Below are positions 1-48,154 of a stretch of DNA of 48,154 nucleotides, one piece after another. The notes beneath the pieces are model-generated. The model had not been told where the DNA came from. It searched no databases and saw nothing but the letters and a program-made list of their open reading frames with translations. The stretch is taken from positions 1 through 48,154 of the forward strand of contig JAGHHB010000017.1 of the NCBI GenBank assembly GCA_017887885.1, in the 5' to 3' direction. Position 1 is the stretch's first letter. Each line of letters starts with the position of its first letter. The DNA is from Bacilli bacterium. GTDB lineage: Bacteria; Bacillota_I; Bacilli_A; RF39; UBA660. The translations under genes were made by a program, and so were the position numbers.

Positions 1-1542
1 AAAATAAAAGAATTAGAATCTTTTGATTATCAAACATTTCAAGATTTAATAGAGAAATATGGCAAAGAAAATATATATCAAGTATTTAAGAAATTATTAG
101 AAACTAAAGATAAAAATGAACTAGATGAATTAAGAGAGAAATATAGTCTAGTATATATTGCAATATTAATAGACGGTAAAGATTGCTCTGATGAGAAGAT
201 TACGCAAATTATAAGTACTTTTGGGAAAGAAAACTTTATTGATTATTTTATAAACTTGCTTGAAAATAGTAAAGATCAAGATAGTGTTCTAAAACAATAT
301 AATAATATCTTTATATGGATTCAAAAATATTATGAAACTAAAGAAGTGGCTTTAGAAGAAGATGCTTTACAAGATAATAGTATCCAAGACTGTAATTCAG
401 GAAGAGAATTTAAACCTTTAACTAGAGAAGAAGAAATATTCTACTTTAATAAATTAAATGAATTAAAAAATCAAATATCAATTGGAACTTTTAAGGATCA
501 TTGCTTCTTCTTTATCAATACTATTCAGGTTATCTTATCAGTTACAACGGATGATCAAATAAAAAAATTATCTACCATAGCAAGTTATTTGACTTCCCAA
601 GAAGACGAACAGAAATTAATTAACCAATTTGTAGGAATATGGAAAAAAATAAATACAAAGCAAGGAAACAACATTCCCGCTATTGACATATTAAAAAATA
701 TTCTAAATATTGATATATATAACATAGAACCAATTTCTAAAACAACTATAGATCAACAGTTCAATTATATTAAGAATTATTTTGAAATACGAAAAAAAAT
801 TATTATGGCTAATCAAGGATTGGTTAGAACAATTTTATACAGATATTACCAATCCTATTTTATAAATAGTTTTGATGATTTATATGCTGAAGGTAATATA
901 GGTCTTATGAAGGCCATTGAACTTTTTGATCCAATGCGTAGTAAATTTTCAACATATGCTTGTTTTTGGATCATTAGCATTATCAATAGATATCTTTGTA
1001 ATTTACATTATCCGATTAGAACTCCAGTTAATATAGAAGAAAGCATTATGCAATATTCTAAAGCATCGGTAAAACTAACTTCACTTTTAGGAAGAGATCC
1101 AACCGATCAAGAAATAGCTGAATATTTAAATTGGGATATTGCAAAAGTTTTAAAATTAAAGGTATTTTATGATTTGAAAAGACTGTGTTCTCTGGATGCT
1201 CCATTGGAAACAGATAAAGGTAGTGGTGGTGTTACTTTACATGGGATTATTACCGATAGTGTTGATTTAGAAGAGACGGTTTTAGATAAAATAGCTGGCG
1301 AAGAATTATATGAACATTTAAATTTATTAAATGATAGAGATAGAACAGTATTAATATTAAGGTTTGGACTTAATGGTGAAGAAGAACAAACTTTAGAACA
1401 AATAGGACATACTTTAGGTATTACTAGAGAAAGGGTACGACAAATAGAGAAGGCAGCACTTTCTGAATTAAAAATAATTATAAATTCTTCTTCTGACAGT
1501 CCTGTTCGTCAGCGAAAGTGTTCTAAAAAAAAGACATTGTAA
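1..1542 (+). CDS. sigma-70 family RNA polymerase sigma factor, 5' end outside the window, unusually long N-terminal region
   Basis: Frame 1 is open from base 1 and has no in-frame ATG before the track start at 256, so the CDS enters from upstream. The C-terminal half carries region 2 (AEGNIGLMKAIELFDP, FSTYACFWI), region 3 (PIRTPVNIEES) and the region 4 HTH (RTVLILRFGL..TLEQIGHTLGITRERVRQIEKAAL). Confidence 0.85.
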   Translation, partial: KIKELESFDYQTFQDLIEKYGKENIYQVFKKLLETKDKNELDELREKYSLVYIAILIDGKDCSDEKITQIISTFGKENFIDYFINLLENSKDQDSVLKQYNNIFIWIQKYYETKEVALEEDALQDNSIQDCNSGREFKPLTREEEIFYFNKLNELKNQISIGTFKDHCFFFINTIQVILSVTTDDQIKKLSTIASYLTSQEDEQKLINQFVGIWKKINTKQGNNIPAIDILKNILNIDIYNIEPISKTTIDQQFNYIKNYFEIRKKIIMANQGLVRTILYRYYQSYFINSFDDLYAEGNIGLMKAIELFDPMRSKFSTYACFWIISIINRYLCNLHYPIRTPVNIEESIMQYSKASVKLTSLLGRDPTDQEIAEYLNWDIAKVLKLKVFYDLKRLCSLDAPLETDKGSGGVTLHGIITDSVDLEETVLDKIAGEELYEHLNLLNDRDRTVLILRFGLNGEEEQTLEQIGHTLGITRERVRQIEKAALSELKIIINSSSDSPVRQRKCSKKKTL

Positions 1543-1565
1543 AATTTATAATTTATGAATTAGTT

Positions 1566-1594
1566 AAAAAAGGCAACTGTTAGTTGCTTTTTTT
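1566..1594 (+). terminator. intrinsic terminator after the sigma factor gene
   Basis: Stem AAGGCAACT / AGTTGCTTT with a 3-nt loop, followed by a T-run. Confidence 0.7.
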
Positions 1595-1684
1595 ACAGAG
1601 TTATTGTTTTTTTAGAGATAATAAATTTAAATTAGAAAATCTATAATTACAAAAAATTGTTAGCTAGCAACACAACCTTATCTG

Positions 1685-1713
1685 TTTTCAAAAATTAATA
1701 AAAGTGATATAAT
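1685..1713 (+). promoter_or_regulatory. putative sigma-A type promoter of the suf operon
   Basis: Extended -10 TGATATAAT (1705-1713). Weak -35 TTTTCA (1685-1690) at 17 bp spacing. Confidence 0.4.
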
Positions 1714-1734
1714 TATTATGGAACGAGGTGTTTT

Positions 1735-2496
1735 ATGCTAAAAATAGAAAATTTAATAGTAAAAGCAAATAATAAGATTATTCTTGATAAATTTAATCTT
1801 ATCGTTAACGATGGTGAAATTCATGTTATTATGGGGCCAAATGGTGTAGGAAAATCAACTTTATCGAGAGTAATTATGGGTGATTATAACTATGAAGTTA
1901 TTTCTGGTAATATATATTTTAACAATGATAATTTACTTCCTCTATCGACTGATGAAAGAGCTAAAAAAGGTATTTTTTTGGCCATGCAGTATCCTATGGA
2001 AATCGATGGCGTATCTAATCAAGATTTTTTGAGAACAGCAATCTCTTCTATTAATAATAAAAGAATTGGTTTATATGACTTTATTATAAAATGTGAAAAG
2101 GGTGCGGAAGAATTATCTATGGATAAAGATTTAATTCACCGAAGTTTAAATGTTGGTTTTTCAGGAGGAGAAAAGAAGAAAAATGAAGTTTTACAGATAA
2201 AACTATTAAAACCTAATTTTATTATTTTAGATGAACTTGATTCAGGACTTGACATTGATAGTCTAAAAATAGTAGGAGAAAATATTAAAAAATATAAAGA
2301 TGAAAATCCCAATACTTCTATTTTAATAATTACGCATCATCCTAAAATATTAGAGTTTTTAAAGCCTGACTACGTACATATAATGGATAAAGGAAGAATC
2401 TATCAATCTGGAAATTATGAACTTGCTTTAGAAATTGAAAAATTTGGCTATATAGATAGGAAAAATATCTTAACTGTAGAGGATAAAAATGCATAA
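1735..2496 (+). CDS. sufC: Fe-S cluster assembly ATPase SufC
   Basis: Walker A GPNGVGKST, ABC signature FSGGEKKK, Walker B ILDELDSGLD. First gene of a suf-type operon. Confidence 0.9.
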   Translation: MLKIENLIVKANNKIILDKFNLIVNDGEIHVIMGPNGVGKSTLSRVIMGDYNYEVISGNIYFNNDNLLPLSTDERAKKGIFLAMQYPMEIDGVSNQDFLRTAISSINNKRIGLYDFIIKCEKGAEELSMDKDLIHRSLNVGFSGGEKKKNEVLQIKLLKPNFIILDELDSGLDIDSLKIVGENIKKYKDENPNTSILIITHHPKILEFLKPDYVHIMDKGRIYQSGNYELALEIEKFGYIDRKNILTVEDKNA

Positions 2497-3253
2497 AATA
2501 AATGTAGTAAATAATAAAATTATCCCTTCTGATGATGATAGTATTATGATTGATAATGATTCTCTTATTTTTCTAGATAGCGGAGATTATGTTATTGAAT
2601 ATATTGAATGTAATAATATAGAAATTAATTTTAATATAAAGAATAATCTATGTATTCAATTATTTGAATTTTCCAATAATAATAGTATTTCTTTAAAAGC
2701 GACTTATAATTTAGATAAAAGTGCGTCTTTGATTATAAATAAATTTTATAGCAATGAAAATACTGATGAAACTGTCAATGTTTATTTAAAAGAAACTAAG
2801 GCTAATATTAAATATAATTTTTCTAGTATTGGCAATAAAAATGATAAATATAACATTAATATATACCATTTAGCGAAAGAAACTAGATCAGATATTTTTA
2901 ATAGGACTGTTGCCCGAAAAGGAAGCATTAATGTCTTTGATATTAACAGCTATGTAGAAAATGGTGTTTGTAAATGTTTTTTAAATCAGAGTACTAAAAT
3001 TATTACTTTAGGCAAATCTATTAATAAAATTAATCCTAATATGTTTATTGCTGAAAATAGTACTACCGCTACTCATTCGTCTGTAATTGGCAATATGAGA
3101 AGGGATGAGCTTTTTTATTTAATGTCGAGAGGAATTACTTATAAAAGTGCCATTAACTTGATAGTCAAGGGATTAATTATCTCTAATATTAATCCTAATA
3201 TAGAAATGAAAGAAAAAATTTTAAATATTTTAGAGAAGCTAGGAGGTGAATAA
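2489..3253 (+). CDS. sufD: SufB/SufD family Fe-S assembly protein, short form
   Basis: The C-terminal beta-helix region resembles SufB/D (ATHSSVIGNMRRDELFYLMSRGI). It holds the second position of sufCDSU and overlaps the sufC stop by 8 nt. At 254 aa it is short for the family. Confidence 0.65.
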   Translation: MHKINVVNNKIIPSDDDSIMIDNDSLIFLDSGDYVIEYIECNNIEINFNIKNNLCIQLFEFSNNNSISLKATYNLDKSASLIINKFYSNENTDETVNVYLKETKANIKYNFSSIGNKNDKYNINIYHLAKETRSDIFNRTVARKGSINVFDINSYVENGVCKCFLNQSTKIITLGKSINKINPNMFIAENSTTATHSSVIGNMRRDELFYLMSRGITYKSAINLIVKGLIISNINPNIEMKEKILNILEKLGGE

Positions 3254-4450
3254 ATGCATAGAGAGGATTTTAAGTTGTTAGATAGTAATATTATTTATTT
3301 TGATAATGGAGCTACTACTTTGAAGCCTACATGCGTACGTGATGCAATAATTAAATATTATGATGAATATACCGCTAATGCACATAGAGGAGATTATACG
3401 ATAAGTAATATTGTCGATAGTATGTATGAAGAAACAAGAGAAAAAACGAAAAATTTTATTAATGCTAAAGAGACATCTGAAATTGTCTTCACTAGTGGTA
3501 CTACTAATAGTATGAATATGATTGTTTTTGGTTTTTTTAAGAATTATTTAAAAGAAGGGGACGAAGTTTTAATTACTTTAAGTGAGCATGCTTCAAATAT
3601 TATTCCTTGGTTTGTTTTACAAAAAGACATAGGTATTAAAGTTAAATATATTGCTTTAAATAACGAAAATAAAGTAACAATAGAAAATGTTAAAGAGGCC
3701 ATTAGTGATAGAACAAAAGTTATATCATTAGCTCATATTACTAATGTAATTGGGGATGAAAGACCTATTAAAGAAATTAGCCAGTTAGCACATAATAATA
3801 ATATTTTATTAGTTGTTGATGCCGCTCAATCTATAGCTCATAAAGAAATTGATGTTCAAGATCTCGATATTGATTTTATGGCTTTTTCTGGTCATAAAAT
3901 GTATGGACCAACAGGAATTGGAATATTATATGGGAAATTTGAACTTCTTGATCAAATGCTTCCTCTTAATTATGGCGGTGGTATGAATGCTTTATTTACA
4001 AAGGATGGATATGTTGAATTAAGAGAAATTCCAACACGGCTTGAAGGTGGAACTCCTAATATCGAAGGAGTACTAGGACTTAATGCAGCTTTATCATATT
4101 TAGAAGAAATTGGATTAGATAAAATCAATGCTTACGAAAAAGAATTAAAGAATTATTTAATAGCAAGATTAGAAAAATTAGATTTTATTGAAATTTATAA
4201 TAAAAATATTGAAACAAATATAGTAACATTTAATATCAAAGGTGTATTTGCCCAAGATACTGCTATATATTTAGATAAATATCATATATGTGTAAGAGCT
4301 GGAAATCACTGTGCAAAAATTTTAAATAGTGTCTTTAATACAAGTAATACAGTTAGAATTAGTTTAAGTTTCTATAATAGTAAAGAAGAAATTGATTTAT
4401 TAATAAATGTACTTAAAAATAGTGAAAATATATGGAAGGAAATACTATAA
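3254..4450 (+). CDS. sufS: cysteine desulfurase SufS (class V aminotransferase)
   Basis: PLP-lysine motif FSGHKMYGPTGIG, catalytic Cys motif RAGNHCA, typical N-terminus YFDNGATT. Confidence 0.9.
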   Translation: MHREDFKLLDSNIIYFDNGATTLKPTCVRDAIIKYYDEYTANAHRGDYTISNIVDSMYEETREKTKNFINAKETSEIVFTSGTTNSMNMIVFGFFKNYLKEGDEVLITLSEHASNIIPWFVLQKDIGIKVKYIALNNENKVTIENVKEAISDRTKVISLAHITNVIGDERPIKEISQLAHNNNILLVVDAAQSIAHKEIDVQDLDIDFMAFSGHKMYGPTGIGILYGKFELLDQMLPLNYGGGMNALFTKDGYVELREIPTRLEGGTPNIEGVLGLNAALSYLEEIGLDKINAYEKELKNYLIARLEKLDFIEIYNKNIETNIVTFNIKGVFAQDTAIYLDKYHICVRAGNHCAKILNSVFNTSNTVRISLSFYNSKEEIDLLINVLKNSENIWKEIL

Positions 4451-4875
4451 TGGATAAAGATTTGAAAAGAGAAATTATTTTAGATAATTATCAACATCCA
4501 AATAAAAAAAAGGTCAGTGATAATAGTTATGTTAAGATTAATACAAGAAATGTAAGTTGTATTGATAATTTAGATATTTATTTAAAAGTTAGAAATAATA
4601 TAGTTGAAGATATTACTTTTGATGGAGAAGCTTGTGTTATCAGTATTGCCTCTACTAATATTTTAATCAATATAATTATTGGTAAGACATATAAGGAAGC
4701 CATTGAAATTATTGATAATTATTTAAAAATGATAAACGAAGAAGAATATAATAAAGAGATATTAAAAGAACTTAATGTATTTGATGATACTAGTAAGCAA
4801 CCATCTAGAATTAAATGTGCTACATTAAGCGCTTTAGGGATAAAAGAATTTTTAATAAAGAATGATTACTCATAA
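4450..4875 (+). CDS. sufU: SufU / IscU-like sulfur acceptor scaffold
   Basis: Conserved Cys/Asp ligands (VSCID, GEACVIS, RIKCATL). ATG at 4450 overlaps the sufS stop (TAATG); the track ORF begins further upstream at 4432. Confidence 0.85.
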   Translation: MDKDLKREIILDNYQHPNKKKVSDNSYVKINTRNVSCIDNLDIYLKVRNNIVEDITFDGEACVISIASTNILINIIIGKTYKEAIEIIDNYLKMINEEEYNKEILKELNVFDDTSKQPSRIKCATLSALGIKEFLIKNDYS

Positions 4876-4999
4876 CCACAAATATTAAGAAATCATTCTT
4901 TATTTTTTTAGTGATTTGTTTTGTAAAAATGTTGTAAATATATTTAATTTGTTTAACTTTTTTGATAAAATATTATTGTGGAAGTTTAGGTGGTAGTAA

Positions 5000-7900
5000 A
5001 TGCAGGAAAAGATGAAAAAATTACTCAAAGAAATCAATATGAAAAATGATGGTTTGGAAAACTGCAGTATTGATAAGGTTATAGTTTATGATAATAATAA
5101 GCTTTGGCACTTTGTATTGAAAAATGACACAATTTTACCATTACATATATATAATGAACTTTTAAATAATCTTCAGTATACTTTTAGTGATATTAGAGAA
5201 ATTATTCTCACTATTAATGTAGAAAAAACAGATGATAACTATCTGGATGATTATTTTGGTATGCTAATTAATAAATTTAGTAATGAAAGCTATAAATATA
5301 GAGTTTTTTTAGATAGAAAACTAAAAATTAAGGAAAATAATTATATATTTGAAGTTGATAATAGGGCTGAATATACTTATTTAACGGAAAAATTAGAATA
5401 TATTAATTCTAAACTTAATAGTTATGGTTTTAAAAAAGGCGTAAAGATTATTATTGCTGAAGAAAAGGAAAAAGAACTATTGAATAAAATCGAAGAGGAA
5501 AAAGCAGCAGCATTTACTAATGTATCATTAAATGAAAAAGGATTAAATGAAACCAAAAAAGAGGACAAGAAATATTTTAAACCTAAAAAGGATACTAGTA
5601 TAACACCGATTAAAGATATTTTATATGAAGTTGATAATATCTCTATTAGGGGACAAATTTTTGGCATCGATATGTTTGAGGCCAAAAGTGGTTATAAAAT
5701 TATTACAATTAAAGTTACTGATAATAGTGACAGTATTTATGTAAAAATGTTTACTAAAGATGCAGAAGAATATGCTAAAATTAAGGAACTTTTAAAAGAG
5801 GGAGCTTGGTATAACTTTTATGGTAAAGTGCAAATGGACAAATTTGCTAATGAACTTACTTTTATTACTAAATATAAGGATATTGATAAAATAGATGGTC
5901 CTACTACTGAAAAAAGACAAGATGATGAAGTAGTTAAAAGAGTCGAACTTCATGCTCATACAATGATGAGTCAAATGGATGCAGTTACCAAAGTAGATTT
6001 AACCAAACATACATGCGAATTAGTATCTAAATGTATCGAGATGGGATATAGAGGTGTTGCTATTACTGACCATAATGGATGTCAAGCATTTCCCATTGCC
6101 TATGGTATTATTTCTTCTTATAATAAAAAACAGGACGATCCTAACAAGCATTTTAAAGGTCTTTATGGTACAGAGTTAACACTTGTTGATGATACGGTAA
6201 ATATCGTCATTCGTCCTGACAACCGCGATCTTATCTCTTCAACATATGTTGTATTCGACACGGAAACAACTGGATTTAATGCTGGTGGTGGCGATACAAT
6301 GATTGAAATTGGCGCAGTTAAAATAAAGGAAGGTACTATTATTGATAGATTTGATGAACTTATTGATCCTAAAAAACACATTCCTGATAAAATAACAGAA
6401 CTTACTTGTATTACAGATGACATGGTTAAGGGAAAAGATGACGAGGAAACCGTAGTCAAGAAATTTTTGGACTGGGTAGGTGATGCTCCAATGGTTGCCC
6501 ATAATGCTAAATTTGATATTTCATTCATTGAAATGGCTATGAAAAAATACAATTTAGGAGCATTTACTAATACAGTAATTGATACTTTAGAATTATCGAG
6601 GGCTATCGATACTGGTTATACTCGCCATAGTCTATCCGTTCTAGTGAAAAGATATAATATAGCTTGGGATGAAGAGGCACATCATCGAGCGGACTATGAT
6701 GCCGAAGGAACAGCTCAAATATTTCATAAAATGATTACTAAATTAGCAAGGCAGAATTTTAATAGTATAAAAGATTTAGATAAACTAATAGCCAAAGAGG
6801 AAATTTATAAATTTGGAAGAACGTATCACTTTAATGCTATTGCTTTAAACCGAAAAGGACTTAAAAACTTATTTAAAATCATATCCCTTGCTAATACTAC
6901 TTACTTATATAAAACGCCACGAATACTTAGAAGTAAATTAGATGAATTTAGAGAGGGGCTTTTAATAGGTAGTGGATGTTATGAGAGCGAAGTATTTATT
7001 GAAAGTCGTAGTAAAGAAGGAGAAGAATTAACTAACATTATTAATTTTTATGATTATATCGAAGTGCAACCACCAGAAGTTTATGGACATTTGATTCAAA
7101 CTAGTGATTTTAAAAACGAGGAAGAAATTAAAAAACATATTGAGAAAATTATTAAAGCCACTAAAGAAGCGGGAAAAATTATCGTAGCAACTGGAGATGT
7201 CCATCATTTTACAAGGGAAGATAAGATATATAGAGAAATTATTATTAATCAAAAAGTACCTGGTGGTGGTAGACATCCTTTAGCCAAAAATAGTATTACT
7301 ACTATTCCTTCTCAACATTTCAGAACAACAAAGGAAATGCTTGAAGATTTTGCATTTTTAGAAAAGGAATTAGCTTATGAAATTGTTGTTACTAATACTA
7401 ACAAAATTCTCGATATGAGTGATGAAATTGAAGTTATTATTGATACTGGTGGTATTCCTTTTTCACCAAAAGTTAAAAGTGATGATGGGAAATCTTATTT
7501 AGATTGCCCTAGTGTAGTAACTAATTTAGTCTTTGATAGGGCCAAAGATTGGTATGGAGATAATTTACCACATAATATCGAAGAAAGAATAGCAACTGAA
7601 CTATATGGAAATATTGTATATAAATGTTGGGATGAAAAAATAAAAGAAAATTATCCTGATATATCTTTAGAAGAAAGAAAAGAGAAAATATTTGAAAATC
7701 TACATACAACTTTAATAAATGGTTTTGATAAAGTCAAAGAATTAGTTATAGAATATGTAAAAAAAACTTGGCAAGATACTGATGGCGAACTCACTGATGA
7801 AAATGCCCAGAAAAAAATGAAAAAAGAACTGGGGGGAATTATTGGTGGAGGATTTGATTCAATATATTTAATTGCTCAAAGACTAGTTAAACATTCTAAT

Positions 7901-9622
7901 GATGATGGATATCTAGTAGGATCAAGAGGAAGCGTCGGAAGTAGTTTTGTAGCAACGATGATGGGTATTACCGAAGTAAACCCACTTCCTGCCCACTACA
8001 GATGTCTCCATTGTAAAACCAGTATTTTTAAAGATGAAAATAATAATGATTTAGGAGCTACTTATTCATGTGGCTTTGATTTACCCAATAAAAAATGTCC
8101 TAATTGTGGAAATCTCCTTTATAAAGATGGTCAAGATATTCCATTTGCTACTTTTTTAGGATTTAACGCTGATAAAGTACCAGATATTGATCTTAATTTT
8201 TCAGACTTAAACCAATCTTCTGCTCATGAATATACTAAAGTATTATTTGGAGTCGATAATGTTTATCGTGCGGGAACAATTGGTACAGTAGCGGAAAAAA
8301 CAGCCTTTGGCTTTGTTAAAGGATATTTTGAAGACAAAGGAATTCTTAATAAAAGAGACTGTGAAATCGAAAGATTAGCTATGGGTTGTACTGGCGTTAA
8401 GCGAACAACAGGACAACATCCTGGTGGCATTGTCGTTGTCCCCGATTATATGGATGTATCAGATTTCACACCTTTTCAATTTCCTGCTGACGATGTTAAT
8501 AGTTCATGGCGGACAACGCATTTTGATTATCATGCTATCGAACAAGATTTATTAAAATTAGATATTTTAGGTCATTCTGATCCGACACAGTTAAGATTAA
8601 TCCAAGAATTATCTGGAACAAATGTTTTGGATGTTCCTATGGATGATAAAGATACCATGAGTATTTTTACTTCAACAAAACTACTTGGCGTCACTAATGA
8701 ACAAATTATGTGTGATACTGGAACACTTGGCATTCCAGAACTAGGGACACCTTTTACTATTAGTTTAGTACATGAAACAAGACCGACTACTTTTGCCGAA
8801 CTAATTAAAATATCTGGTTTATCACATGGAAATGACGTATGGGTGGGAAATGCTCAAGAACTAGTTAGAAATAATACTATTCCTTTTAAAGACGTTATTG
8901 GATGTCGTGACGATATAATGGTTTATTTGATGTATCATGGGGTTGAACCGATTAAAGCTTTTAAAATTATGGAATTCGTACGTAAAGGTAAAGCTAGTAA
9001 AGATGCCGAAACATGGGCGAAACATAAAGAGATTATGGAAAAAGCAGGTATTGACAAATGGTTTATTGATAGTTGCTTTAAAATTAAATATATGTTTCCT
9101 AAAGCACATGCGGCAGCATATGTAATTAGTGCTTTTAGAATTGCTTGGTATAAAGTACATATGCCTGTTTACTTTTATGCTAGTTGGTTTTCTACTAAAG
9201 CTACTGATTTTGATATTGAAGCTATGATTAACGGATATGACGAGATAAAAAAGAACCTTATTGAAATTGAAAACAAGGGATTTGAAGCTTCTAATAAGGA
9301 AAATGGAATATCTGAATGTTTGAAAGTAGCTTTAGAAATGGCCGCTAGAGGAATAAAAATTGCTAAATACGATTTATATAAAAGTAAGGGTATAACTTTT
9401 TCTGTCGAAGATGATAACACTATTATTCCACCATTTAGGGCAATTAATGGCTTAGGAGAGGTTGTAGCTAGAAATATTGAAACTGAAGCTAATAAAGCTA
9501 AATTTATTAGTATTGAAGATTTTCAGACAAGATGCCGAGTATCACAAACAATTGTCGATAAAATGCGAGCAATGGGAATTTTCGATGGGATGTCAGAAAC
9601 CAGTCAATTAAGCTTATTCTAG
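5000..9622 (+). CDS. polC: DNA polymerase III alpha subunit, Gram-positive PolC type
   Basis: PHP motif VELHAHTMMS, exonuclease motif VVFDTETTG, GSRGSVGSS, zinc module CLHC..CPNC. RBS AGGTGG lies upstream of the ATG. Confidence 0.96.
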   Translation: MQEKMKKLLKEINMKNDGLENCSIDKVIVYDNNKLWHFVLKNDTILPLHIYNELLNNLQYTFSDIREIILTINVEKTDDNYLDDYFGMLINKFSNESYKYRVFLDRKLKIKENNYIFEVDNRAEYTYLTEKLEYINSKLNSYGFKKGVKIIIAEEKEKELLNKIEEEKAAAFTNVSLNEKGLNETKKEDKKYFKPKKDTSITPIKDILYEVDNISIRGQIFGIDMFEAKSGYKIITIKVTDNSDSIYVKMFTKDAEEYAKIKELLKEGAWYNFYGKVQMDKFANELTFITKYKDIDKIDGPTTEKRQDDEVVKRVELHAHTMMSQMDAVTKVDLTKHTCELVSKCIEMGYRGVAITDHNGCQAFPIAYGIISSYNKKQDDPNKHFKGLYGTELTLVDDTVNIVIRPDNRDLISSTYVVFDTETTGFNAGGGDTMIEIGAVKIKEGTIIDRFDELIDPKKHIPDKITELTCITDDMVKGKDDEETVVKKFLDWVGDAPMVAHNAKFDISFIEMAMKKYNLGAFTNTVIDTLELSRAIDTGYTRHSLSVLVKRYNIAWDEEAHHRADYDAEGTAQIFHKMITKLARQNFNSIKDLDKLIAKEEIYKFGRTYHFNAIALNRKGLKNLFKIISLANTTYLYKTPRILRSKLDEFREGLLIGSGCYESEVFIESRSKEGEELTNIINFYDYIEVQPPEVYGHLIQTSDFKNEEEIKKHIEKIIKATKEAGKIIVATGDVHHFTREDKIYREIIINQKVPGGGRHPLAKNSITTIPSQHFRTTKEMLEDFAFLEKELAYEIVVTNTNKILDMSDEIEVIIDTGGIPFSPKVKSDDGKSYLDCPSVVTNLVFDRAKDWYGDNLPHNIEERIATELYGNIVYKCWDEKIKENYPDISLEERKEKIFENLHTTLINGFDKVKELVIEYVKKTWQDTDGELTDENAQKKMKKELGGIIGGGFDSIYLIAQRLVKHSNDDGYLVGSRGSVGSSFVATMMGITEVNPLPAHYRCLHCKTSIFKDENNNDLGATYSCGFDLPNKKCPNCGNLLYKDGQDIPFATFLGFNADKVPDIDLNFSDLNQSSAHEYTKVLFGVDNVYRAGTIGTVAEKTAFGFVKGYFEDKGILNKRDCEIERLAMGCTGVKRTTGQHPGGIVVVPDYMDVSDFTPFQFPADDVNSSWRTTHFDYHAIEQDLLKLDILGHSDPTQLRLIQELSGTNVLDVPMDDKDTMSIFTSTKLLGVTNEQIMCDTGTLGIPELGTPFTISLVHETRPTTFAELIKISGLSHGNDVWVGNAQELVRNNTIPFKDVIGCRDDIMVYLMYHGVEPIKAFKIMEFVRKGKASKDAETWAKHKEIMEKAGIDKWFIDSCFKIKYMFPKAHAAAYVISAFRIAWYKVHMPVYFYASWFSTKATDFDIEAMINGYDEIKKNLIEIENKGFEASNKENGISECLKVALEMAARGIKIAKYDLYKSKGITFSVEDDNTIIPPFRAINGLGEVVARNIETEANKAKFISIEDFQTRCRVSQTIVDKMRAMGIFDGMSETSQLSLF

Positions 9623-9698
9623 ATTGATTTTTAAAAATATAACTTTATTTTAACAATATTTTTTGATAAAATTATTATAGAAAGACTTGGTGAGATGG

Positions 9699-12269
9699 AT
9701 GAAAAAAATAATACTTGTCGATGGAAATAATTTACTTTTTAGAAGCTATTATGCAACTGCTTATACAGGAAATATCATGCGCAATAGCGAAGGTTTTCCG
9801 ACTAATGGATTGTATGGATTTGTCAATATGATAAATAAAATTATTCATGAAGAAAAACCACAATATATGATGGTAGCATTTGATATAGGAAAAACATTTA
9901 GACATGAAAAATACGATAAATATAAAGATGGAAGACGAGAGGTACCTGAAGATCTTAAAATCCAATTTCCGGTCGCTAAAAAGATTCTTACAGCAATGGG
10001 AATAAAGTATTTAGAATGTTCTGGCTATGAGGCTGATGATATTATCGGGACAATATCATTATGGTGTGAAAATGATCCTGACTACGAAGCATTAATTGTC
10101 AGCAGCGACAAAGATTTACTGCAACTTATTAGTGAGGAGACAACAGTTAAACTTCTTAAAAGTAAAGAATATATTATGATGGATAAAAGCACTTTTAAGG
10201 AAACTTATGGCTTTGAACCACAAAATATGATCGACTTGAAAGCACTAATGGGAGACGCTTCCGATAATATTCCTGGTATCAAAGGAATAGGAGAAAAAGG
10301 GGCTATTAAGTTACTGCGGGAATATAATTGTTTAGAGGAAATATATAAAAATATTGAAAATATAAAAGGGGCAATAAAAACAAAATTGTTAGAAGGTAAA
10401 GAGGTAGCATTTTATAGTAGAGAATTAGTTACTATCTATAGAAATGTTCCTCTTAATGTTACTTTTGATGAAATGTTATATAAAGGGGAAAATAGCGATG
10501 AACTTATTGATATTTTTAATGATTTACAATTTTATTCGTTATTAAAAAATGTCCATATTGATAGTCAAAATAACGATATAAGCGATTTTAAAATTGTTAC
10601 TAATATAAATGAAGTTATCATCAATGAAGATACCGCTATTTATTTAGATACAACTGAAGGTAATTATCATCAAGCTTCAATAATTGGTATTGCTTTATAT
10701 AATAGTAGGAATTCTTACTATGTTACCTTTGATATTTTAAAAGATAATTTTTATATCTTAAATAATATTCATATTAAATATACCTATGATTTAAAAAAAT
10801 TATTGGTTACAATGTATAAATATAATATAACTTTTGAAAATATTTCTTTTGATGTGATGATAAGTGGATACCTACTTAATTATAATGTAAAAGATGATAT
10901 CTGTTATTTAGCGAAAGATTTAAATTATGATATTCCTTTTTATGATAAAAAAGTAACTTTAGACGATTATGAAAAGGCTAAAAGAAATGTGTTAAAAGCT
11001 CGTTTCATATATGAAATCAAAACTCGTTTTGATAAAGAAATGGAAGACGAAGGCGAAAGTATCCTATTTAAAACAATAGAAATGCCCTTAACTAGAGTTC
11101 TAGCTAAGATGGAAATTGAAGGTATTCTAGTTGACATAAAAATACTTAAAGAAATGGGCGAAGAAATCAAAACAAAATTAGAAGTTATTACAGAAAATAT
11201 TTATAATTATGCAGGATGTCAATTTAATATTAATTCTCCAAAACAATTGGGTGAAATTCTTTTTGATAAATTAAAACTTCCTTGGGCAAAAAAAAATAAA
11301 ATTGGCTATGTGACGGATATTGATATATTAAAAAAATTAGCTAATTATCCTATTGTTAGTAAAATTCTGGAATATAGGAGTTTATCAAAATTATACTCTA
11401 CATATATTGAAGGCATTATTAATTGCGTTGGAGATGATAATAAAATCCATACGATTTTTACACAGACACTTACGAGAACAGGCAGACTATCATCAATAGA
11501 ACCAAATTTACAAAATATTCCTATGAAAAGTGAATATGGTAGGCTAATTAGAAAAGCTTTTATACCTGAAGAAAACGCAATGATTATGTCGTCTGATTAT
11601 TCACAAATTGAACTTCGAGTATTTGCTCATTTATCAAAAGTTAAAGATCTAATTGCGGCTTTTAATAATAATGATGATATTCATACAAAAACCGCTATGG
11701 ATGTCTTTAAAGTTCAAAAAGAAGAAGTAACTAAAAATATGAGAAGACAGGCCAAAGCTGTCAACTTTGGTATTCTCTACGGAATTAGTAGCTTTGGACT
11801 AGCTGAAGATTTAGGAATTTCTGTAAAAGAAGCAAAAGAATTTATTAATAAATATTTTGAGACGTATCCAGGTGTAAAAGATTATATGAATAAAGAAATC
11901 GAAGAGGCTACAAAGACAGGTACTGTAAAAACAATTATGAATAGAAAGAGAATTATCGAAGAATTAAAAAGTTCTAATCACAATATTAAAAGTATGGGGC
12001 AAAGAATGGCTTTAAATACTCCCATTCAAGGATCAGCTGCCGATATTCTAAAAAAAGCTATGGTGGAGATTGATGAGGCCTTTAGAAAGAAAAAAATAAA
12101 GAGTAAAATGCTTTTACAAGTTCATGATGAACTTATATTCAATGTCTATAATGATGAAATTGACGAAGTTAAAGATATTGTTTATAATATTATGACAAAT
12201 GTTTATCAGTTATTGGTACCGTTAGATGTCGATATTGAATTGGGAAATAATTGGTATGAAGCAAAATAA
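9699..12269 (+). CDS. polA: DNA polymerase I
   Basis: 5' nuclease N-terminus (LVDGNNLLFRSYYA). Pol motifs DYSQIELRV, RRQAKAVNFGILYG, QVHDEL. ATG at 9699 preferred over TTG at 9687. Confidence 0.95.
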   Translation: MKKIILVDGNNLLFRSYYATAYTGNIMRNSEGFPTNGLYGFVNMINKIIHEEKPQYMMVAFDIGKTFRHEKYDKYKDGRREVPEDLKIQFPVAKKILTAMGIKYLECSGYEADDIIGTISLWCENDPDYEALIVSSDKDLLQLISEETTVKLLKSKEYIMMDKSTFKETYGFEPQNMIDLKALMGDASDNIPGIKGIGEKGAIKLLREYNCLEEIYKNIENIKGAIKTKLLEGKEVAFYSRELVTIYRNVPLNVTFDEMLYKGENSDELIDIFNDLQFYSLLKNVHIDSQNNDISDFKIVTNINEVIINEDTAIYLDTTEGNYHQASIIGIALYNSRNSYYVTFDILKDNFYILNNIHIKYTYDLKKLLVTMYKYNITFENISFDVMISGYLLNYNVKDDICYLAKDLNYDIPFYDKKVTLDDYEKAKRNVLKARFIYEIKTRFDKEMEDEGESILFKTIEMPLTRVLAKMEIEGILVDIKILKEMGEEIKTKLEVITENIYNYAGCQFNINSPKQLGEILFDKLKLPWAKKNKIGYVTDIDILKKLANYPIVSKILEYRSLSKLYSTYIEGIINCVGDDNKIHTIFTQTLTRTGRLSSIEPNLQNIPMKSEYGRLIRKAFIPEENAMIMSSDYSQIELRVFAHLSKVKDLIAAFNNNDDIHTKTAMDVFKVQKEEVTKNMRRQAKAVNFGILYGISSFGLAEDLGISVKEAKEFINKYFETYPGVKDYMNKEIEEATKTGTVKTIMNRKRIIEELKSSNHNIKSMGQRMALNTPIQGSAADILKKAMVEIDEAFRKKKIKSKMLLQVHDELIFNVYNDEIDEVKDIVYNIMTNVYQLLVPLDVDIELGNNWYEAK

Positions 12270-12294
12270 AAATTATTTCCCGGGAAATAATTTT
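12269..12294. promoter_or_regulatory. NBS-type palindrome (Noc-binding-site core ATTTCCCGGGAAAT), copy 1
   Basis: Perfect 26-bp palindrome AAAATTATTTCCCGGGAAATAATTTT that begins at the last base of the polA stop codon. Confidence 0.7.
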
Positions 12295-12326
12295 AGAAAT
12301 ATTTTTTTGCAGAAAGGAAGGAAAAA

Positions 12327-13151
12327 ATGCCAGAATTACCTGAAGTGGAAACAGTAAAAGAAGCTTTAAAAGAAAAATTACTTGGGAAAAAGATTATCGA
12401 AGTAAATGTTCTTTATGATAAAATTATAGCTTATCCTACAAAAGAAAAATTTATTATAAAAATACAAAATCAAGTAATTAATGACATAACACGAAGAGGA
12501 AAATTTTTAATCTTTGATTTGGATAAGTATTATTTATTATCACATCTTAGAATGGAAGGAAAATATTTTTTTAGACAAAAAGAAGAAAATATTTATAAGC
12601 ACGAACATATTATTTTTAATTTAGATAACGAAGAACAATTAAGATATATGGATACAAGAAAATTTGGAAAAATGTATCTTATCAAAAAAGAAGATATTAC
12701 AATGGTTGGTCCTTTAAAAGATTTGGGATTGGAGCCGTGGGACGACAAGCTAACTAGTAAATATCTTCTCGATAAATATAGAAAGAAAAAGCTTCCTATT
12801 AAAACTGTTTTATTAGATCAAAATATTATTGTTGGCATTGGTAATATTTATGCAGATGAAATTTTATTTCTTTCGCAAATTAATCCTTTAAAAAAATGTA
12901 ATTTAATTACAAAGGAAGAAGCAGAAAAAATAATTGATAATACTAGGAAAGTTTTAGAAAATGCTATTAAAATGGGTGGGACAACCATTAGAACTTACAG
13001 TTCAGTAGATGGAGTTCACGGATTATTTCAAGAGGAATTATTAGTTCATGGAAAAGATCATGAAAAATGTCCTGTTTGTCGATCTGAAATTGAAAAAATA
13101 AAAATTGGCGGAAGAGGAACTTACTATTGTTCAAATTGTCAAAAAGAATAA
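12327..13151 (+). CDS. mutM: formamidopyrimidine-DNA glycosylase
   Basis: N-terminal PELPEVE. C-terminal zinc finger CPVC..CSNC. Confidence 0.92.
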   Translation: MPELPEVETVKEALKEKLLGKKIIEVNVLYDKIIAYPTKEKFIIKIQNQVINDITRRGKFLIFDLDKYYLLSHLRMEGKYFFRQKEENIYKHEHIIFNLDNEEQLRYMDTRKFGKMYLIKKEDITMVGPLKDLGLEPWDDKLTSKYLLDKYRKKKLPIKTVLLDQNIIVGIGNIYADEILFLSQINPLKKCNLITKEEAEKIIDNTRKVLENAIKMGGTTIRTYSSVDGVHGLFQEELLVHGKDHEKCPVCRSEIEKIKIGGRGTYYCSNCQKE

Positions 13152-13173
13152 TTTACGATGATTTTACACTCAT

Positions 13174-13205
13174 ATGTAACCTATTTGGTTACATTTTTCT
13201 TTTTT
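13174..13205 (+). terminator. intrinsic terminator after mutM
   Basis: Stem ATGTAACC / GGTTACAT, 5-nt loop, long T-rich tail. Confidence 0.75.
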
Positions 13206-13248
13206 TATTGACTAAAATAATTTAATATGATAGTTTAATCTTGGTGAT

Positions 13249-13665
13249 ATGATGAATGATGAACATTTTAGGAAGTCGCTGATCGAAATAACAGATAGTG
13301 GTCTTTTAAATGCGTTTATTAATGAAATATTTGGCTATAACTTGAAAGATGAACAATATATCTATATTCAATATAAAATTGTTCACAATAATATTGTATT
13401 AAATATGTTTGATAATAGCGATAGTAATAGATTTAAGGCCTTTATTTTTACACAAAATAGTAATTTAAAAGATAGTAAAGATATTAAATATATTGATATA
13501 AACCTTTGTTATAATAATTATAAAAAGAAAAAAATTCAAGATAAATTATGTTTAATTGGTGCACTTCTTGCAACTAAAAAGAACAATGAAAAAAAAGATA
13601 TTATAAATAAACTATTTGATGACAATATAGCGAAAATACTACTTAAATACTTTATTGCTAAATAG
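13249..13665 (+). CDS. hypothetical protein (138 aa), no recognisable motif
   Basis: ORF with GGTGA RBS before the ATG. Lys/Asn-rich, no family recognised by eye. Confidence 0.45.
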   Translation: MMNDEHFRKSLIEITDSGLLNAFINEIFGYNLKDEQYIYIQYKIVHNNIVLNMFDNSDSNRFKAFIFTQNSNLKDSKDIKYIDINLCYNNYKKKKIQDKLCLIGALLATKKNNEKKDIINKLFDDNIAKILLKYFIAK

Positions 13666-13666
13666 C

Positions 13667-14809
13667 TTATAATTTTATATCTTTTATTATTGGTTTTATT
13701 TGATATTCTCTTTTTATTAAACTAGGGTCAATTTCTAAAGAGTAAATCTTTGTAGCCATTAGTTCTATATCTAAAATTTTAGATATATTTTTTTTATATC
13801 CTGTAATGATAGGAAGCGTTATTTCTTTTTTTATTTTATTTAAATATTCTTGTCCATTTTGAGAAAAACCTAATATACGAAGATAATCTAAATTGATTTT
13901 TTTAGCATCCTCTTTAGTAAAACCAATCAAAATATGCAGTAATATTCGTGATATTTTATTATAAGTATATCTTTTAGTTTTTATTTTCATAATTAAATCA
14001 TTATAATCTTGTGCTACTTCTAAATATTTTAAAATACGATTTTCTATTCCCTCATCAACAGATTGATATCTTTTAATACTATTTCCCTCTAAAAGAATTT
14101 TATATTTTAAATATGGAAAATAGTTATTCATTGATAATTTATATAAATATTCTTCTTTATAAGGTATTAACTTATTAATAGAGGCATTTTCTAAAAAAGA
14201 TTTTCTAATAGCAGTTGCCGAAGCTATTTTGCCTTTTACTTTTGTACTATGATAATCATTTGTTCTTGGAATATTTCTTATCGATATTTTCATTTTCTGA
14301 ACAAACACTTCTCTAATATAGGCTAATGCTAATAGATCATTAGGTTTATCTATTCTTATTCCAATTAGATTTTCAATAGCTTTATTAGTAGCGGTAGGAT
14401 AATTCATTCCCTTTTTTAAATACCTTTTTAAAACTTCGTTATATTTCTTATTTTCTAACTGAAATTTGGCAACTTTAATTATTTTATCTATAGAAATAGA
14501 TTCTGTTCCAAATACCAATGTATCTATTTTTAATTCTTTTAATATTGCTATGGCACCTTTAGCAAAAATATCTGCTGATTGAGTGGCATAAACGAATGGT
14601 AATTCTAATACAATATCAATACCATAATTTAAGGCAATTTTTGTTTTATCCCATTTATTTAAAATGGAAACATCTCCTCTTTGTGTAAAAGAAGAAGATA
14701 TGACAGAGACAATAATACTATCTGGATATAAATTTTTTATCATTTTTATTTGATATAAATGTCCATTATGAAAAGGATTATATTCTGCTATTAATCCAAT
14801 GACATGCAT
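13667..14809 (-). CDS. tmcAL: tRNA(Met) cytidine acetate ligase (YlbM/TmcAL family nucleotidyltransferase)
   Basis: N-terminus MHVIGLIAEYNPFHNGHLYQ is very close to B. subtilis YlbM. Internal ATG at 14809 preferred over the track start at 14854. Confidence 0.8.
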   Translation of the reverse strand: MHVIGLIAEYNPFHNGHLYQIKMIKNLYPDSIIVSVISSSFTQRGDVSILNKWDKTKIALNYGIDIVLELPFVYATQSADIFAKGAIAILKELKIDTLVFGTESISIDKIIKVAKFQLENKKYNEVLKRYLKKGMNYPTATNKAIENLIGIRIDKPNDLLALAYIREVFVQKMKISIRNIPRTNDYHSTKVKGKIASATAIRKSFLENASINKLIPYKEEYLYKLSMNNYFPYLKYKILLEGNSIKRYQSVDEGIENRILKYLEVAQDYNDLIMKIKTKRYTYNKISRILLHILIGFTKEDAKKINLDYLRILGFSQNGQEYLNKIKKEITLPIITGYKKNISKILDIELMATKIYSLEIDPSLIKREYQIKPIIKDIKL

Positions 14810-14894
14810 ATTTATCACCAAATATATAATATCATAGTTAATAAAATAATGCAAAAAACAAAATTATAGATTAGAAAAAATATATACTACTATA

Positions 14895-14924
14895 TTGCGA
14901 ATATTATCTTTTATATGTTATAAT
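14895..14924 (+). promoter_or_regulatory. putative promoter of the GT2 gene
   Basis: -35 TTGCGA (14895-14900). Extended -10 TGTTATAAT (14916-14924). Spacing is 18 bp. Confidence 0.45.
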
Positions 14925-14955
14925 AAGCGTATATTATTTGAAATGAGGAAGTTGT

Positions 14956-16470
14956 ATGTTTAATTTTTTGAATGTTTTTAAAGAAATTGTTATTGATGTT
15001 GGAAATGCTTATCCTAGTTGGAAGAATATATATAACATAGTTGGAAATGTCATTACTATACTACTTGCATATAAAACCATTTATTGGATAATTGGTGTTT
15101 TTTTTACAAGAAAATTCAAACCTGCTAAAAATAATCATAAATATGCTATACTTATTGCTGCCAGAAATGAGAAAAATGTTATTGGTAATTTACTTGATAG
15201 TATAAAAAAACAAGATTATCCGCAAGAGTTACTCACTGTTTTCGTAGTAGCAGATAATTGTACTGATAATACGGCAGAAATTGCGAGAAAACGGGGAGCT
15301 ATTTGCTATGAAAGATTTGATGATGAACACAAAACAAAAGGTTTTGCGCTTCAATATCTACTGGAAAAGATTGAAGAAGATTATGGCAGAATGTCATTTG
15401 AAGGATACTTTATATTTGATGCAGACAATTTATTGAAAAAGGACTATATTTCACGAATGAATGATGCTTTCGATGCTGGTGAGAAAATAATTACTTCTTA
15501 TAGAAACACTAAAAATTTTGATGAAAATTGGATTGCTTCTACTTATGCTCTACATTGGATTAGATCAATCAGAAGTAATCATCGAGCAAGATCAATACTT
15601 AGACTTGCTACAAATATACAAGGGACCGGTTTTCTTTTTGCAAATGAAATTGTCAAGAACGGTTGGAAATATACTTCTTTAACTGAAGATAGAGCTTTAA
15701 CTGCCGATGCTGTAGCGCAGGGATATAAAATTTCTTATCAAGATGCTGCCGAATTTTATGATGAACAACCTACTAATTTAAAAGTTGCTTTAAGACAACG
15801 TACAAGATGGTCAAAAGGTCATTTAATGGCTTTTGTCGAAACAGGTCCATATTTACTAATGAATGTTTTTACAGGAAAATTATTCTTAAAAACTAAATGG
15901 CAAGAAAAAGAAAAAAGAAAAAAGAAAAAAAGTTTTAAGGATATTATTAAGGCAATTATCGAATCAATAAGACACCGTTTTGCATCTCTCGATACTTTAT
16001 TACAATTAACGCCTTTTTCAGTATTTAATATAGTTAGATGGTTAATAGTCTGTGTTATAATGTATGGTTGTTACTGTTATAATATTGGTATTAATAATAG
16101 TAATTTATTTAGTGGTGGTACTTATTTGGCAAAATTACTTAGAAATCTATTTGAAATAAAAATTTCTTTTGATCCTGGTATTAATGCTCTGTTTGTAGGA
16201 ATGATTTCTTCAATATGGCTTAGAATTTTTTATAGAATTGGTATGTATATTCAAAATATGTGGATGGCTATTTATCTATTTATTATTGAACGCAAGAGAA
16301 TTAAAAAAATTTCTTTAAGGAAGAAAATTTTATACACTCTTACTTGGCCCACATTCGATATTATTGGCAGATATACTACATATGCAGCTTTATTTATGAA
16401 AGTAACATGGAAACCAATACCACATGATAGCAAAGTTACTATTGATGATATTAATCGAGAAAATAAATAA
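14956..16470 (+). CDS. membrane-bound processive family 2 glycosyltransferase
   Basis: N-terminal TM segment, GT2 core (ILIAARNE, FDADN, TEDRAL), processive-synthase motif QRTRW, several C-terminal TM segments. Confidence 0.8.
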   Translation: MFNFLNVFKEIVIDVGNAYPSWKNIYNIVGNVITILLAYKTIYWIIGVFFTRKFKPAKNNHKYAILIAARNEKNVIGNLLDSIKKQDYPQELLTVFVVADNCTDNTAEIARKRGAICYERFDDEHKTKGFALQYLLEKIEEDYGRMSFEGYFIFDADNLLKKDYISRMNDAFDAGEKIITSYRNTKNFDENWIASTYALHWIRSIRSNHRARSILRLATNIQGTGFLFANEIVKNGWKYTSLTEDRALTADAVAQGYKISYQDAAEFYDEQPTNLKVALRQRTRWSKGHLMAFVETGPYLLMNVFTGKLFLKTKWQEKEKRKKKKSFKDIIKAIIESIRHRFASLDTLLQLTPFSVFNIVRWLIVCVIMYGCYCYNIGINNSNLFSGGTYLAKLLRNLFEIKISFDPGINALFVGMISSIWLRIFYRIGMYIQNMWMAIYLFIIERKRIKKISLRKKILYTLTWPTFDIIGRYTTYAALFMKVTWKPIPHDSKVTIDDINRENK

Positions 16471-16507
16471 TATATCTATTTAAATTATAATTAAAAAGAT
16501 GTCTTTT

Positions 16508-16547
16508 AACCTATAAGAAAGATCTAAAAAAATTCTTATAGGTTTTT
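16508..16547. terminator. hairpin terminator between the convergent GT2 and LtaS-family genes
   Basis: 12-bp stem AACCTATAAGAA / TTCTTATAGGTT, followed by a T-run on the + strand. Confidence 0.7.
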
Positions 16548-16581
16548 ATATACAAAAAGAAGCCTTTTAGACTTCTAATAT

Positions 16582-18534
16582 TTATATACCTTTATTTGTA
16601 TTTTTTATGGTTTTAAAGTAATCATATTTTAAAGTTAAGTCATTTTTCCTTATTAAGTAATTAATATAATAGTTCTTATCTTCAAGTGTAATTTGATCAA
16701 TGTATTTATTATTAGTTGCCACTCCTCCGTCAACATAGACTTGACCATCATACCAAGAATAATCACTAAAAAAGACATATCCTTTATAATTTTCTCCTAA
16801 TGCATCACTTCCAATATAGTAATTTGGATGATACTCATTACCAAAGAGATTTAATAATGTTGGTAAAATATTTAATTGGGATGTTACTTCTTTAACATTC
16901 TTTTTAGTAAGACCTTTTTTCCAAATAAAGAATGGAGTTTTGTTTATTAAATTATTATCTGTTTCTTTATACTTATCTAAAATAGATTGATCAGATATTG
17001 TATATAAATAATGATCTGTAAATACTACTATTACAGTATTATCGAGAAGATTTTTTTCTTCTAATTTATTTATTAATAATTCAACCATATAATCGGTCTC
17101 TTTAGCTTGCCGACGGGCACATTCTTCTTCATTCATAGTGGGAAGAATAATATCTGATGCCAAGTGTTCAGCATTTTCTTCAGCTTTCATATCTTCTTCT
17201 ATTAATATTTTGCAGACACCTTTTTCCGTAGTAAATGGCATATGACCAGAATACGTAATAATATAGTCGACAAATTTTTCTTCACTAAACATTTTTTCAG
17301 AAAAATCTTCATTTAAAATTAATTCTCGATCTAAAGTGTATGATTCATCATCATAAGTACCTAAATCTTTTAAGCCATAATAGTTATCATAGCCCCAATT
17401 TTTATAATTTGTTCCTCGTGAATAGTATTCACTTGTATTCATGTGAAAAGCGTTGACTTGATATCCTTCTTTTTTAAATAAGTTAGCTAATGAATAAGTA
17501 AATTCATTTTTATTGAATGAATAAGCATTTTGGGTATAAGAAAGTGGAGTTATAAATCCTGTATTAACTGCAAACTCAGAATTAAATGTCGAACCGCCAC
17601 CATTATAATAAGAATAATGATTAGAAAAGTTAATTGAGTTATTCATGAGTTTATACAATGTTGGTGTATCTTCTTCAGTTAACAACCAATTGTCTATTCC
17701 TTCTAATTGAAGTATTATTAAATTATTATCTTTAAATAATCCTGTATATTTATTTTTATAATTATCTTCAGTAATACTATATAATTCTTCAAGAAAAGAT
17801 AATTCTTCTTCATTATTTGTTTTCTTTGATTTTATAAAAGTAATATAAAAATTTCTAATTGTATATTCATATAATCCACTAATTCGCATACTTTTATTAT
17901 TATCATTAAAACTTATATATATATTGCGGGGATTACGCCATGTACTCCATGTTAATTCTGAATCGGGACTACCTAGAAGAAAAGGTATTAAAAAATGAAT
18001 AATTAGAAAAATAAAAAATATTTTTATAATATTCTTTAAATTAGTTTTTTGGCGTTTTGGAAAATATTTAATTCCTACTATAAATGATACAATTATAAGC
18101 AAAGAAGAAATATATACCCAAATATTGCAATTAATTATAGCATCCGCTATATATACTGATCCTTCACTTGTCATTGATAATAGACTAAAATCAAAAAATG
18201 AATCAGTCATTGAATAGTATATGTTATTTGTTAAAAAGATAAGAAAGAAAATAGAAAAAAATACTATATAATAAATCTTTCCTTTTCTTTTTTCTGTAAA
18301 TAGACATATTCCCAAAAGTAAAACTAACCATAAAATTGTAAATAAATTAGGTACTATACTTAATACATGGAAGAATTTTATTTTATTACCTATTATTCTA
18401 GTAATAATATCCATAAGTATAAAGGGTAAAGATACTAATATTATATTATAATGTTTAAGAAAGAATTTTCTAATAAAAGAAAACTTTTCTTTTATTTTAA
18501 ATTTTTTTACTACATTTTTCAAGACAATCACCAT
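16582..18534 (-). CDS. LTA synthase family (sulfatase-domain) membrane protein
   Basis: About 5 N-terminal TM helices followed by an extracellular alkaline-phosphatase/sulfatase-like domain (ILQLEGID, GGGSTFNSEFA, VVFTDHY). Confidence 0.8.
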   Translation of the reverse strand: MVIVLKNVVKKFKIKEKFSFIRKFFLKHYNIILVSLPFILMDIITRIIGNKIKFFHVLSIVPNLFTILWLVLLLGICLFTEKRKGKIYYIVFFSIFFLIFLTNNIYYSMTDSFFDFSLLSMTSEGSVYIADAIINCNIWVYISSLLIIVSFIVGIKYFPKRQKTNLKNIIKIFFIFLIIHFLIPFLLGSPDSELTWSTWRNPRNIYISFNDNNKSMRISGLYEYTIRNFYITFIKSKKTNNEEELSFLEELYSITEDNYKNKYTGLFKDNNLIILQLEGIDNWLLTEEDTPTLYKLMNNSINFSNHYSYYNGGGSTFNSEFAVNTGFITPLSYTQNAYSFNKNEFTYSLANLFKKEGYQVNAFHMNTSEYYSRGTNYKNWGYDNYYGLKDLGTYDDESYTLDRELILNEDFSEKMFSEEKFVDYIITYSGHMPFTTEKGVCKILIEEDMKAEENAEHLASDIILPTMNEEECARRQAKETDYMVELLINKLEEKNLLDNTVIVVFTDHYLYTISDQSILDKYKETDNNLINKTPFFIWKKGLTKKNVKEVTSQLNILPTLLNLFGNEYHPNYYIGSDALGENYKGYVFFSDYSWYDGQVYVDGGVATNNKYIDQITLEDKNYYINYLIRKNDLTLKYDYFKTIKNTNKGI

Positions 18535-18685
18535 CTCCTCTTGATTATACTATATATTTATTTTTTTGTAAATAGACATATTTAAAGGAAAAAATTCCAT
18601 AATTAAGGATTTTTTATTGTTATTTTTAATCTCATAGAATTAGTTTGAATAATTCAATAAAATTGTTTATTTTTTTCTTTTTTTT

Positions 18686-18694
18686 TGTTATAAT
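18686..18694 (+). promoter_or_regulatory. extended -10 element upstream of the HerA-like gene
   Basis: TGTTATAAT 32 nt upstream of the ATG, immediately preceded by T7-C-T9 tracts. Confidence 0.4.
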
Positions 18695-18725
18695 CTATTA
18701 TATAGAATAGAAAGAAGGGTTATTT

Positions 18726-20486
18726 ATGTTTAAAGGAATAATTGCTATAACTAAAAATTATGCTATTGTAAAAATAGATGGTATTGTCAGTGACGATCTA
18801 CTTAATCTAAATGTTATTTTCGAAGAAAATAATAAAAAAATTTTAGGAGAAATTGAAGAAATTATCAATGGCGAAGCAAAAATTAATTTTTTAGGAGAAT
18901 TTCATAATAATAAGTTTTTTGATGGTATAATAAGAAAACCTAGCATAAATGCTTCTATTCGGATTATTAATGCTGACGAATTAAAAGAAATTACTGGAAA
19001 TAATGATCAATATAGTATGACACTTGGACTTTCGCCACTTTATAATGATACTCCTATTAAAATAAATATTGATGATATGTGGAGTAATCATAGTGCAATA
19101 TTTGGTAATACTGGATCTGGTAAAACCTATGGTGTAGCTAGAGTTGTTCAAAATTTATTTACTATGCCTAATTATATTCCTTTTAATAGTATTATGTTCA
19201 TATTTAATAATACTGATGAATATGACAGTGCATTTAGCTCTATTAACAGATATAATCCTAATTTTAATTATAAGCTTTTTACGACTAATACTGATAGTGA
19301 TAATAATTTACTTAAACTTCCTCTTTGGCTTTTATCAATCGATGATTATGCTAATATTTTAGATATCACTGAATATTCCCAAATTATGATCATTGAAAAA
19401 ATGCTTATATATGTGTCTTTATTTTCGAAGAATGACGAAGAGAGTAATAAATATAAAAATCATTTAATTGCTAAAGCTATCGTTTCTGTTTTATATTCTA
19501 ATCAGGTAGCGGCAAGAATAAGAGATCAAATTTTTTCTATTTTGACAGATTGCTATACAAAAGAATTAAATCTTGATGTTGAAATACCTGGTGTTGGTTA
19601 TACGAGATCTTTTAGAAAGTGTTTTGATATCGATAGCAAAGGAGAATTTGTGGAAAGAATCCTAATTACAGAATATATTAATAAATTTATTGATAATAAT
19701 ATTGAATGGAAAGAAGAATACATTCCTACTTATTTTACAATTAATGATCTAGAAGTCGCACTTAATTTCACACTTATTTCAGAAGGTCTTTTATTAAATG
19801 AGAAATCATATAGTGAAGCAACAGCATTGAAAGTTAAACTTCATACTATTGCTAATAGTTCTATAAGAAAATTTTTTGAGGTCGATAATTTTATTTCAAC
19901 AAGTGATTTTATATCTAATTTAATTTTAATTGGTAATAATAAAAGAGCACAAATTATTAACTTTGTTCTCGAAGGAATTGATGATAGATTAGCTAAAAAT
20001 TTAGTAAAAGTATATTCAAGAATATTATTTAATTTTTTAAAAACACTTCCTGTAAGAGGAAGTATGCCCATACATATTATGCTTGAAGAAGCGCATCGAT
20101 ATGTTCAAAAAGATAATGATATCAATATTTTAGGATATAATATTTTTGAAAGAATTGCTAAAGAAGGAAGAAAATTTGGTGTTGTACTTGATTTAATTAC
20201 TCAAAGACCGACTGAATTATCAGAAACTGTTATATCACAATGTAGTAATTTTCTAATCTTTAAGATTAATCATCCTAGCGATTTAGAATATATAGAAAAA
20301 ATGGTTCCTAATATTAGCAGTGATGTTATTGAAAAGCAAAAATCACTACAATCAGGAACTTGTGTAGCTTTTGGTAAAATGATGAAAATTCCTATGATTG
20401 TTAAAATGCAACTTCCTAGTCCACCTCCTGAAAGTTCTAATGCTAAAGTTTTTGATAAGTGGATGGTACAGTGGAAAAATAATTAA
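18726..20486 (+). CDS. HerA/FtsK-superfamily ATPase (DUF87-like), orphan
   Basis: N-terminal barrel-like region, Walker A GNTGSGKTY, Walker B IHIMLEEAHRY, distal motif GRKFGVVLDLITQRPTELSETVISQCSNFLIFKINHPSD. Confidence 0.75.
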   Translation: MFKGIIAITKNYAIVKIDGIVSDDLLNLNVIFEENNKKILGEIEEIINGEAKINFLGEFHNNKFFDGIIRKPSINASIRIINADELKEITGNNDQYSMTLGLSPLYNDTPIKINIDDMWSNHSAIFGNTGSGKTYGVARVVQNLFTMPNYIPFNSIMFIFNNTDEYDSAFSSINRYNPNFNYKLFTTNTDSDNNLLKLPLWLLSIDDYANILDITEYSQIMIIEKMLIYVSLFSKNDEESNKYKNHLIAKAIVSVLYSNQVAARIRDQIFSILTDCYTKELNLDVEIPGVGYTRSFRKCFDIDSKGEFVERILITEYINKFIDNNIEWKEEYIPTYFTINDLEVALNFTLISEGLLLNEKSYSEATALKVKLHTIANSSIRKFFEVDNFISTSDFISNLILIGNNKRAQIINFVLEGIDDRLAKNLVKVYSRILFNFLKTLPVRGSMPIHIMLEEAHRYVQKDNDINILGYNIFERIAKEGRKFGVVLDLITQRPTELSETVISQCSNFLIFKINHPSDLEYIEKMVPNISSDVIEKQKSLQSGTCVAFGKMMKIPMIVKMQLPSPPPESSNAKVFDKWMVQWKNN

Positions 20487-20487
20487 A

Positions 20488-20520
20488 AAAACCTTTTATT
20501 TGATAAGGTTTTTTCTTTTT
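20488..20520 (+). terminator. intrinsic terminator after the HerA-like gene
   Basis: Stem AAAACCTT / AAGGTTTT, 9-nt loop, T-rich tail. Confidence 0.7.
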
Positions 20521-20526
20521 TTCAAC

Positions 20527-20638
20527 TATATCAACAACCCTGTTGAAAAAAATATTAACACCTGTTATTTTATTTTATCAACAAATTTGTTGATATCTTT
20601 ATTTTTCTTTTAATTATAAAGGTTTAAGTTGTTGATAA
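20527..20638. promoter_or_regulatory. oriC part 1: DnaA-box cluster upstream of dnaA
   Basis: ATATCAACA (20528-20536, +), TTATCAACA (20575-20583, +), ATATCAACA (20588-20596, -), TTATCAACA (20630-20638, -). The middle two form the palindrome TTATCAACAAATTTGTTGATAT. Confidence 0.75.
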
Positions 20639-20671
20639 ATTGTTAAATTACTTGTTATTATAAAAAAAAAC

Positions 20672-20699
20672 TAGACAAAATTTATTTTTGCGTTATAAT
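20672..20699 (+). promoter_or_regulatory. putative dnaA promoter
   Basis: -35 TAGACA (20672-20677), 16-bp spacer, -10 TATAAT (20694-20699). Confidence 0.5.
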
Positions 20700-20735
20700 A
20701 ATTTTAATGGGACTTTAAAGCAAGGAGGTTTGGGA

Positions 20736-22094
20736 ATGAACACAGATATGTTATGGAATAATTTTTTAAATAAAATTAAAGAACGTATATCTCCTTTATC
20801 TTATGATACTTGGTTTAAAGATACTAAACTTTATAAAATTGAAAAAAATTTAGCTATTATTATTGTTCCAATGATTCTACATAAAAAACATTTGGAAGAA
20901 AATTATAAAGATGATATTGAAGAAATTTTTAATTCAATTACTGGTACTAATTTTATATTCCAATTTAAACTAGAAAGTGAATTATCAGATAGTTATGAAA
21001 AAAGTGAGCAAATTGTCAACGATCTTGGTGGAGTACCATACCAAAGTAGTGTTAGTGCCAATTTGAAAAGTGAATATACTTTTGATAATTTTATTGTTGG
21101 TGATTCAAATAGATTTGCCTTTACGGCCGCTAGAGCGGTGGCAGAAAAGCCTGGTAAAGCTTATAATCCTTTATTTTTATATGGCAAAAGCGGTTTAGGG
21201 AAAACGCATTTAATGCACTCTATTGGCAATTATATCATTGAAAATTCTAATAAAAAAGTACTTTATGTATCTAGCGAACAATTTGTAAATGATTATATTA
21301 TGGCTGTTCGAAATAATGATAAAAATAGCTTTGAGAAAATAGATTCTTTTAAAAACAAATACCGTAATATTGATGTTCTAATTATAGATGATATTCAGTT
21401 TTTAGGCACTGCAACAAAAGGACAAGAAGAATTCTTTCATACTTTTAATCAATTACATGATTCTAATAAGCAAATAATTATTGCTTCTGACAGATCGGTT
21501 GATGATTTAAAAATGTTAGAAGACCGTCTAATTACAAGATTTAATTGGGGGCTTACCGCTAATATTACACCACCAGATTTTAACTTAAGGGTAAATATTA
21601 TAAAGAAAAAAATATCACACCAAGAGGCTGCTGAAGATATTCCTATCGAAGTTATAGAATACATTGCTAATATTAATGATTCAGACGTTAGACAATTAGA
21701 GGGAGCAATTACAAGAGTGTTTGCTTATGCTCTAATGATGAATAAAGGAAAAGTTACTTTAGATGTAGCAGTTGAAGCTTTAAAAGATAGAATTAGTGAT
21801 CGAAGTGTCTATAAAAATGACGTACATAGAATACAAAGAATCGTATGCGAATATTTTAAAATAGATATTGAAGATTTAAAAGGAAAGAAAAGAAGTAAAG
21901 ATATAAATTATCCACGACAAATTGCTATTTATTTATGCCGAATTATGACAAATGAATCTTTTCCTAAAATGGGTACTTATTTTGGAGGAAGAGATCATTC
22001 TACTATTATTAGTGCTTATCAAAAAATAGAAAAAGATTTAAAAACAAATAGTCAGTTACAAACAGTAATTAAAGAACTAAAAAGTAGGATATAG
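20736..22094 (+). CDS. dnaA: chromosomal replication initiator DnaA
   Basis: AAA+ motifs (LFLYGKSGLGKTHL, VLIIDDIQF). C-terminal DNA-binding domain (YPRQIAIYLCR, GGRDHSTI). ATG at 20736 follows RBS AGGAGG; the track start at 20688 is unlikely. Confidence 0.96.
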   Translation: MNTDMLWNNFLNKIKERISPLSYDTWFKDTKLYKIEKNLAIIIVPMILHKKHLEENYKDDIEEIFNSITGTNFIFQFKLESELSDSYEKSEQIVNDLGGVPYQSSVSANLKSEYTFDNFIVGDSNRFAFTAARAVAEKPGKAYNPLFLYGKSGLGKTHLMHSIGNYIIENSNKKVLYVSSEQFVNDYIMAVRNNDKNSFEKIDSFKNKYRNIDVLIIDDIQFLGTATKGQEEFFHTFNQLHDSNKQIIIASDRSVDDLKMLEDRLITRFNWGLTANITPPDFNLRVNIIKKKISHQEAAEDIPIEVIEYIANINDSDVRQLEGAITRVFAYALMMNKGKVTLDVAVEALKDRISDRSVYKNDVHRIQRIVCEYFKIDIEDLKGKKRSKDINYPRQIAIYLCRIMTNESFPKMGTYFGGRDHSTIISAYQKIEKDLKTNSQLQTVIKELKSRI

Positions 22095-22196
22095 TTGATA
22101 ACTTTCATTTTATCAACAGCTACTGTGGAGAAAAAAACTTTATTAATAAAGAGAATATACTGGTTTTAAACAATATCAACAGTATAATAATAATAA
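22093..22196. promoter_or_regulatory. oriC part 2: DnaA boxes plus a TAA-repeat tract between dnaA and dnaN
   Basis: TTATCAACT (22093-22101, -, overlaps the dnaA stop), TTATCAACA (22110-22118, +), TTCTCCACA (22124-22132, -), ATATCAACA (22173-22181, +), then (TAA)x4 at 22185-22196. Confidence 0.7.
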
Positions 22197-22218
22197 TTTA
22201 TAGAAAGAGGATGATTAT

Positions 22219-23328
22219 ATGAAATTTATAGTAAAAAAAGAAATATTAATGGAAAGTTTAAATAATACAGCTAGAGCAATATCAACTAAAAATTTAATTC
22301 CTATTTTAACAGGAATTAAATTTGAACTAAAAAAAGAAGGTTTATATTTATATGCTAGTGACACGGATGTATCTATTAGGACTTTTATTTCTGCAGATAA
22401 ACTTACTTGTATTGAAGAAGGTAGTATTGTTATAGGGGGAAAATATATTGTTGAAATTGTCAAAAAGCTTCCTAATACTGATATTACAATGGAGGTTATT
22501 GATGGTTACAAATTAATTATTAGTACAGACAATACTGAATTTAACTTGAATGGTATTAATCCTAATGAATTTCCTAATTTAGATTTAGATGAAACAAAAG
22601 AACCAATAGTTATTCATAATAATGTTTTTAAAGATATTGTTAATCAAACTGTCTTTGCTACTTCACAAAATGAATCAAGACCACTTTTAACAGGAATAAA
22701 TTTTAGAATTATAAATGGAGAACTAGAAGTTTTAGCTACTGATTCTTATCGACTAGCTAGAAAATTAGTAACTATCGATAAAGAAGGAGATAGTGATATT
22801 AATATTGTTATACCTGGAAAGAATTTACTTGAACTTGTAAAAATGATTGATGATAATGGTACAATCGAAATGCATCTATTTAGTAATAAAATTTTATTTA
22901 AATATGAAAATATGATCTTTTTATCTCGTCTTTTAAGCGGTACTTATCCGACTACTTCTAGTATCATTCCAAATAGTTTTAATATTGAATTAGAATGTAA
23001 TTTTAGTGATTTATTTAATATGATTGATAGGGCTTCACTTCTTACTTCAGATAGAGAAAAAAATACGATTAAGTTATCACTTGATAAAAATAAGTTGATG
23101 ATTTCTTCTAATAGTCCTGAAATTGGTAAAGTCGAAGAAAAAATAGAAGTCATTTCTGATAAAAAAATTGATATTTCTTTTAGTGCAAAGTTTATGCTTG
23201 ATGCTATTAAAAGTTTTAATCAAGATAAAATTCTTATTTGTATGAATAATGATAGTTCGCCAATTGTTATTAAATCACAAAAAGATCCTTCTTTAATTCA
23301 ATTAGTTTTACCTATTAAAACTTCATAA
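22219..23328 (+). CDS. dnaN: DNA polymerase III beta sliding clamp
   Basis: Canonical position after dnaA. N-terminus MKFIVKKEIL..L. Three-domain length (369 aa). ATDSYRLA motif. Confidence 0.93.
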   Translation: MKFIVKKEILMESLNNTARAISTKNLIPILTGIKFELKKEGLYLYASDTDVSIRTFISADKLTCIEEGSIVIGGKYIVEIVKKLPNTDITMEVIDGYKLIISTDNTEFNLNGINPNEFPNLDLDETKEPIVIHNNVFKDIVNQTVFATSQNESRPLLTGINFRIINGELEVLATDSYRLARKLVTIDKEGDSDINIVIPGKNLLELVKMIDDNGTIEMHLFSNKILFKYENMIFLSRLLSGTYPTTSSIIPNSFNIELECNFSDLFNMIDRASLLTSDREKNTIKLSLDKNKLMISSNSPEIGKVEEKIEVISDKKIDISFSAKFMLDAIKSFNQDKILICMNNDSSPIVIKSQKDPSLIQLVLPIKTS

Positions 23329-23342
23329 AACAGCATTATTTT

Positions 23343-23375
23343 ATATAGAAGATTTATTCTTCTATATTTTTTTTT
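23343..23375 (+). terminator. intrinsic terminator after dnaN
   Basis: 10-bp stem ATATAGAAGA / TCTTCTATAT, loop TTTAT, T-run. Confidence 0.75.
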
Positions 23376-23379
23376 ATCT

Positions 23380-23419
23380 TGTCGACAATAATTGACTATT
23401 TTCGACAATTTATTATGCT
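23380..23419 (+). promoter_or_regulatory. putative promoter of the ComK-like gene flanked by Spo0A-box-like motifs
   Basis: TGTCGACA (23380-23387) and TTCGACA (23401-23407; reverse complement TGTCGAA) bracket -35 TTGACT (23392-23397). Weak -10 TATGCT (23414-23419). Confidence 0.35.
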
Positions 23420-23464
23420 TAAATATACACTACATATTTTTATATGTGGAAAGGGGGAATTTTG

Positions 23465-23920
23465 GTGAACGATTATATTATTAATGAAAATACTTTATGT
23501 TTTGCTCAAGATATGGATAATGATGACACTTTACTTGTAATCGAAAAAACGAAGAAAATAAATATCAAAATGAAATGTCTTAAATTTATTAATAAATGTT
23601 GTTGTTGCTATGGTTACTCTTATAATATGCAAAGACAGTTTGTTATCGATAAATTTAACTTTTATATTAAGACACCAATTATTGTATCTGAGTATAATAT
23701 GTTTATTTTCTTTCCGACAGCTTCACCTCATTCAAAAGATTGTATATGGATTTCATATAATAATGTCGAGAGATATGTTAAAGAAAAAGATTATACAAAA
23801 GTATATTTTAAAGGCGGAAAAGTTTTAAATATTAACGCTAAATATACTACCATTGATAATCAAATTACAAAGTGCATTAAAATTGAAAGATACTTGAATA
23901 ATTTGAAGATGAAAAGATAA
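23465..23920 (+). CDS. ComK-family transcription factor
   Basis: Aligns by eye with B. subtilis ComK: CCCCYGYSY vs CRFFGSSY, KTPIIVSEYNMFIFFPTASPHSKDCIWIS vs KPPIMVDPSNQIFLFPTLSSTRPQCGWIS. GTG at 23465 follows RBS AAGGGGG; the alternative ATG is at 23444. Confidence 0.75.
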   Translation: MNDYIINENTLCFAQDMDNDDTLLVIEKTKKINIKMKCLKFINKCCCCYGYSYNMQRQFVIDKFNFYIKTPIIVSEYNMFIFFPTASPHSKDCIWISYNNVERYVKEKDYTKVYFKGGKVLNINAKYTTIDNQITKCIKIERYLNNLKMKR

Positions 23921-23958
23921 AATTTCTATCTTTTTATCTTTTTTTTACTGTTATTTTA

Positions 23959-23967
23959 TGATATAAT
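23959..23967 (+). promoter_or_regulatory. extended -10 element upstream of recF
   Basis: TGATATAAT, followed by the hairpin ATGTAC-AGGG-GTACAT (23973-23988). Confidence 0.4.
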
Positions 23968-24009
23968 TATATATGTACAGGGGTACATAAAATTAAGAAA
24001 GGTGAATTT

Positions 24010-24032
24010 ATGAGTACAAAAAATGCTTTTAA

Positions 24033-24036
<4 letters not shown>
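24010..24036 (+). CDS. 8-codon upstream mini-ORF (MSTKNAFK) overlapping the recF start
   Basis: Strong RBS AAAGGTGA lies 5 nt before ATG 24010. Its TGA stop (24034-24036) overlaps the recF ATG (24033-24035) as ATGA. Confidence 0.3.
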
Positions 24037-27096
<3,060 letters not shown>

Positions 27097-27111
27097 GGGT
27101 GGTGATTTTTA

Positions 27112-29610
27112 ATGGAAAATGAAGAAAACAAATTAGATGTTCTAAAAACAGAAACTGAAAAGAGTAATTTTAGTGATCGTTTTCATGAAAGGGATAGTCT
27201 TTTAGAAAATAATATTGTTGAAGAAGTTAAAAATTCTTTTTTGGAGTATTCAATGAGCGTCATCACTTCACGTGTTTTACCAGATTTACGTGATGGTCTT
27301 AAACCTGTTCATAGAAGAATTTTATGGAGTATGTATAATTCTGGATATACTCCTGATAAACCTCATCGAAAATCTGCTAAAACTGTCGGTGAAGTTATGG
27401 GTAATTATCATCCACATGGCGATAGTTCAATATATGAAGCAATGGTTAGAATGGCTCAAGATTTTAAACAACGATATTTGTTAATTGACGGACATGGTAA
27501 TTTTGGTAATATTGAAGGTGATGGTCCCGCAGCAATGCGTTATACCGAATCACGTTTATCTAAATTATCTTTAGAATTACTTAGTGATATTAAGAAAAAT
27601 ACTGTTGATATGATTAAAAACTTTGATGAAACTTTAGAAGAACCAGTTGTTTTGCCAAGTAGATTCCCTAATATTTTAGTTAATGGTACAATGGGAATTG
27701 CAGTTGGAATGGCGACTAATATTCCCCCTCACAATTTAGGTGAAGTCATTGATGGTTGTATTGCTTATATTGATAATCACGATATTGATACATTGGAATT
27801 AATGCAATATATTAAGGGGCCAGACTTTCCTACAGGTGGTATAATTCTTGGTAATTCTGGTATTCGAAAAGCTTATGAAACAGGAAGAGGCTCTATTACA
27901 ATTCGCAGTAAGGCTGTTATTGAAGAAAGTAATAATCATAATAGTATTGTAATTACAGAAGTTCCTTATGGTGTCAGTACTATGGAATTAAAAAATAAGG
28001 TTGCTGAACTTGTCAGAGATAAAATAATTGATGGCATATCTGATTATCATACCGATTTAAAAAATGGTGTTAAAATAACTATTACATTAAAAAGAGATGC
28101 TAATCCTCAAGTTGTTCTTAATAACTTATATAAACATACTAACTTTCAAATTTCTTATGGTATTATCTTTTTGATGCTAGATGGTAAAAATCCAAGAACA
28201 CTTGGTATTAAGGATATTATTTCCAAGTATATTGATTATCAAAAGGAAGTAATTATAAGAAGAACTAGATTTGATTTAGAAAAAGACGAGAAGCGCGTTC
28301 ATATTCTGGAAGGTTATAAAATCGCTTTAGATGATATTGATGAAGTAATTAGAATAATTAAAACCGCTAATAGTGATGTTGAAGCTAAAAAGAAATTGAT
28401 AGAAAAATTTGATTTCTCTGACCTTCAAGTTGATGCTATTTTGGAATTGAAATTACGTCGTTTAACAGGTCTAGAAAGAGAAAAAATTGAATCAGAATTA
28501 AAAGAATTATTGCTTGAAATTGCTGATCTTAAAGCAATTTTAGCATCAGAAAAAAAGATTCTTGATATTATAAAAAGAGAACTTCTAGAAATTAAAAATA
28601 AATATAGTGATGACAGAAGGACACATATCGATATGACTGCAGTGGAATATATAGAAGATGAGAGTCTAATACCTGAAGAGAGCATTGTTATTACTTTAAC
28701 AAAAAATGGCTATATTAAAAGGCTTCCATCCGATACTTATAAAACACAAAATCGTGGTGGCATGGGCATTAAAGGTATGACTATTAATGAGGAAGATTTT
28801 GTTGAACATTTAATTAATTCTACTACACATGATTATATTTTAATGTTTAGCAATAAAGGTAAAGTGTATCGTATTAAAGGATATGAAATTCCTGAATATA
28901 GTAGACAATCTAAAGGCTTACCAATTATTAATTTGCTTAATTTAGATAAAGATGAGAAGATTACATCACTCCTTAAAATATCTAATAATGGCGAATATAA
29001 GTATTTAGTATTTGCTACAAAGATGGGTTTAATTAAACGTACTGATATTTCTGAATTTATTAATATCAGAAATAATGGTAAAAAGGCTATAAATTTGAGA
29101 GCTGACGATGAGTTAGTATCCGTTAAAAAAACAACTGGTGAAGATGATATTTTAATGGCTTCTTCTAATGGTCGAATGGTTAGATTTAAAGAAAATGTGG
29201 TAAGAGTACTCGGAAGATCTGCTGCCGGTGTTAGGGGTATTAATCTTGACGGAGGAGTTCTTGTTGATATGGAGATTGCAAATGCTAGTGAATATATACT
29301 TGTTATTACACAGAAAGGTTATGGTAAAAAAACTCCTACTAGCGAATATAGAATCACAAATAGAGGAGGAAAAGGTGTCAAGACTGTTAATATTACTGAA
29401 AAAAATGGCCCAATTGTTTCGTTTAAAACTGTTGATGAAAATAAGGATTTGATTATTATAACTGATTCCGGTATTGTTATTCGCCTCGATATAGATAAAA
29501 TTTCTATTATGAGTAGAGTTACACAGGGTGTGAAATTAATTAATTTAAAGGAAAATAATGTAGTAACTTCGACATCTATTGTTGATAAAGAAAAAATAGA
29601 GACAGAGTAG
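27112..29610 (+). CDS. gyrA: DNA gyrase subunit A
   Basis: [28 protein letters not shown], and the active-site region AAMRYTE. Confidence 0.97.
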
Positions 29611-29629
29611 ATAAAATTAAATTAAAATT

Positions 29630-29660
29630 ATTGACTAATGGATTTGGTCAATAGTTTTTT
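29630..29660 (+). terminator. intrinsic terminator after gyrA
   Basis: 9-bp stem ATTGACTAA / TTGGTCAAT (including one G-U pair), 5-nt loop, T-run. Confidence 0.65.
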
Positions 29661-29666
29661 GTTTTA

Positions 29667-29692
29667 TAAATTATTTTCCGGGAAATAATTTA
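29667..29692. promoter_or_regulatory. NBS-type palindrome, copy 3 (variant)
   Basis: TAAATTATTTTCCGGGAAATAATTTA. Same element with a single C-to-T change in the core (TTCCGGG instead of TCCCGGG). Confidence 0.55.
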
Positions 29693-29734
29693 ACTCGAAC
29701 AGTTGTTTGCTTTATGCATGCGTTTTAATTAATA

Positions 29735-29763
29735 TTGCAATATTAATCAAAATATTATATAAT
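29735..29763 (+). promoter_or_regulatory. promoter of the SRP RNA gene
   Basis: -35 TTGCAA (29735-29740), 17-bp spacer, -10 TATAAT (29758-29763). Confidence 0.6.
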
Positions 29764-29769
29764 GTATTC

Positions 29770-29850
29770 GATACAACATTAATTAGTGGAACCAAGTCAG
29801 GAACGGAAGTTAGCAGCTTTAACACTTAATTAATGTGTGTATCTTTTTTT
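29770..29850 (+). ncRNA. ffs: signal recognition particle RNA, short 4.5S-like form
   Basis: Conserved domain IV sequence CCAAGUCAGGAACGGAAGUUAGCAGC (E. coli CCAGGUCAGGUCCGGAAGGAAGCAGC) with a GGAA tetraloop. A long closing helix pairs GATACAACATTAATTAGTG with CACTTAATTAATGTGTGTATC, followed by a T7 run. Lies near tadA and dnaX, as scr does in B. subtilis. Confidence 0.85.
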
Positions 29851-29903
29851 ATTTAAAATGTATTTTATATTATATGGATAGATATAAACTAAATTAAAAA
29901 ACA

Positions 29904-29919
29904 TGTTCCACGTGGAACA
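29904..29919. promoter_or_regulatory. parS-type ParB/Spo0J binding site 1
   Basis: TGTTCCACGTGGAACA, a perfect palindrome. It has one mismatch to TGTTNCACGTGAAACA, and both half-sites are TGTTCCAC. Confidence 0.75.
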
Positions 29920-29984
29920 TAGAAATATATAAAACTTGAATAATTAGTCTTAATACGAAAGATATAAACTAAAATAATAAATAA

Positions 29985-30000
29985 TGTTTCACGTGGAACA
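29985..30000. promoter_or_regulatory. parS-type ParB/Spo0J binding site 2
   Basis: TGTTTCACGTGGAACA. Its reverse complement TGTTCCACGTGAAACA matches the B. subtilis parS consensus exactly. Confidence 0.8.
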
Positions 30001-30065
30001 TAGAAATATATAAAACTTGAATAATTAGTCTTAATATGAAAGATATAAACTGAATTAATGAATAA

Positions 30066-30081
30066 TGTTTCACGTGGAACA
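30066..30081. promoter_or_regulatory. parS-type ParB/Spo0J binding site 3
   Basis: TGTTTCACGTGGAACA, identical to site 2. It lies 62 nt upstream of the tadA ATG. Confidence 0.8.
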
Positions 30082-30142
30082 TAAGAACATATATTGTTTA
30101 AAGTAATTTTATGTGGTAGTATTTTTCTTAATGGTGGTAATA

Positions 30143-30565
30143 ATGGAAAATAAATATTTAGAAATAGCAATTAAACAAGCAAAAAAAGCATACAAGAAAA
30201 ATGAAATCCCTGTTGGATGTGTAATTGTTAAAAATGATACAATTATATCATATGGATATAATTGCAAAGAAAAAAGAAAAAAAGCTACTATGCATGCTGA
30301 AATTGTTGCCATAAATAGAGCTTGTAAAAAATTAAAGAGTTGGCGTTTGGATGACTGTGTATTATATGTTACTTTAGAGCCCTGTATGATGTGTCTAGGT
30401 GCTATTTTTGAAAGTAGAATTAAATATGTTTATTTTGGAACAAAATATAAAGGCAAACAAATGTTTGATTTAGGAGAATGTCATAATATTACTTTTATCG
30501 ATTTAAAAAATAAAGAATGTGCAAAACTTTTAACGAATTTTTTTACTAATAAAAGAAAAAAATAA
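30143..30565 (+). CDS. tadA: tRNA-specific adenosine deaminase
   Basis: Zinc motifs HAE (MHAEIVAI) and PCMMC. ATG at 30143 follows GGTGG; the track start at 30113 is less likely. Confidence 0.9.
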   Translation: MENKYLEIAIKQAKKAYKKNEIPVGCVIVKNDTIISYGYNCKEKRKKATMHAEIVAINRACKKLKSWRLDDCVLYVTLEPCMMCLGAIFESRIKYVYFGTKYKGKQMFDLGECHNITFIDLKNKECAKLLTNFFTNKRKK

Positions 30566-30618
30566 TTTTTTTGGAAGTTTTATGTTATAATACTATATGA
30601 GATGAGTGGTGGTCATTA

Positions 30619-32262
30619 ATGGCATATTTGGCATTGTATAGAAAATATAGACCCAACAGTTTTGATGACGTTTTGGGACAAAATAAAGTAGTTGCTGTGA
30701 TAAAGAATGCTATTATTAATAATAAAGTTTCTCATGCTTATTTATTTAGTGGTCCGCGTGGTACAGGAAAAACGACTGTTGCTAAAATATTAGCGCGACT
30801 TGTCAATTGTGAAAGATTATCTAGTGATGGTAAACCTTGTGAGAAATGTTTTAATTGTATTAATTATTTAAATAGCAATGATATCGTAGAAATTGATGCT
30901 GCATCAAATAATGGTGTTGATGAAATTAGAGAATTGATTGATAAGGTTAATTTAGTTCCTAGTAATGCTAAATATAAGATTTATATAATTGACGAAGTTC
31001 ATATGCTTACGAATCAAGCTTTTAATGCCTTACTTAAAACTTTAGAAGAACCGCCTTCTCATGTTATATTTGTTTTAGCAACTACTGATCCGCAAAAAGT
31101 ACCTTTAACTATTTCTTCTCGCTGTCAAAAATTTCAATTTTCAAAAATAGATGACATGTGTATTGTGGAGCGCTTACAAAAAATTGTTGCTTTAGAAAAG
31201 ATTAATATTGATGAAGAAGCTCTATTTGAAATTGCTAGACTTTCTGATGGTGGAATGCGCGATGCTATTAATATGTTAGACCAATTGGCAACATATGAGA
31301 GTGGTCAAATTACTCTTGATGAAGTTCATATGGTTGCTGGTTCTGTCTCATATGATAATATATTTAATTTAATGGAAGCAATAAAATTAAATAACAAGAT
31401 AGCAATAATTAATTTTATTGAAGAATTTGATAAAAGCGGAAAAGAACTAAATAAATTTATTCAAGAATTAATTGTCTTTCTGAAAGATGTTATTTTATTT
31501 AAAAGTACAAAAAAATTAGAAAAAGGCGAAGTTAAAAGAAAGAATATTATGTTAATTGATGAGTTATATAACGAACATGATTTGTATAATTTTATTGAGG
31601 TTCTTAATGAAACAAGTAATAAAATAAAATTTTCTTCACATGGATCAATTATTTTTATGACTACTGTGTTGAAATTTTCTGATAATAATTTTAAAGAAAC
31701 AAATAAAATTATTTCCCGGGAAATAATTTCATTAGTGGAAACAGATGATGAGAATTTAAATGAAAAAAATATTTCCCAAAAAATAATTAATAAATATTCA
31801 ATAGGAAGAGATGAAATTGGAGTTAGAATAAATAATTCCTTTGCAACTGCTTCTAAAGAATTTTTAAAAAATATAAAAAATGACTGGTATAAAATAGATG
31901 ATTATATATCCGATGATGAATTTTCTGTAGTTAGCGGTCTTCTTAAAGATTCCCTTCCTGTAGTGGGATCTGCACAATACTTGACAATTGTTAATAAATT
32001 TGATTCGATTGTCGAGAGAATTAATGAAAATATTACATTGACAGAAAGACTGTTAAAAAAAGTTTTTAATTATGATATGATAATTGTTGCTATTAATGAT
32101 ATTACTTGGGAAGAAGAAAAAAATAAATATATTACAAATATAAAGAAAAATATTAAATATAATATAATTGAATTACCTGAAAAAGAAGAGCAAAAAAAAA
32201 TTAAAACATCAATTGATCATCTTGCAGAAATGTTAGGTGAGGATATTATTGAATATAAATAA
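30619..32262 (+). CDS. dnaX: DNA polymerase III subunit gamma/tau
   Basis: YRKYRP, Walker A GPRGTGKTT, zinc module CEKCFNC, DEVHML, SRCQKF. Confidence 0.94.
   Translation: MAYLALYRKYRPNSFDDVLGQNKVVAVIKNAIINNKVSHAYLFSGPRGTGKTTVAKILARLVNCERLSSDGKPCEKCFNCINYLNSNDIVEIDAASNNGVDEIRELIDKVNLVPSNAKYKIYIIDEVHMLTNQAFNALLKTLEEPPSHVIFVLATTDPQKVPLTISSRCQKFQFSKIDDMCIVERLQKIVALEKINIDEEALFEIARLSDGGMRDAINMLDQLATYESGQITLDEVHMVAGSVSYDNIFNLMEAIKLNNKIAIINFIEEFDKSGKELNKFIQELIVFLKDVILFKSTKKLEKGEVKRKNIMLIDELYNEHDLYNFIEVLNETSNKIKFSSHGSIIFMTTVLKFSDNNFKETNKIISREIISLVETDDENLNEKNISQKIINKYSIGRDEIGVRINNSFATASKEFLKNIKNDWYKIDDYISDDEFSVVSGLLKDSLPVVGSAQYLTIVNKFDSIVERINENITLTERLLKKVFNYDMIIVAINDITWEEEKNKYITNIKKNIKYNIIELPEKEEQKKIKTSIDHLAEMLGEDIIEYK
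31706..31729. promoter_or_regulatory. NBS-type palindrome, copy 4 (inside dnaX)
   Basis: Perfect 24-bp palindrome AAATTATTTCCCGGGAAATAATTT, translated as KIISREII in the variable linker of DnaX. Confidence 0.7.
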
Positions 32263-32277
32263 AGGAGCGTGTTAAAA

Positions 32278-32574
32278 ATGAATATGCAAAATTTAATGAT
32301 GCAAGCAAAAAAAATGCAAAATGATATTGTTAAAATTCAAGATGAATTAGAAAAGAAAACATACGAAGGTAAATCACAGATGGTTACAATTTTAATAAAT
32401 GGTAAAGGCAAAATTTTATCAGTAAATATTGATGATTCTATTTTTACTTCTGAAGATAAAGAAGTTTTAGAAGATATGATTTTGATTGCAATAAATGATG
32501 CTTTAGAAAAAATGAATACTGATAAAGAAGAAAAGCTTGGAAAATATAGTAAAATGTTTAATGGTTTAATGTAG
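32278..32574 (+). CDS. ybaB: YbaB/EbfC family nucleoid-associated protein
   Basis: Conserved dnaX-ybaB-recR position, N-terminus MQNLMMQAKKMQ, length about 100 aa. ATG at 32278 is about 10 nt after RBS AAAGGAG. Confidence 0.88.
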   Translation: MNMQNLMMQAKKMQNDIVKIQDELEKKTYEGKSQMVTILINGKGKILSVNIDDSIFTSEDKEVLEDMILIAINDALEKMNTDKEEKLGKYSKMFNGLM

Positions 32575-32577
32575 TTT

Positions 32578-33171
32578 ATGTATCCAGAATGTTTAAAAAA
32601 AGTAATTGAATGTTTGAAAGATTTACCAGGAATAGGTGATAAAACTGCTGAAAGACTTGCTTTTTCTTTGATAAATTTTAATAAGGAAAAACTTACTTTA
32701 TTTTCTGATGCTATTTCTGATTTGCGTGATAAAATAACAAATTGTTCTATTTGTGGCAATATAACTGATAGCGAAGTATGTCCTATTTGTCAGGACCTTA
32801 ATAGAAATGATAAGGTTCTATTTGTAGTGGAAAAACCAAAGGATATCTTACTTTTTGAAAAACTTAATATTTATGATGGGAAATATCATGTTTTAGGAAA
32901 TTTAATATCCCCTTTAGAAGGAATTGGCCCTGAAGATATTAATCTTGATAGTTTAATTAGTAGAATTAAAAATTTTCATGTCGAGGAAGTAATTTTAGCT
33001 TTAAAACCTTCTATTGAAGGAGAGACTACTATGCAATATATAAAAAAAATATTAGAAAGTGTTGATGTCAAAATTACGAAGATAGCTACTGGAATACCAG
33101 TTGGTACTGATATGGAATATATAGATGCTATGACATTAGAATTTGCTCTTGAAGGAAGAAAAGACATATAA
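32578..33171 (+). CDS. recR: recombination protein RecR
   Basis: HhH LPGIGDKTAERLAF, zinc finger CSICGN..CPIC, Toprim region. Confidence 0.94.
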   Translation: MYPECLKKVIECLKDLPGIGDKTAERLAFSLINFNKEKLTLFSDAISDLRDKITNCSICGNITDSEVCPICQDLNRNDKVLFVVEKPKDILLFEKLNIYDGKYHVLGNLISPLEGIGPEDINLDSLISRIKNFHVEEVILALKPSIEGETTMQYIKKILESVDVKITKIATGIPVGTDMEYIDAMTLEFALEGRKDI

Positions 33172-33206
33172 GGATATTTAACTCATATATTTTATTGGGT
33201 GAAAAT

Positions 33207-33395
33207 ATGATAAAAAAGGGATTGTCTTTAATTAAAAAGTTTGTATTAGCAGTTTTATTTATGTATGGTTATAATGTTATTGTATATCCCATTAATACGA
33301 CTATTCCAATTAATATTTTGACAATTTTACTTGTTACTTTTTTTGGATTTCCAGCTATTATTGGGTACTGTTTATTTTCTATCTTTACTTTTTAA
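33207..33395 (+). CDS. bofA: BofA-family small membrane protein (pro-sigma-K processing inhibitor-like)
   Basis: Two TM segments. IPINILT..FGFPAI resembles B. subtilis BofA VPINLVT..LGIPGI. Same position after recR as in B. subtilis. Confidence 0.6.
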   Translation: MIKKGLSLIKKFVLAVLFMYGYNVIVYPINTTIPINILTILLVTFFGFPAIIGYCLFSIFTF

Positions 33396-33409
33396 AGAGG
33401 TGTGAAAGA

Positions 33410-34345
33410 ATGTTGGATACTTATAAAGAAAAACAACCTATTGCTTATAATATTTTAGTGAATGCTATTAAGTTGGAAAGATTATCACATGCATATTTAT
33501 TTAATGCTAATGGTTGCGATGATGTCTTTGATATTGTTCTTTCTTTTGCAGTAGAAATTATTTGTCATTATAATAAGTTAAATGATAAAAAAAATATAAT
33601 TCAAAAAATAAAAAATGGAAACGATCTTGATGTTAAAATTATTGAACCTGATGGATTATGGATAAAAAAAGAACAACTTGTTGATTTGCAACATGAATTT
33701 AGTAAAAAATCTTTAGAAAAAAAGAAAAAAATATATATAATTAAATCTATAGAAAAAATGAATGTACAATCTGCAAATTCGATACTTAAGTTTTTAGAAG
33801 AACCAGTAGATGAAATTATTGCTATTTTAATTACTAATAATATTAATTTAGTTTTGCCTACAATTATTTCTCGTTGTCAAATTCTCGAACTACAAAAAAA
33901 TATATCTGGTATAGCTGACAAAAAAGATTTTTCCTTATTATTTAATGAATATAAAATTTGTTTAGATGAGAGTAATAAAAAGAAGTTTATTGATGATGTT
34001 GGCAATTTTATTGTTTATTTAGAACAAAACGGTCTTGATGTACTTCTTTATGTAAAAAAACTATGGCATAATGTCTTTAAAGATAGGGAAAGCAATCTTT
34101 TAGCGATTGAAATTATGATTAATATTTATTTTAATGCTTTAAAAGTTAAAGCGGGTTTGAATACAATCAACTTTAGTGATATGGAAGATAAAATAAGAAC
34201 TATAAATGATAATAATAGTATAGAAAAAATAATTAAAAAATTAGAGTGTTTGGATGATGCTGAATATGGATTGAAGAGAAATTTAAATATTAATTTGCTT
34301 ATTGATAAACTTATTTTAAATATGTGTGGTGATATTTTATGGTAA
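33410..34345 (+). CDS. holB: DNA polymerase III delta' subunit
   Basis: LSHAYLF, KFLEEP, ISRCQ motifs. Synteny with ricT downstream. Confidence 0.82.
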   Translation: MLDTYKEKQPIAYNILVNAIKLERLSHAYLFNANGCDDVFDIVLSFAVEIICHYNKLNDKKNIIQKIKNGNDLDVKIIEPDGLWIKKEQLVDLQHEFSKKSLEKKKKIYIIKSIEKMNVQSANSILKFLEEPVDEIIAILITNNINLVLPTIISRCQILELQKNISGIADKKDFSLLFNEYKICLDESNKKKFIDDVGNFIVYLEQNGLDVLLYVKKLWHNVFKDRESNLLAIEIMINIYFNALKVKAGLNTINFSDMEDKIRTINDNNSIEKIIKKLECLDDAEYGLKRNLNINLLIDKLILNMCGDILW

Positions 34346-35115
34346 TTGTTGGAATTAAAATAAATGATATAGGAAAGATTTCTTATTTTGATAGTAATGG
34401 TTTTCGTTTAAAACAAAATTTGACAGTAATTGTTGATACTGATAGGGGACTTCAATTTGGGAAGGTAGTGGAATTAAATGTTCCTAAGGATGAGGATACT
34501 ATATATAAGAAAGTTGTTAGAGTTGCTACAAAAAAAGATTATTTACAGTATTTAAAAAATAATAGTGATGCTGAAAAAGCTATTATTAAATGTAAGGAAT
34601 TGATAAGTAAGAATAATCTTAATATGGCTATAATTGATGCCAATTATAATTTTGAAAGAAGTCAATTACTTTTTAGGTTTGTTTCTGATGAAAGAGTTGA
34701 TTTTAGAAATTTAGCTAAAGAATTAGGATCTAAACTCAAGACGAGAATTGAACTTAGACAAATTGGTATTCGCGATAAGGCGAAAGAAATTGGCGGAATA
34801 GGACCTTGTGGTCGTTTTCTTTGTTGCAATACATTTTTGACAAATTTTAATACTGTGTCGATAAACATGGCTAAAAATCAAGGGTTAGCGTTAAATCCTT
34901 CTAAAATTAATGGTGTATGTGGAAGACTTCTTTGTTGTTTGAATTATGAAAATGAGCAGTATAGTGCTATTAGAGAAGAATTACCAAAACTTGGAGAAAA
35001 GATTACTGTAAATAAGATAGAAGGGAAAGTAATCTCAATCGAACCTTTACGTTCTAAATACAAGATAATAACTGGCAACAATGAGATTATTGATGTCGAA
35101 AAAAATGATAGTTAG
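34339..35115 (+). CDS. ricT: PSP1-domain protein RicT/YaaT
   Basis: Cys clusters GPCGRFLCC and CGRLLCCLNYE. Position after holB. Confidence 0.87.
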   Translation: MVIVGIKINDIGKISYFDSNGFRLKQNLTVIVDTDRGLQFGKVVELNVPKDEDTIYKKVVRVATKKDYLQYLKNNSDAEKAIIKCKELISKNNLNMAIIDANYNFERSQLLFRFVSDERVDFRNLAKELGSKLKTRIELRQIGIRDKAKEIGGIGPCGRFLCCNTFLTNFNTVSINMAKNQGLALNPSKINGVCGRLLCCLNYENEQYSAIREELPKLGEKITVNKIEGKVISIEPLRSKYKIITGNNEIIDVEKNDS

Positions 35116-35836
35116 AAATAGATTATTAGAATTTAAAGATACGTATATTTATCAAGATACTAAATATTTTAAAATGTCATTAGATTCGGTTTTATTAGCA
35201 AACTTTGTGACAATAAATTTGCGCGATAAGAAAATTCTTGATATTGCTACTGGAAATGCGCCTATTCCTATGCTTCTTTTTTATCGAACAAAAGCTCAGA
35301 TTTATGGTATCGAAATTCAGAAAGAAGTATATTTATTAGGAAGAATTTCTATTAAGGAAAACAAGATGAACAGCAGAATATCTTTAATTAATGACGATGC
35401 TCATAATTTACCTAATATATTTAATGCTGAAAGTTTTGATGTTATTACTTGTAATCCGCCGTATTTTAAAAATATTAATAGTAAATTTCAAAATAATAAT
35501 AAGATAAAAGCTATGGCTCGCCATGAAAACATGTTAACTTTAGAAGATCTTTTATTAATTAGCAAAAAGATGCTTAAAAATAACGGGAGGATTTCTTTTA
35601 TTCACCGGACAGAAAGATTTGTAGAAATAATTGAATTGATGAAAAAATATAATCTTGAACCAAAAAGATTAAGATTTGTTTATTCTAATAATAAAAAAAA
35701 TAGTGAACTATTATTAATAGAGGGAATTAAAAATGGTAAACCAGGTCTTAAATTACTATCTCCCTTATTTATTTATGACGAAAATGGAAAATATACAAAG
35801 GAAATAAGAGAAATGTTTGGAGGGCGAAATTCATGA
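35081..35836 (+). CDS. SAM-dependent N6-adenine methyltransferase, YabB / tRNA m6A37 type
   Basis: NPPYF catalytic motif, SAM-binding ILDIATGNA. The start is uncertain (ATG at 35081, 35093 or 35105). Confidence 0.8.
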   Translation: MRLLMSKKMIVRNRLLEFKDTYIYQDTKYFKMSLDSVLLANFVTINLRDKKILDIATGNAPIPMLLFYRTKAQIYGIEIQKEVYLLGRISIKENKMNSRISLINDDAHNLPNIFNAESFDVITCNPPYFKNINSKFQNNNKIKAMARHENMLTLEDLLLISKKMLKNNGRISFIHRTERFVEIIELMKKYNLEPKRLRFVYSNNKKNSELLLIEGIKNGKPGLKLLSPLFIYDENGKYTKEIREMFGGRNS

Positions 35837-36684
35837 TCCAGTCGAGTTACGATGAACATGCTACTTTATATTTAGTATCAACACCAATTGGTAATTTAGA
35901 TGATATTACTTATCGTGCTGTTAAGGTTTTACAAGACGTAAGCGTAATATTCTCCGAAGATACGAGAGTTACGTTAAATTTACTTAATAATTTTGAGATT
36001 AAAAAAAAGTTAATTTCTTTACATGAGCATAATGAAGACACAGTTAAAGATACTGTTTTGAGTTATTTGAAGCAAGGCCTTTCAGTAGCTTTAGTGACAG
36101 ATAGAGGAACACCTATTATTAGTGATCCTGGTTTTAAGACGGTAAAGTATGTCATTCAAAATAATTATAATGTAGTGGCAATTCCTGGTGTAACAGCTTT
36201 AATACCCGCACTTATTACTTCTGGTATTGCTCCTAAACCTTTTTTATTTTATGGATTTTTGAGTAATAAGGATAGTAGAAAAAAAGAAGAATTAATAATG
36301 TTAAAGGATTATCGTGAAACAATAATTTTTTATGAAGCTCCTCATCGAATAAAGAATACTTTAAATTTAATGTTACAAGTGTTGGGAGATCGTGAAATTA
36401 GTATTTCCCGAGAAATTACTAAAAAATTTGAAACTATCTATCGTGGAAAAATTTCTGATATTATAGAAATTGTATTGGAAAAAGGTGAATTTGTTATTAT
36501 TGTCGAAGGTTTTTCTGGTAAGATAATAAATAATACTTCTTTATCTATTAGGGAGGCTGTCGATTTTTATATTAGTGAGGGATTAGATGTTATGAATTCG
36601 ATTAAGCGTGTGGCTAAAGACCGCAATATGGTAAAAAATGATGTTTATATGGAGTATCATAAGGGGGATCATAAATGCGATTGA
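35833..36684 (+). CDS. rsmI: 16S rRNA (cytidine1402-2'-O)-methyltransferase
   Basis: LYLVSTPIGNLDDITYRAV, EDTR, EAPHR, REITKKFE motifs. Confidence 0.9.
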   Translation: MIQSSYDEHATLYLVSTPIGNLDDITYRAVKVLQDVSVIFSEDTRVTLNLLNNFEIKKKLISLHEHNEDTVKDTVLSYLKQGLSVALVTDRGTPIISDPGFKTVKYVIQNNYNVVAIPGVTALIPALITSGIAPKPFLFYGFLSNKDSRKKEELIMLKDYRETIIFYEAPHRIKNTLNLMLQVLGDREISISREITKKFETIYRGKISDIIEIVLEKGEFVIIVEGFSGKIINNTSLSIREAVDFYISEGLDVMNSIKRVAKDRNMVKNDVYMEYHKGDHKCD

Positions 36685-37241
36685 TTTTTGGTTTAGGTAA
36701 TCCGGGAAAAAGTTATGAAAATACTCGTCATAATGTAGGATTTTCTTTAATTGACTTTATTGCTAAAAAGAATAATTTAACTTTTAAGAGCGATAGAAAA
36801 TTTAACTCTTTGTATTCAGAATATTTTGTTAGTGGAGAGAAGGTTTTATTGATAAAACCTTTGTCGTATATGAATTTTTCTGGTACAGTTGTTAAAAAGT
36901 ATGTTCAATTTTATAATGTTGATATTAAAAGTATTTTGATTATTCAAGATGATTTAGATATGAAATTAGGAAAAATTAGAGTTGCTTTTAATAGTTCAAG
37001 TGGTGGTCATAACGGGATTAAGAGTATTATAGAAAATCTAGGAACAAAAGAGTTTTTAAGATTGAAAATTGGTATTTCTAACAATAAAGAGATCGATACT
37101 AAAGATTTTGTTTTAGATAATTTTAGTGTAGAAGAAAGATTAGTGTTAAATAATTCTTATTTAAAGTTAGAGAATATTGTTGATGATTTTATAGTAATGG
37201 ATATTAACAATTTAAAGTGTATTTATAACGGAAAAAACTAG
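36675..37241 (+). CDS. pth: peptidyl-tRNA hydrolase
   Basis: GLGNPGKSYENTRHNVGF, GGHNGIKSI. Confidence 0.93.
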   Translation: MRLIFGLGNPGKSYENTRHNVGFSLIDFIAKKNNLTFKSDRKFNSLYSEYFVSGEKVLLIKPLSYMNFSGTVVKKYVQFYNVDIKSILIIQDDLDMKLGKIRVAFNSSSGGHNGIKSIIENLGTKEFLRLKIGISNNKEIDTKDFVLDNFSVEERLVLNNSYLKLENIVDDFIVMDINNLKCIYNGKN

Positions 37242-37327
37242 TTTTTAATTTTTATTCAATCATAAATATTAAATTGATAATTGATTAATGTTGTGGTGTA
37301 GTTTTTTATTTTTTAGGAGGAATAGTG

Positions 37328-40300
37328 ATGAAATTTTTTGATAAATTATTTGCGGTTGATTTAGGAAATAATTATTTAATATCGGGATTGAATAAAGAAT
37401 TAAATATTATTTATATTTATGAATACTTTATTAGTAAAAAAGAAACCATTTTAGTGGTTATTAATTCTCTTTATGAAGCTGATGATATTTACAATAGACT
37501 TTTATGTTACACGGATAAAGTTTTATTTTTTCCTATGGATGATTTTATTGCTAGTGAAGCTACTTTAATTAGTCCTGAATTAAAAATAGAAAGACTAAAT
37601 ACATTAAACAAGTTATTAGATAAAGATAATTATATTGTCGTCACTAATTTGATGGGAGTACTTAGATATTTACCTAGTAGAGAATTGTATAATGAAAAGG
37701 TTATTAAAATAGCAAAAAATACTGAATATGATAGAGAAATACTTATTTCTCATTTATATGATCTTGGTTATGAAAAGGTTCCTATTGTTACTAAAACTGG
37801 TGAAATGGCTATAAGAGGATATGTTATTGATATTTTGCCTATCGATTTTGAAAATCCTATTCGAATTGAATTTTGGGGAGATACGATTGATAGTATTAAA
37901 TATTTCGATTTAGAAAGTCAAATGTCTAATTATGAAACAGATAAAGTTTCAATATATCCATTTACTGAATTTTTGATAGATACAGAAGGAGTAAAAGAAG
38001 ATCAAAGGAAGCAAAAATATTTACTTAACTATTCTAATGATGTTGGTGGTATTTGGAATTATTTTAGTTCTTTTACTTTGTTTTTCTATGATTACAATCA
38101 AATTGTTTCTAGTTATAATTTGCTTAGGGAAACTATTATTTCATACGATAATGAGTTAAATGATAAAATAAAAACTAATTATATGTGGGATCTTTCTGAT
38201 ATTGATATTAAAAATACTATTTATATTATGGATATTGATAATTTAATTGATGTGAAATTACGAAAAAAATATAATTATTTATCTTTTAATATTGATAATT
38301 ACTGTGGAAATTTTGAAAAAATTAAATTGGATATCGAAAAATATTTGAGTCAAAAGAAAACGATTATTTTTTGTCTCGAAAATAATAATGTTGCTAAAAG
38401 GGTGATTAATTATTTAGATATAATGGATAATCTTATTCTAACTGATGAGAATAATATTATTTTAGGTAAAGTTAATATTGTGAATAAATTTATTCATCAT
38501 GGGTTTATTTTAGATAATTATGTTGTTATTACTGCTAATGACTTATTTGGCAAAGTAGAGAAGAAAAAAAAGGTCATTAATAAATTTAAAATTGGTACGA
38601 AAATTAGTAATATTAATAATTTGGAAAAAGGTGATTATATAGTACATATTGATCATGGTATTGGTAGATATGTAGAAATTTGTACTTTAATGAAGAATGG
38701 GTTAAAAAAAGACTACATTAAGCTTATTTATGCAGATGATGATATTCTTTATTTGCCAGTAGAAAAGATTGATAAAATTAGTAAATTTTCAGGTAATGCC
38801 GATGCTATTGTTCGATTAGATAAATTAGGAAGTGATAATTGGGAAAAACGAAAAGAGCGGGTTAGAAAACAACTTAAAAATATTGCTAATGATTTAATAA
38901 AAATATCTGCAGAAAGAGAGGCTATGAAAGGATTTTCTTTTTCTAAAGATGATGAAAATCAGTTATTATTTGAGAGTAAATTTAAATATGAAGCAACTTT
39001 TGATCAAATTAGAGCAGTAGAAATGATCAAGGTCGAAATGGAAAAGGACAAACCTATGGATATGTTATTGTGTGGTGATGTTGGCTATGGAAAGACAGAA
39101 GTAGCTTTTAGAGCTATTTTTAAAGCAGTCAATGATGGAAAACAAGTTGCTTATTTATGCCCTACGACTATTCTTTCGGCTCAACAATATCGTTCGGCTT
39201 TAGAAAGATTTGCTGATTTTCCTGTTAGTATGGCCCTACTTAATAGGTTTACATCTTTAAAAGAAGAAAAAATAATTCTTGATAAGATAAAAAATGGAAA
39301 AGTAGATATTCTTTTTGGAACACATAAAATTCTTAATGATAAGATAGAATTTAAAGATTTAGGGCTACTTGTTATAGATGAGGAGCAGCGGTTCGGAGTT
39401 GTGCATAAAGAGAAAATTAAACAATATAAAAATAATATTGATGTTCTTACTTTATCAGCAACACCAATTCCTCGAACTCTTCAAATGTCAGTATCTGGTA
39501 TTCGAGGCCTTGCTCTTATTGAAACACCTCCTGAAAAGAGAAGACCAATTCAGACTTATGTAATGCCCGAGAGTAAAAATATTATTAAAGATGCTATTTA
39601 TAAAGAATTATCACGGAATGGTCAAATTTTTATACTATATAATAATATAAATAAATTAGATTTTAAGTTCAGTGAAATACAAAGCTTAGTTCCCGAAGCT
39701 CGTATTAGATATGCACATGGAAGAATGTCTAAAATTGATCTTGAAAATATTATGAATGATTTTATTAATTATGAATTTGATATTTTGTTATGTACGACTA
39801 TTATTGAAACAGGTATTGATATTCCAAATGTTAATACATTAATTATTTTAGAGGCTGATCATTTTGGTTTATCGCAACTTTATCAAATAAGAGGTAGAAT
39901 TGGAAGAAGTGATCGAATTGGATATTCCTATTTGATGTATAGCGGAAAAAGAGAACTTACAGATTTAGCTATTAAAAGACTTAATACAATCAAAGAATTT
40001 ACCGAACTTGGCAGCGGCTTTAAGATTGCTATGCGTGATTTATCAATACGGGGTGCGGGAAATTTACTGGGAAGTGAGCAATCGGGATTTATTGATAGTA
40101 TAGGTATAGATTTATATCTTAAAATATTGAAAGAGGAAGTAGATAAATTAAAAGGTATTAAGGTCGTTTCAGAAACAACCGATAACAGTAAGCCTCTACT
40201 AGAAGTAGAGACGCATATATCAGATAATTATGTTCCTGACGATGAAGTTAAAATAGAAATTCATAAAATGATTAACGAAGTTAAATCTTTGAATGATATT

Positions 40301-40642
40301 GAAATAGTTACCCAGAAATTAGAAAATAGATTTGGCAAAATTAATGATGAGTTGCTAATATATATGCATGAAGAATGGTTTGAAAAACAGGCTAAATTGT
40401 TAGATGTAGTAGATATTAAACAAAATAAGATTTTTGTAGAAATTATTTTATCATCAAATATTTCTCAAAAAATTGATGGCGAAAAGTTATTTTTTATGGC
40501 CTACGATATTTCTAAAAGTTTCAAATTTTCATATAAAAATAATAAAATTCATATTTTAATTGATATAACTAAATTAGATAAACATTTTATCTTTTATCTA
40601 AATGATTTATTTTCTAAAATATTAGAAAACTTAAGTCATTAG
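37328..40642 (+). CDS. mfd: transcription-repair coupling factor
   Basis: [14 protein letters not shown] (RNAP-interaction domain). SF2 helicase motifs [41 protein letters not shown] is 7 nt after AGGAGGA. Confidence 0.95.
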
Positions 40643-40720
40643 AAATAAACTTAATTTCTTTCTTTTTTGTATAATTCTTGGCTATTTTGACAAAATAGTA
40701 AAGAAAGTATAGGTGATATT

Positions 40721-41251
40721 TTGAAAACGACAGGTGTTATCAGAAGAATAGATGAACTTGGAAGAATAGTTATTCCAAAAGAAATAAGAAAGAATTTGAG
40801 GATTAAAAATGGTGAGAATATCGAAATATTTTTAGATGGTGATGCAATCATTTTAAAGAAATTTTCTCAAATTGAGAGTTTAGAGAATGTATCAGTAGAT
40901 TATGTTGAAGCTTTTAATCAAATTATTCATCATAATATCATTGTTACAGATCGTGATAAAGTAATAGCGGTAGCGGGTCCTTTAAAGAAAAAGTATCTTG
41001 GTAAAGAAATTAATGAATTTACGGAAAGATCGATAGAAAGAAGAGACAGTTTTTCAGATAAACAAAAAAGAAATTTTAAAATAATTGAAGATGAAGAAGA
41101 GATGGGGTACTTTTCATTTGCGTCAATTGTCGATAATGGTGATGCCATTGGTAGTGTTATTATTATTTCAACGGATATTCCGATTACGGATATGGAAGAT
41201 AAGTTGGCAATTGTACTTTCTAAATTACTTAGTAAACAATTTATAGATTAA
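40721..41251 (+). CDS. spoVT: stage V sporulation protein T (AbrB-family regulator with C-terminal GAF-like domain)
   Basis: N-terminus MKTTGVIRRIDELGRIVIPKEIRKNLRIKNGE is near-identical in pattern to B. subtilis SpoVT. 176 aa; TTG start after GGTGA. Confidence 0.87.
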   Translation: MKTTGVIRRIDELGRIVIPKEIRKNLRIKNGENIEIFLDGDAIILKKFSQIESLENVSVDYVEAFNQIIHHNIIVTDRDKVIAVAGPLKKKYLGKEINEFTERSIERRDSFSDKQKRNFKIIEDEEEMGYFSFASIVDNGDAIGSVIIISTDIPITDMEDKLAIVLSKLLSKQFID

Positions 41252-41280
41252 TTAAAATATTAAATGATATTTGATAAAAG

Positions 41281-41309
41281 AGCATTGAGATAATCTTGAT
41301 GCTTTTTTT
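41281..41309 (+). terminator. intrinsic terminator after spoVT
   Basis: 9-bp stem AGCATTGAG / CTTGATGCT (two G-U pairs), T7 run. Confidence 0.65.
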
Positions 41310-41473
41310 GGCATATATTTTGCACAAATGTATTGAAAAATTTTTGATAATATGTTAGACTGCTTTTATAAAAGAAAAAAAGAAATTTAATGTAGTGATA
41401 GTGTTTCTTCTTGTAATTTAGACTTAAAAAAAATTATTTTATTTGGTATAAAAAACAAAGAAAGGTGATAAAG

Positions 41474-43006
41474 ATGGATAAAAAATTTTATGTTACAACG
41501 CCTATATATTATCCTAGTGCTAATTTTCATATTGGTCATTGCTATACGACGGTAATTGCTGATGCTATTGCTCGATATAAGCGTTTAATGGGTTATGATG
41601 TATTTTATTTGACAGGAGCTGATGAGCACGGCCAAAAAATTCAAAAAAAGGCTTGTGAAACAGGTATTAGTCCACAGGAATATGTTGATGAAATTGTTTC
41701 TGATGCAAAAGATTTGTGGAAAAGGTTAAATATTAGTTATGATAAATTTATTAGGACGACTGATCAGCAGCATGTAGTTTGTGTGCAGAAAATTTTTAAA
41801 AAATTGTATGATCAGGGAGACATTTATAAAGGTCAATATAAGGGGCTTTATTGTACTCCATGCGAGTCTTTTTGGACGGAAACACAATTAGTTGATGGCA
41901 GATGTCCTGACTGTGGTAGAGAAGTTATAGAAGTATCAGAAGAAGCTTATTTTTTGAGATTATCTAAATATCAAGATAAATTAATTGAATATTATAATAG
42001 TAATCCTGATTTTATTGAACCAAAATCAAGAAAAAATGAGATGCTTAATAATTTTATTAAGCCTGGATTAGAAGATCTATGTGTTTCTAGAACTAGTTTT
42101 GACTGGGGTATTCCGGTTTCTTTTGATGAAAAACATGTAGTTTATGTTTGGATTGATGCTCTTAGTAACTATCTTTCAGCATTAGGCTACTTGACGGAAG
42201 AAGATACGCTCTTTCGAAAATATTGGCCATGTGATTTGCATATTGTTGGGAAAGAAATAATGAGATTTCATACGATTGTTTGGCCTATTATTCTTATGGC
42301 TTTAAATCTTCCTCTTCCTAAAAAAGTATTTGGTCATGGGTGGCTTGTTGTTGATGGTGACAAGATATCTAAAAGTTTAGGAAATTATAAAGATCCTAGA
42401 GAATATATTGATAAATATGGTGTTGATGCAGTTCGTTATTTTATCCTTAGAGAGGTTTCTTTTGGTAGTGATGGATTGTTTTCCGAAAGTGCTTTAATTA
42501 ATAGAACTAATAGTGATCTTGCCAATATTTTAGGAAATTTAGTTAATAGGACAATAGGCATGATAAATAAATATTTTGATGGTGTAGTTGAAAATAAAGG
42601 AGTATTAGATAAAGAATTGGATAATAAATTGATCAATGAAGCTACTTCATTAAAAGATAAGGTACATGAATATATGGATAATCTTGAAATTTCTAAAGCT
42701 GTTGATACTATCTTTGAACTTCTTAGATCATGTAATAAATATATTGATGATACGATGCCTTGGATACTTGCCAAAGATGAGAATAATCATGATCGTCTTT
42801 CGACTATTTTATATAATTTATTAGAATGTATTCGAATTGCTACTGTACTGCTTAAAGCTTTTATTCCAGAGACTGCCGATAAAATTTTTCATCAAATTAA
42901 TACACAAAATACTGCTTATGATAGTATTAGCAATTTTGGTGGTTACGAATCTTATAATAAAGTTAATAAAGCGGAAGTATTATTTCAAAGAATTGAAACT
43001 AAATAA
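41474..43006 (+). CDS. metG: methionine--tRNA ligase
   Basis: HIGH-type motif (NFHIGH), KMSKS-type motif (KISKS), zinc knuckles CTPC..CPDC. Confidence 0.95.
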   Translation: MDKKFYVTTPIYYPSANFHIGHCYTTVIADAIARYKRLMGYDVFYLTGADEHGQKIQKKACETGISPQEYVDEIVSDAKDLWKRLNISYDKFIRTTDQQHVVCVQKIFKKLYDQGDIYKGQYKGLYCTPCESFWTETQLVDGRCPDCGREVIEVSEEAYFLRLSKYQDKLIEYYNSNPDFIEPKSRKNEMLNNFIKPGLEDLCVSRTSFDWGIPVSFDEKHVVYVWIDALSNYLSALGYLTEEDTLFRKYWPCDLHIVGKEIMRFHTIVWPIILMALNLPLPKKVFGHGWLVVDGDKISKSLGNYKDPREYIDKYGVDAVRYFILREVSFGSDGLFSESALINRTNSDLANILGNLVNRTIGMINKYFDGVVENKGVLDKELDNKLINEATSLKDKVHEYMDNLEISKAVDTIFELLRSCNKYIDDTMPWILAKDENNHDRLSTILYNLLECIRIATVLLKAFIPETADKIFHQINTQNTAYDSISNFGGYESYNKVNKAEVLFQRIETK

Positions 43007-43020
43007 AGTATATTATATTT

Positions 43021-43058
43021 ATCCTCCAAGTTTAGTAAACAAGGAGGATTTATTTTTT
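43021..43058 (+). terminator. intrinsic terminator after metG
   Basis: Stem ATCCTCC / GGAGGAT followed by a T-rich tail. Confidence 0.7.
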
Positions 43059-43170
43059 GTAGTTAACATTTTTCGATAATGTAAAGTTATATTTTAGCAC
43101 TTTACTATTTTAGAAAAATATGTTATAGTGGTTTCTGTAGTATTGCAGTATATTGTAAAGGAGATAGGCA

Positions 43171-43338
43171 ATGCTTAAAACTAAAAGTCAGGTGGTATTG
43201 TTCAAGATTATATCTTGTATCGTGGCAGTTTTAGTAGTAATTTTAGTTTTAATGGCTAAAAAGATTATTGATTTAGTTTATATTGGATTGATATTTATTC
43301 TGATTCTTAAATATTTGATTGGTCATAGTAAAAAATAA
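43171..43338 (+). CDS. small membrane protein (55 aa), absent from the ORF track
   Basis: RBS AAAGGAG lies 7 nt before the ATG. Translation MLKTKSQVVLFKIISCIVAVLVVILVLMAKKIIDLVYIGLIFILILKYLIGHSKK has two hydrophobic helices. Confidence 0.5.
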   Translation: MLKTKSQVVLFKIISCIVAVLVVILVLMAKKIIDLVYIGLIFILILKYLIGHSKK

Positions 43339-43382
43339 TTATACTATCTTTTGGTATGATTTTTTTGTTTAGGAGGGAAAGC

Positions 43383-44144
43383 ATGTTTATTGATAATCAT
43401 TGTCATGTTTTAGGAGAGTATTATGATAATATTGATGAAGTTATCAAAAAGTGTAAAGCGGCAAAGGTTGAGAAAATTATTGTTAGTGGAACTAATATAA
43501 AGACAAATAGAGAAGTTTTAGAATTAGTTAATAAATACGATATTGTTTATGGCACAATAGGATTTCATCCTACAGAATTAGATGATTTTACAGATACTTA
43601 TTTTGCTTGGTTGGAGGCTAATATTAATAACAAGAAAATTATTGGAATCGGTGAAATTGGTCTTGATTATCATTATGATAATACGGATAAGGAACTTCAA
43701 ATTATGGTTTTTAAAAGACAACTAGATATTGCTAAAAAGTATCATAAGTCTGTTATAATTCATAGTAGAGATTCAACTAGAGATACATATAATATATTAA
43801 AAGATTATAAATTAAGTGGTGTTATTCATTGTTTTAGTGGTTCCGTTGAAATGGCAAGAGAATTTATAAAAATTGGCTATTATATTGGTATTGGAGGTAT
43901 AATTACTTATAAAAATGCTAAAAATATAAAAGAAGTAGTAAAGGAAATTCCTCTATCATATATTTTATTGGAGACTGACTCTCCTTATTTGGCGCCTGAA
44001 CCTTATAGAGGTAAAGAAAATAATCCTTCTAATATTCCTTTAATTGCAGAAGCAATTAGTGGTATTAAAAGTGTTTCAATCACAGAAGTAGCAGCAGTTA
44101 CAACTGCTAATAGTAGGGCAGTATTTGACTTTTTTAATAAATGA
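43383..44144 (+). CDS. tatD: TatD family metal-dependent hydrolase
   Basis: DNHCH, GEIGLDYH, IHSRD, HCFSG, ETDSPYL. ATG at 43383 follows AGGAGGG. Confidence 0.9.
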   Translation: MFIDNHCHVLGEYYDNIDEVIKKCKAAKVEKIIVSGTNIKTNREVLELVNKYDIVYGTIGFHPTELDDFTDTYFAWLEANINNKKIIGIGEIGLDYHYDNTDKELQIMVFKRQLDIAKKYHKSVIIHSRDSTRDTYNILKDYKLSGVIHCFSGSVEMAREFIKIGYYIGIGGIITYKNAKNIKEVVKEIPLSYILLETDSPYLAPEPYRGKENNPSNIPLIAEAISGIKSVSITEVAAVTTANSRAVFDFFNK

Positions 44145-44186
44145 TGTTACAATTAATATGCTTAAAATATTAATGAGGTGAATGAA

Positions 44187-44879
44187 ATGAACAAAATGGC
44201 AGCTAAACTAATAACTATTTCTTCGCAAATATTAATAGTTAGTCTGTTTTTAATAGTATTATTTAGTGGCGATACTAAACAAGATAAGGTTATAATTGTT
44301 GGTAACAATAATCTTGATAAGATGGCTGATTCAGTATCATCGCTCTTTGTAGAAGAGGAAATGCTACTTAATTCGATTGATGATAGTGTTATCGATCCTT
44401 TGACAGAAGATTCTGTTGAGGAGCAAGATGAAGAGGCAGTTACTTTTGATAATTCTGAATTACCAGTACAAGAAGAAGCGGTTGTTGAAGATCCTGATGA
44501 TGTTAAAGATGTTCCGCCACAAAATGAAGTTATTTCTGTTGTCAGTGGTAGTTTAACAGGTTATGGTCCTGACTGTTATGGGTGCTCCGGGATTACTAAT
44601 AGTGGATATGATGTATCTAATACTATATACTATAATGATCCTGAATATGGTAATGTTAGAATTTTAGCCGCTGATCCGTCTTTTCCTCTATATTCAATTT
44701 TTAGAGTTAGTAATGTTCCAAATATGGAATCTTTTATTGCTATTGTTTTGGATAGAGGTGGAAATGTTGGTTTTGGAAGGGGCACACTATTTGATTTACT
44801 CTTTGCTACTGAAAAAGATCCTAATATCTTAAGTATGACAGAAAACGTAACGTTTGAGCTTTTAAGAAGTGGAAAATAA
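44187..44879 (+). CDS. 3D-domain cell-wall protein (YabE-like C-terminus) with N-terminal membrane anchor and acidic linker
   Basis: TM segment, Asp/Glu-rich linker, then a 3D-type domain (TGYGPDCYGCSG..DRGG..LFDLLF). Position after tatD as for yabE. Confidence 0.72.
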   Translation: MNKMAAKLITISSQILIVSLFLIVLFSGDTKQDKVIIVGNNNLDKMADSVSSLFVEEEMLLNSIDDSVIDPLTEDSVEEQDEEAVTFDNSELPVQEEAVVEDPDDVKDVPPQNEVISVVSGSLTGYGPDCYGCSGITNSGYDVSNTIYYNDPEYGNVRILAADPSFPLYSIFRVSNVPNMESFIAIVLDRGGNVGFGRGTLFDLLFATEKDPNILSMTENVTFELLRSGK

Positions 44880-44893
44880 CCCTTCTTTTTTTT
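44864..44893 (+). terminator. possible intrinsic terminator after the 3D-domain gene
   Basis: Stem AAGAAG / CTTCTT spanning the stop codon, then a T-run. Confidence 0.45.
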
Positions 44894-44941
44894 CGACATT
44901 TTTTTTAAATTTTGTATCATATAATTATATCGGAGATAGAA

Positions 44942-45868
44942 ATGAAGAAAATACTTATGTTGACAATATTAATGCTCTTTCTTCCTTTTTTACTAGTAAA
45001 ATTTTATCAAATTAAAGAAAAAGAGGAAATAAAAATTAATTATATTTCTAATACTATTATTAGAATAAAAAGATTATCAAGTGGAAATATAGAAAAATTA
45101 CCTCTAGAAGAATATATTGTTGGTGTTCTTGCGGGTGAAATGCCTATTTATTTTGAAAAAGAAGCCTTTAAAGCACAAGCTGTTGCCGCTAGAAGTTATG
45201 CTCTTAAACGAATAGAATATAATAAAGATAATAGCTATGATGTTGTCGATTCTGTTTTAAATCAGGTTTATTTAGATGACGAATATTTAAAAGAAGCTTG
45301 GGGTAAAGAATATACTGATAATATTAATAAATTAAGAGAAGTAGTTAATGAGACTTCAATGGAATATTTAGATTATGATGGTCAAGTAATTGATGCTTTG
45401 TTTTTTTCTACGAGTAATGGATATACTGAAAGTTCTTCATTAGTTTTTAATATTGATCTGCCTTATTTACAAAGTGTAAAATCATCGTGGGATGAAAAGA
45501 CAAGTTCTGCTTTTAGAAGTAGTATGAAGATATCTTTAAATGATTTTTATACAAAACTGGGACTAAAATATGATGATAATTTGAAAGTTAAAATTTTAAA
45601 AAGAAGTTCAACTAATAGAATTATGAGTCTTAATATTAATGGTAAAGAATTTTCTGGTAAATACTTATATGATAATCTTGGTCTTAAATCAACTGATTTT
45701 ACAATTATTCAACAAGGTGATAATGTCTTGATAGAGACAGTAGGATATGGACATGGTGTGGGAATGAGTCAATATGGTGCAGAAGGAATGGCTCAAGAAG
45801 GATATAATTATGTTGATATATTAAAATACTATTATACTGGTGCTAATATAAAAAAAAGAGAAAATTAG
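44942..45868 (+). CDS. spoIID: stage II sporulation protein D (SpoIID/LytB lytic transglycosylase)
   Basis: EEYIVGVLAGEMP, EAFKAQAVAARSYA, FFSTSNGYTE, GHGVGMSQYGA. Confidence 0.88.
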   Translation: MKKILMLTILMLFLPFLLVKFYQIKEKEEIKINYISNTIIRIKRLSSGNIEKLPLEEYIVGVLAGEMPIYFEKEAFKAQAVAARSYALKRIEYNKDNSYDVVDSVLNQVYLDDEYLKEAWGKEYTDNINKLREVVNETSMEYLDYDGQVIDALFFSTSNGYTESSSLVFNIDLPYLQSVKSSWDEKTSSAFRSSMKISLNDFYTKLGLKYDDNLKVKILKRSSTNRIMSLNINGKEFSGKYLYDNLGLKSTDFTIIQQGDNVLIETVGYGHGVGMSQYGAEGMAQEGYNYVDILKYYYTGANIKKREN

Positions 45869-45916
45869 GGTATATATTTTATAAATTCGGAAACTACTAT
45901 ACTAGAGGTGAAAATA

Positions 45917-46558
45917 ATGAATGTTAGAAGAGTTAAGCCATATGTAATTCCAGCAATTTATGGTGTATGTGTAATAGCATTTTTAGTTAGTATGTACTTT
46001 TTAGGAGGATTAGCTAATGATTTGCTTTTTTCTGATAATGACAATTTAGAATATGTCGATGGTGAAATTACTGATAATAATGATGATGATATTCCAGTAG
46101 TGAGTACATCGGTTAAAATTGTGCGCCCTTTTTTAGATGAATCTGTATCTATTGCCAAAACTTTCTACGATTATGAGGGTGAAGCACAAGATCAAGAAAA
46201 TGCAATTCTCTTTTATGAAAATACATATATTCAAAATTCTGGTGTCGATTATGCTAGTAGTAATCAATTTGATGTGATTAGCATTTTGGATGGTACAGTT
46301 ATTTCTGTTGAAGATAATGATATACTAGGAACAACAGTTGAAGTTCGTCATTCTAATGATTTAATTTCAATATATCAGAGTTTAGCGGATGTTGCTGTTA
46401 AGAAAGATGATCAAATAATTCAAGGCCAAATAATTGCAAAGAGTGGAGTTTCTAATATCAATAAAGATTTAGGAAATCATCTACATTTTGAATTATATTA
46501 TAAGGGAAAGATTGTTAATCCTGAAGAATATTATAATAAATCAGTAGATGAACTATAG
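45917..46558 (+). CDS. M23/LytM-domain membrane protein, SpoIIQ-like
   Basis: N-terminal TM segment. LytM domain with HLHFE present, but the HxxxD position reads NSGVD. Sits between spoIID and spoIIID. Confidence 0.72.
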   Translation: MNVRRVKPYVIPAIYGVCVIAFLVSMYFLGGLANDLLFSDNDNLEYVDGEITDNNDDDIPVVSTSVKIVRPFLDESVSIAKTFYDYEGEAQDQENAILFYENTYIQNSGVDYASSNQFDVISILDGTVISVEDNDILGTTVEVRHSNDLISIYQSLADVAVKKDDQIIQGQIIAKSGVSNINKDLGNHLHFELYYKGKIVNPEEYYNKSVDEL

Positions 46559-46577
46559 GCAGTAATGCCTTTTTTTA
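46557..46577 (+). terminator. intrinsic terminator after the M23 gene
   Basis: Stem AGGCA / TGCCT, loop GTAA, T7 run. Confidence 0.6.
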
Positions 46578-46626
46578 CATAATACTTTTCCTAATTAATA
46601 TAATTATTTAGGTGAGTATAGTTAAT

Positions 46627-46884
46627 ATGGATAATAAGATATATAATAGAGTGCTTGACGAAGCTAATTATATTTTACAAACAAATAAGACAATTAGAGA
46701 AGTTAGTGAAATTTTTGGAGTTTCTAAAAGTACAGTTCATAAGGATATTCGAGAAAGATTATTTATTATTGACAAAAATATGTACGATAGAGTGTCAAGT
46801 GTTTTTGATTATCACGCCTGTATTAAACATATTAGAGGCGGGGAGGCTACAAAAAGGAAATTTTTGGTAAAAAAATGTAATTAA
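46627..46884 (+). CDS. spoIIID: stage III sporulation protein D (mother-cell transcription regulator)
   Basis: FGVSKSTVHKDIRERL and DYHACIKHIRGGEATKRKF closely match B. subtilis SpoIIID. Confidence 0.9.
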   Translation: MDNKIYNRVLDEANYILQTNKTIREVSEIFGVSKSTVHKDIRERLFIIDKNMYDRVSSVFDYHACIKHIRGGEATKRKFLVKKCN

Positions 46885-46939
46885 AACTATAAAAAGTGGT
46901 TAAAATATGATAAAATGTAAATAAGGATGGTGGTCACCA

Positions 46940-47932
46940 GTGTTTAATAAAGATATCGGTATTGATTTAGGAACAGCAAATGTACTTATATATATAAAGG
47001 GACAGGGTATTGTTTTAAATGAACCATCTGTTGTTGCTATTGATGCTGAAACAAAGAAGCCTTTAGCCGTTGGAACAGAAGCACATGAGATGTTAGGAAG
47101 AACTCCCGGTAAAGTGAAAGCTATTAAGCCTATGAAAGATGGTGTAATAGCAGATTTTGAAACAACAGAAGTGATGCTTAACTATTTTATAAAGAAAGTA
47201 AATGGGAAAAGTTTTTTATCTCGACCAAGAATTTTAATTTGTTGTCCCTCTAATATTACTCAGGTTGAAAAAAATGCTATTAAGGAGGCTGCTGAAAGAA
47301 CTGGTGCTAAAAAAGTTTTTTTAGAAGAGGAACCCAAAGTTGCTTCAATTGGAGCAGGAATGGATATTTCAAAACCCAGTGGAAATATGGTTATTGATAT
47401 TGGTGGCGGAACTACTGATATTGCTATCTTGTCGTTAGGTGGGATTGTTGGCAGTTCATCAATTAGAATAGCTGGGAATGCTTTTGATAATGATATTGTT
47501 AAATATATTAAAGATAAATATAAATTGTTAGTAGGTGAGCGTACGGCTGAGGATATTAAAATTACTATTGGGACCGTCTTTCCAGGTTCACGAAGTGAAA
47601 AGATGGAGGTAAGAGGTAGAGATTTAGTTACAGGTCTTCCACATACTATTACACTTACTTCTGAAGAAGTTGAGGAGGCTTTACGCGAAAGTGTCTATAC
47701 AATTATTCATGCTGTCAAAGGAATTTTAGAACAAACACCTCCAGAATTATCGGCAGATATTATTGATAAAGGTATTGTCCTTACTGGTGGTGGTGCGATG
47801 GTAGATGGATTTTCACAAGTACTTAGTCAAGAACTTAAAGTTCCTGTGTTTATTGCTGAATCGCCTCTTACTTGTGTAGCAGAAGGTACTGGTATATTAT
47901 TGGATAATTTATACATGTTAGAAAGACAATGA
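46940..47932 (+). CDS. mreB: rod shape-determining actin homologue MreB/Mbl
   Basis: DIGIDLGTANVLIY, VIDIGGGTTDIA, LTGGGA. Position after spoIIID as for mbl in B. subtilis. Confidence 0.94.
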   Translation: MFNKDIGIDLGTANVLIYIKGQGIVLNEPSVVAIDAETKKPLAVGTEAHEMLGRTPGKVKAIKPMKDGVIADFETTEVMLNYFIKKVNGKSFLSRPRILICCPSNITQVEKNAIKEAAERTGAKKVFLEEEPKVASIGAGMDISKPSGNMVIDIGGGTTDIAILSLGGIVGSSSIRIAGNAFDNDIVKYIKDKYKLLVGERTAEDIKITIGTVFPGSRSEKMEVRGRDLVTGLPHTITLTSEEVEEALRESVYTIIHAVKGILEQTPPELSADIIDKGIVLTGGGAMVDGFSQVLSQELKVPVFIAESPLTCVAEGTGILLDNLYMLERQ

Positions 47933-47946
47933 GTTGTCTTTTTTTC
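47924..47946 (+). terminator. intrinsic terminator after mreB/mbl
   Basis: Stem AGACAA / TTGTCT with the stop codon in the loop, then a T-run. Confidence 0.7.
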
Positions 47947-48038
47947 TAATTAGTCATTTGATAAGAATATGAATTTTTGTCAAATATATTATTATATACT
48001 TATAATTTTTTTATATTAAAATTAAAAAAAGAAAGAAG

Positions 48039-48154
48039 ATGATTTTTGTGAAAATTGGGATAGCGAGTGATCATCGTGGTTATAAGGCTAAACAAATACT
48101 TAAAGATAATTTGTACAAATATGAAGTTATTGATTATGGAACGGATTCGGAGGA
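48039..48154 (+). CDS. rpiB: ribose-5-phosphate isomerase B (RpiB/LacAB family), 3' end outside the window
   Basis: Translation ..VKIGIASDHRGYKAKQILKDNL matches the RpiB N-terminal signature (IxxGSDHxG). Start is ATG 48039 or GTG 48048. Confidence 0.7.
   Translation, partial: MIFVKIGIASDHRGYKAKQILKDNLYKYEVIDYGTDSE

Follow-up and report, generated by a model that had tools for sequence, protein, structure and literature searches.

Noc is a ParB duplicate turned cell-division regulator, having acquired a new DNA specificity together with a membrane anchor. Its binding site, the Noc-binding site or NBS, is given in the literature as the palindrome TATTTCCCGGGAAATA (PMC7383237, PMC8429893), and nucleoid occlusion in B. 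subtilis needs the N-terminal amphipathic helix of the protein (PMC8429893). The exchange of RTAG for QKKR is reported to suffice for a switch of specificity, and about 91% of NBS-specific variants have K or R at position 179 or 184 (Jalal et al. 2020). In S. aureus, Noc restrains replication initiation and gives minor peaks around dnaA (PMC5540599).

The DNA analysed here (the window, 48,154 nucleotides in all) derives from an uncultured member of the Bacilli and contains dnaA and its neighbors in the order dnaA-dnaN-comK-like-recF-gyrB-gyrA-ffs-tadA-dnaX-ybaB-recR-holB-ricT-trmN6-rsmI-pth-mfd. The initial annotation had described in it a family of palindromes around an NBS core, and these are real: the 24-mer AAATTATTTCCCGGGAAATAATTT is present in three exact copies and in one with a single mismatch, and the outer limits first drawn for sites 1, 2, and 3 are right (Table 1). 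In 100 dinucleotide-preserving shuffles of the window the chance expectation is 0.00 for the 24-mer and, with as many as 2 mismatches allowed, 0.02 for the 16-mer; all three CCCGGG hexamers of the window lie inside palindrome sites. The 16-bp core is identical to the published NBS, as had been claimed, and a scan of the window with the NBS core ATTTCCCGGGAAAT returns 16-mers of which three are exact and two others have 1 and 2 mismatches, respectively. No further sites were found in the 10 kb beyond either end. The features that lie outside the initial annotation are the copies at 36402 and 31763, the parS near site 3, the lineage-wide interleaving of parS with NBS-type sites, and the restriction to the origin cluster.

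Table 1. Positions of NBS-type palindromes, parS sites, and reference genes in the window.
Feature	Position	Strand	Description or evidence
NBS-type palindrome site 1	12270..12293	.	exact 24 bp; perfect palindrome 12269-12294 (26 bp)
dnaA, anchor of the origin-proximal cluster	20688..22094	+	Pfam domains, ORF list, synteny with 114/120 loci
NBS-type palindrome site 2	25126..25149	.	exact 24 bp; perfect palindrome 25124-25151 (28 bp)
NBS-type palindrome site 3	29668..29691	.	C-to-T change in core; 26-bp palindrome with 1 mismatch, 29667-29692
Small SRP RNA gene	29765..29851	+	Rfam RF00169, 56.7 bits, E 6.7e-10; between site 3 and parS array
81-bp tandem repeat, 2.6 copies, three canonical-type parS	29880..30094	.	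parS scan and repeat
parS TGTTCCACGTGGAACA	29904-29919		in 81-bp repeat
parS TGTTTCACGTGGAACA	29985-30000 and 30066-30081		in 81-bp repeat
NBS-type palindrome site 4	31706..31729	.	exact 24 bp; in poorly conserved linker of dnaX
Decayed second dnaX copy, AAAAAAATATTTCCCAAAAAATAATTA	31763..31789	.	60 bp downstream of site 4
Weak core, TATTTCCCGAGAAATT	36402..36417	.	2 mismatches; inside rsmI

Each site has counterparts in related genomes (loci designated by L numbers). The polA stop codon (12267-12269) contributes its final base as the start of site 1, whose other end lies 33 bp ahead of the mutM ATG at 12327; this position is kept both in strain-level contigs (L126-L129) and in a related species (L224) whose polA and mutM are 82% and 78% identical. 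Site 2 falls within the 3′ end of recF, where its codons read KIISREII, and the gyrB ATG at 25171 follows 22 bp further on; the orthologous site at the recF/gyrB junction is intact, with flanks that differ, in L007, L146, L157, L174, and L208. Site 3, located between gyrA and the SRP RNA gene, belongs to the gyrA|tadA interval which is the main site class of the lineage (about 139 of 277 sites). Since in three of the same relatives (L146, L174, and L208) the core about 4.6 kb away from the junction site is exact, and sites 2 and 3 are 4.5 kb apart in the window, the C-to-T change in site 3 is probably recent. Site 4, at relative position 0.67 of dnaX, is read as KIISREIIS; in several relatives dnaX holds two intact copies, spaced 90-130 bp. 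The weak core inside rsmI may be a degenerate member of a site class that recurs at trmN6/rsmI/pth in relatives.

The suggestion that this lineage uses a longer recognition site is borne out by a sample picked on the 16-bp core alone, in which AAAT flanks the core on either side, for a total of 24 bp (frequencies at −12 to −9: A.73, A.86, A.81, T.71). Conservation of these four additional bases per side is confined to this lineage of uncultured gut Bacilli; the flanks of NBS cores are random in contigs with a GC content of at least 0.34, and parS in the lineage comparison is conserved only to ±9. The 46 DnaX-linker sites of relatives (relative position about 0.62-0.72) encode either (K/Q/E)IISREII or, one frame over, NYFPGNN(F/L), and the use of two reading frames implies that selection acts on the DNA. 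Together with orthologous copies that stay intact while their flanks drift, this sequence pattern is that of purifying selection on the palindrome DNA itself.

The initial annotation had also raised the possibility that a miniature palindromic element spread recently, and had proposed a comparison of flanks for target-site duplications; none were found. A miniature inverted-repeat transposable element was rejected as a candidate, there being no longer repeat unit (similarity ends at about 27 nt), no target-site duplication, and orthologous insertion positions between species whose proteins are only 40-80% identical. More broadly, the copies, perfect palindromes as they are, might be mobile elements, might form hairpins or terminators in RNA, or might serve some unrelated regulator as operators, and site 1 does follow the polA stop directly and is itself followed by a T-run. 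Two of the copies lie inside coding sequence, however, orthologous positions recur from species to species, an RNA hairpin would be weak (−9.9 kcal/mol, z = −1.9), and the sites co-occur with a protein having NBS-type residues; we consider any explanation of this kind highly improbable.

The density of sites near dnaA is real as well, and is a property of the whole lineage. Among the sampled blocks (the counts cover these blocks, and whole genomes may hold weaker distal sites), all 120 genome blocks with the 24-mer carry it in the dnaA-to-mfd or the jag-to-noc region: 114 are syntenic with the window, and in the other 6 the 24-mer is in or beside the rnpA-yidC-jag-mnmE-mnmG-rsmG-noc cluster or in the dnaX linker. 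When only the core was required, 52 of 56 low-GC metagenome blocks were origin-syntenic, as against 7 of 64 higher-GC core-bearing blocks. Within the sampled blocks the sites are restricted to about 25 kb on either side of dnaA, most of them 7-20 kb away (the gyrA|tadA interval, dnaX, and the trmN6-pth region), with a recurrent jag-mnmE site in relatives only a few kb from dnaA. On this mapping the sites are confined to an origin-proximal gene cluster, and are not a denser form of the scattered B. subtilis pattern. The initial annotation had described the sites as flanking oriC. They do flank dnaA, but because GC skew shows no switch there (it is positive over the whole window) and only degenerate DnaA boxes are found beside the gene, "flanking oriC" should be read as flanking dnaA.

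Such clustering could also reflect control of replication, in which complexes near the origin modulate DnaA or oriC activity as S. aureus Noc does; the confinement of every site to within about 25 kb of dnaA and the recurrent jag-mnmE site speak for it. Against it, most sites are 7-20 kb distant, and across the site classes of the lineage none lies at the dnaA promoter or in the dnaA-dnaN spacer. We think a role of this sort quite unlikely.

What might read these sites? No Noc-like gene is present in the window or in the 10 kb beyond either end, but in 11 related loci that carry the palindrome a gene for a ParB-family protein directly follows mnmE-mnmG-rsmG, in the classical noc position (seen, in relatives only, in L066, L077, L080, L104, L112, L130, and L132). 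The best NCBIfam match of the protein is TIGR04285 nucleoid_noc (273-283 bits, below the curated equivalog cutoff of 315 bits), and its best PDB match is Geobacillus Noc (201 bits, compared with 183 bits for Spo0J). The protein has the motifs PNRFQPR, GERRYKA, ENIQR, and SERHAR, and its C-terminal domain can be aligned with what we take to be that of B. subtilis Noc. All 120 of the 120 close homologues have Q-K-N-R at positions 173, 179, 184, and 201. The family comprises at least 150 clusters at 50% identity, and of 150 cluster representatives the 146 that could be typed all have Q173, nearly all K179, and 145 R201, while position 184 is never K or R (N, S, T, A, or G instead). This pattern is consistent with NBS specificity under the rule given in PMC7383237, which was derived on a Caulobacter ParB scaffold.

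The N terminus is another matter. The initial annotation had proposed a search for a ParB-family gene with both Noc-type specificity residues and an N-terminal amphipathic helix: Q173, K179, and R201 are indeed found in palindrome-bearing relatives, the helix is not. The lineage protein aligns with Geobacillus Noc from residue 25 of the latter onward. In 146 of the 149 representatives where the motif was found, PNRFQPR comes after 14-21 residues, compared with 39 in what we take to be the B. subtilis Noc sequence. An N-terminal extension is precluded by stop codons 2-9 codons ahead of the starts, and the first AlphaFold2 element is a β-strand at residues 8-11. By all four measures neither the N-terminal amphipathic helix nor helix α2 is present in the lineage protein. 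It has instead an acidic disordered linker of 100-250 residues which in part of the family includes a short conserved motif, NKFFNFLEDEAANM (a KFFxF-type motif in 34 of 150 representatives); the top-scoring amphipathic windows of four scanned linkers have a net charge of zero or below.

These features bear directly on classical nucleoid occlusion, according to which Noc would load at the palindromes, spread, tether the origin region to the membrane, and block the Z-ring there. The NBS core, the Noc-clade protein, and its position after rsmG are all as this would require; genes for SpoIID, an M23 peptidase, and MreB in the window make Z-ring-based division plausible; and the linker motif could contact the membrane or a partner. 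But the helix on which occlusion depends in B. subtilis is missing, the top-scoring amphipathic windows of the four scanned linkers carry no net positive charge, and sites within about 50 kb would shield a very small part of the nucleoid. We therefore regard classical occlusion as unlikely, and the strong Noc/membrane-tethering zone that had been envisaged next to the origin finds no anchor in the lineage protein.

The same interval that holds site 3 also holds parS. A canonical parS lies 230 bp from site 3, within the 81-bp repeat, and the window palindromes themselves fail the parS consensus TGTTNCACGTGAAACA by two differences per half-site. In 72 related loci the gyrA|tadA interval carries parS arrays with as many as 11 sites. 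Canonical TGTTTCACGTGAAACA is kept beside NBS-type sites in 166 exact copies, and of 208 NBS-type sites 114 have a parS no more than 100 bp away. The two alternate strictly in L094 (a 125-bp unit, 10.7 copies), L003 (62 bp), L048 (126 bp), and L004. The protein partner of the arrays is presumably ParB. No canonical ParB or ParA gene was found in about 1.5 Mb of origin-proximal lineage DNA; a ParB gene could sit outside the sampled regions.

It might be argued that ParA and ParB have been lost, and that the Noc-like protein is the lineage's sole centromere protein, serving the origin through NBS-type and possibly parS sites, for instance as an SMC loader. The sites are distributed like parS rather than like NBS, neither a ParA nor a second ParB gene was found up to 10 kb from noc in L130-L132 or in the origin-proximal DNA just mentioned, and the protein resembles a ParB stripped of the extra N-terminal part of Noc. 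Yet the retention of so many exact parS alongside NBS-type sites argues for a separate parS reader, whose gene may be encoded elsewhere, and the family has R201 where dual-specificity variants mostly have T or S (Jalal et al. 2020). We judge this alternative improbable.

We consider it likely, from the conserved sites taken together with the residues of the protein, that the palindromes are chromosomal loading sites at the origin region for a Noc-clade, ParB-family, CTP-dependent clamp that operates without membrane tethering. Because the specificity residues that switch ParB from parS to NBS are present, a dimer would be expected to read the half-site TATTTCCC through Q173 and R201 of the helix-turn-helix, with K179 as the permissive residue; the genome of the window would encode the protein, which would bind the palindromes, load, and spread from them. 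Because NBS-type sites share the dnaA zone with parS arrays, two related clamps are predicted to coat the origin region, loading at interleaved sites and forming a composite centromere-like domain. The lineage protein probably organizes or marks the origin region and recruits a partner, rather than acting as a membrane tether like B. subtilis Noc. More tentatively, this Noc-family branch of uncultured gut Bacilli could be a second origin-region clamp instead of a nucleoid-occlusion factor, one that loads at the 24-bp NBS-type sites among the parS and partners ParB or replaces ParA/ParB by way of a partner-binding motif in the acidic linker; we hold this possible, though somewhat short of an even chance.

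We wish to stress what would follow. With Noc-type specificity present, the anchor absent, and a centromere-like distribution of sites amid parS, the lineage would be a natural case in which DNA specificity has changed independently of membrane binding and of site dispersal, and would bear on how Noc arose from ParB or was later remodelled. Should the prediction hold, it would offer a natural system for two related CTP-dependent clamps loading side by side, for asking whether Noc-type proteins do more than nucleoid occlusion, and for the order in which Noc features were gained or lost. The rsmG-adjacent gene of the lineage (labelled "ParB/RepB/Spo0J family protein" in one named database record) is best annotated as Noc-type by its specificity residues, the name "nucleoid occlusion protein" being unsuitable, and the 24-mer together with parS arrays can mark the origin region in fragmented MAGs.

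How, then, does the lineage compare with known systems? i) It shares with the Noc of B. subtilis and that of S. aureus the identical 16-bp core, the gene position after mnmE-mnmG-rsmG, and a ParB-family protein with intact GERRxRA and ENLQR-type motifs, Q173/K179/R201, and a Noc-like C-terminal domain. It departs from them in lacking the N-terminal amphipathic helix and helix α2, in having a 100-250-residue acidic linker rather than a short basic one, in a site of 24 rather than 16 bp that is interleaved with parS, and in scores under the TIGR04285 cutoff; position 184 is N, S, or T where classical Noc has K184, and the sites are dnaA-proximal in the sampled blocks whereas classical NBSs are scattered. 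ii) Like ParB-parS centromeres, the sites are tightly clustered at the origin, with multiple copies in a few kb and the same clamp architecture, but the half-site differs from that of parS (TGTTTCAC) at two positions, and canonical parS lies separately in the same intergenic region. Where ParB has R173/G201 and PNPYQPR, the protein carries Q173/R201 and PNRFQPR, with no evident N-terminal peptide of the ParA-interaction type and no ParA gene found nearby. iii) The lineage protein is also like the engineered PtoN15 (Jalal et al. 2020), a ParB-like body without membrane helix that carries NBS-type Q173, K or R at 179 or 184, and R201; unlike such laboratory constructs on a Caulobacter scaffold, the lineage protein belongs to a natural and very diverse family with an extended site and a linker of its own.

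Exact copies of the 24-mer AAATTATTTCCCGGGAAATAATTT occupy three places in the window and a fourth copy differs by a single C-to-T change; shuffles of the window give a chance expectation of 0.00 matches. Window GC content is 27%, and the three CCCGGG hexamers present all fall within these NBS-type sites, that is, within a 16-bp Noc-binding site (NBS) core extended by four bases on each side. As the initial annotation had proposed, the 16-bp core is identical to the Noc-binding site of the literature (PMC7383237, PMC8429893), and the outer palindrome limits of 26, 28, and 26 bp that it assigned held on re-examination. A weaker NBS core and a decayed dnaX palindrome are also present; in several relatives dnaX carries two intact copies, separated by 90-130 bp.

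Coordinates of features in the window and in related genome or metagenome loci (L-numbers)
Feature	Locus	Position	Remarks
NBS-type site 1	window	12270-12293	exact; starts on the third base of the polA stop codon
NBS-type site 2	window	25126-25149	exact; within the final recF codons, 22 bp ahead of the gyrB start
NBS-type site 3	window	29668-29691	C-to-T change; gyrA / SRP RNA gene interval
NBS-type site 4	window	31706-31729	exact; DnaX linker
Decayed second palindrome	window	31763-31789	in dnaX, 60 bp downstream of intact site 4
Weaker NBS core	window	36402-36417	
ComK-family gene (PF06338)	window	23444-23920	between dnaN and recF
parS tandem repeat	window	29880-30094	SRP RNA gene-tadA interval; 81-bp unit, 2.6 copies; three canonical-type parS sites
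Alternating parS/NBS repeat	L094	2363-3702	125-bp unit, 10.7 copies
Alternating parS/NBS repeat	L048	1113-1576	126-bp unit, 3.7 copies
Alternating parS/NBS repeat	L003	18-435	62-bp unit, 6.7 copies
Alternating parS/NBS repeat	L004	2263-2905	
Insertion after rpiB	L123	11500-17800	just past the window's right end
Insertion after rpiB	L124	11500-17800	just past the window's right end
Palindrome near polA with extra half-site	L153	7782-7830	
Palindrome near polA with extra half-site	L224	887-930	polA/mutM interval

The window encodes, in its first part, a sigA-like gene, sufCDSU, polC, polA, mutM, a few envelope genes, a DUF87 ATPase, dnaA, and dnaN; in the middle, the ComK-family gene, recF, gyrB, gyrA, the SRP RNA, tadA, dnaX, ybaB, recR, holB, and ricT; and in its last part trmN6, rsmI, pth, mfd, spoVT, metG, tatD, spoIID, an M23 peptidase, spoIIID, and mreB. 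The sites do flank dnaA, but "flanking dnaA" is a better description than the "flanking oriC" first suggested, because GC skew is positive along the entire window (1-48154) with its sign unchanged at dnaA, and the DnaA boxes beside the gene are all degenerate. Neither the window nor the 10 kb past each of its ends contains a ParB-family gene, and those 10-kb flanks, read in the window's species, add no further NBS-type sites.

Upstream of dnaA, especially at 13000-22100, the window has a DUF87/HerA-like ATPase, an ltaS-type sulfatase, GT2, tmcAL, mutM, polA, polC, and suf genes, which stand where most relatives have an rpmH-rnpA-yidC-jag-mnmE-mnmG-rsmG-noc cluster. The placement of the ComK-family gene is kept in many relatives at 25-69% identity. 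Within the window's species, some strains (L123, L124) have an insertion edged by duplicated rpiB; it contains an HTH_38 gene, thymidylate kinase, UDG, a MazG-like gene, nucleoside deoxyribosyltransferase, and part of an rve integrase.

Recent spread of a mobile palindromic element had been raised as one explanation for the repeated sites. We reject it, because the window copies are alike over only ~27 nt in a repeat search, because palindromes occupy orthologous positions across species, and because the dnaX palindrome is kept in two reading frames. Specifically, i) the recF/gyrB-junction copy is intact in related species (L007, L146, L157, L174, and L208) with diverged flanks; ii) the polA/mutM copy is likewise intact in L224, again with diverged flanks; and iii) in 46 cases a DnaX palindrome lies at relative position ~0.62-0.72, a region without protein conservation, and is translated as (K/Q/E)IISREII in some species and, one frame over, as NYFPGNN(F/L) in others. 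Retention of one DNA sequence in two frames shows that selection acts on the DNA itself. A terminator or other RNA hairpin was also considered and rejected, as the fold is weak (-9.9 kcal/mol, z = -1.9) and some copies lie inside genes. In L153 and L224, an additional, incomplete half-site (GGGAAATAATTT or GGAAAATAATTT) immediately follows the palindrome near polA.

The suggestion that the site is longer than the NBS core is borne out in this lineage. In genome blocks from which one ascertained copy per block had been removed, positions -12 to -9 are A, A, A, and T at frequencies of.83,.86,.91, and.81, and 64/151 sites are full 24-mers; in lineage sites ascertained by the core in a metagenome scan the corresponding frequencies are.73,.86,.81, and.71 (30/77 full 24-mers); and in higher-GC contigs of the same scan these positions are random, with 0/64 full 24-mers. 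Since the background frequency of A or T is about.37, and conservation of parS in the same loci reaches only ±9, the extension is not a by-product of AT-richness. The 24-bp site is a feature of this lineage only.

An exact 24-mer scan of one genome for each of 185,579 species returned at least 120 blocks; the MAGs behind them, about 117, belong to uncultured gut Bacilli and are variously labelled Bacilli, Tenericutes, Mycoplasmatota, Clostridium sp. CAG:710, Mycoplasma sp. CAG:956, and Candidatus Scybalousia, Onthousia, Coprovivens, and Caccenecus (the NCBI taxonomy entry for the named genus looked up reads "Bacilli incertae sedis"). Among the matches listed, synteny with the window's dnaA-to-mfd region holds for 114 of 120 blocks; the other 6 lie either in the dnaX linker or, on the far side of dnaA, in or beside the rnpA-yidC-jag-mnmE-mnmG-rsmG-noc cluster. 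A less biased test, in which metagenome contigs were scanned with the 16-bp core alone and split at GC 0.34, gave 56 blocks below that value, 52 of them origin-syntenic; three of the remainder are short contigs without a recognisable gene, and the fourth (L226) is a Bacteroidota-like polysaccharide locus, which we regard as a chance match. Of the 64 blocks at or above GC 0.34, 7 are near noc, rsmG, or dnaA and the others show the scatter that classical NBS sites or chance matches would give. In five metagenome contigs of GC 0.39-0.62 (L162, L178, L235, L139, and L199), exact NBS cores adjoin noc-like genes whose signature is QKKR or QKRR; Noc-type proteins and sites therefore occur in high-GC organisms as well.

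The NBS-type sites keep close company with parS. In the window, the three parS sites lie 230-400 bp from site 3; among the matches listed, 72/120 genome blocks have parS arrays, of up to 11 sites, and 114/208 NBS-type sites are within 100 bp of a parS. The gyrA/tadA interval holds almost all of the at least 166 exact copies of the parS sequence TGTTTCACGTGAAACA in genome blocks, and about half of the NBS-type sites. Tandem repeats in some species are built of one parS and one NBS-type site per unit, in strict alternation (table). Centre-to-centre spacing is variable (26/37, 58/68, and 62/64 bp), and a fixed geometry is not implied; the spacers of the alternating repeats differ between species, which suggests that these arose by independent amplifications.

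The candidate reader of these sites is a ParB-family protein encoded after mnmE-mnmG-rsmG in eleven related loci, the position of noc in B. subtilis. Its top match in NCBIfam, nucleoid_noc, scores 273-283 bits, short of the cutoff of 315; its top solved structure is Geobacillus Noc (201 bits, versus 183 for Thermus Spo0J), it carries the motifs PNRFQPR, GERRYKA, ENIQR, and SERHAR, and its C-terminal domain can be aligned with that of B. subtilis Noc. At the specificity positions 173, 179, 184, and 201, where ParB has RTAG and Noc QKKR (PMC7383237), 120/120 close homologues have Q-K-N-R. In a broader sample of 150 representatives of 50%-identity clusters, 146 of them typable, Q173 is found in 146, K179 in nearly all, and R201 in 145, with neither K nor R ever at position 184. 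In the study that defined these positions (PMC7383237), K or R stood at 179 or 184 in about 91% of NBS-specific variants, whilst T or S was the usual residue at 201 in dual-specificity ones; by these rules, the family is predicted to be NBS-specific. We infer that the window's own genome also has a noc-like gene, because its sites are intact and kept by relatives at 84-91% DnaA identity. A search of the literature for Noc in RF39, RFN20, or Mollicutes-type lineages turned up no relevant work.

The same protein leaves the proposed membrane-tethering zone unsupported, because it is without the N-terminal anchor. Only 14-21 residues precede PNRFQPR in the family, compared with 39 in B. subtilis Noc, and the gene starts are preceded, within a few codons, by stop codons. 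Alignment begins at residue 25 of Geobacillus Noc, so that both the membrane-targeting helix alpha1 and helix alpha2 (PMC8429893) are missing. An AlphaFold2 model opens with a beta-strand; its N-terminal and DNA-binding domains (residues 5-200) are confident, residues 202-318 form a disordered linker, and the C-terminal domain is folded. The linker is acidic, ~174 residues long in close homologues, and variable except around a KFFNF-type motif at about residues 248-262, which is present in 120/120 close homologues (P0001-P0120; NKFFNFLEDEAANM in most, with little or no variation) and, as KFFxF, in only 34/150 broader representatives. A membrane helix relocated to the linker was rejected: the top amphipathic windows have zero or negative net charge in all four linkers scanned, and the NKFFNFLE motif is acidic and modelled at low confidence. 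The NKFFNFLEDEAANM motif may instead be a partner-binding peptide. Other conserved linker patches are IEVLDDF, PFLF, and KIVDPMDSVIKLDPNY.

Searches by tblastn of ~2 Mb of DNA, with Spo0J and Soj as queries, matched only the Noc-like genes, except in L184, which proved to come from outside the lineage, from another Firmicute that has a classical noc-soj-spo0J operon. In ~1.5 Mb of origin-proximal lineage DNA the searches met no canonical ParB or ParA gene, nor is there a parAB within 10 kb of the noc-like genes in L130-L132; downstream of these genes, the 10-kb stretch holds PBP, argS, and prfA in place of soj-spo0J. Because the parS arrays are perfectly conserved, we infer a separate ParB, perhaps encoded elsewhere; alternatively, the lineage could be doing something unexpected.

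The lineage-wide pattern is a more interesting result than the window palindromes alone. We conclude that a Noc-type specificity appears to be used here in a parS-like manner, at sites restricted to the origin region and interleaved with parS, and probably through a Noc-clade protein that lacks the membrane helix. The pattern is far tighter than that of classical NBS sites, and in its restriction to the origin it resembles the distribution of parS.

What the first reader, a model, noticed from the sequence alone, without database searches (positions are those of the whole stretch)
29881..30097. Three parS-type sites arranged as an 81-bp tandem repeat array (centromere-like cluster)
Seen: there are three head-to-tail copies of an ~81-bp unit, starting at 29881, 29961 and 30042, the third being partial. 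Each contains a 16-bp palindrome: TGTTCCACGTGGAACA (29904-29919), then TGTTTCACGTGGAACA twice (29985-30000 and 30066-30081). Centre-to-centre spacing is 81 bp. Established: the reverse complement of the latter two is TGTTCCACGTGAAACA, which matches the Spo0J/ParB parS consensus TGTTNCACGTGAAACA exactly. The first is a symmetric version built from the TGTTCCAC half-site. Inference: as I recall, chromosomal parS sites in Firmicutes are usually dispersed single sites, often inside genes. A regularly spaced tandem array made by duplicating a parS-bearing unit looks more like a plasmid centromere. It would be a very strong ParB nucleation and SMC-loading point about 8 kb from oriC. The third site lies 62 nt upstream of the tadA start, so ParB occupancy could affect tadA-dnaX expression.
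Basis: partly seen in the sequence, partly recalled or inferred. Interest (0 to 1): 0.7.

Follow-up and report, generated by a model that had tools for sequence, protein, structure and literature searches.

The report
Tandem parS centromere array near oriC
This is a real tandem array of textbook chromosome-segregation (parS) sites in an uncultured gut Bacilli bacterium; its copy number differs between strains, but similar arrays occur in many bacteria, so it is a clear example rather than a new kind of element.

Summary
An 81-bp unit is repeated 2.6 times at 29880-30094. Each copy carries a 16-bp palindrome that fits the ParB/Spo0J parS consensus, and none is expected by chance. The array lies in the gene-free spacer gyrA - SRP RNA - [array] - tadA-dnaX. 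It is 7.7-9.3 kb from the DnaA-box clusters that flank dnaA.

Independent assemblies of the same species (99.6% identical) carry 3, 4 or 7 units, so the array is real and its copy number varies. Among the units, the 16-mer varies only at positions 5 and 12, the tolerated ones.

All five relatives picked only by TadA similarity have 3-9 parS in the same spacer. Eighteen further MAGs in GTDB have arrays there, with periods from 36 to 88 bp. What is conserved is the position and the multiplicity, not the spacing.

Of these loci, 37 are true tandem repeats and 44 encode a ParB motif nearby.

The centromere reading is therefore well supported, but the claim that the array is unusual or plasmid-like is not. 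ParB itself could not be checked because it is not in the 66 kb I could reach.

The parts
29880..30094 (.). Tandem array of an 81-bp unit (2.6 copies in this assembly), with one parS per unit
   Evidence: TRF gives period 81, 91% matches, score 356. The direct-repeat families agree. The same array has 3, 4 or 7 units in other assemblies of the species.
29904..29919 (.). parS site 1, TGTTCCACGTGGAACA. It is a perfect palindrome made of two TGTTCCAC half-sites.
   Evidence: One mismatch to TGTTNCACGTGAAACA, at position 12, which is the mirror of the free position 5. The site is identical in all same-species assemblies.
29985..30000 (.). parS site 2, TGTTTCACGTGGAACA. Its reverse complement is TGTTCCACGTGAAACA.
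   Evidence: Zero mismatches on the minus strand. The allele TGTTTCACGTGAAACA occurs at this site in strains L142-L146.
30066..30081 (.). parS site 3, TGTTTCACGTGGAACA, in the last (partial) unit, with 61 nt between it and the tadA ATG
   Evidence: Zero mismatches on the minus strand. It is retained as the last site in every allele.
29765..29851 (+). Small SRP RNA gene (ffs/scr) just upstream of the array. It forms the left edge of the centromere spacer.
   Evidence: Rfam RF00169, 56.7 bits against a gathering score of 40, E 6.7e-10. A promoter-like site, TTGCAA-17-TATAAT, lies at 29735-29763. In relatives the SRP RNA gene lies on either side of the parS cluster.
27112..29610 (+). gyrA, the upstream gene that bounds the spacer (context)
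   Evidence: NCBIfam NF004043 and TIGR01063, E = 0.
30143..30565 (+). tadA, the downstream gene that bounds the spacer, followed by dnaX-ybaB-recR (context)
   Evidence: NCBIfam NF008113, 1.3e-31. dnaX, ybaB and recR were identified.
20529..20637 (.). Cluster of four TATCAACA DnaA-box-like sites upstream of dnaA (putative oriC, left part)
   Evidence: There are 15 exact TATCAACA in the window against 3.4 expected, and four of them lie here.
22111..22181 (.). Two exact TATCAACA boxes, plus further near-matches in the same spacer, between dnaA and dnaN (putative oriC, right part). The site is 7.7 kb from the array.

Best explanation
The array is the chromosomal centromere, or one of them, of an uncultured, AT-rich (27% GC), spore-forming gut Bacilli species. 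Each 81-bp unit carries one canonical ParB/Spo0J binding palindrome.

Inferred mechanism, taken from what is established for the ParABS family:
- ParB dimers bind each parS, take up CTP, close into clamps and slide into flanking DNA. This frees the site for another round of loading.
- Several adjacent sites multiply the loading flux from what is effectively a single point.
- The resulting large ParB-DNA complex close to oriC is moved by ParA/Soj and loads SMC-ScpAB.
- Because the sites are packed within a few hundred bp, they add strength and redundancy without creating separate SMC loading points that could collide.

Shown here:
- The sites are exact consensus matches, and only the tolerated positions vary.
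- Copy number differs among strains (3, 4 and 7 units). Unequal recombination or replication slippage between 81-bp units would explain this.
- The multi-parS cluster occupies the same gyrA-(SRP RNA)-tadA spacer throughout a clade of gut Bacilli, while unit length and spacing differ. Position and multiplicity are therefore what is conserved.

Not shown: ParB binding, SMC loading, or any effect on tadA expression.
For: - Three exact-class parS sites against 0.00 expected, and no others in the window. None occur in the further 18 kb reached on either side.
- Among the 17 unit copies listed from the window and three further assemblies (L127, L128, L001), the 16-mer varies only at positions 5 and 12. 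The flanks vary at 15 of 24 and 7 of 41 columns.
- Same-species assemblies, 99.1-99.7% identical outside the array, carry different numbers of units. The window, L127 and L142-L146 have 3, L128 has 4 and L001 has 7.
- Five relatives were chosen only by TadA similarity and contig length. All have 3-9 exact-class parS, and four of them also have 1-2 degenerate copies, in a gene-free gyrA-tadA spacer of 0.95-1.6 kb. None has a site elsewhere in its 8-kb locus.
- Twenty GTDB loci from 18 MAGs of 'Bacilli/Erysipelotrichaceae' bacteria hold a parS cluster between gyrA and tadA. The tandem ones have periods of 36, 39, 74-76 and 79-93 bp.
- The array is origin-proximal: TATCAACA boxes cluster on both sides of dnaA.
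- In 44 of the 120 multi-parS loci from other taxa, a ParB box-II motif (GERRxRA) is encoded within the same 8 kb. Such clusters are therefore ordinarily true ParB centromeres.
- The Noc-binding-site consensus ATTTCCCGGGAAAT occurs 3 times exactly and twice with one mismatch, against 0.22 expected. This suggests a ParB-family paralogue in this organism.
- Literature: DNA condensation by ParB-CTP strengthens with parS number, and 5-7 sites were needed in a magnetic-tweezers assay (PMC8299390). Clustered parS is the common state, and tight clustering avoids SMC collisions (PMC8357415).
Against: - No ParB, Soj/ParA, Noc or SMC gene lies in the window or in the extra 8 kb to the left and 10 kb to the right. 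The cognate protein is inferred, not seen.
- GC skew and GC3 skew stay positive across the whole window, and most genes left of dnaA are on the + strand. The oriC position rests on DnaA boxes alone.
- Copy numbers come from short-read metagenome assemblies, which can collapse or break at such repeats. Contigs L003-L006 end inside the array, and two MAGs are split by theirs.
- Nothing here shows binding or function.
Confidence: 0.8

Rival explanations
1. The array is real, but the three-unit count in this window comes from short-read assembly collapsing near-identical 81-bp units. The true array in that sample would be longer.
For: Short Logan contigs of the 7-unit strain all end inside the last unit (L003-L006). 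Two MAGs of relatives are split into two contigs exactly at their arrays: L019 with L107, and L086 with L110. Ten of the 37 tandem arrays abut an end of their locus.
Against: Seven independent assemblies give 3 units each: the window, L127 on a 311-kb scaffold, and L142-L146, including unitig-type Logan contigs of 6.8 and 27.8 kb that run straight through the array. They carry two different middle-site alleles, and the three units differ enough to be resolved. The 4- and 7-unit alleles come from other strains with their own SNPs.
Confidence: 0.15
2. The palindromes are operators for a different transcription factor, not ParB, that regulates tadA-dnaX or the SRP RNA gene. The resemblance to parS would be coincidental.
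For: The last site lies 61 nt upstream of tadA. The first palindrome followed by a T-run scores as a terminator-like hairpin on the minus strand.
Against: Two sites match the parS consensus at all 15 specified positions of the 16-mer. The third departs only at position 12, the mirror of the free position 5. The variation is confined to the positions ParB tolerates. Relatives carry up to 9-15 copies spread over 0.3-1.3 kb, on either side of the SRP RNA gene, which is unlike an operator. Promoter-like hits in the region are at chance level, 7 found against 7.2 expected. In other taxa the same clusters sit beside parB.
Confidence: 0.04
3. The array is an integrated plasmid or mobile-element centromere of the sopC type, not the host's own chromosomal centromere.
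For: It has a head-to-tail repeat architecture with one palindrome per unit, as in F sopC, which has 12 units of 43 bp (PMC3177203).
Against: There is no match to 72,556 PLSDB plasmids, even in distant mode. The neighbours are core genes in conserved synteny (gyrB-gyrA-scr-tadA-dnaX-ybaB-recR), with no par, rep or integrase genes. The cluster occupies the same spacer across a whole clade. The site sequence is the chromosomal consensus.
Confidence: 0.02
4. The repeat encodes a repetitive protein on the minus strand. This is the ORF at 29889-30170, 93 aa here and 201 aa in the 7-unit strain.
For: The unit is 81 = 27 x 3 bp, and one minus-strand frame stays open through every unit.
Against: The ORF begins with TTG inside tadA on the antisense strand. 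No gene was called between gyrA and tadA in any of the fetched contigs that span this spacer in this species or its relatives. Given this base composition, I estimate about a 40% chance that one of six frames is open over 27 codons. Arrays in relatives have periods that are not multiples of 3 (74, 76, 79, 82, 88).
Confidence: 0.01

Closest known systems
Bacillus subtilis Spo0J/ParB parS sites (consensus TGTTNCACGTGAAACA)
   Same: The 16-bp palindrome is the same. Two sites match at all 15 specified positions of the 16-mer, and the third is the symmetric form of a known half-site. The organism is a Firmicute with PolC and sporulation genes, and the sites are origin-proximal.
   Different: In B. 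subtilis, eight sites are scattered over about 0.75 Mb (PMC8357415), and from my own knowledge most lie inside genes. Here 3-7 sites are packed at 81-bp intervals in one intergenic spacer as a homogenised tandem repeat, and no other site lies within about 66 kb.
Myxococcus xanthus chromosomal parS cluster (22-24 sites in about 3 kb; PMC3899335)
   Same: It is a dense, origin-proximal chromosomal cluster of many consensus parS in non-coding DNA. ParB was shown to bind that cluster.
   Different: The M. xanthus cluster lies about 4 kb from parAB. Here no parAB lies within reach, the units are near-identical 81-bp repeats, and copy number differs between strains.
F plasmid sopC centromere (12 direct repeats of 43 bp, each with a 16-bp inverted repeat bound by SopB; PMC3177203)
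   Same: The architecture matches: head-to-tail repeats with one ParB-family binding palindrome per unit.
   Different: sopC is on a plasmid next to sopAB, with a different site sequence. Here the site is the chromosomal consensus in a core-gene context, with no DNA similarity to any PLSDB plasmid.
Clustered chromosomal parS of Caulobacter, Pseudomonas and Corynebacterium (PMC5815017, PMC4368675, PMC7083940)
   Same: Several parS lie close to oriC and act together as one centromere. A single site can suffice, so the extra sites are redundant or add strength.
   Different: In those cases the spacing is hundreds of bp to kb, the sites are independent rather than duplicated units, and no tandem-repeat copy-number variation is reported.

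Membership tests
Chromosomal parS (ParB/Spo0J centromere site) | A 16-bp palindrome that matches TGTTNCACGTGAAACA | tested here: met
   two sites have 0 mismatches and one has 1 mismatch, at the mirror of the free position. 0.00 matches are expected by chance.
Chromosomal parS (ParB/Spo0J centromere site) | Location in the origin-proximal part of the chromosome | tested here: inconclusive
   dnaA-dnaN-recF-gyrBA lie immediately upstream. TATCAACA box clusters flank dnaA, 7.7-9.3 kb away. However, GC skew and GC3 skew do not invert anywhere in the window.
Chromosomal parS (ParB/Spo0J centromere site) | The site sequence is kept under selection while its surroundings diverge | tested here: met
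   Only positions 5 and 12 vary among units. In relatives, 3-9 intact sites lie in unrelated spacer sequence at the same locus.
Chromosomal parS (ParB/Spo0J centromere site) | A cognate ParB (N-terminal CTPase domain plus HTH) encoded in the genome, usually with ParA/Soj | not testable with these tools
   None lies in the window or in the extra 8 kb to the left and 10 kb to the right, and the rest of the genome cannot be reached. The only indirect hint is the enrichment of Noc-binding-site motifs.
Chromosomal parS (ParB/Spo0J centromere site) | ParB binds and spreads from the site, and SMC is loaded there | not testable with these tools
   This needs ChIP-seq, Hi-C or biochemistry.
Plasmid tandem-repeat centromere (sopC type) | Head-to-tail repeats, each with one binding palindrome | tested here: met
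Plasmid tandem-repeat centromere (sopC type) | Carried on a plasmid or mobile element next to its own parAB operon | tested here: not met
   The context is core chromosomal genes with clade-wide synteny. There is no plasmid similarity and no par genes nearby.
Dense chromosomal parS cluster (Myxococcus type) | Many consensus parS within 3 kb or less of non-coding DNA | tested here: met
   There are 3-7 sites within 0.2-0.55 kb in this species, and 3-15 in relatives.

The most novel reading that the evidence does not exclude
In this clade, and in many other bacteria, the chromosomal centromere may behave like a small satellite. It would be a tandem parS array held at a fixed genomic position, whose unit length turns over between species (36 to 93 bp) and whose copy number varies within a species (3, 4 and 7 here; 8 against 9 in a relative). 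Copy number could then be a naturally variable, selectable setting for ParB loading and SMC flux, and a systematic cause of MAG contig breaks next to oriC.
Probability: 0.3. Interest if true: 0.6.

Novelty: new member of a known kind. Interest (0 to 1): 0.4.

Why it matters
The locus gives a clean natural series of alleles with 3, 4 and 7 identical-context parS sites in one widespread gut species (its exact TadA sequence is indexed in 191 blocks of the assembly collection). It also gives a clade in which the centromere's position is fixed while its repeat structure turns over. That makes one question directly testable: what does the number and packing of parS sites do for ParB loading, condensate size and SMC flux? 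So far this has been studied mainly with synthetic 1x to 39x arrays.

There are practical consequences too. Such arrays mark the segregation centre in MAGs where dnaA and GC skew are ambiguous. They also explain recurrent contig breaks near the origin.

The finding does not reveal a new kind of system. The site is canonical, and dense parS clusters are already known.

Tried and rejected
- **Search for ParB, Soj, Noc and SMC.** I annotated all 37 substantial ORFs in the window. I then extended 8 kb to the left and 10 kb to the right through same-species contigs and found none. A look-up with the sigma-factor ORF failed because my start codon differed from the called gene. A ParB search of the 5.8-billion-protein database was not run. 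It returns only the 120 best hits to the query and cannot be aimed at one species.
- **Plasmid origin.** A distant-mode blastn of the array against PLSDB found nothing.
- **Coding repeat on the minus strand.** Rejected.
- **Promoters inside the units.** Hits are at chance level.
- **GC skew and third-position skew to fix oriC.** There is no sign change, so this is inconclusive.
- **Livny et al. 2007, the survey of parS distribution.** It is not held in the library, so its content is cited only through papers that quote it.
- **Literature search for chromosomal tandem parS arrays with copy-number variation.** Four searches found dense clusters and plasmid repeats but no description of this arrangement. 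That is absence in an incomplete library, not proof of novelty.
- **Taxon name.** Sources offer only 'Bacilli bacterium'.

Full report
**1. Observation**

Tandem Repeats Finder gives one array at 29880-30094 (period 81, 2.6 copies, 91% matches, score 356), far above any other repeat in the window. The repeat finder recovers the same register.

The three 16-mers lie at 29904, 29985 and 30066, spaced 81 and 81 bp apart. Two match TGTTNCACGTGAAACA perfectly on the minus strand. The first differs only at position 12, the mirror image of the free position 5. None is expected in shuffled sequence, and the 48-kb window has no other site within two mismatches.

**2. Context**

The window is the origin region of an AT-rich (about 27% GC) Firmicute that has PolC and sporulation genes (spoVT, spoIID, spoIIID). 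The gene order, all on the + strand, is:
- herA-like, dnaA (20688-22094), dnaN, a comK-like gene, recF, gyrB, gyrA (ending at 29610);
- the small SRP RNA gene (29765-29851, Rfam RF00169, 56.7 bits), then the array;
- tadA (ATG at 30143), dnaX, ybaB, recR, holB, ricT, trmN, rsmI, pth, mfd.

A good promoter-like site (TTGCAA-17-TATAAT) sits immediately before the SRP RNA gene. Promoter-like hits inside the array are at chance level.

The DnaA-box variant TATCAACA occurs 15 times against 3.4 expected. Four copies lie within 110 bp upstream of dnaA and two lie in the dnaA-dnaN spacer. A bipartite oriC flanking dnaA is therefore plausible, and the array lies 7.7-9.3 kb from it.

However, GC skew stays positive throughout. 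Third-position skew on the + strand only rises stepwise, from about 0.12 left of dnaA to 0.22 between dnaA and gyrA and 0.42 right of 30.6 kb, without changing sign. Most genes left of dnaA are also on the + strand. The oriC position is therefore supported by DnaA boxes only.

**3. Is the array real, and how many units does it have?**

The window's exact TadA sequence is indexed in 191 blocks of the assembly collection, so the species is widespread. Independent assemblies that are 99.1-99.7% identical to the window outside the array carry the same array with different unit numbers:
- three units in the window, in a 311-kb scaffold (L127), and in five contigs of a third strain (L142-L146), where the middle site is TGTTTCACGTGAAACA;
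- four units in L128;
- seven units (6.6 copies, 93% matches) in L001.

Short unitig-type contigs of the seven-unit strain all end inside the last unit (L003-L006), as expected when a repeat breaks a de Bruijn graph.

The array is therefore not an artefact, and its copy number very probably differs between strains. The exact counts still need long reads.

Among all the units, the 16-mer varies only at positions 5 and 12 (T/C and G/A). The flanks vary at 15 of 24 and 7 of 41 columns. This is the pattern expected if the ParB contacts are under selection.

**4. Relatives**

TadA homologues drop from 99% to about 60% identity, so the lineage is sparsely sampled. It is named only 'Bacilli bacterium'.

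I picked five relatives by TadA similarity and contig length alone, without regard to parS. Every one has a gene-free gyrA-tadA spacer of 0.95-1.6 kb. Each spacer holds the SRP RNA gene and 3-9 exact-class parS, and in four of the five also 1-2 degenerate copies, at irregular spacings of 44-314 bp. None has a site elsewhere in its 8-kb locus. Two assemblies of one relative differ by one site, 9 against 8 (L139 and L140).

In addition, 20 loci from 18 GTDB MAGs labelled Bacilli or Erysipelotrichaceae carry a parS cluster between gyrA and tadA; most are tandem arrays. Their periods are 36, 39, 74-76 and 79-93 bp, with up to 15 sites. Two of these MAGs are split into separate contigs exactly at the array.

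The SRP RNA gene lies upstream of the cluster in the window's closest relatives and downstream of it in others.

The conserved features are the genomic position and the presence of many sites. Unit length, phasing and flanking sequence are not conserved. The window's species simply has a recently homogenised 81-bp version.

**5. How unusual is this?**

I scanned one genome for each of 185,579 GTDB species for three parS spaced 66-96 bp apart. Hits came from Clostridia, Bacilli, Actinomycetota, Planctomycetota, Acidobacteriota, Bacteroidota, Patescibacteria, Myxococcota, Bdellovibrionota and others. They include cultured isolates and complete genomes such as Heliophilum fasciatum, Adlercreutzia murintestinalis, Gordonibacter faecis and Saltatorellus ferox.

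In 37 of these 120 loci, the sites lie in a true TRF tandem array (at least 80% matches, at least 2.5 copies) with periods of 36-96 bp. In 44 loci, a ParB box-II motif (…AGERRWRA…) is encoded within the same 8 kb. Elsewhere, then, such clusters usually sit beside parB.

The literature agrees on three points:
- Most bacteria have closely positioned or clustered parS, and scattering is restricted to a few lineages that include Bacilli (PMC8357415).
- M. xanthus has 22-24 parS in 3 kb, and ParB binds them (PMC3899335).
- Gut bacteria show parS clusters that mark the origin better than dnaA does (PMC10197239).

What stands out is that this Bacilli lineage has the tight arrangement rather than the scattered B. 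subtilis one. The array also has no similarity to any PLSDB plasmid.

**6. Mechanism**

This part is inferred from established ParABS biology, not shown here. ParB dimers bind each palindrome, bind CTP, close into clamps and slide away. This vacates the site for the next dimer. N adjacent sites give roughly N-fold loading from what is effectively one chromosomal point. The result is a large partition complex that ParA/Soj can move and that loads SMC-ScpAB.

In single-molecule assays, ParB-CTP condensation force rises with parS number, and 5-7 sites were needed to see condensation (PMC8299390). Tight clustering avoids collisions between SMC complexes loaded at distant sites (PMC8357415).

Unequal exchange or slippage between the 81-bp units would explain the 3, 4 and 7-unit alleles. 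The alleles are mosaics of unit variants.

An effect of ParB occupancy on tadA-dnaX is possible. ParB-dependent effects on neighbouring genes are reported in S. pneumoniae and P. aeruginosa (PMC4488948, PMC5521831). It is untested here.

**7. What is missing**

No ParB, Soj, Noc or SMC gene lies in the window or in the additional 18 kb I could reach, and the tools do not allow a search of the rest of this genome.

One indirect pointer to a ParB-family protein is a side observation. The consensus ATTTCCCGGGAAAT occurs three times exactly and twice with one mismatch in the window, against 0.22 expected. To my knowledge this is the Noc-binding site, and Noc is the ParB paralogue of Firmicutes (PMC11109969).

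**8. Rivals**

- Assembly collapse of the copy number in this particular window remains possible (confidence 0.15).
- An unrelated transcription-factor operator array is unlikely (0.04).
- An integrated plasmid centromere is unlikely (0.02).
- A minus-strand repeat protein is very unlikely (0.01). The ORF is 93 aa here and 201 aa in L001, and it is open only because the unit is 27 codons long. Periods in relatives are not multiples of three.

**9. Verdict**

This is a genuine, canonical chromosomal parS cluster in tandem-repeat form. It is copy-number polymorphic and positionally conserved across a clade. It is a new member of a known kind.

Interest is moderate at 0.4. The site itself is textbook and dense clusters are known. 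However, the natural allelic series and the satellite-like turnover across species are useful, and apparently little described.

Noticed in passing
window 12275-12288, 25131-25144, 31711-31724 (exact); 29673-29686, 36403-36416 (1 mismatch): The 14-bp palindrome ATTTCCCGGGAAAT, which I know as the Noc-binding-site consensus of Firmicutes, occurs 5 times within 1 mismatch against 0.22 expected. One copy lies 200 bp upstream of the parS array. The same sites are kept in strain L001. This suggests the organism has Noc, a ParB paralogue.
   Followed up: partly
window 1-48154 (dnaA at 20688-22094): GC skew never changes sign. GC3 skew on the + strand rises stepwise (about 0.12 left of dnaA, 0.22 from dnaA to gyrA, 0.42 right of 30.6 kb). 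Nearly all genes left of dnaA, and for 8 kb beyond the window in L132, are on the + strand, including polC, polA and a sigA-like gene. Either oriC is not at dnaA or the left flank was recently rearranged. The usual rpmH-rnpA...soj-spo0J block upstream of dnaA is absent, and a herA-like helicase gene (18726-20486) sits there instead.
   Followed up: partly
window 23444-23920: A ComK-family gene (Pfam PF06338, 6e-26) lies between dnaN and recF in the origin operon. The same placement is seen in relatives L055 and L107.
   Followed up: no
window 20529-20637 and 22111-22181: The DnaA boxes of this organism appear to be TATCAACA rather than TTATCCACA. There are 15 exact copies against 3.4 expected, clustered on both sides of dnaA.
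   Followed up: partly
L019 + L107 (MAG CAKOPG01) and L086 + L110 (MAG CANQNL01): In two GTDB MAGs the parS array is split between the end of one contig (gyrA side) and the start of another (tadA side). Ten of the 37 tandem arrays abut a locus end. Tandem parS arrays seem to be a recurrent cause of contig breaks next to the origin, so their true sizes are underestimated.
   Followed up: partly
L130 12129-17331 and L131 11974-17332 (same species, just right of the window end): A strain-variable island of about 5 kb lies between two copies of rpiB. It holds an HTH protein, thymidylate kinase, uracil-DNA glycosylase, a MazG-like gene, a nucleoside deoxyribosyltransferase and an rve integrase fragment. 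It is absent from L129.
   Followed up: no
L101 (CAYXLG010000003.1): This contig is labelled 'uncultured Muribaculaceae bacterium', but it has 24% GC and the Bacilli-type gyrA-parS-tadA-dnaX-ybaB-recR synteny. It is probably mis-binned or mislabelled.
   Followed up: no
window 29902-29921, minus strand: The first parS palindrome followed by TTTTTTAATT scores as an intrinsic-terminator-like hairpin on the minus strand (8 pairs, 3 G-C), with 0.0 expected in shuffles. Only the first unit has this T-run.
   Followed up: no
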